From an uncultured cyanobacterium (GTDB taxonomy: Bacteria > Cyanobacteriota > Cyanobacteriia > Phormidesmidales > Phormidesmidaceae): a stretch of DNA of 64,000 nt. A model generated the notes under the pieces. The model had not been told where the DNA came from, ran no database searches, and worked only from the letters and a program-made list of their open reading frames with translations. The position numbers and the translations under genes are program-made. Where the stretch lies: contig CAWBZI010000007.1 in NCBI GenBank assembly GCA_963793265.1, positions 384,001 to 448,000 on the forward strand, in the 5' to 3' direction. This document shows positions 1 through 64,000 of the stretch, piece after piece; position 1 is the first letter of the stretch; the number at the start of each line of letters is the position of its first letter.

Positions 1-2643
1 GGCAACAGCCAAGACAACATCATCAAAGGCAGAGACGGAGACAACAAACTCAAAGGATCTTCAGGTAACGATACTTTAATTGCAGGCTCAGGCACCAACG
101 ACTTAGATGGTGGCACAGGAACCGATATCGCAAGATACAGCAAAACCTCATCTACCATCGGCTCTATCAGCAAAGCCGGTACAACCACAGTCATCGGCAG
201 CGGTGCTGAAGCAGATACCCTCAAGGGCATCGAATACATCGAACTTAACGATGTATGGGTAACCACAAAAACGCTTGCCCAAACCCCCACTATCGAACTA
301 GACGGCATTACCGTTGGCACAAGCGGCGACTCTACCATCCAAGGCTCAGACGCCGACGACAACATCAACAGCCGCGACGGCAACGATATCGTCGATGGCG
401 CAGCCGGTAACGACACCATAGAAGGCGGCAACGGCAACGATAGCCTAAGCGGCAGCGACGGCGACGACACTATCAACGGCGGTGCTGGTAACGATACAAT
501 ACGCGGCGGCAACGGCCAAGACACCTTGACTGGCGATATCGGTAAAGACCGAATCTACGGCAGCGATGGCAACGACAACATCGATGGCGGCAGCGGCGAC
601 GATAACCTCTATGGCGAAAACGGCAACGATAGCCTCTACGGCAACACCGGCAACGATAGCCTCGTAGGCGGCAACGGCGAAGACTACCTCAACGGCGACT
701 CCGGCAACAATCGACTCTTTGGCCAAGGCGGCAACGACACCCTCGTAGGCGGCACCGACAACGACCTCATAAAAGGCGGCGTAGGCAACGACAAACTAAC
801 CGGAGGACGCGGCGACGACAAACTCTACGGCGGCAGCGGCGACGACTATCTAACCGACTACTCCGGCACCAACCGACTCTACGGGCAAGCCGGTAACGAC
901 ACGCTCATTGGCGGCACTGGCAACGACTTTCTAGATGGTGGCAGCGGCCACGATTCACTCTTCTCTGGCAACGGCAGAAACATCATCTACGGCAGACAAG
1001 GAACAGACATCGCCGTCTACAACCAGTACTACGATCAAATAGATGTGCTCAAGAAACTAGACGATGCCGTCAGAGTTGTTGTCAGAGGTCAAAAAACAGA
1101 CACCCTAAGAGGCGTAGAACACCTCGACCTTGTAGATACATGGGTCAGCACACAAACCTTAGAACGCTCTGCTACCGTAGAAATCAACGGCACCACCTAC
1201 GGCCTCAGACTCAAAGACACACTGATCGGCACCAACGAAGCAGACCGCATAGACGCTCGTGCAGGCAACGACGAACTATACGGGAAAGACGGCAATGATA
1301 CCCTCTTGGGTGGCGATGGCAACGACCGCATCGAAGGCGGACGCGGCAACGACACCATCTACGGCGGCGCAGGCGACGACGAAATAGAAGGGTCGGGCGA
1401 AGCAGGCGAAGGCAGCGACGTAATCTATGGCGGCGACGGTAACGACACCATAGAAGATAACCACGGCGATAGCAGAATGTATGGAGAAGCCGGGGATGAC
1501 AGCTTAGAAGGCGGTGACGGTGCTGATATTCTAGACGGTGGTGACGGCAACGACTACATCAGAGGCTTCAAACATGACGACATCATCTACGGCGGCGATG
1601 GCGATGACGAAATCGAAGGCTCAGGCGAGGCAGGCTACGGCAACGACACTATCTACGGCGGCAACGGCAATGACATAATAGAAGATAACTATGGCAACAA
1701 TCGCATCTACGGTGGCAACGGTAACGACACCATCGAAGCAGGAGGATACAACGACTATATCGAAGGCGGGGCAGGCAACGACTACATCAGAGCAGGCAGT
1801 GGCAGCGATGTGATTGAAGGCTCAGGCTCCGCTGGTGCAGGTGCTGACATTATCTATGGCGGCGATGGCGACGACATTATTGAAGACAACTTGGGCGATA
1901 ATCGTCTCTTCGGTGGTGACGGTGACGACAACATAGAAGGCGGTAGCGGCCAAGACTACATAGAAGGTGGTAGCGGTGATGACTATATTAGAGCAGGCAA
2001 CGAAGACGATCGAATAGAAGGAACTGGCGAAGCAGGCTTTGGTGACGACATTATTTACGGTGGCGCTGGCAACGATCAGATAGAAGACAATCACGGCAAC
2101 AATCGCATTTACGGAGAACAAGGCAACGACCATATAGAAGGCGGCAATGGTAAAGACTACATCAATGGTGGGGTGGGTGATGACCGCATTCGAGGCGGCA
2201 GCAATCAAGACAGACTTCTAGGCGGTGCTGGCAATGATTGGCTTTCAGGTGACGGCAACAACGACAATCTAAACGGCGGTGCTGGCAATGACGTCCTCTT
2301 AGGTGGTGATGGCGACGACTTCCTAACAGGTGGCGATGGCCGAGACGAACTCATCGGTGGTGGTGGCCGAGATACTTATTTAGTTGAAGCATCGGCGAGT
2401 GAAGACTTTATTGTAGGATTTGTTAACGACTACGATACGCTAAAGTTAGTAGAAGGAGTTAGCTACTCATCGTTGAACTTTGCGCAAGTAGGAGACAACG
2501 CTCAGATTAGGCTGGGTAGTTCAACGCTTATGGAGCTTCGTGACTTTAATGCCAGTAGTATAGGAAAGGTCACTTTTGGCATAGCGCCACCACTACCGCC
2601 CACCGTAATCAATCGATTTGTCGTTATAGATAAAACAAATTAG
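1..2643 (+). CDS. RTX/hemolysin-type calcium-binding repeat protein (5' end lies outside the window)
   Basis: Frame is open from base 1 (GNSQDNIIKGRDGDN...). Dozens of GGxGxDxxx nonapeptides and a repeat-free C-terminal tail typical of type I secretion substrates. Confidence 0.9.
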   Translation, partial: GNSQDNIIKGRDGDNKLKGSSGNDTLIAGSGTNDLDGGTGTDIARYSKTSSTIGSISKAGTTTVIGSGAEADTLKGIEYIELNDVWVTTKTLAQTPTIELDGITVGTSGDSTIQGSDADDNINSRDGNDIVDGAAGNDTIEGGNGNDSLSGSDGDDTINGGAGNDTIRGGNGQDTLTGDIGKDRIYGSDGNDNIDGGSGDDNLYGENGNDSLYGNTGNDSLVGGNGEDYLNGDSGNNRLFGQGGNDTLVGGTDNDLIKGGVGNDKLTGGRGDDKLYGGSGDDYLTDYSGTNRLYGQAGNDTLIGGTGNDFLDGGSGHDSLFSGNGRNIIYGRQGTDIAVYNQYYDQIDVLKKLDDAVRVVVRGQKTDTLRGVEHLDLVDTWVSTQTLERSATVEINGTTYGLRLKDTLIGTNEADRIDARAGNDELYGKDGNDTLLGGDGNDRIEGGRGNDTIYGGAGDDEIEGSGEAGEGSDVIYGGDGNDTIEDNHGDSRMYGEAGDDSLEGGDGADILDGGDGNDYIRGFKHDDIIYGGDGDDEIEGSGEAGYGNDTIYGGNGNDIIEDNYGNNRIYGGNGNDTIEAGGYNDYIEGGAGNDYIRAGSGSDVIEGSGSAGAGADIIYGGDGDDIIEDNLGDNRLFGGDGDDNIEGGSGQDYIEGGSGDDYIRAGNEDDRIEGTGEAGFGDDIIYGGAGNDQIEDNHGNNRIYGEQGNDHIEGGNGKDYINGGVGDDRIRGGSNQDRLLGGAGNDWLSGDGNNDNLNGGAGNDVLLGGDGDDFLTGGDGRDELIGGGGRDTYLVEASASEDFIVGFVNDYDTLKLVEGVSYSSLNFAQVGDNAQIRLGSSTLMELRDFNASSIGKVTFGIAPPLPPTVINRFVVIDKTN

Positions 2644-2675
2644 AGATAAGCGAAAATTTCTGAAGGTATGTTCGT

Positions 2676-2715
2676 AAAGTAGGCGATGGATAAAGATGTA
2701 TCTGTCGCCTACTTT
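2676..2715 (+). terminator. Intrinsic terminator-like hairpin after the RTX gene
   Basis: AAAGTAGGCGATGGATA pairs with TATCTGTCGCCTACTTT (with G-U pairs). Confidence 0.65.
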
Positions 2716-3123
2716 CATAGGGAAATGCGATCGCTACCCATAAGCAAAAATTGCAACGTGACTAATGCTACAGGCCGCTAGCAGATAATGACAGTCGCGC
2801 GGTATGCTTGAGGCTTGAGCAAAAAAGTTGTGCCGAGCACGTCAATAGCTATCTGCTTCGAGACGGCTTGCTTCAAATTGTGAATCTTTAATATCTGTCC
2901 TTATATCGCCTTGTATCCACTCGCTATTCAACTGCCTTTCATCTTTGGTCTTACGCTGCTACTCCCCTGCATTCTCTACCCGTAGACCTTATTCGCACAT
3001 CACCGCTCCTTCTAGTCTCTTTGTAACTTAGTTCCTCCATTTGCTTGCCGGAATGTAGCTTTGGCCTGTAGTTTTGGCCCGCCGCTATACTCCGCCGCCA
3101 TTGCCCCTCCAGGTACCTCTCAC

Positions 3124-4884
3124 ATGTCTACGCCCGTCCAATCTTTCCAAGATCTCGCCCTCATCGATCCCGTGCTGCAAGCGCTCAACGATGCTGGCTA
3201 CGAAACCCCCACCCCCATTCAAGCCAAAACCATTCCCCCCCTCATCGAAGGGCGAGACATCATCGGCCAGGCCCAAACCGGCACCGGCAAAACCGCCGCC
3301 TTCGCCCTGCCCATCCTCTCCCACATCGACACCTCCAATAACCGCCCCCAAGCGCTCGTACTCGCCCCCACCCGCGAGCTAGCCCTTCAGGTCGCAGAAG
3401 CCTTTCAGGGCTACGGCAAGCACATCAACGGCTTTCACGTCCTGCCCATCTACGGCGGACAGAGCTACCAAATTCAGCTCAAGCAGCTTAGACGCGCGGC
3501 CCATGTCGTCGTCGGCACACCAGGGCGAGTCATCGACCACATCAAGCGTGGCACCCTCGATCTGTCGAACCTAAAGTATCTGGTGCTAGACGAAGCCGAC
3601 GAAATGCTGCGGATGGGCTTTATTGACGATGTGGAATGGGTGCTAGGCCAAACCCCACCGACTCGGCAAATCGCGCTGTTTTCAGCGACCATGCCGCAGG
3701 TAATTCGCAAAATCGCCCAAAAGCACCTCGATAATCCCATCGAGATTTCCATTCAAAACAAATCCAAAACAGCAGACACCATTCGTCAGCGCTTTTGGTC
3801 AGTCAGCGGCTACCACAAGCTCGATGCGCTCACCCGCATTTTAGAAGTCGAAGCCTTCGACGGCATGATCGTGTTCGTGCGGACTAAAGTCGCCACCGTA
3901 GAGCTATCTGAGAAGCTAGAGGCCAGAGGCTACAACACCGCGCCGCTGAGCGGAGACGTGCCGCAAAACCAGCGTGAGCGGACGGTGGACAGGCTGAAAA
4001 AAGGCAAGCTCGATATTTTAGTCGCTACCGATGTTGCCGCCCGTGGCCTCGACGTAGAGCGCATTAGCCACGTGATTAATTACGATATGCCCTACGACCC
4101 GGAGGCTTACGTGCACCGGATTGGGCGAACTGGGCGAGCTGGGCGTAAGGGTGAGGCCATTTTGTTTGTTACCCCTCGTGAAAAGCGCCTGCTCAATTCG
4201 TTAGAGCGCTCTACTAAGCAAAGGATTGAGCGGATGGAAATGCCGTCTACGGAGACAGTGAATAACCAGCGGATTGCCCGGTTTAAGCAGCGGATTACAG
4301 ATACGCTGGCTGAAGAAGATTCTGATTTCTTCAAGCGGATTGTGGAGCAATATGAGCAGGAGCACGATATCCCCGCTCTAGAGGTTGCCGCTGCGCTGGC
4401 GCATTTGCTACAGGGTGACGAGCCGTTGCTATTAGAAGAGCGGGCTACGCCTCAAAGAGGGCGAGATGGTGACTATAGAGATCGTAACGGGCGCGATCGC
4501 GGTGGCCCCGGCATGAACGGTCAAACTAGCGTCGGCATGGAGCGCTTTAGAGTGGAAGTAGGCCGCAGTCATAACGTAAAGCCAGGGCATATTGTGGGCG
4601 CGATCGCCAACGAAACCGGCCTCGCCAACCGCCACATCGGCAAAATCAGCATCGAAGACGACCACAGCACCGTTGATCTGCCAGTGGGCATTCCCAAAGA
4701 AACCTTTGAGCTGCTGCAAAAGGTATCGGTACTAGGCCATCCGATGAATATTTCTAGCCTGGGCGAAACCCGCGACGATGGGAACTGGCGCGAGGGTAGA
4801 CCCGCTAAGCGTAGGCGGAGAAGTGGGCCGACGAGTCCACCGAGAAAGAAGCATCGGCCTAGTAAAGAGAAACCTCAGACGTAA
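3124..4884 (+). CDS. deaD: DEAD-box RNA helicase, DeaD/CsdA type with a C-terminal DbpA-like RNA-binding domain
   Basis: Motifs AQTGTGKT, PTRELA, DEADEML, SAT, HRIGRTGRAG and C-terminal VKPGHIVGAIANE. ATG at 3124 preferred over TTG at 3061. Confidence 0.9.
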   Translation: MSTPVQSFQDLALIDPVLQALNDAGYETPTPIQAKTIPPLIEGRDIIGQAQTGTGKTAAFALPILSHIDTSNNRPQALVLAPTRELALQVAEAFQGYGKHINGFHVLPIYGGQSYQIQLKQLRRAAHVVVGTPGRVIDHIKRGTLDLSNLKYLVLDEADEMLRMGFIDDVEWVLGQTPPTRQIALFSATMPQVIRKIAQKHLDNPIEISIQNKSKTADTIRQRFWSVSGYHKLDALTRILEVEAFDGMIVFVRTKVATVELSEKLEARGYNTAPLSGDVPQNQRERTVDRLKKGKLDILVATDVAARGLDVERISHVINYDMPYDPEAYVHRIGRTGRAGRKGEAILFVTPREKRLLNSLERSTKQRIERMEMPSTETVNNQRIARFKQRITDTLAEEDSDFFKRIVEQYEQEHDIPALEVAAALAHLLQGDEPLLLEERATPQRGRDGDYRDRNGRDRGGPGMNGQTSVGMERFRVEVGRSHNVKPGHIVGAIANETGLANRHIGKISIEDDHSTVDLPVGIPKETFELLQKVSVLGHPMNISSLGETRDDGNWREGRPAKRRRRSGPTSPPRKKHRPSKEKPQT

Positions 4885-4904
4885 GCGATTTAAGGGCGGA
4901 TTTT

Positions 4905-6107
4905 CTATTCGTGAATCCGCCCGTTCGGCATAATCGTCCCGGTTAGTCTCGCTCCCAGCAGCTTCACCATAATCTTGTCGCCATACCCAACTTTGGCTCC
5001 GCTCAAGTCCGCTCCGCTTAAGTCTGCGCCACTCAAATCCGCGCCAATCAAGTCCGCCCCACTCAAGTCCGCGTGGCTCAAATCGGCCTGAAGCAGATTA
5101 GCTCGAAACAGCCGCGCCTTCCGCAAATTAGCCCGATTTAAATTCACCTTATGCATAAAGGTGTCGCTCAGATCTGCGCCCGCTAAATTAGCATTGCTCA
5201 AATTACGCCCTGAAAAGTCTTTTTCCTTTAGGTTCGCCCCCCGCATATCTACCCCACTCAGATCAGGGTCGCGTTTAGCCCTGGCCGACTGACTCTCAGA
5301 CGTTCTAGAAGGGTAGCCGCTTGCTTGGTAAGGATAAGGGCTCGACGGATAGCCTGACGACTGCGAAGCAGCCTGTGACGCAGGCGGAGCCGAAGCCTTA
5401 CGAATGCGATCTTGCGCCCGACTTACCGTGCGCTCTGAAGCCTTACGCTGAGCGTCGGCTGTCTTTTGTTCAGCGCTTTTTGAAGCGCTAGATGGGCTAG
5501 CGGCTTTAGCACTCGCGCTTGTAGTCCCATTCTGAGACTTGCTGTCGGTGGTGCTAGTGCGATCGCCTCCACTTGCCTTTTGATCCCGACGTGGCCACTG
5601 ACTGCTCGGATAGCTCCCTGCACCGTTCGTAGCAGAGTTTGACCCGTAAGTACTGGCATAGCTACTAGCCGCACGACGATAGGCTTCATAGGGCGGACGA
5701 TAGCTCCCAGCCCGAGTGCTACTGCCGTTGGTACTGCTGCTGCTAGCACTAGCCGACCGGCTACCCGTACGACTGTAAGGGCGATAGGTAGAGTCGTCGC
5801 CGGGGCGGTAGTAGGTAGAAGACCGTGCGTTGCGAGCATAGGCAGAAGCCGTTTTCGTCCTAGAAGCGCTAGTAGATGTGCTAGCTGATGAGCCCTTGCC
5901 GTTTTTAGCCTGTGATCGCAAAAAGCTACGCGCCTCATTCAGCGCCTTGAGCTTAGCTTCAGCTTTTTCCTTCAGGCGATGGCGATCGCTCGGAATCCGA
6001 TCGGGATGCCAAATAAACACCAGATCCTTATAGGACTGGTTTACCTGGAACATAGAAGCACCCGGCTCCAGCTCTAGAACTTGATAAGCTTGCTCAGTTT
6101 GATCCAT
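4905..6107 (-). CDS. J-domain (DnaJ-like) protein with C-terminal pentapeptide repeats
   Basis: N-terminal WHPDR J-domain, Ser/Ala-rich linker, A(D/N)LSG repeats. Confidence 0.85.
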   Translation of the reverse strand: MDQTEQAYQVLELEPGASMFQVNQSYKDLVFIWHPDRIPSDRHRLKEKAEAKLKALNEARSFLRSQAKNGKGSSASTSTSASRTKTASAYARNARSSTYYRPGDDSTYRPYSRTGSRSASASSSSTNGSSTRAGSYRPPYEAYRRAASSYASTYGSNSATNGAGSYPSSQWPRRDQKASGGDRTSTTDSKSQNGTTSASAKAASPSSASKSAEQKTADAQRKASERTVSRAQDRIRKASAPPASQAASQSSGYPSSPYPYQASGYPSRTSESQSARAKRDPDLSGVDMRGANLKEKDFSGRNLSNANLAGADLSDTFMHKVNLNRANLRKARLFRANLLQADLSHADLSGADLIGADLSGADLSGADLSGAKVGYGDKIMVKLLGARLTGTIMPNGRIHE

Positions 6108-6306
6108 ACGCGCTGTGTCAGCGGGGTTTTACAAATATCGTCGAAGTTTTTAGGCGGATATCTTTGGTATGACTGGGCTATGGCCAGCGATAGGGTGCTG
6201 TTATGAAAGTAATTAGATTAGATTATGACCCATCGACCTCACAACCTGCCGCAATCACAGCAAACCTTAAGAACCTGGCTCAACCTTCTGCAAGGGTCAC
6301 CTACGC

Positions 6307-8127
6307 CTAATACTCCTCAATACCAAGCTCATAGATGTTCCACAGCAGCCCACCGAGCGCTGTGTACTGTACATTTGTGATTTTATTACGCGCCGCACTC
6401 ATAGAGTACTGACCAACCAAATGAATGAAAGGCAGATTCTCCTGAACAAGCTTTTGCGTTTCCACGTAAAGCGCTTTACGTTTCGTTTCATCTAGCTCCT
6501 GAGCGGCTTTCACATACAGATCACCGATTCTTTGCTCCCAGTCGGCCACCTTACGGCCAGGCAAAGGCGGTTGCCCTTGAGGCTGCTGATTAAAGATATG
6601 TAGATTGCCATTAGGAAACCACAGGCTAGCGCTACCGTTGGGCTCTACACCAGCGCCAAAGCCCATAATCATGGCATCCCAAGCCAGCGTACTATCCATA
6701 TTTTCGATTAGCTTATTAAAGTCAATCGGCTGAAAATCTACCGTAATGCCAAGTTTGGCTAGGTTTTGTTTGATCTGTGCGCCCGCAGATTCTCGTATTT
6801 TGTTGCCAACGTTGGTTTGAAGCGTAAAGCGCACCCGGTTGCCGTCAGCGTCGACAAGCTGAGAGCCTTCGTACTTGAAGCCCGCAGACGTTAATAAAGC
6901 CTTTGCTTTCTCAATGTCGTAGTCGTAAATCGGGATGCCAGTCTCAGCAAAATATGGGCTTTGCGGCGCAATTTGTGAATTTTGCAGCTCGCCCAAACCC
7001 TTAAATATGTTGTTGAGCATGGTGTCACGATCGATGGCATAGGCGATCGCCTGCCTAAACTCTACCGTGTTAAACCAGGCTGATTTGACCGGATCAACCA
7101 CGGGCTTACCGTTGAGTGAGCCCGTGTTGAGGTTAAACATTAAAAACAGGCGTGTCGTCGTCGGCCCGCCGTTGTATACGGTGTAGTTGCCCTGTTCTTC
7201 GTCCTGCTTCATCAGGCTAAAGTTATCAGGCGTAACGGCCATCAAGTCAGAGTCACCTGAGCGAAAGCGGACGAATTCTGCATCTTGAGAACTAACCACT
7301 GGCCATACAATTTCCTCAATATATGGCTGAGGCTCGCCGTTAGGCCCTTCTCGCCAGTAGTAAGGGTTGCGTTCAAAAGCAATCCGCTCGCCGGGAAGGA
7401 AACTCTTAATCACATATGGGCCGTTGCCGACAATCTCAGTGGGGTTTGTGTCAGTGCCCCAGGTAGAGAGAAATACAGGCAGGCCGTTTTCATCCTCAGT
7501 TGTGGCGGCTTCTTCGAGAATATGCTTAGGCAAAATTCCCAGCCCCGTATTGCGCAAAAAGGGTGCAAACGTTTCTTCAATTTTGAACTGCACGCGACGG
7601 GAGTCTAGCTTGCTGACCTGCGGCAGCGTTCCGGCCTCGCCTACTCTCAGGAAATCGCGCTTGTTCGTCGTAATTTTCTCATTAAAAATCAGCGTGTTAT
7701 AGGTGAACACAACGTCATCTACCGTCAGCGGCTCACCGTCAGACCACTTCAGATCTTCTCTAAGCGTAAAGACAATGGTTTTCCCCTCATCGGCAACCGT
7801 CCAAGACTCTGCGATCGCCGGTACAATCTCATTGGTATTCGCATCAATAGTCGTCAGTCCTTCGTACAGCAGCGCCAGCACATCGCTACTAGCGCTCTCA
7901 TCCACCAGAATGTAGTTAAACGTCTTGGGTTCACCAATGACGGTGCTAATCAGCGTCGGTACGTCGCTATCATTAGTTCTGAAGTTTTCTAACCTCAGCT
8001 CGCTCAAGGGGCCGCGTTCAACGGTTTGACAGCTCGGCAGCGCGATCGCTACCGAGCACATCAACAGCCCCAACAGCACCAGCCGCCACAGACGATTGAT
8101 TCGATACCCCAATACTTGCCGACCCAT
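6307..8127 (-). CDS. ABC transporter substrate-binding lipoprotein, family 5 (peptide/nickel)
   Basis: Lipobox-like LPSC, LKWSDGEPLTVDDVVFT, GNGPY, FRQAIAYAIDR. Confidence 0.85.
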   Translation of the reverse strand: MGRQVLGYRINRLWRLVLLGLLMCSVAIALPSCQTVERGPLSELRLENFRTNDSDVPTLISTVIGEPKTFNYILVDESASSDVLALLYEGLTTIDANTNEIVPAIAESWTVADEGKTIVFTLREDLKWSDGEPLTVDDVVFTYNTLIFNEKITTNKRDFLRVGEAGTLPQVSKLDSRRVQFKIEETFAPFLRNTGLGILPKHILEEAATTEDENGLPVFLSTWGTDTNPTEIVGNGPYVIKSFLPGERIAFERNPYYWREGPNGEPQPYIEEIVWPVVSSQDAEFVRFRSGDSDLMAVTPDNFSLMKQDEEQGNYTVYNGGPTTTRLFLMFNLNTGSLNGKPVVDPVKSAWFNTVEFRQAIAYAIDRDTMLNNIFKGLGELQNSQIAPQSPYFAETGIPIYDYDIEKAKALLTSAGFKYEGSQLVDADGNRVRFTLQTNVGNKIRESAGAQIKQNLAKLGITVDFQPIDFNKLIENMDSTLAWDAMIMGFGAGVEPNGSASLWFPNGNLHIFNQQPQGQPPLPGRKVADWEQRIGDLYVKAAQELDETKRKALYVETQKLVQENLPFIHLVGQYSMSAARNKITNVQYTALGGLLWNIYELGIEEY

Positions 8128-8228
8128 AAGCTTAAGAAACTAGCGAACGTTTAGATCAATATAGATAAAAACACGTCGCTTGCGTAACAGCCTCCCAGTA
8201 ATTGAGCAGCAATTGATCAATAAACCCC

Positions 8229-10352
8229 CTACAAAGGGCTCTGAAGCACAACCAGACTGCGGGCTGCAACCGGAATTTGGTCATCTTTACGAAACGTCTT
8301 AGAGCGTTTGGCAAACCCTTCGGACTTGGTGTCGAGCAGTAGCCGCCAGCGGCGATCGCGCACATCTTTCGGCAGCGAAAACTCCAGCGTGTCGTAATGC
8401 GCATTAAACATCAGCAAAAAGCTATCGTCTAGCACCTGCTCACCCTTATGCGAAGGCGTGGCAATCTCCTCCCCATTCAAAAACACCGTCAGCGTTTTGA
8501 CAAAGCCCGCATCCCACTCATCCTGCATAGGGTTGCCTTCTACATTAAACCAGCCAATATCAACCACACCCGAGCCGTGCAGCTCTCTGCCATAAAACCA
8601 GCGACGTCGACGCAGCACCGGATGATCCCGCAGCATTTTGATCAGCCTTTGGGTGTAGCGCAGCAGCTCCTTATTCGCCTCAGTTAAGTCCCAATTAATC
8701 CAAGAAAGCTCGTCGTCATGGCAGTAGGTATTGTTGTTACCGTTTTGCGATCGCCCCATCTCATCGCCCGCCAATAACATCGGCACCCCCTGCGATAAAA
8801 TCAGCGTCGCCAGCATATTCCGCTGCTGCTGCGCCCTGAGTGCCAACACGTCCGGCTTATTGGTTTTACCCTCCACACCACAGTTCCAAGAGCGATTGTG
8901 CTCCTCCCCATCGCGATTGTCTTCGCCGTTCGCCTCATTGTGCTTGTGGTTATAGCTCACCAAATCACGCAGCGTAAAGCCATCGTGCGCCGTCACAAAA
9001 TTAATACTTGCGTGAGGCCGTCTACCCGTGTGCTCATACAGATCCGAGCTACCCGTAAAGCGCAGCGCAAACTCACCGAGCGTACTGTCTTCACCGCGCC
9101 AAAAGTCACGCACCGTATCGCGATACTGCCCGTTCCACTCCGACCACAGCAGCGGAAACTTACCTACCTGATAGCCGCCATCACCTACGTCCCAAGGCTC
9201 TGCAATCAGCTTCACCTTCGAGATCACCGGATCTTGGTGAATAATGTCAAAGAACGTCGCTAGCGTCCCCACCTCAAACAGCTCACGAGCTAGCGCCGAT
9301 GCCAAATCAAACCGAAAGCCATCTACGTGCATTTCCTGCACCCAGTAGCGCAGGCTGTCCATAATTAGCTTAAGCACCTGCGGATGGCTCATTCTCAGCG
9401 AATTACCACAGCCGGTATAGTCCATGTAATACCGCTCACTGCCCTCCACTAGGCGATAGTAAGCAGCATTATCTACCCCCCGAAAGCTCAGCGTCGGCCC
9501 CATGTGGTTGCCTTCGCCCGTGTGGTTGTACACCACATCTAAAATCACCTCCATCCCCTCGGCATGAAGCGACTTCACCATCTCCTTGAACTCACGTACC
9601 TGCTGCCCTTCTATGCCACTCGCGCTGTAGCCCGAATAGGGTGCAAAGTAGTTAAGCGAATCGTAGCCCCAATAGTTCTTCAATTCCTTACTTACTAAGT
9701 AGCCAGGCTTGGCGTGAAAGTGATGGATCGGCATCAGCTCTACAGCCGTGATTCCCAAGCTCTTAAGATGCTTAACGGCTGCCGGATGCGCTAAGCCTGC
9801 ATAGGTTCCCCGCAGCTTTTTTGGCACTTTAGGGTGCAGCTTAGTAAAGCCCTTAACGTGCGTCTCGTAGATGACGGTTTCATTCCACGGGATTTGTGGC
9901 AGGCGATCGCCCTCCCAGTCAAATGTTGTATCGACCACCACGCACTTAGGCATTGACTTAGCGCTGTCGTCTTCGTTGTAGCTCAGGTCATCGCCCTCAG
10001 TATTCCAGCAGTAGCCAAACGTTGGCTGCCCGGAAGTCACATCGCCTGCGATCGCCTGCGCGTAAGGATCAATCAGCAGCTTATTCGGATTAAACCGATG
10101 TCCGTTCTGCGGTTCATAAGGCCCGTGCACCCGAAAGCCGTATCGCTGACCGGGCTCTACGCCCAAAAAGTAACCGTGCCACACAAAGTTATACACCTCA
10201 TGAAGCGGGTAGCGAGTTTCTTTACCTCGCTTAGTAAATAAGCACAGCTCTACCTTGGTTGCATTCTCTGAAAAGAGCGCAAAGTTCGTGCCCCGACCGT
10301 CCCAAGTTGCGCCTAAATCGTTCGCTGTGCCAGGTAATTGCCGAATGTCCAT
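8229..10352 (-). CDS. glgX: Glycogen debranching enzyme (isoamylase), copy 1
   Basis: GH13 motifs NYWGYD, DVVYNH, VDGFRFDLA, IAEPWD, FVTAHDGFTL. Confidence 0.95.
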   Translation of the reverse strand: MDIRQLPGTANDLGATWDGRGTNFALFSENATKVELCLFTKRGKETRYPLHEVYNFVWHGYFLGVEPGQRYGFRVHGPYEPQNGHRFNPNKLLIDPYAQAIAGDVTSGQPTFGYCWNTEGDDLSYNEDDSAKSMPKCVVVDTTFDWEGDRLPQIPWNETVIYETHVKGFTKLHPKVPKKLRGTYAGLAHPAAVKHLKSLGITAVELMPIHHFHAKPGYLVSKELKNYWGYDSLNYFAPYSGYSASGIEGQQVREFKEMVKSLHAEGMEVILDVVYNHTGEGNHMGPTLSFRGVDNAAYYRLVEGSERYYMDYTGCGNSLRMSHPQVLKLIMDSLRYWVQEMHVDGFRFDLASALARELFEVGTLATFFDIIHQDPVISKVKLIAEPWDVGDGGYQVGKFPLLWSEWNGQYRDTVRDFWRGEDSTLGEFALRFTGSSDLYEHTGRRPHASINFVTAHDGFTLRDLVSYNHKHNEANGEDNRDGEEHNRSWNCGVEGKTNKPDVLALRAQQQRNMLATLILSQGVPMLLAGDEMGRSQNGNNNTYCHDDELSWINWDLTEANKELLRYTQRLIKMLRDHPVLRRRRWFYGRELHGSGVVDIGWFNVEGNPMQDEWDAGFVKTLTVFLNGEEIATPSHKGEQVLDDSFLLMFNAHYDTLEFSLPKDVRDRRWRLLLDTKSEGFAKRSKTFRKDDQIPVAARSLVVLQSPL

Positions 10353-10621
10353 ATGAAAATCAAACTTGTAGAAGAGGAGGCGATCGCGTCTAAGGTAATG
10401 TTCTTATATCAGAATTTATTGCTGAATACACTTAAGCTTAATAGATACAGCGTTTTAAGCCCACCGCGCATCCTCCACACGACAAAGAGGGTCTGTACCA
10501 AATTATGTCTATAGAGAGTTGATCGTTTTTACTTGCAGCGTCTTTCTACGTGCATCAATAATAAGCACGCACTAAATAGTGTGCTTCACCATCCTGTAGA
10601 GGTATCGAGTTGGGCCAAAAA

Positions 10622-10637
10622 GTATCAAACATGATAC
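10622..10637. promoter_or_regulatory. Palindromic operator candidate for the toxin-antitoxin promoter
   Basis: GTATCA-AACA-TGATAC perfect 6-bp inverted repeat about 105 bp upstream of the antitoxin. Confidence 0.5.
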
Positions 10638-10650
10638 CTCTGTGGGTGTA

Positions 10651-10746
10651 GATAGTGAGTACAGCTTGCAACTGCGGATATTCGCAAAACTACGAATCGG
10701 ACAAATAGATTTGGCAAGGAAGCATATGAAGGAGATAGATAGATGA
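10651..10746 (+). pseudogene. C-terminal remnant of a RelE/HigB (Gp49-like) toxin
   Basis: Frame reads ...LRIGQIDLARKHMKEIDR*, resembling the IxLARKRMKE end of Gp49-type toxins. Its TGA overlaps the antitoxin ATG (ATGA). Confidence 0.6.
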
Positions 10747-11045
10747 CTCGTCCAATGTTCGAGAGCTTTAGAAAAAAAGCATTAGAAAATAGTGCGGTAA
10801 AAGAAGAATATGAGGCACTTTCCGCTGTTTATGAGCTTAGAAAAAAGCTTATCTCTTTGAGGCAAGAGGCTGGTTTAACTCAGGAAGAACTAGCTAGCGT
10901 TCTGCATACACAAAGAAGCAATATTTCTCGGTTAGAAAGTGCTAGTTCCACGTCATCACCGAAGCTTTCGACGATTGAAGAATATGCCCGAGCCGTAGGG
11001 TACACAGTAGAAATTAACTTTGTACCCATAAAATCTTCCTCATGA
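10743..11045 (+). CDS. XRE-family HTH protein, HigA-like antitoxin
   Basis: VKEEYEAL...LRQEAGLTQEELA...RSNISRLES...PKLSTIEEYARAVG. Confidence 0.8.
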   Translation: MTRPMFESFRKKALENSAVKEEYEALSAVYELRKKLISLRQEAGLTQEELASVLHTQRSNISRLESASSTSSPKLSTIEEYARAVGYTVEINFVPIKSSS

Positions 11046-11080
11046 GTCAGCCAATTTCTCATTTCACGGTTGAGCTTAGG

Positions 11081-12112
11081 CTACACTTCTTCGGGGCCAG
11101 CGCCCATCAAATCAGCAATCAGCTCAGTCTGAGGGAAGGGTTCTAAGAGCAGCTTTTTGACCATGATAGTGAGCGGCAGCGCCAAGAATGCACCGATTGG
11201 GCCAAGAATCCAAGCCCAGATAATGACTGCTACAAAGGTCACTAAAACTGACAGATCCAACCCTTTGGCCAGATAGCGCGGGGCCACTACAATATCGAAA
11301 AAGTTATTAATAACAACATAGACCACGGCAAAGATAACCGCTTTCACCCATCCCAACTCGATAATAGCGATTAGCAAAGGTGGAATCAGCGCCAGATAGA
11401 AGCCGATATTAGGGACAAAGTTAAAAGCGAATGAGAGTACGCCCCACAGCACCGCAAAATCCAAGCCCAAAACCAACATCAACAGCATTTGCAACAAAGC
11501 CGTCAGCGCTCCCAGCCAGCCTTTAATCATTAAATAAGAGCTGGTGCTATGGGCAAATTCTTCTAGTCGATGAAGCATGGGAGAGCCACCCTTGAGCCCC
11601 TTTCGTAAGCGAGCTGAGAAGCTAGGCGCAGTTGCTAGCATGTAGCCGAATATCAATAGCGTTAGTCCGGTATTAGAGACTGCGCCTAGTAAAGTTGTTG
11701 TCAGTGAAAGGGAAACCTGAAGAATTCTCTCGGGCTGTAGCCAGCTCAGCGATTGAATATCGTCTAAGGTGACGCCTCGTTCGGTGAGTAGCTGCCACAA
11801 GCTATCAACCTGCGTTTCGATTTGGCTGCTATAAGTAGGCAGTAGAGCAATTAGCTCATTAATAGAGGTCACCAAAAAGAAAATACCAAATGCGCCGATT
11901 GCAATAACACTCAATAGCACCGCAATATAAGCAAGCCAGTTAGGCAATCCCTTCGCCCTCAGCCACGCCAGAATAGGGTAGGTAACCAGCACTAAGAATA
12001 AAGAGAGCAAAATCGGCGTTAGCAGCCCTGCCATTGCTCTTAATCCAGCGACAATCAGAACAACGCTAGCTAGGCCGACCAGCAGAGATACTATTTTAGG
12101 CTGCGTTTTCAT
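11081..12112 (-). CDS. AI-2E family transporter
   Basis: Multiple TM helices, FNFVPNIG, WAWILGPIGAFLALPLT. Confidence 0.85.
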   Translation of the reverse strand: MKTQPKIVSLLVGLASVVLIVAGLRAMAGLLTPILLSLFLVLVTYPILAWLRAKGLPNWLAYIAVLLSVIAIGAFGIFFLVTSINELIALLPTYSSQIETQVDSLWQLLTERGVTLDDIQSLSWLQPERILQVSLSLTTTLLGAVSNTGLTLLIFGYMLATAPSFSARLRKGLKGGSPMLHRLEEFAHSTSSYLMIKGWLGALTALLQMLLMLVLGLDFAVLWGVLSFAFNFVPNIGFYLALIPPLLIAIIELGWVKAVIFAVVYVVINNFFDIVVAPRYLAKGLDLSVLVTFVAVIIWAWILGPIGAFLALPLTIMVKKLLLEPFPQTELIADLMGAGPEEV

Positions 12113-12405
12113 CTTTGATTATTTCCCGAGCTGGCAGAACCACGCGCATTTGAACGTTTACTATCTTGCGTTACATGGTAAGCGATCGCGCTACAGGCCA
12201 AATCAAGTAGATATCGCAAACAACTGTGTACACCTGAGATAGCGGATTTATACAGGCTTCATAATTCAAAGGTTCTGATAAATAAAGTCACTATCCTGAT
12301 TAAGTAGATGTACTATAGTTTCGCCGTCTGTGGTTACGGCTAGAAAGGTACAGTTAAAGGCGTAGGGGATATTACAATGCTGATTGCTCTGGCGGCGTTG
12401 CTGCT

Positions 12406-13179
12406 ATGAAAGTTGCAATACTTGCTGGCGGTTTGGGCACTAGGCTGGCCGAAGAAACAGAGGAAAAGCCTAAGCCGATGGTGGAGATTGGCGGGCTACC
12501 GATTCTTTGGCACATTATGATGCACTATTCGCACTATGGGTTTGACGACTTTGCCATCGCGCTGGGCTACAAAGCCAACGTCATCAAAAAGTACATGGTC
12601 GATTACTGCTCCCTCAACAGCGATCTGACCGTCAGCCTCAAAAACGGCGATATCAAAAGGCACAGCGGCGATGCCCCCGACTGGAAAGTAGACCTAATAG
12701 ATACCGGCCTCTATACCAATACGGGCGGACGCATCAAGCGATTGCAGCCCTACATAGGCAATGAAACCTTTATGCTTACCTGGGGCGATGGCGTTTCTGA
12801 TATTAACCTCAACGAGCTGCTGGCCTTCCACCGGGCCCACGGTAAGCTGGCCACGATGACCGCCGTCAGACCCCCGGCGCGGTTCGGCCATCTGGACTTG
12901 CAGGGCGATCAAATCGTTGATTTTTCGGAAAAGCCGCAGACCCGAGAAGGCTGGATTAACGGTGCGTTTTTTGTGTTAGAGCCTGGCGTTTTTGACTATA
13001 TCGCAGGTGATGATACGCCGTGGGAGAAAGCGCCTTTAGAAAAGCTTGCTAAAGATGGTGAGCTAATGGCCTATAAATATTCTGGGTTTTGGCAGTGCAT
13101 GGATACGCTGCGAGATAAGCGGCGGTTAGAGAGTCTTTGGGATGCAGGCAATGCGCCATGGAAAAGTTGGAGCGTTTAG
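12406..13179 (+). CDS. rfbF: Glucose-1-phosphate cytidylyltransferase
   Basis: ILAGGLGTRLAEET..KPKPMVEIG, TGGRIKR, GFWQCMDTLRDK. Confidence 0.92.
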   Translation: MKVAILAGGLGTRLAEETEEKPKPMVEIGGLPILWHIMMHYSHYGFDDFAIALGYKANVIKKYMVDYCSLNSDLTVSLKNGDIKRHSGDAPDWKVDLIDTGLYTNTGGRIKRLQPYIGNETFMLTWGDGVSDINLNELLAFHRAHGKLATMTAVRPPARFGHLDLQGDQIVDFSEKPQTREGWINGAFFVLEPGVFDYIAGDDTPWEKAPLEKLAKDGELMAYKYSGFWQCMDTLRDKRRLESLWDAGNAPWKSWSV

Positions 13180-13239
13180 CCCAGTTCAACACGTTCTGAA
13201 GAAAAACAATATGCAAGAGACTACAGAGGCTAATTAGAT

Positions 13240-14281
13240 ATGCGCGTATTAGTAACCGGACACAAAGGCTATATCGGCACCGTGCTGGTGCCGATGCTGT
13301 TAGCAGCAGGACATGACGTATCGGGGTTAGACAGTGACCTTTACCGGGGCAGCACGTTTGGCGATCACATTCCCTCTATCCCTGAAGTCGAAAAAGACAT
13401 TCGAGATTTAACTATCAAAGATGTCGAAGGCTTTGAAGCTGTTCTGCACCTAGCAGGGCTCTCCAACGATCCGCTCGGCAACTTGAATCCTGCGTTAACT
13501 GGGGAAATAAACCATCAGGCAACCGTTCGCTTAGGCGAGCTAGCCAAGCAGGCAGGCGCTAGCCGTTACATTTTCTCTTCTTCTTGTAGTAACTATGGCG
13601 CAGGCGGAGACGACTGGCTCAATGAAGAGTCTGCGTTTAACCCGGTCACCCCTTACGGCGTATCAAAAGTAAAGTCTGAGCAAGATTTGGCCAAGTTAGC
13701 CGACGACAGCTTTAGCCCAACTTTTCTACGCAATGCAACAGCTTTTGGCGTCTCGCCTCGGCTCCGGTTCGATTTAGTCCTCAACAATCTCACCGCTTGG
13801 GCCTTTCACCACCGGACGAGTCTTTATCAAGAGCGACGGCACGCCCTGGCGACCGATTGTGCATATCGAAGATATTTCGCGAGCGTTTTTAGCGGCTTTG
13901 CATGCCCCTAGAGAACTGGTGCACAACGAAGCCTTCAACGTAGGTCGTAACGAAGACAACTACCAGATTCGAGAGCTGGCCGACATGGTGCAAGAGATTG
14001 TGCCGAACTGTCGAGTTGAGTATGCCGAAGGGGCGGGGCCTGATAAGCGCTGCTACCGGGTAGATTGCAGTAAGATTTTGCGAGTGCTACCTGAATTTCA
14101 GCCGCAGTGGAGCGCCAAAAAAGGGGTGCAAGAGCTGTACGATGCCTATAAAGAAGTGGGGCTGACGTTAGATGAATTTGAGGGCGATCGCTATCAGCGC
14201 ATTGCGCATATTAAGTCTCTGTTGAAGTCTGGACGATTGGATAATGACCTGCGCTGGAAAGCGGCGGTTCCTAGTGTCTAA
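13240..14281 (+). pseudogene. NAD-dependent nucleotide-sugar epimerase/dehydratase (extended SDR), split by a 1-nt insertion near 13804-13807
   Basis: GHKGYIG and YGVSK motifs. Removing one base from GCCTTTCACC restores AWAFTTGRVFIKSDGTPWRPIVHIEDI and joins the two ORFs. May be a sequencing error. Confidence 0.8.
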
Positions 14282-14321
14282 AACATGCCTTAAAAAGAAT
14301 TACTATTTAACAGAATTCAGC

Positions 14322-15551
14322 ATGAAATCTCCTTCTCCCGCTTGTCGCGCCTGCGCTCACGAATCGCTACTGCCTATTATCTCATTTGGCGACACCACGC
14401 TAGCCGACGCGCTGTTGAGTAAAGATCAGCTCGATCAAGACGAATATACAGCACCACTTGAGCTGGTCTTTTGTCCCAACTGCGCCTTAGTTCAAATCAC
14501 GGTAAGCGTTCCTCCCGAAATTTTGTTTTGTCGGGACTACCCATACTTCTCATCCGTATCGCCTAGCCTGCTAAAGCACTTTGGCGATAGCGCCGAGTCC
14601 ATTATCCAAAGCCGGAAGCTAGACTCCGATAGTATGGTCATAGAAACCGCTAGCAATGACGGCTACATGCTCAAGACTTTCGCAAACAAAGGCATTCCTG
14701 TCTTAGGTATCGACCCGGCAGAAGGCCCCGTGAAGGCCGCACAGGCCGCAGGTATTCCTACAAAATGTACGTTTTTTAGTAAAGCGCTAGCGACTGAGCT
14801 GCGTGAATCGGGTACTCAGATCGATGTTTTTTTAGCCAACAATGTGCTGGCACATGTGCCCGATCTCAACGGCTTTGTTAAGGGCATTAGGCTATTGCTC
14901 AAAGAAACAGGTGTAGCTGTGATTGAAGCGCCTTATGTTGTCGATCTCGTTGAGCATGGCGAATTTGACACAATTTATCATCAACACCTTTGCTATTTTT
15001 CGGTTACAGCGTTAGATCGTTTGTTCCGTAGACATAATCTGTTTTTGAATAATATTGAACAAACTAAAATCCACGGCGGTTCGCTGCGGCTTTTTGTAGA
15101 ACCGCACGAGAATGTTCAGCCTACGGTTAAGGCGCTGCTCGCTCAGGAAAAAGAGAATGAAGTAGATTCGATTGAGTACTATCGCAATTTTGCAGGTCGC
15201 GTTGAGACGATTAAGACAGATCTGCTGACTATACTCTCTGAGCTAAAGGCTCAAGGCAAAAGGGTTGTAGGCTATGGTGCTGCGGCTAAGGCAGCAACAA
15301 TGATGGCCTATGTAGGGATTGATCGCAAGCAGCTTGACTATGTAGTAGACCTTAATGCATTCAAGCAGGGCCGGTATATGGGCGGCAATCATCTGCCGAT
15401 TTTTTCGCCAGATAGGCTGCTAGAAGATCAGCCGGACTATGTGCTGATTTTGGCTTGGAACTTTGCTGAAGAGATTATGCAGCAGCAGGCATCGTATCAA
15501 AAGAGCGGCGGGCGCTTTATCGTGCCAATTCCATCACCTAAAATTGTTTAA
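14322..15551 (+). CDS. NDP-sugar C-methyltransferase family protein 1
   Basis: Zn-binding [46 protein letters not shown]. Confidence 0.85.
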
Positions 15552-15565
15552 GAGAAAGTAGCCCT

Positions 15566-16805
15566 ATGACCCAAGACGCTTCGACACTAAATCCTATCAT
15601 CTCTCCTAGACTCCGAAAATACTCGGTTCTTAGCTGATCAACAATGCCCAAACTGTGGTACTAAGGGTCTGTCTATTTTCTACGAGGTCAGCGATGTCCC
15701 GGTGCATAGCTGCCTCATGCTCTCTTCTAGCGCAGAGGCATTGAATTTTCCTTCGGGTGATGTCAGATTGGGGTTTTGCGATCGCTGCGGATTCATCACC
15801 AATACCGAGTTCGATTCAAAGTGGTCTGCCTACGCCCCAAACTACGAAGACCAGCAAAGCTTTTCACCCACCTTCAACCGATTTGCCAAAGAACTCGCTC
15901 AGCATCTCGTCGATAAATATGATTTGCATGACAAATCAATCGTCGAAATTGGCTGTAGTAAAGGAGACTTTCTGTATCTGCTGTGTGAGCTAGGCAACAA
16001 CAGCGGCATTGGCATCGATCCAAGCGCAGTACCCGGACGCGTACAAAGCACTGCTGCTGATCGCGTAACGCTCATTCAAGACTACTACTCGGAAAAGTAC
16101 GCTGATAAAGTAGGAGACTTTATTTGCTGTCGGCATACGCTAGAGCATATTCAGCCCACCGCTGAATTCGTCAGCACCGTGCGTCGTTCGATAGGCGATC
16201 GCGATGTCGCCGTCGTATTTGAAATCCCCGATACCGTACGCGTACTCGAAGACGCGGCCTTTGAAGACATTTACTACGAACACTGCTCTTACTTCACCCC
16301 TGGATCGCTCGCTCGCCTATTCCGTAACTGCGGCTTCGAGATTGTTGATTTATACAGAGCCTATGGCGACCAGTACTTACTCGTTGATGCTAAACCTGTC
16401 GCCATTCCATCTGAAACTATTCACGCCCTCGAAGACAGTCCGCAGCAAATCGCTCAATCTGTTCAGCACTACATTGACCAAATTCACGGCAAGCTAGACG
16501 ACTGGCGCAATCGATTGAGTCTCGCCCAGCATGAAGGCAAAAAGACAGTGGTATGGGGCTCAGGATCTAAGTGCGTGGCGTTTTTGACCACCCTTGACAC
16601 CATAGATAAAATTCAGTACGTGGTAGATATTAATCCACACCGCCACGGCAAGTTTATTCCAGGGGTAGGAAAAGAGATTATGTCACCAGCATTTTTAAAG
16701 ACGTATCAGCCCGATCAGGTAATTGTGATGAATGAAATCTATTGCGAAGAGATTCAGGCGATGCTAGACGAGATGGGCGTAGTCACTGAGCTGGTGACAA
16801 TTTAA
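15566..16805 (+). CDS. NDP-sugar C-methyltransferase family protein 2, with an apparent +1 frameshift near 15591-15635
   Basis: The main frame has a CPNC Zn motif upstream of the called GTG (15702) but no start codon there. The ATG at 15566 is in another frame and stops at 15637. EIGCSKG, DIYYEHCSYF, VWGSGSK. Confidence 0.75.
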
Positions 16806-16808
16806 CCT

Positions 16809-17990
16809 ATGGTGCATAATTCTCTCGACTGCCCTATCTGTAACGCTTTGGTTAGCGATGTCTTCATTGAACTGCTGAATTTACCTATTTACTGCAATCT
16901 TCTATGGTCAGACCAACAGGCTGCAAGGGACTGTCCTAAAGGAGATATCAAACTGGCCTTTTGCGATCAGTGTGGTGCCATATTTAACACTGCTTTTGAT
17001 CCGGCAAAGCTAGGCTATTCTCAGGACTACGAGAATTCCTTGCACTACTCTAGCCGCTTTCAAAGCTATATAGAAGACTTAGCGCAGCGACTGGTGAGTG
17101 AGCATCATTTGCAAAATAAAACCATCCTTGAAATTGGCTGCGGTAAAGGAGACTTTCTGGTGCTGCTGTGTGAGCTAGGCAATAATTCAGGCGTTGGTTT
17201 TGACAATAGCTATGTTGAGCGAGCTGAACATAAGGCGCTGAGCGGGCAGATTGAGTTTATTAAAGACTTTTACTCGGAGCGCTACGCAGACTACCCAGCC
17301 GATTTTGTATGCTGTCGGCAGGTGTTAGAGCATATTCAAAAGCCCGATGATTTGCTGAGGCCGCTGCGCCAGACGCTAAAAGATCGGCCAGCTACAGACG
17401 TCTTCTTTGAGGTACCCAACGCGCTCTACACCATTGGTAACCTAATGATCTGGGACATTATCTATGAGCACTGCACTTACTTTACGCCGGTTTCTTTGCG
17501 CTATGCGTTTGAAGCGGCAGGTTATGAAGTAGGCCCGATCAAAGAAGAGTTTGCTGGGCAGTTTTTGAGTATTGGTGCAAAGGCTGGGAAGGTGGGGCGA
17601 TCGCTTACGGTAGACAAGAACGCGATCGCCCAACTCACCGCAGACATCGCCCACTTTGAAGAACGCTTCCATGCACACACACAGCAGTGGAAAGCACGCT
17701 TAAGCAAGCTATCTCAACAAGGCAAAAAGGCAGTCGTCTGGGGATCTGGCTCAAAAGGCGTCACGTTTTTAAACCTATTAGCGTCCGACAGCAATATTGA
17801 ATACGCGGTAGATATCAACCCCCGTAAGCAAGGTAAGTTCATTCCCGGTACCGGGCAAGCGATTGTGCCGCCCGAGCGCATGGCCCACTATCAGCCAGAC
17901 GTGGTGATTGTAATGAATCCGTTGTACAAGCAAGAGATCGCAGACAGCTTGCAGGCGATGGGATTAACGCCAACTATTGTAGGGGTATAG
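16809..17990 (+). CDS. NDP-sugar C-methyltransferase family protein 3
   Basis: CPIC/CDQC, EIGCGKGDFL, WDIIYEHCTYF, VWGSGSKG, DINPRKQGKFIPGTG. Confidence 0.85.
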   Translation: MVHNSLDCPICNALVSDVFIELLNLPIYCNLLWSDQQAARDCPKGDIKLAFCDQCGAIFNTAFDPAKLGYSQDYENSLHYSSRFQSYIEDLAQRLVSEHHLQNKTILEIGCGKGDFLVLLCELGNNSGVGFDNSYVERAEHKALSGQIEFIKDFYSERYADYPADFVCCRQVLEHIQKPDDLLRPLRQTLKDRPATDVFFEVPNALYTIGNLMIWDIIYEHCTYFTPVSLRYAFEAAGYEVGPIKEEFAGQFLSIGAKAGKVGRSLTVDKNAIAQLTADIAHFEERFHAHTQQWKARLSKLSQQGKKAVVWGSGSKGVTFLNLLASDSNIEYAVDINPRKQGKFIPGTGQAIVPPERMAHYQPDVVIVMNPLYKQEIADSLQAMGLTPTIVGV

Positions 17991-18118
17991 CGTTAGAAGC
18001 AACGATTCTATGCATATTGAGCCTCTATAACCATCGTATCGACAGTCTGTCTTTTGACCCAGCCGATTAGAGAGAGCTACCGTTAAGAGCGTCTGTTCTT
18101 AATAAGAGTACTTCACTA

Positions 18119-18466
18119 ATGAAAGTCTTGATAACGACACTGATTGCCACTATTTTCGGTGTTTTGCTACCGTTGACCTCACCTGCTGTCGCTGCTGATC
18201 TAGCGCAAGGTGAACAAGTATTTGGCGCAAACTGTGCCGCCTGTCATGTCGGAGGCGGTAACGCTGTGATGTCTAACAAAACGTTGAAGCGCGACGCCTT
18301 AGAGCAGTACCTGGACGGCTATGGCACAGAGCACGCTATCGAAGCTATTGTCAATCAGGTCACTAACGGCAAGAACGCAATGTCAGCCTTCAAAAATCGA
18401 CTCACCGCTGAGCAGATTGCCAACGTAGCGGCTTACGTTCAAGACCAGTCAGAGAAGGGCTGGTAG
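18119..18466 (+). CDS. petJ: Cytochrome c6
   Basis: Signal peptide, FGANCAACH heme motif, QVTNGKNAM axial Met, C-terminal GW. Confidence 0.92.
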
Positions 18467-18585
18467 GATATTTTTCCATTATTTCTTAGCCACCTGATTA
18501 ACTGACCCTGTAGCGCTAATATCAGTAAAGTCTAGTGGGTATCTTATAGGCGTAACAACCTCTACGACCCACTGGGCTTTCACCT

Positions 18586-19419
18586 ATGTTCGGTTTGAAT
18601 CACGCTTCAAAAGCTGGACTTGTTCTCTTAAGTATTTTCTCCTTAAATCTACTGGCAACGAGTGCATTTGCTCAATCGCTCGATCCTGTTCAATCATCCG
18701 CCACTGCTGAAAGCGGGTTGACAGATGATCTGGCAGGCAGCTCTACAGCAGACGAGACTGCGATGCTAGAGCTGCTGGAGGCACTAAACACTGATGGGAT
18801 TAGTATAGAGGCGATCGCACCTATCGAAACAGACACTATCAAGACAGAAACTGCCGAGGTAAGTGCTACTGAAACAAATGTTATAGAAGAACCCCCGGTA
18901 GCAGACCCTACAGTGCAGCCCACCGCTTCAGCGTTGAGTGGGCTTGAATCCGCTAGCATGAACGACACAGCACTCGCTGAGCTAGCTACAAGAGATCTCT
19001 CTGCAGTCAATATTCATACCAACGTCGATCCTGATGCTGTGCCTGCGCTGAGAGCCTCACTCAATAGCGACAGTGCCCTCACTAGACTCTACGCCGCCGA
19101 TGCCCTATGGACGCTGACAGGCGATCGCGATTTAATACTACCAACGCTCATGACCGCTGCTGTCGATGGCGATACCCAGGCACAGGAGCTAGCCATTGCA
19201 GCGATCGCTCAGCTCGGCAAAGAAGCGCTTCCGGCAGTGCCTATTTTGAACGACCTGAGCAGCGATCGCAACTCCAGAACGCGGCAGATTGCCCAAGACG
19301 CGCTGGCCATTGTCAGAAGCGAACGGCGATCTTCAACAGTGCTAGGCATCATCGCCAGAGAGTCCCGGCAAAGGTTAGTTCCGGCTGCCTTTAGAGCTAT
19401 TACTAATCTTTTTAGATAG
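18586..19419 (+). CDS. Exported HEAT-repeat protein
   Basis: Signal peptide ending AFA, acidic linker, HEAT-like RLYAADALW and AIAQLGKEALPAVPIL. Confidence 0.65.
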   Translation: MFGLNHASKAGLVLLSIFSLNLLATSAFAQSLDPVQSSATAESGLTDDLAGSSTADETAMLELLEALNTDGISIEAIAPIETDTIKTETAEVSATETNVIEEPPVADPTVQPTASALSGLESASMNDTALAELATRDLSAVNIHTNVDPDAVPALRASLNSDSALTRLYAADALWTLTGDRDLILPTLMTAAVDGDTQAQELAIAAIAQLGKEALPAVPILNDLSSDRNSRTRQIAQDALAIVRSERRSSTVLGIIARESRQRLVPAAFRAITNLFR

Positions 19420-19440
19420 AGAGATTGTTGGTAATAGGCG

Positions 19441-20127
19441 CTACAGCATCACCAATCCGTGACGAACGCCCATAGCGACGGCTGCTGTGCGGCTAGAAAC
19501 GGTTAGCTTTGAGAAAATAGCGCCTATGTGAAACTTCACCGTATGCTCCGAGATGTTCAGCGTTTTAGCAATCTCTCTGTTTGTCAGTCCGTTTGCTAGC
19601 TGATTTAATACCTGAATTTCTCGGGGCGTAAGCGGTTCTAGCAAGGCGTCAGCAGCATATTTTGAAGTAGCTGAGTATCTGTTGTTTTCGGCAAAGGACA
19701 CTGCTGAAATATCAGGATGAAAAACAACAAGGCCGTTGAGAATGGCAGCAATGGCATCACTAAACTGATCAGCCGATACCGTCATTGGCAAAAGGCTTAC
19801 GGGCGCAGATTCAGCGCTAAGAGAACAAACCGTTGCTAGATTAAGTTCGTCCCAATTATCTAGCATAATCAAGACCGGCACTGTTTCTTCCCCAAAGGGA
19901 TCGTCAGTGAGCTGTAGGAGATCGGTTAGTTCGGGGTCGCCTAACTCAGCGCACTCAACAACTATCAACTCAGCCCCATCAACACCGCTTTGCGACTGTA
20001 GCCAAAAGCTGAGCGACTGAAGAGAACTGAGCTGCGCGATCGCCCGATGAGAAGCCGCCGCTACCATCGCCGTCAGCCCAGCTCGTGCAATTGGATTTTC
20101 AGCACAAACAACCACATCCACCATCAA
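19441..20127 (-). CDS. LuxR/NarL-type HTH regulator with a degenerate receiver domain
   Basis: LTPREIQVL..GLTNREIA...ISEHTVKFH. The N-terminal domain lacks canonical acidic pocket residues. Confidence 0.85.
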   Translation of the reverse strand: MMVDVVVCAENPIARAGLTAMVAAASHRAIAQLSSLQSLSFWLQSQSGVDGAELIVVECAELGDPELTDLLQLTDDPFGEETVPVLIMLDNWDELNLATVCSLSAESAPVSLLPMTVSADQFSDAIAAILNGLVVFHPDISAVSFAENNRYSATSKYAADALLEPLTPREIQVLNQLANGLTNREIAKTLNISEHTVKFHIGAIFSKLTVSSRTAAVAMGVRHGLVML

Positions 20128-21020
20128 CGCTCGCCAACCGTCACCGTCGCCGTTTTCACTTCTCCACCTCGTAAAAGCTTAACTTCTAAAACCTTGCCCA
20201 CGCTTTGAGGCCCTAACAAAGCCTGAATCTGTTGTAACGATTCGAGCGCAACATCATCAACGGCCACCATCACATCGCCTAGCAGCATCCCGGCGCTATC
20301 GGCAGCGCTATCAGCGTCTACGCTAACCACCATAATGCCAAACTGATTGGTTAGATCATGCTGCTGTTGAAGATTCTCACCTAGCGGAATTGCCTGCATT
20401 CCTAGCCCCAGGTAGCCACGAGAGAGTTTGCCGCGCTGCTGTAGCTGTTCGATAATCGGATTCACAGTAGCCGCTGGAATTGTAAGCACTTTGCGACGTG
20501 GCCCAAATGTATTAAAACCCACGACCTCACCACTCGCATTAATCAGCGGACACCCGGCGCTGCCTCTGCGCAAATTGAGGCTCACTTCAATGTATTGATC
20601 AATTTGACCACCGAGCTGCGATCGCCAAGCCGAACCCACCTGACTCACCATCCCCAAGCTAGTAAATTGGCCGCCCCGCATAGAGCGACCTACCGTAGAA
20701 ACAAGCTGCCCGAGCGCGAGCCCCTGAGCCTTACCAAGCGTCGCCGTTGGCATTTCGACCTCAGCGGGCAAAGCAAGCACCGCGATATCGGTTGTCGGAT
20801 CAGCGCCCAGAAGCTCGGTTTCGATCGTTTGCCCATCAGGTAGACCCAGCTTAAAGCTGTCGTTAGTGCGTAAAGCCTCGCAGGAAGTCACGATGAGCCC
20901 TTTGCGCCAGTGAATTCCGGTAGCCGCAGAGCGCCGCCCTGAGACAGAGACAATGGCTTTACTCGTTTGAGTCACAATTTCAGAAAGCGACTGCGAAAGC
21001 GATTCTAGCGATGTTGTCAT
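20124..21020 (-). CDS. S1C (HtrA-like) protease-fold protein with a PDZ domain, catalytic residues apparently substituted
   Basis: GADPTTDIAVL, RGYLGLGM and PDZ tail. IVTSCEAL and GSAGCPL replace the usual TNxHV and GNSGGPL. Confidence 0.8.
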   Translation of the reverse strand: MTTSLESLSQSLSEIVTQTSKAIVSVSGRRSAATGIHWRKGLIVTSCEALRTNDSFKLGLPDGQTIETELLGADPTTDIAVLALPAEVEMPTATLGKAQGLALGQLVSTVGRSMRGGQFTSLGMVSQVGSAWRSQLGGQIDQYIEVSLNLRRGSAGCPLINASGEVVGFNTFGPRRKVLTIPAATVNPIIEQLQQRGKLSRGYLGLGMQAIPLGENLQQQHDLTNQFGIMVVSVDADSAADSAGMLLGDVMVAVDDVALESLQQIQALLGPQSVGKVLEVKLLRGGEVKTATVTVGER

Positions 21021-21119
21021 AAGAGTTGAGAAATATATGAACGCCCTCATTCTGCACAGAATAGATAGCGCATGACATCACCAACACGGCTAGGAACAAC
21101 CTGCCCGAATGGCTAGGGC

Positions 21120-22040
21120 CTAGCCTAGTTCAAATGTTGTGATGCCGAATATACGGCTTAGTGGCAAATTTAAGACCGCGGGCCGATACATTCTAGCTGT
21201 TTCAAACACAACGGACATTTGATACTTTTCGGCTATTGCGATCGCGGCTGCATTCACCTCTGGTACATCGAGATAAAAAGGACTGCCCGGTTCTACATGT
21301 ACTTTTAAAGCTAAAAAAATTGCCTCAGCCACTTCAGCCGTATCAGCAAATAGTGGGCCAATCTTATACCCTTGTTGGCAAGGACGAATCACGCCGTAGC
21401 CAATTAGTTTCTGTTGAATCACACAGCCGATAGCCGTATGGTTTGTCATACTTAGCCATTTTTGAAGAAAGTCAGATCGTTCTGCTGAAAATATAGCGCG
21501 ATCGTACTCAATTATTGCTTCCAAAGGCAGCGAAGATACCGGCACAAATCTTGCTTCTGGTTCAAACACTTCCGTGAGAAGATTGCTTTTTAGCCCAGGC
21601 TCCACCGCTAAAGCGTCTCCCTTTCCTTCGTATCTAATATTGCGATGGGCCAGCTCAAATCCAGATTTCGCATAGTTGTTCTGCTGTTGCAAAACGCCGT
21701 CTAACCCAATTGTGCGGCCTTGGAGATATGCGATCGCCCTCTCCCATATCTGTAACCCATACCCATGCCCTCTAAATTCCGGCTTCACAATATAGCAGCC
21801 AATAAACCCGAAGCTATTGCCGTATCTAACCGCTGAAATACTAGCTATCGGCTCACCGTTTAGCAGCCCTATCAAAAAACCATCCTGATCGGCAGCATAA
21901 AAGCATTCAGCATCGTGCAAGCCTGGATTCCAGCCTTCAGCAGCCGCCCATCCTAAAACTATCGCTAGCTCTTCGCGTGTCGCAGTTTTAATAACGTAGG
22001 CACTATCCGTATTCTGGTTGTTTTCGTGAGGTAAAGCCAT
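21120..22040 (-). CDS. GNAT family acetyltransferase (YitH-like, two-domain)
   Basis: WAAAEGWNPG, VKPEFRGHGYG, KIGPLFAD, FGITTFELG. Confidence 0.85.
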   Translation of the reverse strand: MALPHENNQNTDSAYVIKTATREELAIVLGWAAAEGWNPGLHDAECFYAADQDGFLIGLLNGEPIASISAVRYGNSFGFIGCYIVKPEFRGHGYGLQIWERAIAYLQGRTIGLDGVLQQQNNYAKSGFELAHRNIRYEGKGDALAVEPGLKSNLLTEVFEPEARFVPVSSLPLEAIIEYDRAIFSAERSDFLQKWLSMTNHTAIGCVIQQKLIGYGVIRPCQQGYKIGPLFADTAEVAEAIFLALKVHVEPGSPFYLDVPEVNAAAIAIAEKYQMSVVFETARMYRPAVLNLPLSRIFGITTFELG

Positions 22041-22116
22041 GGCCTATCAAGAGAGTGCAGCAATTTTTCGATAACATGATTTACGAACAATACTAAAAAT
22101 TGAGGCAAAAGGTCTA

Positions 22117-23025
22117 ATGACTTCAGATTATCCTCGCGATTTGATTGGCTATGGGCAAAACCCCCCTCATCCACAGTGGCCCGACCAAGCTCGGCTCGCG
22201 CTTCAGTTTGTTATTAACTACGAGGAAGGCGGCGAAAACTGTATTCTGCACGGCGATGCAGCCTCAGAGTCTTTTCTATCTGAAATTATCGGCGCCGAGC
22301 CATTGCTAGGCGTGCGCAACTTAAACATGGAATCGATGTACGAATATGGCAGCAGAGCTGGATTTTGGCGGCTGCATCGGTTGTTTACTACGCGAAATTT
22401 GCCGCTGACCGTCTATGCGGTGGCGATGGCACTAGCGCGAAATCCAGATGCGGGTAAAGCGATGGTAGAGGCTGGGTGGGAGGTTGCCAGCCACGGCTAT
22501 CGCTGGATTGACTATCAGTATGTTGGAGAAGATGTGGAGCGATCGCACATTCAAACAGCCATCGACATCCACACCCAAGTCATCGGCACCCGCCCACTAG
22601 GTCTTTATCAGGGCCGCGTCAGCCCCAATACGCGCCGCTTGCTAGTAGAAGAAGGCGGCTTTCTGTACGACGCTGACAGCTACGCCGACGACCTACCCTA
22701 CTGGAATCACGACTACAACAAACCACATCTAATCATCCCCTACACCCTCGACAATAACGATATGCGCTTTGCCACCGCCCAAGGCTTTAACTCAGGCGAT
22801 CAGTTTTTCACCTACTTACGAGACGCCTTCGATACGCTCTATGCCGAAGGCGAGCAAGCGCCTAAAATGATGAGCGTGGGTCTGCACTGTCGGCTATCAG
22901 GCAGACCCGGAAGAGCCGCAGCGCTCGCAAAGTTTTTAGACTACGTGCAAAGCCATGAGAGCGTTTGGATTTGTCGGCGTGTAGACATTGCTCGGCACTG
23001 GCACGAGCATCACTCACCGGCATAG
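22117..23025 (+). CDS. puuE: Allantoinase PuuE (polysaccharide deacetylase fold)
   Basis: YPRDLIGYG, NYEEGGENCILHGD, ESMYEYGSRAGFWR, MMSVGLHCR. Confidence 0.9.
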   Translation: MTSDYPRDLIGYGQNPPHPQWPDQARLALQFVINYEEGGENCILHGDAASESFLSEIIGAEPLLGVRNLNMESMYEYGSRAGFWRLHRLFTTRNLPLTVYAVAMALARNPDAGKAMVEAGWEVASHGYRWIDYQYVGEDVERSHIQTAIDIHTQVIGTRPLGLYQGRVSPNTRRLLVEEGGFLYDADSYADDLPYWNHDYNKPHLIIPYTLDNNDMRFATAQGFNSGDQFFTYLRDAFDTLYAEGEQAPKMMSVGLHCRLSGRPGRAAALAKFLDYVQSHESVWICRRVDIARHWHEHHSPA

Positions 23026-23969
23026 ATCGAGATAATATTTTTACCAATAGTGTGTTCTTTCTCTGCGTAGGTATGCGCCTCAGCAATCTGCTCTAACGGA
23101 AAAATCTTGTCAATCACAGAACGAACTTTTCCTGCTTCAATCTGCGCTGTCAGATAATCAAGGTCTGCTCCATTAGCTGAAAGCAAAATCACTCTATACT
23201 GCTGACCGTTCCACGGGAAAAGAGAAAGAATACTTTTGAGATAGTTACCAGGAAAGGGCTGAGTTGTTACGTAGACACCTCTAGGCTGCAAAATAGACTC
23301 GCACGCCGACAGTGAGCTATTGCCAACAACATCAAAAACGAGGTCGTACTTAACGGTGCCCTTCGTAAAATCTTGTTGCTTATAGTCAATCACCAAGTCA
23401 GCGCCTAAGCTCTTTACAAGCTCAGCATTCTTTCCACTACACACGCCCGCAACCGTAGAGGCTCCCATCATTTTTGCAAGCTGAACAGCATAAACGCCAA
23501 CGCCACCAGAAGCACCGTTAATCAGCACCTTTTGCCCCCGCTTCAGCGCTCCTTCGTCTCGAAGCGCTTGCAGCGCCGTCATTCCAGCTAGCGGAACCGC
23601 AGCGGCCTCCTCATGTGTCATATTCGTGGGCTTAAACGCGGCTACCTCATCATCTACAGCCGCATACTCGGCATAGGCTCCTCCTGTAAGCTGATCCATT
23701 CGAGCATAAATCAGATCACCCGGCTTGAACCGAGTCACCTGCGCGCCTGTCTCTACCACTTCACCCGACACATCAAACCCCAGCGTAATCGGAAAATCGC
23801 CCCCTGTAAGTATCGCGAGCATTCCCTTCCGCATTTTCCATTCAATTGGATTAATGCTGCTGGCATACACCTTCACCAATAGCTGATCGGGCTCGATGTG
23901 AGGGCGTTTTATCTCTTCGACTTGCAGAACGTCAGGCGCTCCATAGCGGTAAATAACAGCAGCTTTCAT
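23010..23969 (-). CDS. NAD(P)-dependent oxidoreductase, MDR/quinone-reductase-like
   Basis: YGAPDVL, LGFDVSGEV, VLINGASGGVG. Overlaps the convergent puuE by 16 bp. Confidence 0.85.
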   Translation of the reverse strand: MKAAVIYRYGAPDVLQVEEIKRPHIEPDQLLVKVYASSINPIEWKMRKGMLAILTGGDFPITLGFDVSGEVVETGAQVTRFKPGDLIYARMDQLTGGAYAEYAAVDDEVAAFKPTNMTHEEAAAVPLAGMTALQALRDEGALKRGQKVLINGASGGVGVYAVQLAKMMGASTVAGVCSGKNAELVKSLGADLVIDYKQQDFTKGTVKYDLVFDVVGNSSLSACESILQPRGVYVTTQPFPGNYLKSILSLFPWNGQQYRVILLSANGADLDYLTAQIEAGKVRSVIDKIFPLEQIAEAHTYAEKEHTIGKNIISIYAGE

Positions 23970-24221
23970 GGCTATGTTCCATTCGTTTACACATTAAACA
24001 TATCGTAGGCAACCCTCCTGCTAAAAAACTCGCCCTAAAGTCGAATTCGGCTATCCGAAAATTAGATAGTTGAGCAGCACACTAAGAGATTACAAGGCCA
24101 TTAGCTAAATTACGTCCGAGTTGACAGCTATACGGCCAAATTATGGTATAGAGATAAGCAAAGGTGTCAAAGCCTCACATTTTCCGTCTTCACTACGCTA
24201 TTTTTATTCGGAGACGATGCT

Positions 24222-25565
24222 GTGCGTTTTATACCCGAAGATCTCACTCCAAAAGCTTTAGCTCAAAGGCTGCTGCCAAGCCGCCTGCTGCTCTCTGATA
24301 TTGCTGTCGGCATCACGACAGGAACATTGGGCATTCTGTTTGATCTTTCTTTCGCCGCCCTTATCTTCTCTGATAGCCTATCAGGCTATATCTCAGCCGG
24401 TGTTGGCTTTGTCCTCTTTAGCGCTGCCGCCACCCGTATTATGGTCGGGCTGATGAGTTCGTTTCCTGGAATGGTTGCCGATTTGGCTGGAATTCCTACC
24501 GCCATTCTGGCTTGGAGTACAGGCATGGTCATCAGGCAGCTTCCGACAACGGCAACCTCAACAGAACTTTTAGTCACGGTTATTGTAACGATCGCCTTTA
24601 CTTCTACGCTTACTGGCGCGTTTTTATGGCTAATTGGCGCAATGAAGCTAGGCAATGTCAGCCGCCTGCTGCCAGTTCCCGTTGTGGGGGGCTTTATTGC
24701 AAGTAGCGGCTGGCTGCTGGTAAAAGGTGCCTTCGAGGTAATGGTGAACCAGCCCTTTACCCTTGCTGCTTTAATCAATGCTGCTCAGTCCGCTAGCCTA
24801 TGGCAATGGCTACCCGGCCTGCTGCTTGCTCTATATCTACTGTTCGTGACTCGCCACCGCACCCGCTCTCTGGTAATGGCGGGGAGTATCATCGGGGCGA
24901 TCGCACTATTCTACGGCTGTCTATCTCTTACAGGTACATCGCTCTCTCAGGCAAACGCTCAAGGTTTAACGCTGGGCATTCCTTCATTACAAACAACCTG
25001 GCAGCTCTTAAGTTGGAGCGATTTACTGCAAATTAACTGGCAGGCAATTGGCAGCCAGTGGATGTGTTCTGTAACAGTAAGCGCGATTACGGCAGTGCTT
25101 TTGCTGATGAATGTAAAAGGAATGGAGGTAGCGATCGCACGCGAGATTGATATGAATCACGAGCTTAAGGTTGCTGGCCGCGCAAATATCATCATGGGCC
25201 TCGTCGGTGGTATTCTCTCTTTCCATTCATTTGGCCGTTCGATCATGGCGCACAAAATGGGTGGTCATACTCGCCTGGTGACCTTTGTCGGTGCTGCAAC
25301 CTTTGTTGTTTTCCCGCTATTGTTCTCCCCTGTGCTCACGTATTTCCCGACGACTATCTTAGGCGGATTACTGTTCTATCTAGGGCTATCGGCTTTGCTT
25401 GAGTGGGTATATCACGCTCGCAAAAAGCTCTCTACCGCTGACTATGCTATGGTTCAACTGATTTGGTTAGTCAGTGCCATTGTTGGCTTTTTACAAGGCT
25501 TGGCATTGGGATGGGCGATCGCCCTAGCTATCATTCTCTACCGAGTCACCGCCCGCGTGCGATAA
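24222..25565 (+). CDS. SulP/SLC26 family anion permease, membrane domain only
   Basis: LPVPVVGGFIASSGWLL, DMNHELKVAG. The ORF stops right after the last TM helix with no STAS domain. Confidence 0.75.
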   Translation: MRFIPEDLTPKALAQRLLPSRLLLSDIAVGITTGTLGILFDLSFAALIFSDSLSGYISAGVGFVLFSAAATRIMVGLMSSFPGMVADLAGIPTAILAWSTGMVIRQLPTTATSTELLVTVIVTIAFTSTLTGAFLWLIGAMKLGNVSRLLPVPVVGGFIASSGWLLVKGAFEVMVNQPFTLAALINAAQSASLWQWLPGLLLALYLLFVTRHRTRSLVMAGSIIGAIALFYGCLSLTGTSLSQANAQGLTLGIPSLQTTWQLLSWSDLLQINWQAIGSQWMCSVTVSAITAVLLLMNVKGMEVAIAREIDMNHELKVAGRANIIMGLVGGILSFHSFGRSIMAHKMGGHTRLVTFVGAATFVVFPLLFSPVLTYFPTTILGGLLFYLGLSALLEWVYHARKKLSTADYAMVQLIWLVSAIVGFLQGLALGWAIALAIILYRVTARVR

Positions 25566-25580
25566 CTACTCTATTTGTTA

Positions 25581-26480
25581 TTACGGCGAAGCGATCGCAA
25601 GCATAAGACCCTCGTAAGCAATGGTGGCTTTGGCAAAGCGATCGCTAATATCTTTCTGCAAACGGTCTAACGCCTGGTCATCTTGCATAGGGCTATGGTG
25701 TAGCAGAACAAACTCTTTTACGTCTGCTTTTTCAGCAATTTCTATGCCGATTTCCCAAGGCTCAAGGCTATTAGAGGGGACTGAACCATAGCGCAAGTAG
25801 CCAAGGTCAGAGTAGGTGCCATCGTAAATCAGAATATCTGCCTGATGAGCAATTTTCAAGAAGTTCAAATCGATGCACTGAGTTGGGGTATCTGTGGCAT
25901 AGACTAAAACCCGATTCTGCCAGGTAAGGCGATAGCCGAAGGCTGCTGTGAGCGGATTGATTGCAAAGGCTTCGATAGTAATGTCGTCGATTTGAAAAGT
26001 GTCTCGCTCTAAGACGGTGTGAAAGTCTAAGCTAGCTCGCATGTTTTGCAGGGGCATGGAGAAGTGAGGCTTCAGCATTTGCTCAGTGAGACAGTGCTTA
26101 ATAGATGCGCCATTAGGCGCTATACCGCCGTAGATGGAAAAATGGTTGTGAGGATTGAAAGCAGGTTGAAAGAAGGGGAAGCCCTGAATGCGATCCCACT
26201 GGGTATGTGTAAAAAATAGGTGAGCGCAAGCTGACTCTTCGGTTTGTGAGAGCGCGCGGCCTAGCCCAACGAGCCCGGTACCGCCGTCGAAGATGATGCG
26301 GCAATCGCCTATGACCACCTCCACACAAACCGTATTGCCGCCATAGCGCTGATGATCGAGTGAAGGTGTTGGTACGCTGCCTCTGACGCCCCAAAACCTA
26401 ACAGAGAAGTCTGCTTCTTTAGTGGCTGATTCTACTGCCTGCGCGCGGGGGAGGGTAACGGGGCGAGCGGTGTTGACCAT
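25581..26480 (-). CDS. MBL-fold metallo-hydrolase homolog with an altered metal motif
   Basis: FWGVRGSVPTP, YGGNTVCVEV, FDGGTG. THTQWDRIQG stands where THxHWDHIQG is expected. Confidence 0.8.
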   Translation of the reverse strand: MVNTARPVTLPRAQAVESATKEADFSVRFWGVRGSVPTPSLDHQRYGGNTVCVEVVIGDCRIIFDGGTGLVGLGRALSQTEESACAHLFFTHTQWDRIQGFPFFQPAFNPHNHFSIYGGIAPNGASIKHCLTEQMLKPHFSMPLQNMRASLDFHTVLERDTFQIDDITIEAFAINPLTAAFGYRLTWQNRVLVYATDTPTQCIDLNFLKIAHQADILIYDGTYSDLGYLRYGSVPSNSLEPWEIGIEIAEKADVKEFVLLHHSPMQDDQALDRLQKDISDRFAKATIAYEGLMLAIASP

Positions 26481-26648
26481 GAGAAGCAAAGGTGCTTTAT
26501 GAAGAGTGTGTGATCTCTAGTGAGCCCATGGTAGATGAAGGGACATCTCAGTATTTCTGTCGATTTTATGGAGAGATATAGGCGCAAAGAAGCCCTGAAC
26601 ACCTATGCTCTAAAGCACGTCTTAGAGAGGCATTCAGGGTCTTTTACG

Positions 26649-27158
26649 CTACTTTGCAGCTTTGACGCACTCGTCAATGAGAGGCTGCACCTGATCGAGG
26701 TTTTTCCAACCGAGCACTTCACACTCTTTTTTCTCTAGGTTCTTGTAGGTTTTGAAGAACTCAGCAATTTCAGCAAGACGGTGCTGATCGAAGTCATCTA
26801 AGTTTTTGATATTGGCATAGCGGGGGTCGTCGGCAGGGACGCAGAGGATTTTTTCGTCTCTGTCGCCGCCGTCAATCATTTCCATCATCCCAATAGGGCG
26901 AGCGGGAATGACGCAGCCAGGGAAGGTGGGCTGATCCATAATAACCATGCCGTCGAGCGGGTCACCGTCGTCTGCCAGGGTGTTAGGGATGAAGCCGTAG
27001 TCGTAGGGATACTGTACGGACGAGAACAGTACGCGATCCAGCGCGAAGGCGTTCAGGTCTTTATCAAACTCATATTTATTTTTGCTACCAGCTGGAATCT
27101 CGATAAGCACGTTGACGATGCCAGGCTTGGGCTGAGCGGGAATGCGGGATAAGTCCAC
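26649..27158 (-). CDS. ppa: Inorganic pyrophosphatase (family I)
   Basis: [27 protein letters not shown]. Probable GTG start at 27158 with an AGGAG upstream. Confidence 0.93.
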
Positions 27159-27323
27159 GAGGTTCTCCTGTTTAATGGCTATTCGGTGAGGTACCGAATA
27201 GCATTCTACGGGAGAGCGGGCCTCTAGACACATACTCGCTTCTAGCTAGACTTTCAAGTATCGCTTTATGGGCCGCAGCCTTCTTATTGCCAGGCTTTGG
27301 TGAGTTTAAAGTTTTCGTCTGCT

Positions 27324-27503
27324 TTATTCTTTAGCTCGCATGGAATAGGTGGCTGGCTGCTGCTGAACGGTAATCTCGGCGCTAAAATTGGATATTGCGT
27401 ATAGCGGCAGAGCAAGCGTAGTGACGGTGATCGCAAAGCCGACTATGTTAGCAATATGGCCGGGAGGTGGTTCAGATTGACGTTCTAGACTCGCAGATTC
27501 CAT
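27324..27503 (-). CDS. 59-aa single-TM hypothetical microprotein (below the ORF track cutoff)
   Basis: Hand translation MESASLERQSEPPPGHIANIVGFAITVTTLALPLYAISNFSAEITVQQQPATYSMRAKE*, one hydrophobic helix, fills an otherwise empty gap. Confidence 0.6.
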   Translation of the reverse strand: MESASLERQSEPPPGHIANIVGFAITVTTLALPLYAISNFSAEITVQQQPATYSMRAKE

Positions 27504-27952
27504 GAAGTAAAAGAGGTAGACGCTAAGAGGATATACAGCTAGCCGGTAGCATAGGCTACATGGTCGGCTGGCCTACTATTTAAGGCAGTAGGAGGGGCTA
27601 AATGCAACTGCCTACAGGGCAAATCTGCCAAGTAAAGCTCTACCTTACGAACCTTTGACTATATAGTAGCCAAGAGTCTATAGTTCGGCACATTTGATCT
27701 CACTTTTATGACATTGTGTTTACTTATCTAAGTAAGCTGACCTTTTACCTGTGTATTATAAGCCTACGTACAGGGCAGAAGATGAATAAATAGCTGAAAG
27801 TCCTGCTGCCGGGGCTGAGATAGATTCACGAAGATATGACGTAGATGATCAAAGCCATAATGACCGTCGTCAACATCCCACTGGGTATTTAGCCTTAGAG
27901 CGCTCAAGGATTTTTGAACTGTTAGTCCCACTGCAAGACTATGCCTGCAAGA

Positions 27953-28885
27953 CTATGCCTGAGAAATCGTGGTAGAACTTTTCTTCCTTGCCGAAGATAG
28001 GAGATCTGTTTCTGTTGGCATTTTCTGCTTGGAGGCTAGCCCTACAAATTGCAGACATTGAATGAAGAAAAAGGTGAAGTCGTGTAGGTATTTGACTTTG
28101 CCGTTTTCGATGGTAATGCCTTGGCGCGCAGACCACGGGAAGGCATGATGGCAGCTGTGCCAGCCCTCTCCTAGGGTAAGAACGGCGACGAGTGGGTTAT
28201 TGCGGGCACAGTCACCCGATTCAAAGGGTTGCGTTCCGAACTTATGGCAGAGAGAATTAACGGTTGCTACACCGTGGAACAAAAGGGTTGAGCTTATGAA
28301 GAAAGCTGCTAGATATCCGGTGCCGCCGATAGCGTAAGAGAGCGCAGCTAACGCAATTGGCGGTACAAAATGCAAACGATCAACTACTCTTAGAACGATA
28401 TCCTTTTCGATATCGGCAGGAAGCTTAGAAGGGAAAAAGTTGCCAGTGAGTAGCCACTGGTAGTGCGACCACCAAATACCGTTGGGAGAAGAATGTGGAT
28501 CGCGGGGTTCGTCTGAGTAGAGATGATGCTCGTCGTGATGACCTTTCCACCAGCTTGGCCCCATTTGTCCAGATGAAGAGGCAATAATACTGCCAATCCA
28601 TTTAACAGGTGCAGGGCTGCTGTATGCTTTGTGGGTGAGTAGACGATGGTAAACGCCGGTAATTGCCAACATCCTTATCCAGTAAAGGAATGCTATCCAC
28701 AGCCAAGCGCCTACACTGAGACCGGTAAAGAGCGCTAAGCCGCAGCCTAAATGGCATATGACGATTATGGTGGGGCCCATCAGATAGGCTGCTGTCACCA
28801 ATGGGGAGTAGACCTGCTTTTCGTGCTGATTTGAGAACTGCCTAAAAGCAGGCTGCCATTTATGGGATGGACTCGTTATTGACAT
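27953..28885 (-). CDS. Membrane fatty acid desaturase, delta-9-like
   Basis: Three His boxes: YHRLLTH, HDEHH, GEGWHSCHH. Confidence 0.88.
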   Translation of the reverse strand: MSITSPSHKWQPAFRQFSNQHEKQVYSPLVTAAYLMGPTIIVICHLGCGLALFTGLSVGAWLWIAFLYWIRMLAITGVYHRLLTHKAYSSPAPVKWIGSIIASSSGQMGPSWWKGHHDEHHLYSDEPRDPHSSPNGIWWSHYQWLLTGNFFPSKLPADIEKDIVLRVVDRLHFVPPIALAALSYAIGGTGYLAAFFISSTLLFHGVATVNSLCHKFGTQPFESGDCARNNPLVAVLTLGEGWHSCHHAFPWSARQGITIENGKVKYLHDFTFFFIQCLQFVGLASKQKMPTETDLLSSARKKSSTTISQA

Positions 28886-29289
28886 TAATTCTATTTTCCT
28901 TTTGTCGATATTATCGATGCATCGATAATCATATGCTTTAGGCCAAACATCACCATTACATATTTAAGCTACATACACCATGGGCCCATAGTTGCGAATC
29001 AGTTGCAAGTCCGCCGGTTATTTTGGCCCTATTGTGATACTAGATTTATTTGTGAGTCTCTCTTCCGCTTCGCTTAGTATCGTCATGAGACTCCGTAATG
29101 ATGTCGCTCAATGCGATCGCTGCCTAAAAACCTCTTTGAAAGCCCTTGTCAAATATTTCTTATTTTGTAAACCCGTTTGCAATATTTCGTTACATATGCT
29201 ATGATAGGTACATACCGACGAGCAAAAGCAATTATTTTTTCGCTTCTGCTGTGTCATATACATATTCACTTTCACCCCGCAATCATTCC

Positions 29290-30381
29290 ATGGTTTCTAC
29301 AACTAACACTCTTCAGCGGAGCCAAAGCGCTTCTCTGTGGGAGCAGTTTTGTCAGTGGGTCACAAGCACCGAAAACCGCCTCTATGTTGGCTGGTTCGGC
29401 GTCTTGATGATTCCTACACTACTCGCTGCTACCGCATGTTTCGTAATCGCGTTCATCGCTGCTCCTCCTGTGGACATCGATGGCATCCGTGAGCCTGTTG
29501 CAGGTTCATTGATGTACGGCAACAACATCATCTCTGGTGCGGTTGTACCTTCATCTAACGCCATTGGCCTCCACTTCTACCCCATCTGGGAAGCAGCTTC
29601 TCTTGATGAGTGGCTTTACAACGGCGGCCCTTACCAGCTGGTCATCTTCCACTTCCTCATCGGCGTCTTCTGCTACATGGGTCGTGAGTGGGAGCTATCC
29701 TACCGCCTCGGTATGCGTCCTTGGATCTGTGTTGCTTACTCTGCGCCAGTCGCAGCGGCAACGGCAGTGTTCTTGATCTACCCCTTGGGTCAAGGTTCGT
29801 TCTCTGACGGGATGCCTTTGGGTATCTCGGGTACATTCAACTTCATGTTGGTGTTCCAAGCAGAGCACAACATCTTGATGCACCCCTTCCACATGTTGGG
29901 AGTAGCTGGTGTATTCGGTGGTTCATTGTTCTCAGCAATGCACGGCTCACTCGTAACTTCTTCCTTGGTACGTGAGACGACAGAAACTGAGTCACAGAAC
30001 TACGGCTACAAGTTTGGTCAAGAAGAAGAGACATACAACATCGTTGCAGCGCACGGCTACTTCGGTCGTCTAATCTTCCAGTACGCCTCGTTCAACAACA
30101 GCCGTAGCCTCCACTTCTTGTTGGGTGCATGGCCAGTAGTTGGCATCTGGTTTACCGCTTTGGGTATCTCCACGATGGCGTTCAACCTGAACGGGTTCAA
30201 CTTCAACCAGTCGATCATCGACTCACAGGGTCGCGTGATTGGTAGCTGGGCAGATGTATTGAACCGTGCCAACTTGGGTATGGAAGTAATGCACGAGCGA
30301 AATGCTCACAACTTCCCGCTTGACTTGGCTGCTGGCGAAGCTGCCCCTGTAGCTTTGACTGCTCCTTCAATCGCCGCATAG
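29290..30381 (+). CDS. psbA: Photosystem II D1 protein, standard type with Glu at the 130-equivalent position
   Basis: [39 protein letters not shown] all intact. GREWELS indicates the D1:2-like form. ATG at 29290. Confidence 0.98.
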
Positions 30382-30423
30382 TCTGAACGATTACGCTTTG
30401 GTTGAGACAACTGAATAGAAAGA

Positions 30424-30457
30424 AAAGCCCTCCGTACAGCAATGTGCGGAGGGCTTT
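30424..30457 (+). terminator. psbA terminator hairpin
   Basis: AAAGCCCTCCGTACA pairs with TGTGCGGAGGGCTTT. Confidence 0.75.
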
Positions 30458-31217
30458 CTATTGCGAGAAACAACACAATAATGATCAGGGGAGTCATTAC
30501 TGTGTTGCCTGGCGTTCCAACCAAAACGCTGCGAATTCTCCGATAGAGAAGCAAAGTCAACTTCACCCACTTCATCAATACTGGCCTACGGTTGCCGCCA
30601 GTCTCTGGTAGGTGCTGTGAAAAGGCACATTCTCACAGCGCTCAGCGGTTTCAGGCTGAGGTGTGTAATTCCGTTCCGCCTGCATAGTTTCATTCTGATT
30701 GAAGTCCTACTTGCTTGAGTATGCGGTTGCCCTGCGCTACCGACAGCGGCAAGACACGGCGAGAGAGGCGGCGCTGCTAACCGCTGCCTCTCTCGCCATC
30801 CGAGTATGGGTACTTTTGCACATTCTCTACCCAGAATCAGGGCAACTATCGTTGCTACCTCAGCCATTTCGCTACGGCGATATTCGCGATCGCCTATTCG
30901 CAAACACCTATGCCTATAGCGTTGCACCAGCAGATGCAGGAAGAAGCTCAAGAGAAATGTAGCCACTACCAGATCGATTGGCTAAATGCGGCCAAAGTTT
31001 TCTACGCCCGACGGGCCTTTCTCAGGATGCTCAGACAGCGTTTTTATCATTGGCCCCATGGCTTGCGCGATCGCCGTTGCCCCCTCATAGCACTCAATCA
31101 CCCGCAAAGCCTCATCTACAGCCCGATGCATAAGTCAGGAGCTGGTCGTATGGCAAGATGGATTAGGCATGAAGCGAACGACAACTACTACGAAAAAGCT
31201 TACGCTGTGTCACCCCT

Positions 31218-31874
31218 TCAGCTAGCAGGTAACTCAATCCAAAAGCGACTTCCTTCGCCTAACTTAGAGTCAACGCCACACTGCCCCCCCAATCGACTAA
31301 CCCCGCGCTGCATGATGGCTAGTCCAAATCCTGAACCTTAATAGGATTCACAGCCATGCAGCCGCTCGAATGGCTTAAAGATTCGATCTTGATCTTCTAC
31401 TTTGATGCCGATGCCGTTATCTTGAAAAAACCAGCGAACGGTTGATCCCTCTGCCGACTGAAGCTTTAGCTGGCCTGTCTCAGCGCCAATGTATATTTGA
31501 GGTGAGACGCCTGGTTCCACGTACTTGAGCGCGTTGTTCAAGATATTGTTGGCAGCTCTGTCTAAAATAAGATAATGTCCAACAACTTTGGGTAGGTTTG
31601 GTTGGACTTCAATAGTTGCTTGACTACTTTCAATAGTTGCGTGTAGCGCTTGTAGAGCATCATCTACAACTGCTTGTAGCGAGACAGAACCCACCGTAAA
31701 TTCAGCACGAGTCATACGACTGTAGTCCAATAGCGTTTTAAGTAACACGTCCATTTCTATAGCAGTCGATCTGATGCGCTGCAAGTACTCCTTACCCAGG
31801 GTATCCAAGCGATCGCCATAGTCTTCTAGTAAACCAAGTACAAACGCATACGGTGAGCCAAGGCCCGTTGGCAA
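31218..31874 (-). pseudogene. Histidine kinase remnant: N-terminus and H-box missing, internal stop codon
   Basis: LLEDYGDRLD...NILNNALKY...QDNGIGI...FERLH. In-frame TAA at 31338-31340 is followed by GSGFGLAIMQRGVSRLGGQCGVDSKLGEGSRFWIELPAS*. Confidence 0.85.
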
Positions 31875-32105
31875 CTGTCATCCAGCACGACAACTGACTG
31901 TCATGTTACCGCTATGACTTTGACATCTAACATACCGCAAGCTGCTTGAGGAAAAGAACATTGATGTCATGGTGTACCTATACTGTTAAAGCTACAAGGG
32001 GGATTCTGTATGTCTAATCACAGCGGTAGCTACATGCTTAATAAAGTGCTATAGCTACTGGAAAAGAGCAACTTCCAAGTGTCTCTACCAGATCAAACTT
32101 GCAAG

Positions 32106-33389
32106 TCAGCGTATGTAGTAATCACGGGTGCCTCGATCATTGAGCGCTTCGCCAATGCGACTTAGCGCATGAATATAGGCAGCTGTCCTAAACGAAACAT
32201 CTTTATGGCGAGCAATTTGCCAAATGGTTGCCGATTCTTCGGTGATGCGCGATCGCAACTCCTGATTTACTTTATCTAGCTTCCAATACAGTCCGCTCCG
32301 GTTTTGAACCCACTCAAAATGACTTACCATCACGCCGCCAGCATTGACCAATATATCTGGAAAAAGAGAGATTCCTTTCTCTTCTAGAATCTCATCGGCA
32401 TCCGCAGTGACCGGGCCGTTTGCCACTTCAAAAATATACTTAGCTTGAACGCTTCGCGCATTGACAGATGTAATTTGATTTTCTAGCGCTGCTGGGATCA
32501 GAATATCAACATCCAAAGAGAGAATTTCTTCGTTCGTCAAAGTATCATAGCTCGCTACATTACACACGGTATCTTTGCAGTACACATCTTTCATCGTCCG
32601 ATGCGTCTGCTTAAACTGGCGCACGTCTGGAATATGAAGTCCGGCTTTGTTGTAAATGCCACCTTTAGAATCACTCACTGCAACAACTTTATAGCCTGCT
32701 TCAAAAAGCTGTTGAGCGATTACGCTTCCAGCGTTACCAAACCCTTGTATAGCCACCGTCATTGCCTCAGGTGACTTACCTAGCTTTTGCATCATTGAGT
32801 CAAGTACGAAGAATGCGCCTGTTCCAGTCGCTGTGTCACGACCTAAGCTGCCGCCCATGCTAACGGGTTTACCGGTTATAACCGCAGGCGATCGCACCCC
32901 TTTTATAATGCTGTACTGATCCATCATCCAGCCCATAATCATCGGGTTGGTATACATATCAGGCGCAGGAATATCTAAGTCCGGGCCAATGAAAGGAGCG
33001 ATCGCGTCTATGTATCCTCGGCTCAGCCGCTCTAGCTCCAGTCTAGAAAGATCTTTTGGATTCAGCGTAATTCCGCCTTTTGCACCGCCAAACGGCAGGT
33101 TTACCGCCGCGCACTTAAAGGTCATCCAAAAGGCAAGAGACTGAACTTCATCTAGCGAAACATTGGGGTGAAATCGAATACCACCCTTGGTTGGCCCCCT
33201 GGTGTCGTCGTAACGAACCCGGTAGCCTTCAAACACTCGCAAAGAGCCATTATCCATTCGTACGGGAATAGCAACTTTTAGACTGGCTTTAGGTGATTTT
33301 AGGCGCTCGGTAGCATCGTCTGAGATAGGCGCGTACTGTGCAGCTTTTTCGAGTCGGCGACTGGCATCGGTGAGCAAAGTAGCAGGCAT
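32106..33389 (-). CDS. gdhA: Glu/Leu/Phe/Val dehydrogenase, likely glutamate dehydrogenase
   Basis: RGPTKGGIRFHP, PFGGAKGG, IPAPD, QGFGNAG, EVANGP, NAGGV. Confidence 0.9.
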   Translation of the reverse strand: MPATLLTDASRRLEKAAQYAPISDDATERLKSPKASLKVAIPVRMDNGSLRVFEGYRVRYDDTRGPTKGGIRFHPNVSLDEVQSLAFWMTFKCAAVNLPFGGAKGGITLNPKDLSRLELERLSRGYIDAIAPFIGPDLDIPAPDMYTNPMIMGWMMDQYSIIKGVRSPAVITGKPVSMGGSLGRDTATGTGAFFVLDSMMQKLGKSPEAMTVAIQGFGNAGSVIAQQLFEAGYKVVAVSDSKGGIYNKAGLHIPDVRQFKQTHRTMKDVYCKDTVCNVASYDTLTNEEILSLDVDILIPAALENQITSVNARSVQAKYIFEVANGPVTADADEILEEKGISLFPDILVNAGGVMVSHFEWVQNRSGLYWKLDKVNQELRSRITEESATIWQIARHKDVSFRTAAYIHALSRIGEALNDRGTRDYYIR

Positions 33390-33571
33390 AGATAGTCTTC
33401 GCTTTAAGTAGGAAGGCTTCAAGTATAGGCGTAAGGCCCGCAACCTGGTTAAAGGTAAATAATCTGTACGAATAGATACAAACTGCAAGTTTTTTGCGCG
33501 GCGATGTTTTTGCCATGAGTACAGTTATAGATATCAGCCAGCGAGCAGCAGACGCGATTGGGGAGGTAATT

Positions 33572-34963
33572 ATGGCCATCGCAAGCATTAATCCAACTAC
33601 AGGCGAAACCCTCAAAACCTATCAAGCGCTAACGCCCGAGGGGATAGAATCTGCACTCTCTCAAGCTCAGGTGGCTTTCTTATCTTATTCCACAACAACG
33701 TTTAGCCAAAGGCGGCAGTGGATGCATAAAGCCGCTGATATTCTACTGGAGAAGAAAGAAGACTTTGGCAAGACCATGACGCTAGAGATGGGCAAAACGC
33801 TGAAAAGCGCGATCGCTGAAGTTGAAAAGTGCGCCTGGTGCTGCCGCTACTACGCAGATAATGCCGAAGGCTTTTTGCAAGATGAGCCAGCTAAAACGGA
33901 TGCTAGCCAAAGCTACGTACGCTATTTGCCTTTAGGCATCTTGTTGGCCGTAATGCCGTGGAACTATCCTTTTTGGCAGGTGTTTCGAGCCGCCGCTCCA
34001 GCTCTGATGACGGGCAATCCAGTGCTGTTGAAGCACGCCTCTAACGTGCCACAATCAGCCTTAGCGATCGCCGCTGTCTTTGAACAAGCAGGTTTCCCAT
34101 CCGGTATGTTTCAGACGTTGCTGATTGGCCCTGAGCCGGTAGAAGGCATTATTGCCGATGATCGGGTAAAGGCAGTAACGCTGACAGGGAGCGGCCCGGC
34201 AGGCGCGGCAGTGGCACAGACGGCGGCGCGTCATATTAAAAAAGCGGTGTTGGAGTTGGGCGGGAGCGATCCATTTATTGTGCTACCAAGTGCGAATTTG
34301 GAGCAGGCGATCACAACTGCGGCCAGTGCTCGCTTGCTTAATAACGGTCAGTCGTGCATTGCCGCTAAGCGATTCATTTTAGTGGGCAATATTGCCGAAA
34401 CCTTTGAAAAGGGATTGGCCGAAAAGTTTGCTCAGCAAAAGGTCGGCGATCCTTTGAATTTAGACACTGATATTGGGCCTTTGGCAACGCCTAGCATTTT
34501 ACAAGCGCTAGATGCACAGGTGAAAGCCTGCATTGAGAAAGGGGCAACGGTGCTAACAGGTGGAGATATTGCCGCATTGAATCAACAGCTATCGGCTGAT
34601 CTGCGCTCGGGCAATTTTTATCCGCCAACGGTGCTATCAGCAATTCCGCCAGGGACACCGGCTGATAAAGAAGAATTTTTTGGCCCAGTGGCGCTAGTGT
34701 TTCGCGTGGATGATATTGATGAGGCGATCGCACTGGCAAATAGCACTGAGTTTGGCCTCGGCGCAAGCGCCTGGACGAACGATGCTGATGAACAACAGCA
34801 GCTCATCAACAGATTAGACGCAGGTGCTGTTTTCATCAACGGGCTCGTAAAATCCGATCCGCGTTTGCCTTTCGGTGGCGTCAAACTTTCGGGCTACGGA
34901 AGAGAGCTGGGGCGCTACGGCCTGATGGAATTTGTGAATGCCAAAACAGTTTGGATAAGGTAA
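33572..34963 (+). CDS. gabD: Succinate-semialdehyde dehydrogenase
   Basis: MAIASINPTTGE, MPWNYPFWQ, LELGGSDP, NNGQSCIAAKR, EEFFGP. GGAGGT ribosome-binding site before the ATG. Confidence 0.88.
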   Translation: MAIASINPTTGETLKTYQALTPEGIESALSQAQVAFLSYSTTTFSQRRQWMHKAADILLEKKEDFGKTMTLEMGKTLKSAIAEVEKCAWCCRYYADNAEGFLQDEPAKTDASQSYVRYLPLGILLAVMPWNYPFWQVFRAAAPALMTGNPVLLKHASNVPQSALAIAAVFEQAGFPSGMFQTLLIGPEPVEGIIADDRVKAVTLTGSGPAGAAVAQTAARHIKKAVLELGGSDPFIVLPSANLEQAITTAASARLLNNGQSCIAAKRFILVGNIAETFEKGLAEKFAQQKVGDPLNLDTDIGPLATPSILQALDAQVKACIEKGATVLTGGDIAALNQQLSADLRSGNFYPPTVLSAIPPGTPADKEEFFGPVALVFRVDDIDEAIALANSTEFGLGASAWTNDADEQQQLINRLDAGAVFINGLVKSDPRLPFGGVKLSGYGRELGRYGLMEFVNAKTVWIR

Positions 34964-34974
34964 AGACTTAAATT

Positions 34975-36651
34975 ATGAACACTGCCGAACTGCTCGTAAG
35001 CTGCCTAGAAAACGAAGGCGTTGAGTACATTTTTGGACTTCCTGGAGAAGAAAATCTTCAGCTACTACAAGCTCTGAAACGCTCTTCTATCCAGTTTGTT
35101 ACCACGCGCCACGAGCAAGGCGCAGCCTTTATGGCTGACGTATACGGGCGACTTACTGGAAAGGCAGGCGTTTGTCTTTCTACTCTTGGGCCAGGCGCAA
35201 CCAATCTGATGACGGGTGTGGCCGACGCCAATCTAGACCGCGCGCCACTGGTGGCAATCACCGGACAGGTCGGCACCGATCGGATGCATATAGAATCGCA
35301 TCAATATCTTGATTTGGTGGCGATGTTTGAACCTGTTACAAAGTGGAACAAACAGATCGTGCGGCCTGACAATACGCCGGAGATTGTGCGCAAGGCCTTT
35401 CGGCTAGCGCAAAGCGAGCCACCCGGCGCGGTGCATATCGATCTACCTGAAAACATTGCGGCTATGAATGCGAGCGGTGCGCCCTTGCGAGTTGTCCGTC
35501 CGCCGCATCCGGTGGCGTCAGAAGAGAGTTTGCAAAAGGCCACCATCGCCATATCACAAGCAAACAAACCTATCATTTTGGTAGGTAACGGTGCTATTCG
35601 CAGTCGAGCTAGCGAGTCTATCACTCAGTTTTCTCAGCAGCTAAATATTCCGGTCACCAATACCTTTATGGGCAAAGGCGTTCTGGACTATCGGGATGAG
35701 CGATCGCTCTGGACAGTGGGCCTTCAGCAGCGCGACTACATCGCCTGCGCTCTAGATGAAAGCGATCTTATCATCGCCATCGGCTACGACCTAATTGAAT
35801 ACAGCCCTAAAAAGTGGAACCCACAGGGTAATCTACCGATCGTTCACATTTCTGCTACCCTCGCAGAAATCAACAGCAGCTACATTCCTACCGTAGAAAT
35901 TGTTGGTGACATCTCAGATGCGCTTGATGAAATTAGTAAACGCATTCAGCGCTCTGAGCAAGTAATTCAGAGCAGTCCAAAAGAGAAAAAGATCGAAGCG
36001 CGGTTTTCAAGCCTTCGAGCCGAAATGCAGAAAAATTACGAGCAGTACGCGAGCGACGTGGGCTTTCCGATTAAGCCGCAGAAGCTACTGTACGATCTGC
36101 GTCAGGTACTCGATCCTGAAGACATCGTAATTTCTGATGTCGGTGCGCATAAAATGTGGATTGCCAGACACTACCACTGCGCTCGCCCCAACACCTGTTT
36201 AATTTCTAATGGGTTTGCTTCTATGGGCATTGCCATTCCGGGGGGCGTAGCGGCTAAGCTCGTGCATCCCAATCGCAAAGTAGTAGCGGTCACGGGCGAC
36301 GGTGGATTTATGATGAACTCTCAGGAGCTAGAAACAGCTCATCGCATCAACGCTGCGTTTGTCACTATTATTTTTAACGATGGGGGCTATGGGTTGATTG
36401 AGTGGAAACAGGAGTCTCAATATCAGGAGTCTTCTTATATAAAGTTCAACAATCCTGATTTTATTAAGCTAGCAGAGAGCATGAATCTCAAGGGCTATCG
36501 CATTAAGTCGGCAGCAGATTTCATTCCCGTCCTAACCGAAGCGCTTGCTCAAACGGTGCCCAGCGTAATTGATTGTCCTATTGACTATCGGGAGAACCTT
36601 CTATTTAGCGAACAGTCAAAGGGATTGCACTGTCCGTTGCCACCAAGTTAA
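34975..36651 (+). CDS. ogdA: TPP-dependent 2-oxoglutarate decarboxylase (family often annotated acetolactate synthase large subunit)
   Basis: FGLPGEENL, RHEQGAAFMA, GDGGFMMN...FNDGGYG. Directly downstream of SSADH, as in the cyanobacterial TCA bypass operon. Confidence 0.8.
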   Translation: MNTAELLVSCLENEGVEYIFGLPGEENLQLLQALKRSSIQFVTTRHEQGAAFMADVYGRLTGKAGVCLSTLGPGATNLMTGVADANLDRAPLVAITGQVGTDRMHIESHQYLDLVAMFEPVTKWNKQIVRPDNTPEIVRKAFRLAQSEPPGAVHIDLPENIAAMNASGAPLRVVRPPHPVASEESLQKATIAISQANKPIILVGNGAIRSRASESITQFSQQLNIPVTNTFMGKGVLDYRDERSLWTVGLQQRDYIACALDESDLIIAIGYDLIEYSPKKWNPQGNLPIVHISATLAEINSSYIPTVEIVGDISDALDEISKRIQRSEQVIQSSPKEKKIEARFSSLRAEMQKNYEQYASDVGFPIKPQKLLYDLRQVLDPEDIVISDVGAHKMWIARHYHCARPNTCLISNGFASMGIAIPGGVAAKLVHPNRKVVAVTGDGGFMMNSQELETAHRINAAFVTIIFNDGGYGLIEWKQESQYQESSYIKFNNPDFIKLAESMNLKGYRIKSAADFIPVLTEALAQTVPSVIDCPIDYRENLLFSEQSKGLHCPLPPS

Positions 36652-36753
36652 TTGATGTTTTCAAAATCATGATGAAATTGAGGATTTTGTGAAGAACTAA
36701 GATCGCTGAGTGGCTATCTTATGGCTATCGAAAGCAAAATTCAAACTATATTT

Positions 36754-36786
36754 CCTCATAAGTTCTTCAAAGTACGGCGCTATAAC
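36754..36786 (+). promoter_or_regulatory. Island promoter motif 1 (upstream of USP)
   Basis: CCTCA-taagtt-CTTCA-11 nt-TATAAC. A second, inverted repeat pair TGAGG-N6-TGAAG lies at 36679-36694. Confidence 0.6.
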
Positions 36787-36830
36787 GATAGGTAAGAAAA
36801 GAGAAAATTTAGAAGAAACAGGAGATAGAC

Positions 36831-37364
36831 ATGTTTGACAAAATCATCGTTGCTATCAATACAACTGAAAATTACGCTCTCCTATTCGACAAAGCGCTTT
36901 CACTCGCAAAGGCAACTGGCGCAGCGCTGAGATTAGTCAGTGTGATTACGCCTCACTACGACTATGGAACGTCTTTTCGCTACTATCCAGGCTCAGCTGG
37001 CTACGCGGTAACGATGGAGGATGGTTATTGGGATGCTTACCAAAAGCAGTATACAGATCTCAAGGAAGAAGGTTTTAGGATACTGTCTGGCTTGAGCAAC
37101 CAGGCTAGAGCAGAAGGCGTGCAGACTGAATTCTTTCAAAGGAGCGGCGAACCGGGAAAGGTCATCTGTGAGCTAGCCGATACCGAAAAAGCCGATTTGG
37201 TTATCGTTGGGAGCCATGGGCGCAGAGGATTAGAAGAGTTTCTAGTTGGCAGCGTCAGCAGCTACGTTATGCATCGTGCTCCCTGCTCGGTGATGGTTGT
37301 ACGTGGGCTGGCGCAGGTAGATAGTCTCTTTAAAGAGAAAATAGCAGAGACTTCTGTGGCGTAG
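36831..37364 (+). CDS. Universal stress protein
   Basis: MFDKIIVA, GEPGKVIC, ADLVIVGSHGRRGL..VGSVSSYVMHRAPCSV. Confidence 0.92.
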   Translation: MFDKIIVAINTTENYALLFDKALSLAKATGAALRLVSVITPHYDYGTSFRYYPGSAGYAVTMEDGYWDAYQKQYTDLKEEGFRILSGLSNQARAEGVQTEFFQRSGEPGKVICELADTEKADLVIVGSHGRRGLEEFLVGSVSSYVMHRAPCSVMVVRGLAQVDSLFKEKIAETSVA

Positions 37365-37374
37365 CAAGCGCTGT

Positions 37375-37407
37375 CTTCACGAAAACTTCACCTTGTAGGG
37401 TTACAGT
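37375..37407 (+). promoter_or_regulatory. Island promoter motif 2 (upstream of the Zn-ribbon microprotein)
   Basis: CTTCA-cgaaaa-CTTCA-11 nt-TACAGT. Confidence 0.65.
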
Positions 37408-37440
37408 TCAGTTGTCAGTAACAGCAAGGAGCTGAGTCCC

Positions 37441-37599
37441 ATGAACGTTTGTATTTGCTGCCATCATTCTTTGCTACGCCATATCGGTCGAGGTGATGTC
37501 TATTGGTATTGTTCTCAGTGCCATCAGGCTATGCCTGCTATTGAGATAGATGTTACTGACTACCTTTCCAAAAAACAAAAGCGCTTCCTCAGAGACTAG
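37441..37599 (+). CDS. 52-aa zinc-ribbon microprotein (below the ORF track cutoff)
   Basis: MNVCICCHHSLLRHIGRGDVYWYCSQCHQAMPAIEIDVTDYLSKKQKRFLRD*. Two CxxC pairs and an AAGGAG ribosome-binding site. Confidence 0.75.
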   Translation: MNVCICCHHSLLRHIGRGDVYWYCSQCHQAMPAIEIDVTDYLSKKQKRFLRD

Positions 37600-37705
37600 A
37601 ACCTGTTCCTTTTTGTTCAAAAGCTCAGGTTCAAAAGCTCGGCGCAGAGATTCTTGAATCAACAGTGTTTTTGGCCGAACCATTAGCCTGGTATGCCTGA
37701 AGTGA

Positions 37706-38443
37706 CTAGCTTGCGCTCTGATAGCTGGTTTTAGCCTGCCAGGCTTTGGCGGCTTGAGGGTAGTGAACTTGCATACAGCGATCGCAGATACCGTGCGTCA
37801 GCTCAGCTTCAGAATGCTGCTCGATAAATTGTTCAATGGATGACCAAAAGCCGTCATCGTTACGCACGCCCTTACAGTGGGAGCAAATAGGCACTAGCCC
37901 ATCCATCAGCTCTATCTTTTCTAAAGCATCGGCAAGCTTAAAGCAAACTCGCCGATACTCTAGCTGCGAAACGACCTGCCGAGCCAGCGCCTTGAGCTGT
38001 TCTTGCTGCCCTTCTGATAGTTCTCTGGGCTGATGGTCAATCACGCAGAGCGTTCCTAGTGAGTAGCCATCGGAAGTGGTCAGAGGGACGCCTGCGTAGA
38101 ACCGAATATCTGGGGCGCAGGTGACGAGCGGGTTGTCTGAAAATCGCTTATCTTCACTCGCATCGTTGATCACCATAATGTCTGTATCTAGTATGGCATG
38201 GGCACAAAAGGAAACATCGCGAGTGGTTTCGCTGGCGCTTAGCCCTACTTTAGACTTGAACCACTGACGGTCTGAATCGACGAGGCTGACTAACGCAATT
38301 GGCGTATCGCAGATAAAGGCGGCTAGGGCTGTAATATCGTCGTACGTTTGCTCGGGAGGAGTATCTAGTATGTTGTATGCCCTGAGTGCTCTAAGCCTAT
38401 CAGACTCTTTGGAAGGCGGTTTAGCTTTCATAATCAGGTTCAT
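37706..38443 (-). CDS. GAF-domain protein with a C-terminal Cys/His motif
   Basis: RLRALRAYNILDT, SFCAHAI, IRFYAGVPL, LGTLCVID. Tail PICSHCK...THGICDRC. Confidence 0.85.
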   Translation of the reverse strand: MNLIMKAKPPSKESDRLRALRAYNILDTPPEQTYDDITALAAFICDTPIALVSLVDSDRQWFKSKVGLSASETTRDVSFCAHAILDTDIMVINDASEDKRFSDNPLVTCAPDIRFYAGVPLTTSDGYSLGTLCVIDHQPRELSEGQQEQLKALARQVVSQLEYRRVCFKLADALEKIELMDGLVPICSHCKGVRNDDGFWSSIEQFIEQHSEAELTHGICDRCMQVHYPQAAKAWQAKTSYQSAS

Positions 38444-38730
38444 GACGATTCAGTACCTAGTCCTTCTATTTTATCTGCACCGACTAATCGCGAATGTTAA
38501 TACAATATGCGAATGTTAATACAATATTTAGCATGGCGTTTAGTGCGATGCATTCTAGCTCGGATCTACACTAAAGCTCATGCCATTTCAATAGGTAGGA
38601 CGGCAACAACTGCTACATGATATAAAAAACACTATGAATAGCGGCAAAGAGCATTTAAGCTGCTAGTTGTTTTGAAGCTTATGGAAAGACTATGTGATAT
38701 CTGTGCGGATGCTAGAGCGCGGCAAGATTA

Positions 38731-38893
38731 GGGACATGCGTCTAAATAAAGTACCGCTGATAGCGCTGTTCATTGCCTCGGGCATAGCAGTGCTAAGCCC
38801 CTACAGAAATTGACGGTGACGTAGGGGCATAGCACGCTATGCCCCAGGGCAATATTTGTCGGTTTGCCGGTACTTTATTTGAGCGCAGCTCCC
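38731..38893. mobile_element. MITE copy A (163 bp)
   Basis: Imperfect TIRs GGGACATGCGTCTAAATAAAGTACCG and GGGAGCTGCGCTCAAATAAAGTACCG, TTA flanking both ends, near-identical inverted copy at 50078-50239. Confidence 0.88.
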
Positions 38894-39268
38894 TTAGTCT
38901 GCCCAGCCTAACAACGTGCAGATTTGGCTTGCGATCGCCTCTGGTTCAAACGGTTTTAGAATGACGCCAGCACCAAGTTCTTCTAGCTCTTGTCGCTCAA
39001 TCTCTCTAGCTTGGGCAGTGAGAAAAATAACAGGTATTTTCTGAGTTGAGGTTTGGGCCTGAAGCTGGCGAAATAGCGAAATGCCGTCGATACCAGGCAT
39101 CATCACATCTAGCAAAATCGCCTCTGGCTGATTTGCTTGAGCCGCCGCCATGCCTTCTGTGCCAGAGGAGGCCAGCAGCACCTTCCAACCTGCTGTAAAC
39201 TCTAACGCAGCTTTCAGAATTATTCTAATACCCTGTTCATCATCAACTACTAAAACTGTTCGGCTCAT
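38894..39268 (-). CDS. Single-domain response regulator (CheY-like)
   Basis: VLVVDDE, ILLDVMMP, FLTA, KPF. Its TAA stop coincides with the MITE target triplet. Confidence 0.9.
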   Translation of the reverse strand: MSRTVLVVDDEQGIRIILKAALEFTAGWKVLLASSGTEGMAAAQANQPEAILLDVMMPGIDGISLFRQLQAQTSTQKIPVIFLTAQAREIERQELEELGAGVILKPFEPEAIASQICTLLGWAD

Positions 39269-39304
39269 ACTATTAACTCCTAATTGCCTCAAGTCATCCT
39301 CTCG

Positions 39305-41410
39305 CTAGCCGCTGACTGGCAGCGCAAAGCGGAAACAGCTACCTTCGCCAACCGTACTCTCAACCCAAATTTTACCGCCATGCTGCTCAATGATATTACG
39401 GCAAATCGCCAGCCCTAACCCAGTCCCTCCTTTTGCCTGGGCGTTGTTATGGCCGACCTGTGTAAATCTTTCAAACACCTTACTTTGCTGATCTGTAGGA
39501 ATACCAACACCCTCATCGCACACGCTGAAGCAAACAAGTGATTTACCTTCGCCTAGATCTATATCTTTGTAATCAGGCGTAGTGGTGACGCGAATAGTAG
39601 AACCCGGCGGAGAGAATTTGATGGCGTTGTCTAGCAGATTTGTAAGCACCTGATTGAGGCGGTCGCTATCGGCCACGATCTGTAGCCCTGGGTCGTCAAT
39701 CTCAATCGCGACGTTGGCATTAGTCGCTAGTAGCTCAAAAGCTCCTGCTATCTGGCGCGTGAGCGCTCGGGTATGCACAAGCTGCCTTCTCAGAGGACTT
39801 CTCCCAGATTCTAGGCGCTCCAAAGCTAAGATATCACCAACTAGCCTAACTAGCCGCTCGGAGCTTTCAGCCGCAACTTGCAATATATGCTGGCCCTGCT
39901 CAGATTGACTCGTAACAATGCCATGAGAAAGCAGTTTGATACCACCGTGAATTGTTGTTAGCGGCGTCCTCAACTCGTGACTCACCATCGCAACAAAGTC
40001 GCCCTTGAGCTTATCTACTGCGAAGCGCTCGGTTACATCTTCTCCGATGCTCATAGAACCTATGGCGTTACCTTGAGTATCGCGCAGCAGCGTGTTGTTC
40101 CATACTAGAATTCGGGCTTCTCCTGATTTTGTTAAGATCGAATGCTGATGCTGTAGAGGCACTTCAGACTGATGATATAGCTGCTCGAAGTAATCTTCTA
40201 CTTGCGATCGCTCAGGGCCAGGAATAAAGCTTTTAATCCAATCTGCACCCATCGTTTCTTCGGCACTATAGCCGACCAAATCTAGTAGGAAGGGGTTGGC
40301 ATAGGTTACATGGCCATCATGACCCACGCCCACAACAGCTAGCTGGACATCTTCTAAAAGCGTCCGCCAGCGCCGCTCTGACTGACTTAGTTCGGCGCTG
40401 CGCTGCATGACTCTTTCTTCTAGATCGGCGTTGATTTTATTGAGTTGGACGTAGGCTTGTTGAAGTTCGCGCTGCTCGCTTTTTAACCGTTCGTTCAGAC
40501 TAACCTGTTCGTTTTCTAGCGCTTGATTACGAACCTCTAGCAGCGTTTGGTTATCAGTGCGTAGCTGTTCTACTTCTTGTTGTAATAGATCTATCATCTG
40601 TTTTACTTCAGTAGGATTTAACGCCTGTAGCAAGCTACTTTGCGTAACCAGTCCGGCTAGTTTCCCGCTACGGGTACACACCACAAAGCGTCGAACCCGG
40701 TGCTGGTTCATCTGCTGGTGCGTCTGCCATAAAGAATCTTTGGGATGAACGGGCAGTAGTGGTGTGCTCATGACTGTCTGGGCTGATGTGGTTGCCATAT
40801 CCAGACCTAGCGTTTGAAACTGCACGATATCGCGTTCGGTCACAATGCCGATAGGACGAGCATCTGGCGCTAAAATTACCACGCAGCTGACGCCTTCTTC
40901 AGACATTTTTTGAGCGATCTGTCTTACTTTTGTAGAGGTCGGCGCGCACACGACGTTGGTTTGCATTACGCTCTCAACCAGTTTTAGCTTGAGCAACGTG
41001 GAAGGTGTGAGTGCTTTACGCAGACTGTTCTTTGTAATGATGCCGAAGAGGGTGCCGTCTGCTTCTACGACGGGGAGATGGCGCAGGCGATGCTGTTGCA
41101 TCTGTTCAAATACGCTGAAGGCGTCTGTGATATCAGCTTTGTGAATGGTGATAACTGGCTGGGTCATTACCTGCGCGATAGATTTGTTCGAGATAGGGTG
41201 TCCTGATGCGATTAAACGGACTAAATCTCGCTCTGTAAAAATGCCAGCAGGCTGTCGATTTTGGGTAATGAGCACATAGCTATCTTCGCAAGCATTCATC
41301 TGAGCGATCGCCTCTTCTATCGGCGTTTCAGGCGAAACCATTGACGGTGTAGAAATAACGGCTCGACTCACTAGCAAAGCGGCGTTTAGAGGTAGAGGCT
41401 CTGGCTCCAT
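39305..41410 (-). CDS. Cytoplasmic histidine kinase, 4xCBS-PAS-HisKA-HATPase
   Basis: Repeated GIFTERD and GIVTERD CBS motifs, PAS domain, VSHELRTPLT, NLLDNAIKF, GGTGLGL. Confidence 0.9.
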   Translation of the reverse strand: MEPEPLPLNAALLVSRAVISTPSMVSPETPIEEAIAQMNACEDSYVLITQNRQPAGIFTERDLVRLIASGHPISNKSIAQVMTQPVITIHKADITDAFSVFEQMQQHRLRHLPVVEADGTLFGIITKNSLRKALTPSTLLKLKLVESVMQTNVVCAPTSTKVRQIAQKMSEEGVSCVVILAPDARPIGIVTERDIVQFQTLGLDMATTSAQTVMSTPLLPVHPKDSLWQTHQQMNQHRVRRFVVCTRSGKLAGLVTQSSLLQALNPTEVKQMIDLLQQEVEQLRTDNQTLLEVRNQALENEQVSLNERLKSEQRELQQAYVQLNKINADLEERVMQRSAELSQSERRWRTLLEDVQLAVVGVGHDGHVTYANPFLLDLVGYSAEETMGADWIKSFIPGPERSQVEDYFEQLYHQSEVPLQHQHSILTKSGEARILVWNNTLLRDTQGNAIGSMSIGEDVTERFAVDKLKGDFVAMVSHELRTPLTTIHGGIKLLSHGIVTSQSEQGQHILQVAAESSERLVRLVGDILALERLESGRSPLRRQLVHTRALTRQIAGAFELLATNANVAIEIDDPGLQIVADSDRLNQVLTNLLDNAIKFSPPGSTIRVTTTPDYKDIDLGEGKSLVCFSVCDEGVGIPTDQQSKVFERFTQVGHNNAQAKGGTGLGLAICRNIIEQHGGKIWVESTVGEGSCFRFALPVSG

Positions 41411-41446
41411 ATTCAGATATTTAGCTCCTCAACACCGAATCTTTCT

Positions 41447-41479
41447 AGCGTATCTTGAAATAATGACATTCTTGTGAAG
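41447..41479 (-). promoter_or_regulatory. Island promoter motif 3 (upstream of the CBS kinase)
   Basis: Minus strand CTTCA-caagaa-TGTCA-11 nt-TACGCT. Confidence 0.5.
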
Positions 41480-41493
41480 GTATCTGCTGACCC

Positions 41494-43936
41494 TCATACT
41501 ATCGGCATGACGCGATCGCGACCCGCTGCTTTAGCTTTATATAACGCTTGGTCAGCACTTTGATACAGGCTCTGCAAATCCATGGCATCGTGAGGGTAAA
41601 CGGCTACGCCCGCACTGAAGCTAACTTTGAATGTCAACGGCTCTACAGTGGCGGTATTGATAGCGCCTGTCTCAAATTGCTCTGTTCGCCATGCCTGCAA
41701 GAACTGACGCAGCCGGTGAACTCCCTCCTGGCGACCAACGCCATAGAGACCGACGTATAAATTCTTCTCCGCCCCAGCGGGCTACCACATCTTCATTGCG
41801 AAACGTCGATTTCAGGCGGTCACCAAAGCGCTTAAGCACCTGATCGCCCTTTGGATGGCCGTACTTATCGTTGATCTCTTTAAAGTTGTCCAGATCGATC
41901 GCTGCAAAGCAGAGCGTTTGACCTTGCCGCTGAGCCAACCCCAGTAATCGATTCAACGACTGGGTGGACTTACGCCGGTTGGCAACGCCCGTAAGACTAT
42001 CGACATCGGCCATGAGCTTGCGATCGCGCGATCGCGCCAACCAGCCCAGCACCCGTGCCACCAGCTCAGGCGCTACAATCGGTTTACGAATATAGTCATC
42101 AGCGCCCACCGAAAACACCTGCTGAATCGTATCGGCATCGGTATAGCCCGACATAAACAAAACGGGCAGCTCGCACCAACGGGGCGCATTGCGCACGACC
42201 TGGCACAAGTCAAATCCACTGATTCCAGGCATTCTGACATCCAGCAAAACTAAATCAGGCTCAAAGCTTTCTAACGTTTGCCAAAATGAGCGTGGGTCGC
42301 TCAATAGCCGTAGCTCAAATCCCCAGGGCTGCAACAAACTCTGGAGCAGCGTTAGCATCGCTGGCTCGTCATCTACAATCAGCAGCTTGGCGGTAGGCTC
42401 AACTCCTCTTCGGAGTACTCGCGCTGCTGTTTCAAGCAAATCGCTCGGCGTCACTGGCATCTGAAGCAATCCATCAACGCCCATGCGAGCGACCCTAACC
42501 CGATTCTCAAAACTAGCCGCTGCTGTCAGCACAATATTTGGAATAGGCGGCTGAGTAGCCTGCATCTCAGCTAGCAGCTTAAACTCGTCGCTGTCATTAT
42601 CTGGCAGCTCAAGAGAGCCATCAAAATCAAAGACAACAATATGAGGCGGTTGAGCAGAAGCAGAAATCGAAAATATAGCGTTTCTGGCCTGCGCAATGGA
42701 ATCTACGATAGAAATTTGCGTTTGGTAGCGTCCAGCCATTTCCTGTAGAGTTTCCAGCCACTCCCGATCGGTTTCGCCCGATTTTTCTACCATCAGCAGA
42801 TGAAAGTGCTGTCCTGGTAGTAGTTCTATTGGCATCGGAAACGATCTGGGGTCGGACGGAACTACAGATGTAGAGACAGGTGGAGCAGGTGTAGAAGTAT
42901 CTACAATTCCTTGTTCTAGCGATCGCTGTATTTGTGTGATGGCCGTCTCTAGCTGGCTGATATGATCTGCACTCAGGTAGGCATTGGCGCGAAGGAGTTG
43001 CTCTATGTCTCGACAGCGGGCAGTTGCAGACTTAAAGCCAAAGCTACCTAGCGACCCAGCTAGAGAATGCGCTTCGGTGAGTATCTCTTGCTTAACAGAT
43101 CTATCGAGGAGTCCTGGTTGTAACCCACGCAGCGTATTGGTAACGTTATCCACCCGCTGAATGTAGCTTTGACTGACGCTTTGCCAGAGCGCTGCTATAT
43201 CCAATGAGCCTGTGACGTTCTCTACTTCTGGCGTAGAATCAGGCAACTGTGGAGCTGCTTGGCTTGTGTCGGTATTAAGCCGATAGCCCAATCCATAGAC
43301 CGTTGTAATAGTATCTGTTAGCCCTGCTTTTTTGAGCTTTTGGCGCAGCCCTTTAATATGCGTTCGGACAGAACCCACATTAGGCGTATCGTCGTAGGCC
43401 CACACCTTATCGAGCAGATTGTCTAGACTGAAAATTCGGCTAGGATTGCGTAAAAATAATTCTAAAAGCGCGTATTCCTTAGGCGTAACGGAAATGGGTA
43501 GATTGCGACAGCTCACCTCACCGCTGCGCGGATCGAGGCACAGATCGCCCCACTGTAATACAGGTGAAGCTAGCCCTTCCGCCCGACGCAGCAAAGCGCG
43601 AATACGGGCCAGCAGCTCTTCAAACTCAAAAGGCTTTACTAAGTAATCGTCAGCGCCAGCATCTAAACCAGCAACTTTGTCACTACTGGCATTGCGGGCA
43701 GTCATCAAAATGACAGGCGTGTAATTGCCTTCGTTTCTAAGGTGTCTGCATAGCTCTATGCCATTGAGCTTGGGTAGCATCCAGTCCAGCAGGATAAAAT
43801 CGTAGGGAAAGGCTTCGGCCATGTCTCTGCCCGTGACACCATCTGTTGCCAAATCCATGACGTAGTGGTGCTCGCTCAGTAGCTGTTCTATCGCGCCTGC
43901 TAAAGCCTGATCGTCTTCTACTAGCAGAAATTTCAT
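41494..43936 (-). CDS. Multidomain response regulator REC-wHTH(OmpR)-Hpt-REC-REC-GGDEF, with a 1-nt insertion near 41756
   Basis: LLVEDD..LLDWMLP, TVYGLGYRL, AHSLAGSLGSFG, two further REC domains, RNED...GGEEF. Removing one base after GGEEFI joins the 41494-41700 ORF (FSAGVA...ADQALYKAKAAGRD). Confidence 0.88.
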
Positions 43937-44079
43937 GCAAGCCTGATGAATTCGTTCTGTGAATATTATCTCAGGCTAAGTATTACGAGCGTGCTGACAG
44001 CGATGATTGTTTACCTCTCATTTTGGTGGCTTATTCGCATTTTAATACCTGTCTTATCAAGGTTTATTTCTCTAGATAT

Positions 44080-44697
44080 TTACAGAGACTCATTGAAGAA
44101 AGTTAGCTCCACGCCGATACCAGCAGGATCAGTGACGAATAGCTGCGTTTGGCAAATATCTGGTAGCTGAATGAGGCGATAGGGCGTCTGGGTGGCGATC
44201 ATTTTTGCGATCGCCCGTTTAAGCCCTACGCACCCTAGCGAAATATGATTGAAGTGCCCTTTTTGCGAGCTGGGTAAAGCTGCTATGCCTGGTCGCACGC
44301 TTAGATGCACAATGGGTGTGCGTCCGGCATATAGCCAGTAGCCATCGTTTGCTAAATGTGCCCTGGGGCCAAGTTTTAGCCCGATAACGGCTGTATAGAA
44401 GTGCTTCACTTGCTCGATTAGCTCACTATGGGCAGTGATATTAAAGTGGTTAAGACCACAAACGCTCATGTGGTCTGTCGCTGACGACTGGCAGCTAGGC
44501 CCGCTTAAGTTAAACTCACTCAAGCTGAACTTGCTTGAGTTAAACTCGCTTGAATCGGGCCGTGCTGCTAGTTGCTCAGTTGCTTTTAATAGCGGTATTT
44601 TATCAGTTGATTCTCGATACGGCAGTTCCTGATTGGTTTTTCCAAATGCCAGCGCTAGATCTGTTCCAATGGTCTTTGCAAGGACAACTTTAGTCAT
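44080..44697 (-). CDS. VOC/glyoxalase family protein with an N-terminal extension
   Basis: GLNHFNI, FYTAVIGL, GYWLYAG..IVHL, NHISL, QLFVTDPAGIGVEL. GGAGGAGG ribosome-binding site. Confidence 0.8.
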   Translation of the reverse strand: MTKVVLAKTIGTDLALAFGKTNQELPYRESTDKIPLLKATEQLAARPDSSEFNSSKFSLSEFNLSGPSCQSSATDHMSVCGLNHFNITAHSELIEQVKHFYTAVIGLKLGPRAHLANDGYWLYAGRTPIVHLSVRPGIAALPSSQKGHFNHISLGCVGLKRAIAKMIATQTPYRLIQLPDICQTQLFVTDPAGIGVELTFFNESL

Positions 44698-44811
44698 GAC
44701 ACCTCCTCCAAGACTACAGAACCAGCGGGTTATCCCACCTACTCTATAGCTCCAAACATCTGAACCTTTGAAGAACGTAATGTTGTTTTATATGCTGCTG
44801 TTTATAGGTTT

Positions 44812-44844
44812 ACCTTAAAGAATAAATGTGAGGAAGTTATGCGC
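44812..44844 (-). promoter_or_regulatory. Island promoter motif 4 (upstream of the VOC gene and regulator run)
   Basis: Minus strand GCGCA-taactt-CCTCA-11 nt-TAAGGT; distal half-site degenerate. Confidence 0.45.
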
Positions 44845-44935
44845 TTTTATACGAATTTATCGTGCTTATAGCTTCTTTAACTTAATGGGCCATTGAGTGA
44901 GGGAGCAGTACTCACGTTAATCGATCCGTTGAGTC

Positions 44936-47449
44936 CTAGTGAAGTGCAGCATAGATAGCCTGTAATAAGGATTCGGAAGAGAAGGGCTTCTGCAAAAAAC
45001 CTTTTACACTGTCGCTGGCAGAGGCTGCAACGTCTGCGTTTCCTGGCAATCCACTAATTAATACCGCTTTGAGCTGAGGATCTATCTTTTGCATAACGCG
45101 AGCTGCCGACACGCCATCTAGCTCAGGCATTGCCATATCCATGACGACCAAATCAATAATTTCTTTGTGCTCTGTGTATTGAGCGATCGCATCAATCCCA
45201 TCACTCGCATCTAGCACCTTGTAGCAGTGAGTTTCGAGTATGCTGCGAACAATCACCCGAATCGCAGGTTCATCGTCTACAACCAGTACACACTCTCCTT
45301 TACCCACCGGCAAGAACTCTGTTTCTGTCGTCGTTCCTGCTGTAGATTCTAAAGCAGGCAGGTAGATCTTAAACTGGGTGCCCTTGCCAACTTCGCTAGC
45401 TACGCTAATAAAACCGCCGTGACTTTTGACGATGCTATGAACAGTGGAAAGCCCTAAGCCAGTACCGCCCTGCTCCTGCTTGGTGGTGAAAAAGGGTTCA
45501 AAAATGCGATCGCACAGACCGCTCGCAATGCCCTCACCCGTATCGGCAACTGTCACTAAAATGTAGGGGCCTGTATGTGCTTCTATATGGCTATCTACAA
45601 ACGCCTGATCGAGTGATAGGTTTACTGCCGATACGCTCAAAGTTCCGCCATCAGGCATGGCGTCTCGGGCATTGACAAACAAATTCATAAACACCTGATG
45701 TAGCTGGGTTGGATCGCCGCTTACAGACCACAGCGAATGAGGAATATCAACAGAGATATCAATCGACTTTGGAAAGGTTTTATGAACAAAACTCCTAATT
45801 TCTCTAATCAAATGCTTGACCTGTAGCGGATTGCGACTGCCTTCTGCCCCTCTGGCAAACGAGAGCATTTGCCCAATAATTTCAGAGCCGCGCTTAGCAC
45901 TATCTTGTAGAATCTCAAATTGCTGTTTTAGCTGCTTGTTTGCAGTCGGTAGCTGCATAGGCAGTAGCTCCGCAACTCCGTATATCGGCGTCAAAATGTT
46001 ATTGAGATCGTGGGCAATGCCGCTAGCTAGGGTGCCAATACTTTCTAACCGTTGCGCTCTTAGGAACTGCGCCTGAAGCTGTTTTGCCTGGGTGATATCA
46101 GTGTTCACCGTCAAAATAGAAGCTGGGCGATCGCGCTTATCTCTAAGCAGCGTCCACCGGCTCATCACAGTGATACTCTGGCCCGTTCGAGTGAACTGCT
46201 GGCATTCACCTTGCCAGCGCCCTTTGTCGAGCAAACTTTGCATCGCTTCGGTCGGCTCATGGAGTTCATCTAAAGACAGCAGTTCTTCTGCATCTCGCCC
46301 TAGTGCCTCCTGCTCGCTCCAGCCATACAGCACCGCTGCGCCCTTGTTCCAAAACAGTATCCGATTATCCGTGCCGCGCACGAAAATAGCTTCTGTGGCG
46401 ACATCTAGCAGTGCTGCCTGCTCATGTACTTTTTGCTGTGCGAGCTTGCGATCGGTAATGTCTATAATCAATCCGTCAATGTAAGCGGACTGATCGCCTG
46501 TGGCTAAAACCGGCTGTCCTTTCTCCCAAAAGTATCGAATGCTGCCCGCTTTGTTTCTAATTCGATACTCAGCTTGAAAGGGTTGATGCTTTGCAATCGA
46601 CTCCTTTATCACGGTCTGCACATGATTCCGGTCTTCTAGCAAAATAAGCGACTCGATAGAACAGACGCCATCTATCAATAGCTCGGTGGGCTCAAACCCG
46701 GTCAGTGATTTGCACTGACTGTTGAGAAAAACCGTGTGATTGTGATTGTCATAAAACAGCCGATAGACGATTCCCGGCATATTTTCAGTCAGCGTGCGAT
46801 ATTCTAGCTCGCTTTGCTTAAGGACTTGAATAGAGTGCATCCGTTCAACCGTTTGCGCGATCAAAGTGGCAATAGACTGAATAAAATCAACGTCATGGCT
46901 GTTGAATAAGCGTTCTTGAATAGAATGAATCTCCAAAACGCCATAGGGATTAGAATAGCTGCCAATGGTAACACTCAGGCCGCTGGTAACGTCGCCCTCT
47001 CCCAATAGAGAAAGTTCGTTAAAGCGAGTCTCGGTGCTAAAGTTCTTGATCGCGATTGGATACTCATGGCTCAGCGTGTAGCCCGCTTGAGTATTTTCGT
47101 TTGTACTAATTACAGCCTGACCTACTAGCGCTAGGGGCCATCCAAATCCGGCTTTCAGTAATAGCGTTTCGCTACCAGGCAGCAATTCTAAGATTTTGCA
47201 ATAGTCTATGTCTAGCGTCTGAGCAATCGCGCACGCCACCTTATTCATAAACCGGCTAAGGTCATCAGCGGCCAGTGCGAGCTGTCCTAGCTCAGCAATC
47301 GTTCCCTGCTGCTCTACTCTCGCTTGCAAGGACTTTTCTATTTGTTTGCACTCGGACGTACTTTGATCGAGCTTGCAGGTTACTGGCTGAGAGGAGGTTT
47401 GATCTGAGCCTATGTGATCGGCAGAGTCTATGGATTGTAGGATGCTCAT
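44936..47449 (-). CDS. Hybrid histidine kinase GAF-PAS-PAS-HisKA-HATPase-REC
   Basis: IAHDLNNILT, MNLFVNARDAMP, GGTGLGL, VLVVDDE..VMDMAMP. Confidence 0.9.
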   Translation of the reverse strand: MSILQSIDSADHIGSDQTSSQPVTCKLDQSTSECKQIEKSLQARVEQQGTIAELGQLALAADDLSRFMNKVACAIAQTLDIDYCKILELLPGSETLLLKAGFGWPLALVGQAVISTNENTQAGYTLSHEYPIAIKNFSTETRFNELSLLGEGDVTSGLSVTIGSYSNPYGVLEIHSIQERLFNSHDVDFIQSIATLIAQTVERMHSIQVLKQSELEYRTLTENMPGIVYRLFYDNHNHTVFLNSQCKSLTGFEPTELLIDGVCSIESLILLEDRNHVQTVIKESIAKHQPFQAEYRIRNKAGSIRYFWEKGQPVLATGDQSAYIDGLIIDITDRKLAQQKVHEQAALLDVATEAIFVRGTDNRILFWNKGAAVLYGWSEQEALGRDAEELLSLDELHEPTEAMQSLLDKGRWQGECQQFTRTGQSITVMSRWTLLRDKRDRPASILTVNTDITQAKQLQAQFLRAQRLESIGTLASGIAHDLNNILTPIYGVAELLPMQLPTANKQLKQQFEILQDSAKRGSEIIGQMLSFARGAEGSRNPLQVKHLIREIRSFVHKTFPKSIDISVDIPHSLWSVSGDPTQLHQVFMNLFVNARDAMPDGGTLSVSAVNLSLDQAFVDSHIEAHTGPYILVTVADTGEGIASGLCDRIFEPFFTTKQEQGGTGLGLSTVHSIVKSHGGFISVASEVGKGTQFKIYLPALESTAGTTTETEFLPVGKGECVLVVDDEPAIRVIVRSILETHCYKVLDASDGIDAIAQYTEHKEIIDLVVMDMAMPELDGVSAARVMQKIDPQLKAVLISGLPGNADVAASASDSVKGFLQKPFSSESLLQAIYAALH

Positions 47450-47541
47450 AAGTTTGAGTCAGTACGCAAAAAATGCGGTTCTAGATCGAAGATCTGTCGA
47501 AATAGCATAGCAATCACCTTTATAAAAGTATCTATGCCATT

Positions 47542-47574
47542 AGAGTACAAAGACAGTTTGAGGAAATTGTGAGT
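47542..47574 (-). promoter_or_regulatory. Island promoter motif 5 (upstream of the hybrid kinase)
   Basis: Minus strand ACTCA-caattt-CCTCA-11 nt-TACTCT. Confidence 0.55.
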
Positions 47575-47625
47575 ACGCGCTTTAACGGTAAAGGCAATCT
47601 CTCAAGGGGTTTTCAATTGCGATCG

Positions 47626-47658
47626 CTTCATAGTTTCCTCACAACTGACTCCCATAAT
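47626..47658 (+). promoter_or_regulatory. Island promoter motif 6 (upstream of glgX copy 2)
   Basis: CTTCA-tagttt-CCTCA-11 nt-CATAAT, with an extra pair TCTCA-N6-TTTCA at 47600-47615. Confidence 0.6.
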
Positions 47659-47935
47659 AGCGAGGTAGGCAAAAATAGAATGCTATTGAGAAAGGTCGCT
47701 CCCTTGCATGATATGCGCTGGATTTTCCTGCAAAGCCCTAATGTGTGTTAGTGAGAGGAGTTATTATGCTTGTGTTAGCATCTCCGACTAAAAAACATTT
47801 TATCTGATGTTATCCCGTGCTCCCATCTGGCAAAAAGCTGCGATATCCGAAAGCGTCTCTCTAAAATTGTTCAGCAGGTTGCCTAGCTGATAAAAGCGTC
47901 GCGTTCAAGGTCTGTGGGCCTTGTTCATATAAACC

Positions 47936-50068
47936 ATGATTTCTAACAAAGAGCCTTTTATCCAACCTGGTAATAGCTTTCCTTTAGGGGCTACTGTACA
48001 AAATCATGGCATTAACTTTTGTCTTTATGCCCCAGATGCGATCGCTGTAGAACTTCTCCTTTTTAGCTCTCCTAATGCTCCTCAGCCGCAGACTATTCTT
48101 CAGCTCAATCCGCAAAAAAACAAAACTGCTCACTACTGGCATATATTCGTTGACAATCTCTCTTCAGGACAAGTCTACGCTTACAGAGTAGATGGGTCTT
48201 ACGATCCATGCGCTGGGCTGCGGTTCAATCGGAATAAAGTCCTGCTCGATCCCTATGCCCGCAGCGTGACGGGCTGGGATATCTATTCTCGTAAAGCAGC
48301 AAGCGATCGCCATGATAACTGCGCTCAAGCCCTGAGAAGTGTCGCAATTGATTTGACTCCTTACGATTGGGAAGGCGATATTCACCCCAAAGTTCCTTAT
48401 GCAGCAACCGTTATCTACGAGCTGCACGTAGGCGGGTTTACTCAGCGAGAAAATTCTGGCCTGCCCGTTGAAAAGAGAGGAACTTATGCGGGACTTATAG
48501 AAAAGATTCCGTACCTGAAGGCGCTGGGCGTTACAGCCGTAGAGCTAATGCCTATACAACAGTTTGACCCTGGCGATGCTCCCGCAGGGTTAACTAATTA
48601 CTGGGGCTATAGTCCAATCGCTTTTTTCGCACCGCATCAGGCTTACAGCTCTTGCAAGGATAGTTTGGGGCCAGTCGATGAGTTTCGCAATATGGTCAAA
48701 GCTTTGCACCGCGAAGGGATTGAAGTAATTTTGGATGTCGTGTTCAATCACACTGCTGAGGGCGATTGTGAAGGGCCAACGCTGTCGTTTCGAGGACTGG
48801 CAAATGGAGACTATTACATTCTTGATAAGGACAAAACCTATTACAAAAACTACAGCGGCTGTGGCAATACGGTGAAGACCTCTGCAATCAGCGGCTACCT
48901 GATCTTTGACTGTCTGCGCTACTGGGTTTCTGAAATGCATGTTGATGGATTCCGGTTTGATTTAGCTTCGGTGCTCTCACGCGATGTAACGGGCGAACCC
49001 ACGGAAAATCCGCCTATCTTATGGATGATTAATACCGATCCGGTGCTGGCAGGCACTAAAATTATTGCTGAGGCGTGGGATGCCGCAGGACTGTACCAGT
49101 TTGGCAGCTTTGCGGGCGATCGCTTCTCCGAATGGAACGGGCCTTATCGAGATGAGGTAAGGCGGTTTGTTAAAGGCGATCGCAACATGGTAAAAGCGGT
49201 TGCCCATCGAATTGCCGGTAGCCCCGATCTGTATCCTCACCTCAAGCGAGGGCCGAACTACAGCATTCATTTTGTTACCTGTCACGATGGGTTCACGCTA
49301 AATGACTTGGTGAGCTACAACGAGAAACATAATCAGGCTAATGCAGAAGACAATCGGGATGGAGCTAGCGAGAACTGGAGCTGGAACTGCGGGGTCGAAG
49401 GGCTGACTGATAATGCGGAAATTCAGGCGCTGCGAGTGCAGCAGGCAAAAAACGCGCTGGTGATATGGGCGATCTCACAGGGAACGCCTATGTTGCTGAT
49501 GGGGGATGAGGTATTGCGATCGCAGCAGGGAAACAATAACGCCTATTGTCAAAACAACGAGCTAAGCTGGTTCGACTGGAGCTGGCGCGATGACCAAAAA
49601 GATTTCCGCCGCTTCACCCAGCAGCTCATAAAATTTGTTCAATCACTCTACATACTCAAGCACGACCATCCGCTCATCGTGACCCCTCAACCCATTCTAG
49701 AACCGGCAATTACCTGGCACGGCACTCAGCTCGGCCAGCCCGACTGGAAAGACAATTCTCACAGTTTGGCTTTTACCCTACGCTACGGGCAGCACGAAGA
49801 ACGCCTTCACGGGCTACTTAATATGTTTTGGGAGCCACTTACATTTGAGCTGCCACCGCTCGAACGCGGACAATACTGGCGTCGCATTATTAACACGGCT
49901 TTACCGTCCCCACAAGATATCTCTTCTGTAGAAAGCGCACCCTGCACGAATCAGCCCTTTTATAGGGTTGAAGCTCGTTCCACAGTAGTCCTTATGGCAA
50001 TTAGAGAAAGTGTTCCAATTTCTGCCTCTAGTACAGAATTAACGACAATCAGTGAGTATGCACTATAG
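47936..50068 (+). CDS. glgX: Glycogen debranching enzyme (isoamylase), copy 2
   Basis: NYWGYSP, DVVFNH, VDGFRFDLA, IAEAWD, FVTCHDGFTL. Confidence 0.93.
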   Translation: MISNKEPFIQPGNSFPLGATVQNHGINFCLYAPDAIAVELLLFSSPNAPQPQTILQLNPQKNKTAHYWHIFVDNLSSGQVYAYRVDGSYDPCAGLRFNRNKVLLDPYARSVTGWDIYSRKAASDRHDNCAQALRSVAIDLTPYDWEGDIHPKVPYAATVIYELHVGGFTQRENSGLPVEKRGTYAGLIEKIPYLKALGVTAVELMPIQQFDPGDAPAGLTNYWGYSPIAFFAPHQAYSSCKDSLGPVDEFRNMVKALHREGIEVILDVVFNHTAEGDCEGPTLSFRGLANGDYYILDKDKTYYKNYSGCGNTVKTSAISGYLIFDCLRYWVSEMHVDGFRFDLASVLSRDVTGEPTENPPILWMINTDPVLAGTKIIAEAWDAAGLYQFGSFAGDRFSEWNGPYRDEVRRFVKGDRNMVKAVAHRIAGSPDLYPHLKRGPNYSIHFVTCHDGFTLNDLVSYNEKHNQANAEDNRDGASENWSWNCGVEGLTDNAEIQALRVQQAKNALVIWAISQGTPMLLMGDEVLRSQQGNNNAYCQNNELSWFDWSWRDDQKDFRRFTQQLIKFVQSLYILKHDHPLIVTPQPILEPAITWHGTQLGQPDWKDNSHSLAFTLRYGQHEERLHGLLNMFWEPLTFELPPLERGQYWRRIINTALPSPQDISSVESAPCTNQPFYRVEARSTVVLMAIRESVPISASSTELTTISEYAL

Positions 50069-50077
50069 CCGCCTTAA

Positions 50078-50239
50078 GGGAGCTGCGCTCAAATAAAGTA
50101 CCGGCAAACCGACAAATATTGCCCTGGGCATAGCGTGCTAAGCCCCTACGTCACCGTCAATTTCTGTAGGGGCTTAGCACTGCTATGCCCGAGGCAATGA
50201 ACAGCGCTATCAGCGGTACTTTATTTAGACGCATGTCCC
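50078..50239. mobile_element. MITE copy B (162 bp), inverted relative to copy A
   Basis: TAA flanks both ends. Differs from the reverse complement of copy A by one indel and one substitution. Confidence 0.88.
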
Positions 50240-50583
50240 TAAGCTCAATTACAATCTTCGTAGAAAATAATAGTTTTCTCAATCGACTAGGTGCAGATGC
50301 AGTTTCTTAGAACACTCTTGTTGCCCGTAGGCTATTGCCAGTCAGTCACAAACCTGATCGAGCTGAGTGAGCGTCAGCAGTTTCATCAGCATATAGCTGA
50401 ATTATGTAGACTTTATGTGTTGGCCCATGCTGAAACAAACAAGCTTCAACCTATGCTTCTTAATCTCCTAAATGCTGAACAAAAGTCATGCGTGCCAAGC
50501 ATAGTTGTGTCAGAATATAGATAAGACAAATTTCAAATGCCAGCGTTCCCTTCATTAAAACGCTGGCTGAAGGGAGGTCACGA

Positions 50584-51246
50584 ATGAGATACATCACGAA
50601 GCCTGTAGTGCTGCACCATACAACACAATCGACGCACCAGCGCAAACTCAAAAAAAGAAGGTACTTTCCAACTATGGTAGTTACTGCGGTGGCAATGATA
50701 GCGACATCAGCCATGGCAGAAGCTCCTATTGAGGAGTCTACCTTCACGCCTCAAAGCAGCCTCTCACAAGTTATTCTTAGCCAAGAAGCTACCCGTCAAA
50801 ACAACATACGTCAGCTAATTCTACTCAATGAATGTATGGGCTGCGATCTAGCAGGTGTCACCCTAACGGAAGCTCACCTCATTGGTGCTGACCTACGCCA
50901 AGCCAACCTTCGAGGTGCGAATCTCACAAACAGCAACCTAGAAGGTGCAGATTTAGCCGGAGCTGACCTCACTGGAGCCAACCTTACCCGCGCCTTTTTA
51001 ACTGATACCAGCCTGGCAAATACACAGCTAGACGGGGTTAACTTCAGCGGCGCTCATCTCTACTCTGTCGATGTGAGCGGAGCCTCAATGAACAACCTTA
51101 ATCTAACAGGCGCACAGCTATTCAACACGCCTATCTACATCGGTGGCGAAGAAGACTCGCTGCCCAGTCAGCTAGAGCCAGTGAGTCCTACGGAAGAAGT
51201 CAATCCTATGGAGCACTACAATCCGCTGCTAGACTTTGCTCTGTAG
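50584..51246 (+). CDS. Exported pentapeptide repeat protein
   Basis: Hydrophobic signal segment, ECMGCDL, AHLIGADLRQANLRGANL repeats. Confidence 0.85.
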   Translation: MRYITKPVVLHHTTQSTHQRKLKKRRYFPTMVVTAVAMIATSAMAEAPIEESTFTPQSSLSQVILSQEATRQNNIRQLILLNECMGCDLAGVTLTEAHLIGADLRQANLRGANLTNSNLEGADLAGADLTGANLTRAFLTDTSLANTQLDGVNFSGAHLYSVDVSGASMNNLNLTGAQLFNTPIYIGGEEDSLPSQLEPVSPTEEVNPMEHYNPLLDFAL

Positions 51247-51299
51247 CGTTGAATAGCATTTCGTATCACATCCGTACAATCTCCTCAGCCGACGAGCGA

Positions 51300-51332
51300 C
51301 CTCATAGAATCCTCATGTCTTCTTTCTAAGCT
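51300..51332 (+). promoter_or_regulatory. Island promoter motif 7 (upstream of the HoxW-like gene)
   Basis: CCTCA-tagaat-CCTCA-11 nt-TAAGCT. Confidence 0.65.
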
Positions 51333-51373
51333 GAGAAAAGAAAGGCGCATCACTTAAGGAGACTAAGGTAACA

Positions 51374-51940
51374 ATGATTTACTCATCCGTCGTTCAAGAA
51401 CCTCAGCAAAAGATATCTCGGAATGTGGCTAAACAGATAGCGCGGCCTCACTTCCTGGTTATTGGCTACGGTAATGGTGCAAAAGGCGACAACGCAGTCG
51501 GTATCCAAATTGCCAATCATATCTCCGCTTGGGAAGCCCCATTGGTTAAATCTATGGCTGCTTATCAGCTCACGCCAGATCTCGTAAACAATCTTGCCTC
51601 TGTAGACTATGTGTTCTTTGTAAGGCCCTGTCGGAGATCGAGTCATGCTGGAACGCTACAGGTAGATCCTATTTTCGCGAGTGGTAAGCCACCGCAAACT
51701 GAACAATCAGCGGAGCGATCGCCCTCGGAATGCACTCATCCGTGCACGCCAACCGCGCTACTGAACTTAGCTCAGCAGCTATACGGTCATTCGCCCCAAG
51801 CATGGCTTCTACAAATACCTACTGACAGCACCAACTGCAACCAAGCATTGTCTTCTACTGCTCAGAGAGGTTACGATCGCGCGCTTAGAACGATTGAGAA
51901 GTTTTTCATGACTTACCAGCAACCGGCTGAGATGATGTAG
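51374..51940 (+). CDS. Hydrogenase maturation protease homolog (HoxW-like), degenerate
   Basis: LVIGYGNGAKGDNAVG, YQLTPDL, VFFVRPC, THPCTPTALLNLAQQLYG..PQAWLL. Confidence 0.7.
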   Translation: MIYSSVVQEPQQKISRNVAKQIARPHFLVIGYGNGAKGDNAVGIQIANHISAWEAPLVKSMAAYQLTPDLVNNLASVDYVFFVRPCRRSSHAGTLQVDPIFASGKPPQTEQSAERSPSECTHPCTPTALLNLAQQLYGHSPQAWLLQIPTDSTNCNQALSSTAQRGYDRALRTIEKFFMTYQQPAEMM

Positions 51941-52068
51941 GCAACATTCGGTCAAGCGCGACCGAAGCGATGGCAACGGCTTGGATTGCTTTAGCCCGAT
52001 TGCAAATGACTTTTCCCGGTTCGCCTCCGGCCTGCTGCAAAAACTCTGCATGGACGCCTGCTACTTTT

Positions 52069-52428
52069 GGCATTCAAGATGTTCCCTTTGTGGGTGGCAA
52101 GAATGCTTCGCTTGGGGAAATGATCCAGCAGCTCTCTCCACAGGGCGTTCGCGTCCCTACCGGATTTGCGACTACGGCTAATGCCTATGCCTACTTCATT
52201 CGAGCAGGTGGGCTAGAAGAAAAAATGCGATCGCATCTAGATTCGCTAGATACAGAGGACATTGAAGCCCTAAGAAAGAGCGGTCAGTCCGTGAGAGATC
52301 TTATTCTAGAAACGCCTTTTCCGCCGGAATTAGAGAGGGCTATTGAAAGCGCCTACCTGGACTTGTGCGATCGCAACAATCCAAATCTAGATGTCGCTGT
52401 GCGCTCTAGCGCCACCGCCGAAGACCTC
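52069..52428 (+). pseudogene. ppsA: N-terminal fragment of phosphoenolpyruvate synthase
   Basis: DVPFVGGKNASLGEMI..GVRVPTGFATTA...DVAVRSSATAEDL, after which similarity ends abruptly. About 120 aa of a protein that is normally about 800 aa. Confidence 0.88.
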
Positions 52429-52515
52429 TTTCTGAACTGGCATCGGCAAACCGTTAAGCAAGGTGACAACCGTAGAGTTGCAACAGCGTAAAGATTCACG
52501 GCAAGGAAAAATATT

Positions 52516-52662
52516 ATGTTTAATACAATTCTAGTGGCCTTAGATACCGAGGAAGACTGCACCTCTGTTTTTGAACAGGTAATGGATATAGCCAAGCAGA
52601 TGGGTGCAGGGCTGGAGGTAATGGGCGTACCGCTTTTTACTTCAACTCATCGGAGAAAGTAG
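52516..52662 (+). pseudogene. N-terminal fragment of a universal stress protein
   Basis: MFNTILVALDTEEDCTSVFEQVMDIAKQMGAGL... parallels the start of the intact USP at 36831; 48 aa only. Confidence 0.7.
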
Positions 52663-52752
52663 TCGCCCACCTGTTTTTCGGCGACCACTTTCTCCAATGC
52701 AATGAGCCACAGATCGAAGACGCTAGAGCGCGAAATAAGAGGGACATAAGAA

Positions 52753-53376
52753 ATGAAAGTAGCCGATATTATGACGACTAAAGTAGTGGCCATTCGCGGC
52801 TCGTCTACAGTCGCACAAGCTGCAGCCTTAATGAAGCAAGAAGGCGTTCACGCGCTGGTTGTAAAGCGCATAGATGATTCGGACGCTTATGGCATCGTTT
52901 CGGTGAGCGATATTGTTGGCCAGGTGATTGCGTTTGGCCGCAACCCAAAGCAAATTCGGGTATACGAAATTATGTCTAAGCCCTGCCTTGTGCTCAATCC
53001 CAATCTCGGGGTTGAGTATGCGGCGCGTCTGCTAACTCAGTTCAATCTGCACAGCGCTCCTGTTATCCAGTCCGAGCTGATAGGAATTCTATCTGTCTCC
53101 GACATTTTGGATCGTAGCAGCGCTATAGAGGAACCGCGCGAGCTAGCGCTAGCCGATGAGATTGAAGCTCTTTCTGAGGCTGCGCAGGCTATCTGTGAGG
53201 ACAACGGGCCAAACTCGACCGCCTGCGCGGAGGCTTGGGCTAGAGTTGATGTTCTACAGGCAGAGCTAGCTCATCAACAGACTAAAACGCTCGACCAATT
53301 CGCCTCGGAGCAGTTTTATGAGGAGTATCCAGAAGCTTTCAAAAATAGAGAATACGATGCTTGGTGTAGTGGATAA
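52753..53376 (+). CDS. CBS-CP12 fusion protein
   Basis: Two CBS domains (DAYGIVS, RVYEIMSKPCLVLNPNLGVEYAARL) followed by CP12-like CEDNGPNSTACAEAWARVDVLQAE. Confidence 0.88.
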   Translation: MKVADIMTTKVVAIRGSSTVAQAAALMKQEGVHALVVKRIDDSDAYGIVSVSDIVGQVIAFGRNPKQIRVYEIMSKPCLVLNPNLGVEYAARLLTQFNLHSAPVIQSELIGILSVSDILDRSSAIEEPRELALADEIEALSEAAQAICEDNGPNSTACAEAWARVDVLQAELAHQQTKTLDQFASEQFYEEYPEAFKNREYDAWCSG

Positions 53377-53380
53377 ATAC

Positions 53381-53413
53381 CTTCATAAGACCCTCAACAT
53401 TCTTGGCTAGTTT
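53381..53413 (+). promoter_or_regulatory. Island promoter motif 8 (no annotated gene downstream)
   Basis: CTTCA-taagac-CCTCA-11 nt-TAGTTT. Confidence 0.6.
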
Positions 53414-53647
53414 GACTGTATGAGATCTTTGGCGAAAGCGCTTACGCGCCCTGCAATGGTAGTTTTGAAATCGGTTTTGGTTGATTCCAGACTCGCGCTT
53501 CTTTCCTACTTTGTAAATGGTGCCTATTTGCCGACCTGATCGGCTCGTAGCGATTCACAATACTTTTTTGTCAGTCAGCTAGCGCGATCGCTCAGCGCAT
53601 CGTCAAAATAGAGCTGCGTTTCTTCTAAAGTAAGGCATTGCAAAATC

Positions 53648-53688
53648 AAAAGAGAGGCATGCGACAAGGTGACAAACGCCTCTCTTTT
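53648..53688. terminator. Bidirectional terminator-like hairpin
   Basis: AAAAGAGAGGC pairs with GCCTCTCTTTT; U-runs are available on both strands. Confidence 0.6.
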
Positions 53689-53698
53689 AATTTAGATG

Positions 53699-54400
53699 TT
53701 ACGAGTCAGTTTGGCCATTGCGATTGCCTCGTTGCCCTCTTTCTGGCAACTGCTGGCGCTGTTCTTCGGTGAGTACGGCGTTAATTTGCTCGTGGGTATC
53801 CTCGTGAATGGCTCTGAACTGCTGGCGCTGTTCGTCTGTCAAGTCGAGCGATCGCCATGCCCGTCGTCCCATTTCACCATCGCCTAATTCCGTGCGCTGC
53901 TCGGCGGTCAGCAGGGCTGACATTTGGGTGCGTTCGTCATTGCGAATGGCTTCGATTTGAGCAGACTGTGCCTCTGTCAGGTCGAGACTTTCCAGATACC
54001 CGCCTCTGCCACCACGACGACCGCGTGATTCTGCTAGCTGCTGGCGCTGTTCTTCTGTGAGCACAGCCTCAATCTGCTCGCGTTTGCCGTCTTTAATCGC
54101 TCTAATTTGGCTGCGCTGGTCATCGCTTAAGTTGAGCGATCGCAATCCTCTTTTCAAAGACTCGTCGTCTCCTAACGCTGCCTGCTGTTCGGGGGTCAGC
54201 ACGGCCTCAATTTGACTGCGGGTTTCAGTACGAATCGTTTCGATTTGGCTAGATTGCGTTTCTGTCAGGTTTAGCTGCTCGAAGCGCTCGCCCCGACTGC
54301 CATCATCGGCGTTGGCAGTGTGAATCCAGGCAAACGGCGTGGCGACTAGGGCAATTGCGGCCAAGCTACCCAAAGCAACAGTCTTAACATTGAAATTCAT
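53699..54400 (-). CDS. Spy/CpxP-family periplasmic protein with duplicated LTxxQ modules
   Basis: Signal peptide and repeated LNLTETQ, LTPEQ, LTEEQRQQ motifs. Confidence 0.85.
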   Translation of the reverse strand: MNFNVKTVALGSLAAIALVATPFAWIHTANADDGSRGERFEQLNLTETQSSQIETIRTETRSQIEAVLTPEQQAALGDDESLKRGLRSLNLSDDQRSQIRAIKDGKREQIEAVLTEEQRQQLAESRGRRGGRGGYLESLDLTEAQSAQIEAIRNDERTQMSALLTAEQRTELGDGEMGRRAWRSLDLTDEQRQQFRAIHEDTHEQINAVLTEEQRQQLPERGQRGNRNGQTDS

Positions 54401-54546
54401 AAGCTATACGATTTGATAGTTGCCGCGAAGCGCTCTAGTCAGCTTGGAAGGCTGAACATTGGCTCCGCGGGTTGACTGTTTAAGCTTAGGCAAACCAACC
54501 TCTATTCGGGAGGTAGAAAAGGTCACTATCTTACCCATGCTTACCC

Positions 54547-54560
54547 ATGACTTTCGTCAT
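54547..54560. promoter_or_regulatory. Palindromic candidate binding site for the adjacent NarL-type regulator
   Basis: ATGAC-TTTC-GTCAT in the divergent promoter between the Spy/CpxP gene and the kinase. Confidence 0.55.
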
Positions 54561-54652
54561 AACTTATGAGCGATCGCTTTTCATCGCATCGTATTTGCCC
54601 GATAGTTGAATGCAGCGGCTTTCTTTATTCTCTACTTCTCCACTCCCTACTT

Positions 54653-56008
54653 ATGGCTAATGCCATTCAGCCTAAAACCCACCCCTTCCGCTTCTTACTT
54701 TACCTGGAGTGGGGTTTACTTGCGGTTGCTTCGATAGGCGTACTCGATGGCCCTTCCCCACCTCATAGAGGCCCCCGCCACGGCCCGCCACCTGGCTGGG
54801 AACACAGCCCGTTTACGGCAATAGGGCTACTGCTGCTGTTTGGATTGATGGGCCTTTATCTACCTGCTGGCAAGCTGTCGCGAGTCGGTCATACGCTCGG
54901 ACAGATCTTGCTGATTCTACTCATGTCGGTCACCATTGACGAGGGTGGCCGACTAATCCCTGTGGTTTATCTAGTGCTGGTCATTCGCGGCTGTTTGATG
55001 TTTGGCCTCGCCGGTCGCCTCGCGCTGACGGGCCTATCTTTTGTTTTATTTCTAGTCGGCCTACAGTTCAGACTTCAGTCGCTAGCGGGCGCAGGGCGAC
55101 GCTTACCCCCACCGGCCAAGCGCCGTTTGGAAGGGCTGATTATGGGCTTCCAGCTTGATTTTATTGTGCTATTTGGACTGGCCCTGCTGCTGGTTGTGCT
55201 GCTGGTCAATGCACTACTTACAGAGCGTAAGAGTCAGCGACGGTTGCAAAGGGCGAATCAGGCGCTTCAGCAGTCGGCCCAAGAAATCGAAAAGCTAGCA
55301 ATGGATCAAGAACGTAGCCGGATTGCAAGAGATATTCATGATGCGCTGGGCCATCTACTGAGCGCCTTGAACATTCAGCTTGAAAGCGCGTTAAAGCTGT
55401 GGTCAGCCGAACCCGTTAGAGCACGCCAGTTCTTAGCGCAGGCGAAGCAGTTAGGCACACAATCTTTGCGAGAAGTTAGAAATTCGGTCGCAGCCGTAAG
55501 ACAAGATCCACTAGATGGAAAAACGCTTGAGGGGGCGATCGCCCAGCTCCTTCAAGACATTCAAAACAGTCTAGATGCGCAATCGTCGCCCTTAGCGCCT
55601 GAAGTCACCTCAGACGTTCATCTCAACAAACCTCTGCCAGCTAATTTCCGAGCCATCCTCTACCGCATCGCTCAAGCCGGACTCACCAACAGCGTTAGAC
55701 ATGCCAATGCTACGCTAATTCACTTGCGCTTGATAAACTCAGGCCAAAACGTCATGCTCGCTATAGAAGACAATGGCGTTGGGTTCGAGCAGGCGCAGGC
55801 ACGAACTGGATTTGGCTTACAGAGTATGCGCGAACGCGCTGAGGCAGTCGGCGGAACGTTCAACATCTCTAGTCATACAGCTAGCCATACAGAGACTAGC
55901 GATCATCAAAACCAGCAGATCGATCTAAAAACGGGCACCCGAATTGAAGTTGTTTTGCCGCTTCAGCATGATGGTAGCCCCCTTCTTGAGGAAGATTCTC
56001 ATGCTTAA
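54653..56008 (+). CDS. Membrane sensor histidine kinase (HisKA_3, NarX/DesK type)
   Basis: TM helices, ERSRIARDIHDALGH, LTNSVRHA, EDNGVGF, GFGLQSMRER. Confidence 0.9.
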   Translation: MANAIQPKTHPFRFLLYLEWGLLAVASIGVLDGPSPPHRGPRHGPPPGWEHSPFTAIGLLLLFGLMGLYLPAGKLSRVGHTLGQILLILLMSVTIDEGGRLIPVVYLVLVIRGCLMFGLAGRLALTGLSFVLFLVGLQFRLQSLAGAGRRLPPPAKRRLEGLIMGFQLDFIVLFGLALLLVVLLVNALLTERKSQRRLQRANQALQQSAQEIEKLAMDQERSRIARDIHDALGHLLSALNIQLESALKLWSAEPVRARQFLAQAKQLGTQSLREVRNSVAAVRQDPLDGKTLEGAIAQLLQDIQNSLDAQSSPLAPEVTSDVHLNKPLPANFRAILYRIAQAGLTNSVRHANATLIHLRLINSGQNVMLAIEDNGVGFEQAQARTGFGLQSMRERAEAVGGTFNISSHTASHTETSDHQNQQIDLKTGTRIEVVLPLQHDGSPLLEEDSHA

Positions 56009-56681
56009 GCTTTTAATTGTTGAAGACCAGCGGCTTATTCGCGAGGGATTGGTCGCCCTGCTCACGTTAGAAGGGGATTTAACCGTTGTTGGAGAAGCTG
56101 AAAATGGTCGAGTGGCTTTGGCACTGTTGGCAAAACTATCCGATAACGAGCTGCCAGATGTTGCCTTGTTAGATATGAGAATGCCAGTGATGGATGGTGT
56201 CGCGACTGCCGCTGCGATCAGCGATCGCTATCCCAGCATCAAGATACTGGTGCTTACCACCTTTGACGATGACGAACTGATTGCCCAGGCAATAGCCAGT
56301 GGTGCTAAAGGCTACCTGCTCAAAGACACGCCCTCGGAAGAGCTAGCAATGGCGGTGCGCTCAGTTGCCAAAGGCTATAGTCACTTTGGGCCAGGGATTG
56401 TCGATAAGATGATTGGCGCTTTGCCGCCAATTCGTAGAACAACGGCGGCTGACGCTCATGTAAATGAGGTGATGATAGCTGACATAAACGCGCTGACGCC
56501 AAGAGAGCAGGAAGTATTAGCCTGTATGGGACAAGGTGCGAACAACAAAGAGATTGCTCAGCAGCTCCACTTGTCAGAAGGCACAGTCAAAAACTATGTG
56601 ACAAGCGTATTGAGCCGGTTAGGTTTACGCGATCGCACCCAAGCGGCGCTGCTCGCGCAAAAAGTCGGTGTTCCAGAGTGA
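56001..56681 (+). CDS. NarL-family response regulator
   Basis: LIVEDQ, LLDMRMPVMDG, LTTFDDD, LTPREQEVL..NKEIA. Confidence 0.92.
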   Translation: MLKLLIVEDQRLIREGLVALLTLEGDLTVVGEAENGRVALALLAKLSDNELPDVALLDMRMPVMDGVATAAAISDRYPSIKILVLTTFDDDELIAQAIASGAKGYLLKDTPSEELAMAVRSVAKGYSHFGPGIVDKMIGALPPIRRTTAADAHVNEVMIADINALTPREQEVLACMGQGANNKEIAQQLHLSEGTVKNYVTSVLSRLGLRDRTQAALLAQKVGVPE

Positions 56682-56701
56682 GTGCTCTCTTAGCAGATCA
56701 A

Positions 56702-58240
56702 CTATTCCTCTGCCGTACCCAATAAGAGTCTCGACAGCGTTTCTTTTGTTCCTAGCGCATAGAGCTGTTGAAGATGATGGGTGACGGCGGCTACTAATGC
56801 TGGAGACTTAGACAAAGCGCCAAAGATTGTTTCGATGTTGAGCAACAGCGTTGGATCGTTTTTTCCAGCTAACGCCTTTTCCGTTAGTAGCTGTGCCATC
56901 GGATCGTCAATCGGCAGCGGCTTGTTCTGTTCGTCTTGACCGTTGAGGTAGCGAAACCAGAGTGCGATCGCAAAGCTCAAATAGGTAATCGACCCGCCTT
57001 CTGCCAACTCATCTCTCAAGCTACCAAGAATAAACTTCGGAATTTTATCTGAGCCGTTCAGGCACAGCCTCGATAGCTGATCGCGCACTTTCGGGTTAGA
57101 AAACCGTTCAATCAACGTTTGCTTATACTCGTCTAGCTGAATACCGGGTAGAGGTAGCAGCGTCGGTGACACTTCATCCATTAGCCGTTCAATAACCTGA
57201 CGAATCAGTGCGTTATCCATAGCTTCGGAGCTATAGGTGTAGCCGAGTAGCGACCCTGCGTACCCAAGCAGCGAGTGGCTAGCGTTTAGCAAGCGAAGCT
57301 TCATCATCTCGTAAGGATGAACATCATCAGTCATTTGAACGCCAACAGACTCCCAGTCCGGTCGTCCCGCGCAAAAGCGATCTTCTACGACCCACTGACA
57401 AAACGGCTCCGCCACAACAGGCCAAGCATCATCAATTGAGAATTTATCGGCCACCATTTGCAGATCAGCGGGTGTGGTTGCAGGCGTAATGCGATCGACC
57501 ATGCTATTTGGAAAAGCAGCATTCGCGGCAATCCATTCGCCCAGCGCCGGGTTTTGCAGCTTGGCAAAAGCGATCAGCATTTTGCCAACGAGATTACCGT
57601 TGCCCTGAATGTTGTCGCAAGAGAGCGTGGTGAAGGGAGGCTGTCCGTTTTGTCGTCTTTTGTTTAGGGCCGCCGCAAGATAGCCGTAGATACCCACTGG
57701 CTGCTCTGGATGCTGCAAATCATGTTGAATGGTGGGATTGTCAACGTCTAGCTCACCGCTGCCTTCAATCACATAGTAGCCACCTTCTGTAATTGTTAGC
57801 GTCACAATGCGGCACTGGGGACTTGCCATGGTGTCGATGACGGTTTGCGCCGCTTCAGGCGCGAACAGATAGTCGGTGATCGAGCCGATAATGCGAGCGC
57901 TATCTTGGTCGGCATCGCGCTCTACTAGCGTATATAGGCAGTCTTGCGATCGCAAAGCATCACGCATCTTAGCATCGTACTTCAGCAGGCCAACGCCGCA
58001 GATTCCCCAGTCGCTACCCGGATGTTGTTCTAAATAGTTGTCTATATAAAGCGCTTGGTGGGCGCGATGAAAGCCGCCCACGCCAATGTGGACAATGCCG
58101 TTAGTCACCGCTTTGCGGTCGTAGCGAGGAATGCGAACCGTTTCAGGATACTGTGACAGGGAAGCTTCGCTAAGCTTTTTAGGAGAGATCGTTGTTGATC
58201 TTTTTGGCTGCGGTTGTTTGGATAGGGCGGGGCTGCGCAT
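56702..58240 (-). CDS. Mannitol 2-dehydrogenase family protein
   Basis: IVHIGVGGFHRAHQA, LTITEGGY, LSCDN, FPNSMVDRITP, PYEMMKLRLLNASH. Confidence 0.88.
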   Translation of the reverse strand: MRSPALSKQPQPKRSTTISPKKLSEASLSQYPETVRIPRYDRKAVTNGIVHIGVGGFHRAHQALYIDNYLEQHPGSDWGICGVGLLKYDAKMRDALRSQDCLYTLVERDADQDSARIIGSITDYLFAPEAAQTVIDTMASPQCRIVTLTITEGGYYVIEGSGELDVDNPTIQHDLQHPEQPVGIYGYLAAALNKRRQNGQPPFTTLSCDNIQGNGNLVGKMLIAFAKLQNPALGEWIAANAAFPNSMVDRITPATTPADLQMVADKFSIDDAWPVVAEPFCQWVVEDRFCAGRPDWESVGVQMTDDVHPYEMMKLRLLNASHSLLGYAGSLLGYTYSSEAMDNALIRQVIERLMDEVSPTLLPLPGIQLDEYKQTLIERFSNPKVRDQLSRLCLNGSDKIPKFILGSLRDELAEGGSITYLSFAIALWFRYLNGQDEQNKPLPIDDPMAQLLTEKALAGKNDPTLLLNIETIFGALSKSPALVAAVTHHLQQLYALGTKETLSRLLLGTAEE

Positions 58241-59408
58241 GAGGGTTCTCCGAGGTATTGAGAGCTGAGGAACTGCGATCTGAGGTATTAGGAAGGGTTC
58301 TATCCACTAGCAGGCGATTCTGCTGAGCTTTGGGAATCGCCATGCCGTCGGCGTCGAAAAGGTGGCACAGGTTACCGTCAATGTAGAGCGGAACGCGATC
58401 GCGCACAGCAACGGGTCTATCGCCTTCTGTTTGCACAATTAGCGTATCGCCGCCCGCTACTTTGACGTAGCAATAGGTTTCTCCGCCCAGCCGCTCTACC
58501 ACCAGCACCTCACCCATCAAGGTAGGATTCTCAGCGTTGATTTGTATATGCTCGGGGCGAATGCCGACTGTGGCGCGATCGCCTACCATCAGCTTTTTAG
58601 GCTGCACCGGAATCGTCACCGTTTGGTCGCCCGGTAGCCGTAGCGTCGTGCCAGAATCCTGCACGCTCGTGGTCATCGTCGGCAAGAAGTTCATATTGGG
58701 CGAACCGATGAACCCGGCTACAAACTGATTATTGGGGTGGTGATATAGCTCTAACGGAGAGCCTATCTGTTCTATTTGGCCATCTCTTAGCACAACAATC
58801 TTGCTTGCTAGCGTCATCGCCTCTACCTGATCGTGCGTTACGTAGATCATGGTGGACTCTAAACTGTTGTGAAGGCTTGCTAGCTCCAAACGCATCTGTC
58901 CGCGCAGGGCCGCATCTAAGTTCGATAGCGGCTCGTCGAATAAGAACACTTTAGGATTGCGAACCAGCGCCCTGCCAATGGCAACTCGCTGCCTTTGTCC
59001 GCCCGAGAGCGCTCCAGGTTTACGATTTAGCAGCGGCTCTAGCTGTAGAACTCGGCCCACTTCCTTAGCTCTTTCATATCGTTTTGCTTTGGGTACGCCC
59101 GCTAGTCGCAGGCTAAAGGCCATGTTTTCAGCGACGGTCATGTGTGGATACAGCGCGTAAGTTTGAAAGACCATTGCCAGACCTCGCTGGTCGGGCGGGA
59201 CTTCGTTCATTCGCTGTCCATCAATTAGCAGTTCGCCGGAGGTAATCTCTTCTAGTCCGGCAATCATCCGCAAAAGCGTTGATTTGCCGCAGCCGGAAGG
59301 GCCAACAAAGACAACAAACTCGCGGTCTTCAATGTCAAGATCGACACCTTTAATCACCTCGGCATCGGTGTAGGTTTTACGAATGTTTCTAAGCGTTACG
59401 GTAGACAT
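58179..59408 (-). CDS. Sugar/polyol ABC transporter ATP-binding subunit (SmoK/MtlK-like)
   Basis: GPSGCGKST, LSGGQRQR, FLFDEPLSNLD, TOBE-like tail. Confidence 0.92.
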   Translation of the reverse strand: MSTVTLRNIRKTYTDAEVIKGVDLDIEDREFVVFVGPSGCGKSTLLRMIAGLEEITSGELLIDGQRMNEVPPDQRGLAMVFQTYALYPHMTVAENMAFSLRLAGVPKAKRYERAKEVGRVLQLEPLLNRKPGALSGGQRQRVAIGRALVRNPKVFLFDEPLSNLDAALRGQMRLELASLHNSLESTMIYVTHDQVEAMTLASKIVVLRDGQIEQIGSPLELYHHPNNQFVAGFIGSPNMNFLPTMTTSVQDSGTTLRLPGDQTVTIPVQPKKLMVGDRATVGIRPEHIQINAENPTLMGEVLVVERLGGETYCYVKVAGGDTLIVQTEGDRPVAVRDRVPLYIDGNLCHLFDADGMAIPKAQQNRLLVDRTLPNTSDRSSSALNTSENPHAQPRPIQTTAAKKINNDLS

Positions 59409-59459
59409 AAGACAGCTCGGGGTAGGTGAGTATTAAAGGACGAGTGGATGTTAGAGAGA

Positions 59460-60284
59460 CTATTTGACAGCGCCGAAGGTAAGCCCTCGCACGAGCTGCT
59501 TTTGACTGAACCAGCCGAAGAGAAGGATAGGGGCGATCGCCATCGTAGAAGCCGCCGACAGCTTGGCCCAAAACAGTCCTTGTGGGCTGGAGAAAGAGGC
59601 TATAAAGGCCGTTAGAGGTGCCGCATCAAACGTGGTCAAGTTCAGGCTCCAAAACGCCTCATTCCAAGACAAAATAACCGAGAGCAGCGCGGTAGAGGCG
59701 ATTCCTGGTAGCGCTAAAGGCAACAATACGTAGGCAACTTCTTGATAGGTCGAAGCCCCGTCCATTCTGTCGGCTTCGAGGATCTCTTTGGGCACCTCTT
59801 TGAAAAAACTGTAGATCATCCAAACTACAATTGGCAAATTAATTAGGGTGTAGATGATAATTAGACCGATGCGCGTATCCAACAGACCGCTTTCACGGCC
59901 CAGAATATAAATGGGTACGAGCACGCCTACAGGTGGCAGCATCTTAGTCGAAAGCATCCACAACAATGTGCTTTTTGTACGCTTTGTCGGGAAAAAAGAC
60001 ATGGCGTAGGCCGCAGGCACCGCTAGCAGTAGTGCCAGGATCGTTGCACCCACAGAAACGATGACGCTGTTCCAGGCATAGTTAAAGTAAGCCGCCCTCT
60101 CCTGCACGGCAATATAGTTCTCAAGGGTGGGCGTAAAGAAAAGCTGAGGTGGGGTTGAGACAGCCGCAACTTCTGTCTTAAAGCTGGTGATAAACATCCA
60201 GAATATCGGAAAGAACAGAATGCAGGCAACTAGCCATGCTAGGAGGCCCACCAACCATTGGTTAGACTTGTTTTGAGTTGTCAT
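59460..60284 (-). CDS. Polyol ABC transporter permease (SmoG/MtlG-like)
   Basis: LLWMLSTKMLPPVGVL, WNEAFWSLNLT, SSPQGLFWAKLSAAS. Confidence 0.88.
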   Translation of the reverse strand: MTTQNKSNQWLVGLLAWLVACILFFPIFWMFITSFKTEVAAVSTPPQLFFTPTLENYIAVQERAAYFNYAWNSVIVSVGATILALLLAVPAAYAMSFFPTKRTKSTLLWMLSTKMLPPVGVLVPIYILGRESGLLDTRIGLIIIYTLINLPIVVWMIYSFFKEVPKEILEADRMDGASTYQEVAYVLLPLALPGIASTALLSVILSWNEAFWSLNLTTFDAAPLTAFIASFSSPQGLFWAKLSAASTMAIAPILLFGWFSQKQLVRGLTFGAVK

Positions 60285-60327
60285 GGTAGGTACCGGGAGC
60301 TAAGTATTAGGCGTTAAGTGTCAAAGA

Positions 60328-61245
60328 TCAGGTATCTAAATTACGAGCGACACTGCGAACTAAGAAGATGGCGACAATGTTGGCAAGAACAACGGCGATA
60401 AGGCCACCAGCAGAAGCGCCGCCAACGTCAAACTCTAGCAATGCTTTGAGGTAGATGTAGTAGGCCAAGTTAGTGGTCGCCAGTCCTGGGCCGCCGCCTG
60501 TGGTGACGAATATTTCTGCAAAGATAGTGAGAAAGAAGATGGTTTCAATCATGGCGACAACTGCGATCGCCCGACTCAGGTGCGGCAGCACCACAAACCG
60601 AAACAAAGAAAGCGATTTAGCCCCATCCATCCGCGCCGCCTCTATTTGATCGGTATCTAAAGACTGAATCGCTGTGAGCAAAATCAGCAGTGCAAACGGC
60701 AACCACTCCCAAGACACGATGATAATAATCGATATCAAAGGAAAGTCAGTAAACCAGTCAATCGCACCTAGCCCTAGCCCGCGAGTGATTTGAGCAAACA
60801 GCCCGTTCACTGGATGCATGAGCATATTCTTCCAAATCAGCGCGCTCACCGTGGGCATCACGAAAAAGGGAGAAATCGCAAGCACTCTAGCAACGCCCTG
60901 GCCTGGAAAGTCTTGATTGAACAAAACCGCCAGCAGCGTGCCTAGCCCAATTGTGATAGCCAGCACAGAGGCTACTAGCACCAGCGTAATGCCAATAGAA
61001 CTCCACAGCGCCGGGTCGCTCAGAATATACGTAAAGTTCTCTATGCCGACGAAGGCTTGATTGTCTGGAACCAGCAAATTGTATCGCTGGAAGGCGAACC
61101 AGATAGCCATGGCTAGCGGAACAATCATCCACAGCAATAGAACGATGACTGAAGGTGCAACCAATGCCAAGGCAGGCACGGTTCGATTGGGTCTTACCCG
61201 ATCGGCGGGCGGCTGTATTCGCGGATCTCTTACGACAGAAGTCAT
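60328..61245 (-). CDS. Polyol ABC transporter permease (SmoF/MtlF-like)
   Basis: LLWMIVPLAM, ISPFFVMPTVSALIWKN, EAARMDGA. Confidence 0.88.
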   Translation of the reverse strand: MTSVVRDPRIQPPADRVRPNRTVPALALVAPSVIVLLLWMIVPLAMAIWFAFQRYNLLVPDNQAFVGIENFTYILSDPALWSSIGITLVLVASVLAITIGLGTLLAVLFNQDFPGQGVARVLAISPFFVMPTVSALIWKNMLMHPVNGLFAQITRGLGLGAIDWFTDFPLISIIIIVSWEWLPFALLILLTAIQSLDTDQIEAARMDGAKSLSLFRFVVLPHLSRAIAVVAMIETIFFLTIFAEIFVTTGGGPGLATTNLAYYIYLKALLEFDVGGASAGGLIAVVLANIVAIFLVRSVARNLDT

Positions 61246-61355
61246 GGCTTATCTCTCTTTGTTAACTTCGCTAGCACTTTCTCTTAGCAGCTATTTTTGA
61301 CAGTTCTTCAACGACAGCTCTTCAACACGCTTTCGACAACGCCTCAGCCGCCCAA

Positions 61356-62705
61356 TCACTCGATATACCCGGTATGGCGCATAAACCTTTCTGCAATGCC
61401 CTGAGCTGTCTCAAGCGATTCATCAATTCCAGACTGGCCTGCTAAAGTCGCTGCCATGCGCTGCCCTACCTGCGTTCCTATCGCTTGAAACTCGGGAATA
61501 TCTACATACTGAATTCCTTTGTAGGGCGTAGGCAGTGCAGACGGACTCTCAATATCAGCCGATTCAATCGAATTGAGCACTGTTTTGGCAAAAGGTGCCA
61601 CCTCTTGATAGTTAGGATTCTCGTAGGTAGAGGTGCGCGTGCCGGGTGGAACGCTGACCCAGCCAGACTTATCGGCAACCAGTTGAATGTAGTCTTTTGA
61701 CGTAGCCCAGGTAATAAACTTTTGAGCAGCTTCGGGCGATCGCGATGTCTCAGGAATAGCCAGCGCCCAAGACCACAGCCAGTTCGACCCATTGGGATAA
61801 GACTCAATAGGAGCGGGCGCAAAGCCAACCGTATCGGTGACCTGAGACTGTTCAGGATTAGATAACAAGCCCGCTGCAACGGTGGCATCAATCCACATGC
61901 CGCACTTGCCCGTCGAGAACAGCGCTAAGTTCTCGTTAAACCCATTAGAGCTAGCGCCCGGTGGCCCATAGTCATTCAAAGTTTCCACATAGAAACTCAC
62001 TGCATTCTTCCACTCTGGGGTATCAAGCTGAGGCTGCCAGTCCATATCAAACCAGCGGCCACCAAAGGTATTAGCTAGCGTCGTCAAAAAGGCCATATTC
62101 TCGCCCCAGCCAGGTTTGCCCCGCAGGCACATACCATAAACGCCGTTTGCCGGATCGTGCACTTTACTGGCCCATTCTTTAACCTGGTCGTAAGTCGGCT
62201 GCTCTGGCATCGCAATACCTGCTTTTTCAAACAGGTCGCGGCGATAGTACAGCATTGAGCTTTCGCCATAAAAAGGCAGCGCATAAAGCGTATCTTCATA
62301 CGATAATCCGGTACGAATAGGCGTAATTAAATCGTCCACGTCGTAGTCGTCAGGAAGCTGGTCGAGCGGCTTTAGCCAGCCTCGCTTTGCCCAAATTGGC
62401 GCTTCATAAGAGCCAATCGTGAGCACGTCAAACTGGCCGCCGCCGCTAGACACATCCGTCGTTGTGCGCTGACGCAAAATGTTCTCTTCTAGCACGACCC
62501 ATCGCAGCTCAATGTCTGGATTATCGGCCTCGAACTGACTAGAAAGATCCTGCATCACTACCATGTCGCCGTTATTCACAGTGGCAATGGTCAATCGGGT
62601 TTTTTCGGCGGCCTGCTCTCCTGCGCTGCAAGCGTGCAGCATTTGCACAAGCAAAACGCTGGCTAAGAATATTGCCACTACTTTGGCGAAGCGGAAGGGA
62701 CGCAT
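61356..62705 (-). CDS. Polyol ABC transporter substrate-binding lipoprotein (SmoE/MtlE-like)
   Basis: LTIATVNNGDM, LEENILRQR, CLRGKPGWGENMA, GKCGMWIDAT, WLWSWALAIP. Confidence 0.88.
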   Translation of the reverse strand: MRPFRFAKVVAIFLASVLLVQMLHACSAGEQAAEKTRLTIATVNNGDMVVMQDLSSQFEADNPDIELRWVVLEENILRQRTTTDVSSGGGQFDVLTIGSYEAPIWAKRGWLKPLDQLPDDYDVDDLITPIRTGLSYEDTLYALPFYGESSMLYYRRDLFEKAGIAMPEQPTYDQVKEWASKVHDPANGVYGMCLRGKPGWGENMAFLTTLANTFGGRWFDMDWQPQLDTPEWKNAVSFYVETLNDYGPPGASSNGFNENLALFSTGKCGMWIDATVAAGLLSNPEQSQVTDTVGFAPAPIESYPNGSNWLWSWALAIPETSRSPEAAQKFITWATSKDYIQLVADKSGWVSVPPGTRTSTYENPNYQEVAPFAKTVLNSIESADIESPSALPTPYKGIQYVDIPEFQAIGTQVGQRMAATLAGQSGIDESLETAQGIAERFMRHTGYIE

Positions 62706-62983
62706 CGCTAGGCTCCTTGTTTAGGTGAAGGTGTTTAAGTGAAGTCAAACTGTTTTTGGGTTTATGCTTAAGCTGTGAGCAAAAGCTCTATACTCAAAAT
62801 CATACAGAAGCGATCGCTAGATTATGAGAAAGACTGTAGCCTTTGAAACATTTCTTGACTAAGCGCATAAAGTCGCAAACAGTCAATAATGCGATTTCGG
62901 CTGTCGCTATTTCATAAAAGTTTGAGAAAACGTTCAAGCATACGAAGATAGCTAACATAGGCACAAGGCATGGAGAGAGTAAA

Positions 62984-63907
62984 ATGTTGCTTTTTGGTGG
63001 TATAGAAGCGGGTGGAACAAAATTTGTTTGCGCAGTTGGCACTGGCCCGAATGACTTGCGCTCAGAAGTTCGTATTCCGACGACGACGCCCGCAGAAACC
63101 CTTTCTAAAGTGATTGATTATTTTGCGCAGCAGCAGGATAAAGAAGGCAGCTTGGCAGCAATTGGTATCGGTGCCTTTGGCCCTGTAGACGTTCGTCAGA
63201 ACTCTTCGACCTTCGGCTGGTTTCTAGACACGCCGAAACCAGGCTGGCAGCAGATTGACTTTGCAGGGGTTGTAAAACGCGAGCTGGATGTGGCTGTAGG
63301 GTTTGATACTGACGTGAATGTGGCTGCTTTGGGCGAGCACAGGTGGGGGAACGCACAGGGGTTAGAAACCTTTATCTATCTGACGGTCGGTACGGGAGTG
63401 GGGGGCGGTGGTATGGTGAGCGGGCGGCCTATTCACGGACTGCTTCATCCCGAGATGGGCCATATTCTAGTGCCGCACGATCGCCAGATCGATCCTTTCT
63501 CAGGCACTTGCCCTTTCCACCAAGACTGCCTCGAAGGACTCGCTTCTGGATTCGCAATGGAGAAGCGGTGGGGACAAAAAGGCGTTGACCTGCCTGCCGA
63601 TCATCCCGCTTGGGCGCTAGAAGCTGACTATTTAGCGACAGGGCTCATGAATTTTATTCTGACGCTTTCACCCGAGCGGATTATCCTGGGTGGTGGCGTG
63701 ATGGCGCAACAGCAGCTCTTTGGAATGGTGCGCGCTCGGGTTCAAAGTAAGCTGAATGCCTATCTATCAGTTCCTAAAATTATCGACGAGATAGAGGACT
63801 ATATTCTGCCGCCCGGCTTGGGCAACAAGTCTGGAATTATGGGCGCTTTCGCCCTAGCAGAGCAGGTAGCACAGCAACAAGGAATAAGTTCGAGTGTGAT
63901 AGCTTAA
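62984..63907 (+). CDS. ROK-family fructokinase
   Basis: [46 protein letters not shown]. Confidence 0.88.
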
Positions 63908-64000
63908 AGAGCGTTGAACAATAGGTGGGAAACAGCAGGCATTAAAGTATGGGAGAACCTCGTTCTGAGCAACATAGCAATTCTGCGAAGCATAGTACAC

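Follow-up and report, generated by a model that had tools for sequence, protein, structure and literature searches.

The window, the whole 64,000-nt stretch analysed here, carries between positions 36754 and 53413 eight copies of a tandem repeat followed by a -10-like hexamer, which lie among genes for stress proteins, glycogen breakdown and a two-component relay (Table 1).

Table 1. Boxes and genes of the cluster, with positions in the window
Feature	Position	Strand	Evidence or remark
Box and -10 before USP	36754..36786	+	fermentation-type score 23.8, FaRLiP-type -6.6
Universal stress protein (USP), putative target	36831..37364	+	Pfam Usp 2e-32
Box and -10 before Zn-ribbon microprotein	37375..37407	+	exact pattern match
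52-aa CxCC...CxxC microprotein	37441..37599	+	no Pfam
Weak ninth box, before GAF-domain gene 37706-38443	38676..38708	-	score 11.9; non-pattern p 0.0016
Single receiver, RfpC/RcaF-like phospho-shuttle	38894..39292	-	Pfam; 41% identity to the genome's RfpC
4xCBS-PAS histidine kinase, candidate cognate sensor	39305..41410	-	Pfam; PAS without FixL heme His
Box and -10 between regulator and kinase	41447..41479	-	equivalent position boxed in G006, G012, G021
REC-wHTH-HPt-REC-REC-GGDEF response regulator, RfpB/RcaC family, candidate box reader	41672..43936	-	Pfam
Presumed VOC/glyoxalase-like gene, first in regulator operon	44080..44697	-	no Pfam hit
Box and -10 heading VOC-regulator-kinase-receiver run	44812..44844	-
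GAF-PAS-PAS hybrid kinase, putative target, possible second input	44936..47449	-	Pfam
20-codon relic ORF between box and hybrid kinase	47446..47508	-
Box and -10, divergent pair with 47626	47542..47574	-	score 31.9
Box and -10, glgX 278 nt downstream	47626..47658	+	score 13.8
Glycogen debranching enzyme GlgX, putative target	47936..50068	+	TIGR02100 above cut-off
Best-scoring box and -10, before HoxW-like gene	51300..51332	+	score 37.1
Degenerate HoxW/HybD-like protein	51374..51940	+	TIGR00072 37.8 bits, cut-off 47.45; no PDB match
ppsA (PEP synthase) 5' fragment	51970..52491	+	intact ppsA in boxed cluster of G013
USP pseudogene fragment	52516..52662	+	tblastn
CBS-CP12 fusion	52753..53376	+	Pfam CBS and CP12
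Box and -10, no conserved gene downstream	53381..53413	+

The consensus is approximately T-CYTCA-YA-N4-CYTCA-N11-TAnnnT, with an 11-bp period like that of the pho box. The first-pass annotation had listed these eight sites, and its coordinates, strands and hexamers all proved right, as did the 6-nt gap between half-sites and the 11-nt gap to the hexamer. Six of the eight match CYTCA-N6-CYTCA-N11-TAnnnT with at most one mismatch, against a mean of 0.23 and a maximum of 2 in 100 dinucleotide shuffles; two mismatches each occur at 41479 (TGTCA) and 44844 (GCGCA), a half-site reads ACTCA at 47574, and the hexamers at 36754 and 47626 are degenerate. A relaxed matrix scan of the window's intergenic DNA returned the same eight sites and one weak extra (38676-38708, minus strand). 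The sites generally face the downstream gene, as had been claimed, except at 53381, where the box is followed by what is left, at about 53464-53585, of an ORF on the opposite strand. In the intergenic DNA of the genome, spacing (6,11) gave 17 matches and each of 34 other spacings at most 6; in loci of 20 relatives picked by protein homology, it gave 46, and other spacings at most 6. For a partly independent test, a second matrix was built from 89 sites in other genomes, which the eight-site matrix had picked out, and was scored against intergenic DNA only on columns outside the pattern first described. These columns back seven of the eight sites (p <0.0001 to 0.037; combined p 2e-15) and give no support to 37375 (p 0.15), the weakest box, whose type is ambiguous (11.0 and 11.6 with the fermentation and FaRLiP matrices). 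Judged from their sequence, we regard the eight repeats as real promoter boxes, far above chance.

OmpR-family regulators bind tandem direct repeats that stand in for the -35 element, and one such activator, as the annotation had postulated, remains a supported interpretation of these promoters; overlooked at that stage were a candidate regulator (41672-43936) and kinase (39305-41410) inside the cluster itself. On sequence grounds, this regulator is most likely the box reader. It is 35% identical to RfpB, and its cluster has the rfpB-rfpA-rfpC order, with a CBS-PAS kinase. Inspection found its phospho-acceptor Asp/His sites in place, and those of the kinase are intact too; its GGDEF domain is broken by a frame change near the end. 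Orthologous regulator operons are preceded by boxes in six relatives (G004, G007, G009, G010, G011, G023), and orthologues of the CBS-PAS kinase follow the regulator in eight (G002, G006, G007, G009, G010, G011, G021, G023). The first gene of the operon, which we take to have a VOC/glyoxalase fold and which likely starts at about 44469, has a homologue in G013 that is boxed too. Every one of the 15 box matches in the genome has one of four family regulators (out of five in all) no more than 16.5 kb away; for the four matches outside the window and the FaRLiP cluster, the distance is at most 3.1 kb. Among relatives carrying a member of the window regulator's clade, the fetched locus contains a box in 10 of 13, and eight of these ten loci had served to train the matrix. 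Having the family is not enough to predict the box, since 68 of 80 genomes have the family and 53 of 80 the box; G020 has two boxes, yet no family regulator at E<=1e-30.

The RfpA-RfpC-RfpB and RcaE-RcaF-RcaC relays resemble the window in gene order (regulator, kinase, receiver) and share with its regulator a REC-wHTH-HPt-REC core and one wHTH clade. They differ in sensor (phytochrome, as opposed to CBS-PAS) and recognition helix (VTSH in the Rfp/Rca comparison, VRTH in the window), and the window regulator has in addition an extra REC and GGDEF, putative box-led autoregulation and metabolic targets.

The box extends far beyond this genome. The exact pattern occurs in 74 of 301 genomes, in as many as 22 copies, where the reversed control gives 0-2; it is missing from most picocyanobacteria and from family f23. 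The strict consensus, searched over GTDB, recovered at least 123 stretches, with cyanobacteria named in 79 of 80 titles among the matches listed; 84 of 86 such sites are intergenic, 75 of 86 point toward the next large ORF, and the unsearched columns are conserved as well. A box lies at most 350 nt upstream of 24 of 30 hoxW-like loci, two of them from this genome (opposite strand, 3 of 30; homologous loci from other genomes, 22 of 28). The first genes behind the box (n=74) encode PFOR (8), HSP20 (6), PFK, USP and radical-SAM/Fer4_12 proteins (4 each), pentapeptide proteins (3), HoxE and protoglobin (2 each), HypA (1) and others (10), and 30 have no family. The microprotein family also recurs there: 10 of 11 pattern-matched homologues are boxed within 300 nt, most of these loci having been fetched by the motif itself, and another adjoins the boxed ppsA of C. 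fritschii. In complete genomes, ppsA, pflA-adhE, xfp, hoxF and lrtA are box-led too, and C. fritschii PCC 6912 has four boxes in its hox/nifJ cluster. The candidate regulon is thus borne out as to its boxes, its scope having been missed: the box is phylum-wide, and the regulon, for fermentation, hydrogenase and energy-stress genes, is widespread in Cyanobacteria and apparently undescribed so far. Co-regulation of USP, CBS and hox-type genes, as predicted, is supported as well.

We favor, with a probability of roughly 0.65, the reading that these are activator-dependent promoters of a relay-driven fermentation and energy-stress regulon, sister to the RfpB-read FaRLiP box. It rests on sequence, spacing, conservation, synteny, domain content and the transcriptome co-variation, from which we infer binding, transcription starts, activation and signal. 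A phosphorylated OmpR-family dimer would sit head-to-tail on two TCA(C/T) half-sites, 11 bp apart, that replace the -35 element, and a sigma70-type polymerase would be drawn to the -10 box 11 nt downstream, a geometry we infer from PhoB. The regulator at 41672-43936, possibly joined as box reader by two paralogues with the same VRTH helix, would be driven by a three-step relay in which the CBS-PAS kinase and the single receiver take part; it would also turn on its own operon from box 44812..44844. Across cyanobacteria, the module would activate fermentation, hydrogenase and dormancy-type genes at oxygen or respiratory-energy shortage, and in many heterocystous-type lineages a fused heme-PAS of FixL type would be the sensor. 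For the genus studied here, adenylate charge, read by the CBS domains, is the more probable input. The FaRLiP sister box would be read by the paralogue RfpB.

The pho box, too, is placed instead of a -35 element, about 10 nt from the -10 box. Its consensus as given in one source, CTGTCAT-A(AT)A(TA)-CTGT(CA)A(CT) (PMC3465305), likewise shows an 11-bp tandem repeat, a TCA(T/C) core and an A/T-rich spacer, with TGTCA where the window has CYTCA. Unlike PhoB, the window regulator is multi-domain, and phosphate genes are absent among the identified targets.

Given the targets in other genomes and the heme-PAS sensors of related regulators, a dark or low-oxygen role, as first suggested, is plausible. 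In one box-linked clade, 18 of 23 regulators contain a PAS that has the heme His of FixL/DosP (E 8.5e-16 for the FixL-like PAS with proximal His); these are Nostocales-type, and support oxygen sensing. Unlike FixLJ, they fuse sensor, kinase and DNA binder in one polypeptide, and their output is an OmpR wHTH, not the LuxR-type of FixLJ/DosR. The targets also recall DosR-type dormancy regulons, with their USPs, CBS proteins, HSP20, PFK and HPF/LrtA. The window regulator falls outside the heme-PAS clade, its kinase differs from FixLJ/DosP in having no heme His, and a narrow profile found no FixL-type PAS linked to any regulator of this genome.

Two transcriptomes, contrary to simple anoxic induction, show targets high in lit, CO2-enriched cultures. 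In Nostoc 7120, nifJ, hox and ppsA drop jointly 42-107-fold (PMC7699953 Table 2), from high levels in 3% CO2 light to collapse 1 h after CO2 step-down (PMC7699953); in C. fritschii, target expression is high under white light with 1% CO2, and low under far-red light or erythromycin. In far-red, first genes of PCC 9212 matching boxes located in PCC 6912 fell to 0.08-0.17 in wild type, with a similar drop in rfpB mutants, and ppsA was at 0.079, whereas hoxU, hoxY, hoxH, hoxW and CBS stayed at 0.72-1.95 (PMC6424891 Table S3); exceptions, mapped by annotation only, are PFK (0.65 or 1.03) and a radical activating enzyme (0.95 or 4.0). Co-variation of the box-led genes of Chlorogloeopsis occurs without RfpB. 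The same box and regulator family might instead respond to a surplus of carbon or reductant, or to the adenylate state of illuminated cells, with the genes serving as an overflow valve, which would suit these data and the four CBS domains of the local kinase. We consider this unlikely, if credible, given the heme-PAS regulators and the oxygen sensitivity of PFOR, Hox and PFL activase; brief anoxia while carbon-rich cells were centrifuged could mimic the data. The expression in CO2-rich light, the decayed cluster and the lack of Hox and nifJ nevertheless call for caution about a low-oxygen signal here.

In this genome, hoxE, hoxF and hoxH were not found, leaving no Hox hydrogenase, and the HoxW-like protein scores under its family cut-off, and 'hox-associated' is not supported in a functional sense. 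Also absent are nifJ, pfk and full-length ppsA, and no box lies in the 500 nt examined for each of the homologues of pflA, adhE, xfp, acs, lrtA and hsp20. We propose that the window holds what remains of a regulon that has shrunk and partly decayed (USP, GlgX, CBS-CP12, HoxW-like and relay genes). That it is a non-functional relic, its boxes left over from a recently decayed cluster, would account for the broken ppsA, USP fragment, GGDEF frame change, orphan box 53381, missing Hox and nifJ, and relic ORF 47446-47508, which presumably resembles an MBL-fold dioxygenase N-terminus (no homologue was found in the fetched loci). This is improbable, as nothing disrupts the REC, wHTH, HPt and kinase phospho-sites, six target ORFs remain open and seven of eight boxes keep the unsearched consensus columns.

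A distinct box variant precedes chlF, psbA3, apcD5 and psbO2 in this genome, and not rfpABC. At 33 bp, it matches the 'short' FaRLiP intergenic motif class, and an upstream 16-bp element, a 12-nt gap and the 33 bp add up to the 61-bp chlF motif of a preprint whose authors term the FaRLiP motif FaRLiP-species-specific (Antonaru et al., bioRxiv 10.1101/2024.05.15.594131); the portions of its text at hand mention no direct repeat, OmpR or non-photosynthetic targets. In other genomes, the FaRLiP-type box stands before chlF in all 9 cases and before psbA3 in all 8, and before none of 16 other psbA loci. The FaRLiP promoter motif thus appears to be a sister version of the fermentation-type box, with half-sites that have T as second letter in all 21 sites (partly due to the search pattern) and CTCCA/CTTCA as second half-site, where most window sites have CCTCA. 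The shared 33-bp architecture, hybrid-scoring boxes within the FaRLiP cluster at its USP, CBS and pentapeptide genes, the equal scores at 37375, and the 1.5-3.8-fold lower expression of some box-led genes in a C. fritschii rfpB mutant would fit window sites that are further RfpB targets, alone or by cross-talk, in a far-red regulon reaching glycogen breakdown and stress genes. We judge this distinctly improbable: the non-FaRLiP matrix is better by at least 13 bits at seven of the eight sites, and far-red lowers box-led genes in C. fritschii while psbA3 climbs about 40,000-fold. Furthermore, seven relatives (G003, G004, G008, G009, G018, G021, G022) have 6-30 boxes each, and in them neither far-red ApcE2 nor an RfpB orthologue was found (best full-length match at most 41%, compared with 66% in control G016), which argues that the box is independent of RfpB.

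The CopR motif is a TTCAT-type repeat, and the half-sites are TTCAT-like, from which a CopR/Rre34 link had been entertained; the RppA family model also scores highest on the window regulator's N-terminus. A known single-domain OmpR reader (CopR/RppA/ManR group, or a global factor such as RpaA or NblR) is nonetheless highly improbable: the copper, manganese and nickel genes given as known targets in PMC13421787 are absent among box targets, the one RppA-family protein of this genome that was checked has a different recognition helix, lies outside the clade and has no box-like match nearby, the boxes gather around genes for multi-domain regulators, and they are lacking in most picocyanobacteria and in family f23. 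'RcaC' has 0 occurrences in a 2026 review. Of the known hox/nifJ regulators, LexA, CyAbrB1/2, RpaA and SigE, the sections of the sources at hand describe none as reading this tandem repeat (PMC13421787, PMC2674450); their target operons in other species coincide with box targets, and they may act in parallel on box promoters.

The eight promoter sites that the first-pass annotation had proposed as a candidate regulon (each approximately T-CYTCA-YA-N4-CYTCA-N11-TAnnnT, 33 bp, referred to here as the box) are all as it had described them, and they represent a real regulon. Six of the eight carry no more than one mismatch, as compared with 0.23 in shuffled sequence, and a matrix search of intergenic DNA returned nine matches scoring at least 17, with none in any of five shuffles. 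In the 5.68-Mb host genome (G000) the pattern occurs six times exactly and 45 times with one mismatch; three of these six and three of these 45 fall within a 17-kb stretch of the window. When scoring was confined to columns outside the originally described pattern, using a matrix built from 89 sites of other genomes, seven of the eight sites were supported, while the site in front of the Zn-ribbon microprotein gave a p of 0.15. Loose-matrix matches upstream of dnaA, sufB, an MFS transporter, a methyltransferase and other host genes disappeared with a better matrix and were taken as chance.

The OmpR/PhoB-type promoter architecture previously recognized in these sites stands up as well. A half-site gap of 6, i.e., a tandem direct repeat with an 11-bp period, yields 46 matches and any other gap at most two, and TAnnnT follows at a gap of 11 in 47 of 72 tandem half-sites, with at most three at each other gap, so that the repeat is in fixed phase to the -10. 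Judged by repeat period and -10 phase, the sites would qualify as promoters of an OmpR/PhoB-type activator. A purine bias is also seen 3' of the -10 hexamer.

Boxes, box-linked genes and related loci (unprefixed positions refer to the window; G, compared genome; C, contig; L, fetched locus)
Feature	Position	Gene faced or content
Box	36754(+)	USP
Box	37375(+)	Zn-ribbon microprotein
Box	41479(-)	CBS-PAS kinase
Box	44844(-)	VOC-like gene and regulator
Box	47574(-)	hybrid kinase
Box	47626(+)	glgX
Box	51300(+)	HoxW-like/ppsA-fragment/CBS-CP12 run
Box	53381(+)	orphan
Weak ninth site		GAF gene
Tandem half-site	about 36694(-)	no proper -10
Window regulator	41672-43936(-)	REC-wHTH-HPt-REC-REC-GGDEF
Window kinase	39305-41410(-)	4xCBS-PAS
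Cluster border	32106-36651	glutamate dehydrogenase, succinic semialdehyde dehydrogenase-like and TPP-enzyme genes; same in G011
glgX paralogues	8229-10352 and 47936-50068	less than 40 kb apart, with 42% identity; box at the second alone
Insert in FaRLiP cluster	L010:4256-6431 (G000:C7:108256-110431)	USP, CBS and pentapeptide genes with their own boxes
Second module	L001:6307-11873 (G000:C1:284307-289873)	HoxW-like gene, family regulator, GAF-PAS kinase
Third module	L007:4146-4593 (G000:C6:438146-438593)	box variant with second half ACTCA
HLR1-like element	L017:9376-9393 (G000:C7 about 93376-93393)	5' part of the chlF promoter motif
RfpB orthologue	L361 (G007:C12:257430-262361)	57%
Island	G013:C10:76874-241957	about 26 boxes across 165 kb; the regulon on the scale of an island
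Boxed ppsA	L057:3471-7088 (G080)	contains an intein

The window cluster encodes a regulator, a kinase and a stand-alone receiver, arranged as in rfpB-rfpA-rfpC, the regulator, kinase and receiver of far-red-light photosynthesis (FaRLiP), and the host genome also carries a complete FaRLiP cluster, ordered chlF-psa-rfp and including psbO2. Five regulators of the window regulator's RfpB/RcaC-type family are present in this genome. The refined matrices gave 15 genome-wide matches, none of them more than 16.5 kb from one of four of these five; for the four matches that belong to neither the window nor the FaRLiP cluster the distance is at most 3.1 kb. We attach no probability to this proximity, as homologous neighbourhoods formed part of the training set of the matrices. 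No box was found at the fifth, which adjoins a dCache kinase; its provisional label 'RcaC' was dropped, and an RcaC L-box motif was found neither in the host genome nor in pertinent literature.

Several of the other host modules have features of their own. In the second module the GAF-PAS kinase is split into two ORFs, and the receiver and CBS genes are also boxed. The third-module box precedes a 142-aa ORF of unknown function placed between regulator and kinase, and its ACTCA variant also occurs near orthologous regulators in four compared genomes (G005, G008, G019, G022). Of the boxes in the FaRLiP-cluster insert, one resembles the FaRLiP type more closely (29.5 against 22.8) and another the window type (20.9 against 10.1). 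The USP, CBS and pentapeptide families of this insert recur in the window cluster.

Conservation extends well beyond the host. Among hoxW-like homologues in other genomes, 22 of 28 have a box upstream, the six misses comprising three distant genomes, one operon-internal gene, one box whose -10 is shifted and one with nothing. In relatives from the same genus, boxes precede the regulator operon and the USP, CBS, pentapeptide and ppsA genes and lie between regulator and kinase; relaxed matches were detected in 25 of 25 genus genomes (2-37 each), as against one match in total in the control. The exact pattern is present in 74 of 301 genomes across the phylum, including 29 of 37 in family f22 and 15 of 16 in f19 but only 1 of 14 in f2, and a search of GTDB with the strict consensus placed 79 of the 80 matches listed in cyanobacteria. 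The genes led by these boxes have mostly fermentation, hydrogenase or dormancy functions, 30 of 74 being without an assigned family.

As to the regulator acting at these boxes, the link to CopR suggested in the first pass is not supported, the locus having neither metal-homeostasis targets nor a single-domain regulator of the CopR/RppA/ManR kind. The relay itself is of the RcaEFC/RfpABC type: a REC-wHTH-HPt-REC regulator, a single receiver and a kinase are syntenic, with phospho-sites intact. However, the window kinase, with its four CBS domains and PAS but neither GAF nor PHY, lacks the bilin photosensor of those relays, RfpA having a GAF-PHY. A FastTree of REC plus wHTH (102 rows, SH-like support only, used to group and not for direction) sets the window regulator apart in a clade confined to the genus; the wHTH-only tree resolves poorly and gives this regulator a long branch. 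Family loci were taken for 60 of the long-frame members among the top matches listed, single-domain members being left out. The recognition helix pairs with the box, VRTH occurring beside CCTCA boxes and VTSH/VTAH in RfpB. Variants with ATTCA half-sites (L209 in G054:C2, where the variant adjoins a 783-aa family regulator, and matches in G042, G130 and G212) and with a TTCCA/CTCCA half-site pair (Chlorogloeopsis fritschii, L315 and L316) are possibly further paralogue-specific box classes.

A close known relative of the box is found in FaRLiP promoters. In the host genome the same 33-bp architecture precedes chlF, psbA3, apcD5 and psbO2, as it does orthologues elsewhere, and the chlF, psbA3, apc and psbO promoters share it with the window boxes; at other psbA loci it was found in 0 of 16. 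For these genes the preprint by Antonaru et al. reports a 'short' motif of 33 bp, with a chlF form of 61 bp. In the chlF promoter the box is preceded, across a 12-nt gap, by a 16-bp element, which makes 61 in all. From length and position we infer that the FaRLiP architecture is the 33-bp motif of the preprint. The published motif would then have three parts: an HLR1-like element, followed by a tandem box of PhoB type and a -10. In the host and in nine other chlF promoters, its 5' portion resembles the RpaB HLR1 repeat on the opposite strand, with one near-perfect half in 10 of 10. Its centre lies at about -60 relative to the predicted start, a position inside the activating window reported in PMC6525291. 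This suggests dual control of chlF by low light (RpaB) and far-red light (RfpB). The box offers a prediction of the RfpB binding site, for which Liu et al. 2023 (PMC10127269) report that the search was continuing, and suggests the bases that would separate sister regulators within one cell.

The window boxes are probably not simply RfpB sites. FaRLiP boxes read CTYCA, whereas the window class is mostly CCTCA, and the non-FaRLiP matrix gives much the higher score for seven of the eight sites in the window, the one before the Zn-ribbon microprotein being a tie. Boxes also occur in seven relatives in which neither ApcE2 nor an RfpB orthologue was found, several of them fragmented or 87-95% complete, with G009 98% complete in about 20 contigs; G012, with a split RfpB-like match, and G007, in which an RfpB orthologue is present and far-red ApcE2 was not found, are excluded from this count. 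Expression in C. fritschii likewise differs from that of far-red-induced, rfpB-dependent genes. The hox/nifJ cluster of PCC 6912, whose gene order agrees with loci 02683-02698 of PCC 9212, carries four boxes, which lead nifJ, USP-hoxE, hoxF and a gene of 118 aa. In Table S3 of PMC6424891, based on pooled triplicates, these first genes drop in far-red light to 0.13, 0.085, 0.17 and 0.13, and in the rfpB mutant to 0.16, 0.12, 0.12 and 0.08, so that the fall is seen with or without rfpB. Their distal or unboxed neighbours (hoxU, hoxY, CBS, hoxH, hoxW, 02683, 02687, 02694, 02699) range from 0.56 to 1.95, boxed ppsA stands at 0.079 and the NDP-forming acyl-CoA synthetase at 0.27, and the PFK and radical-activating rows show no drop. 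For some box-led genes the same source gives rfpB effects of 1.5-3.8-fold, and slight RfpB cross-talk may occur there.

Which signal the regulon answers to is less clear-cut. Low oxygen, one of the conditions proposed initially, is favoured by the presence of a FixL/DosP-like PAS in fused regulators and by the oxygen-sensitive targets. A box-linked clade of regulators has the form REC-wHTH-HPt-REC-REC-PAS-kinase-REC; 18 of its 23 members carry a candidate heme His by sequence, the five misses being one protein cut by the locus end and four shorter ones, and 12 of the 23 loci (4-7 kb fetched) have a box. The PAS of the window kinase has Val at the heme-His column and no FixL match, and its four CBS domains would point, from what this domain family does, to adenylate sensing. 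A carbon or reductant surplus, however, is a live alternative to low oxygen, since genes of the target families are high in CO2-rich light in both transcriptomes, that of C. fritschii and that of Nostoc 7120, in which nifJ, hox and ppsA drop jointly 42-, 74- and 107-fold (Table 2 of PMC7699953).

A more far-reaching and still tentative reading, to which we assign a probability of roughly 35%, is that one OmpR subfamily uses a modular promoter grammar, in which a tandem TCA box and -10 are fixed and small half-site changes match helix changes (VRTH, VTS/AH and others); that in its commonest version it acts, so far unrecognised, as the master switch of both fermentation and hydrogen metabolism, operated in many filamentous species by a single fused heme-PAS/kinase/activator oxygen sensor; and that FaRLiP control is a version of this module in which a phytochrome serves as the sensor. 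If so, the FaRLiP version would retain the USP/CBS/pentapeptide passengers, and far-red and low-oxygen programmes could cross-talk in mat dwellers. The mechanism class, with its PhoB-type tandem box and Rca/Rfp-type relay, is already known, and the sister FaRLiP motif appears in the preprint. In the literature searched, which takes in few subscription papers, we found no description of the fermentation-type box or its regulator, and queries with exact motif strings returned only unrelated clinical papers. The hox/nifJ regulators covered in a 2026 review (PMC13421787) were described in unicellular models and act globally or as nucleoid factors. For PFOR/Hox/fermentation control in filamentous cyanobacteria, the present analysis provides a precisely defined box together with candidates for the activator and the oxygen sensor, with relevance to H2 production and mat survival.

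In the host itself the regulon appears reduced. The description of its members as hox-associated is not supported in a functional sense, as hoxE, hoxF and hoxH gave no tblastn match at 1e-10 in the 99% complete genome and no hoxEFUYH operon was found. Neither nifJ, pfk nor a full ppsA was found there, and host pflA, adhE, xfp and acs have no box. An sRNA reading of the transcript predicted from the orphan box is not supported (folding z -1.69; similarity to relatives is confined to the terminator and a relic in the centre); the source ORF of this relic, for which Pfam gave no match, is presumably transposase-like. Together with this orphan box, the cluster contains a ppsA fragment, a USP relic and a GGDEF frame change in the regulator. 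It resembles a reduced form of the bigger islands that G013, G003, G017 and G019 carry, with 24-37 boxes.
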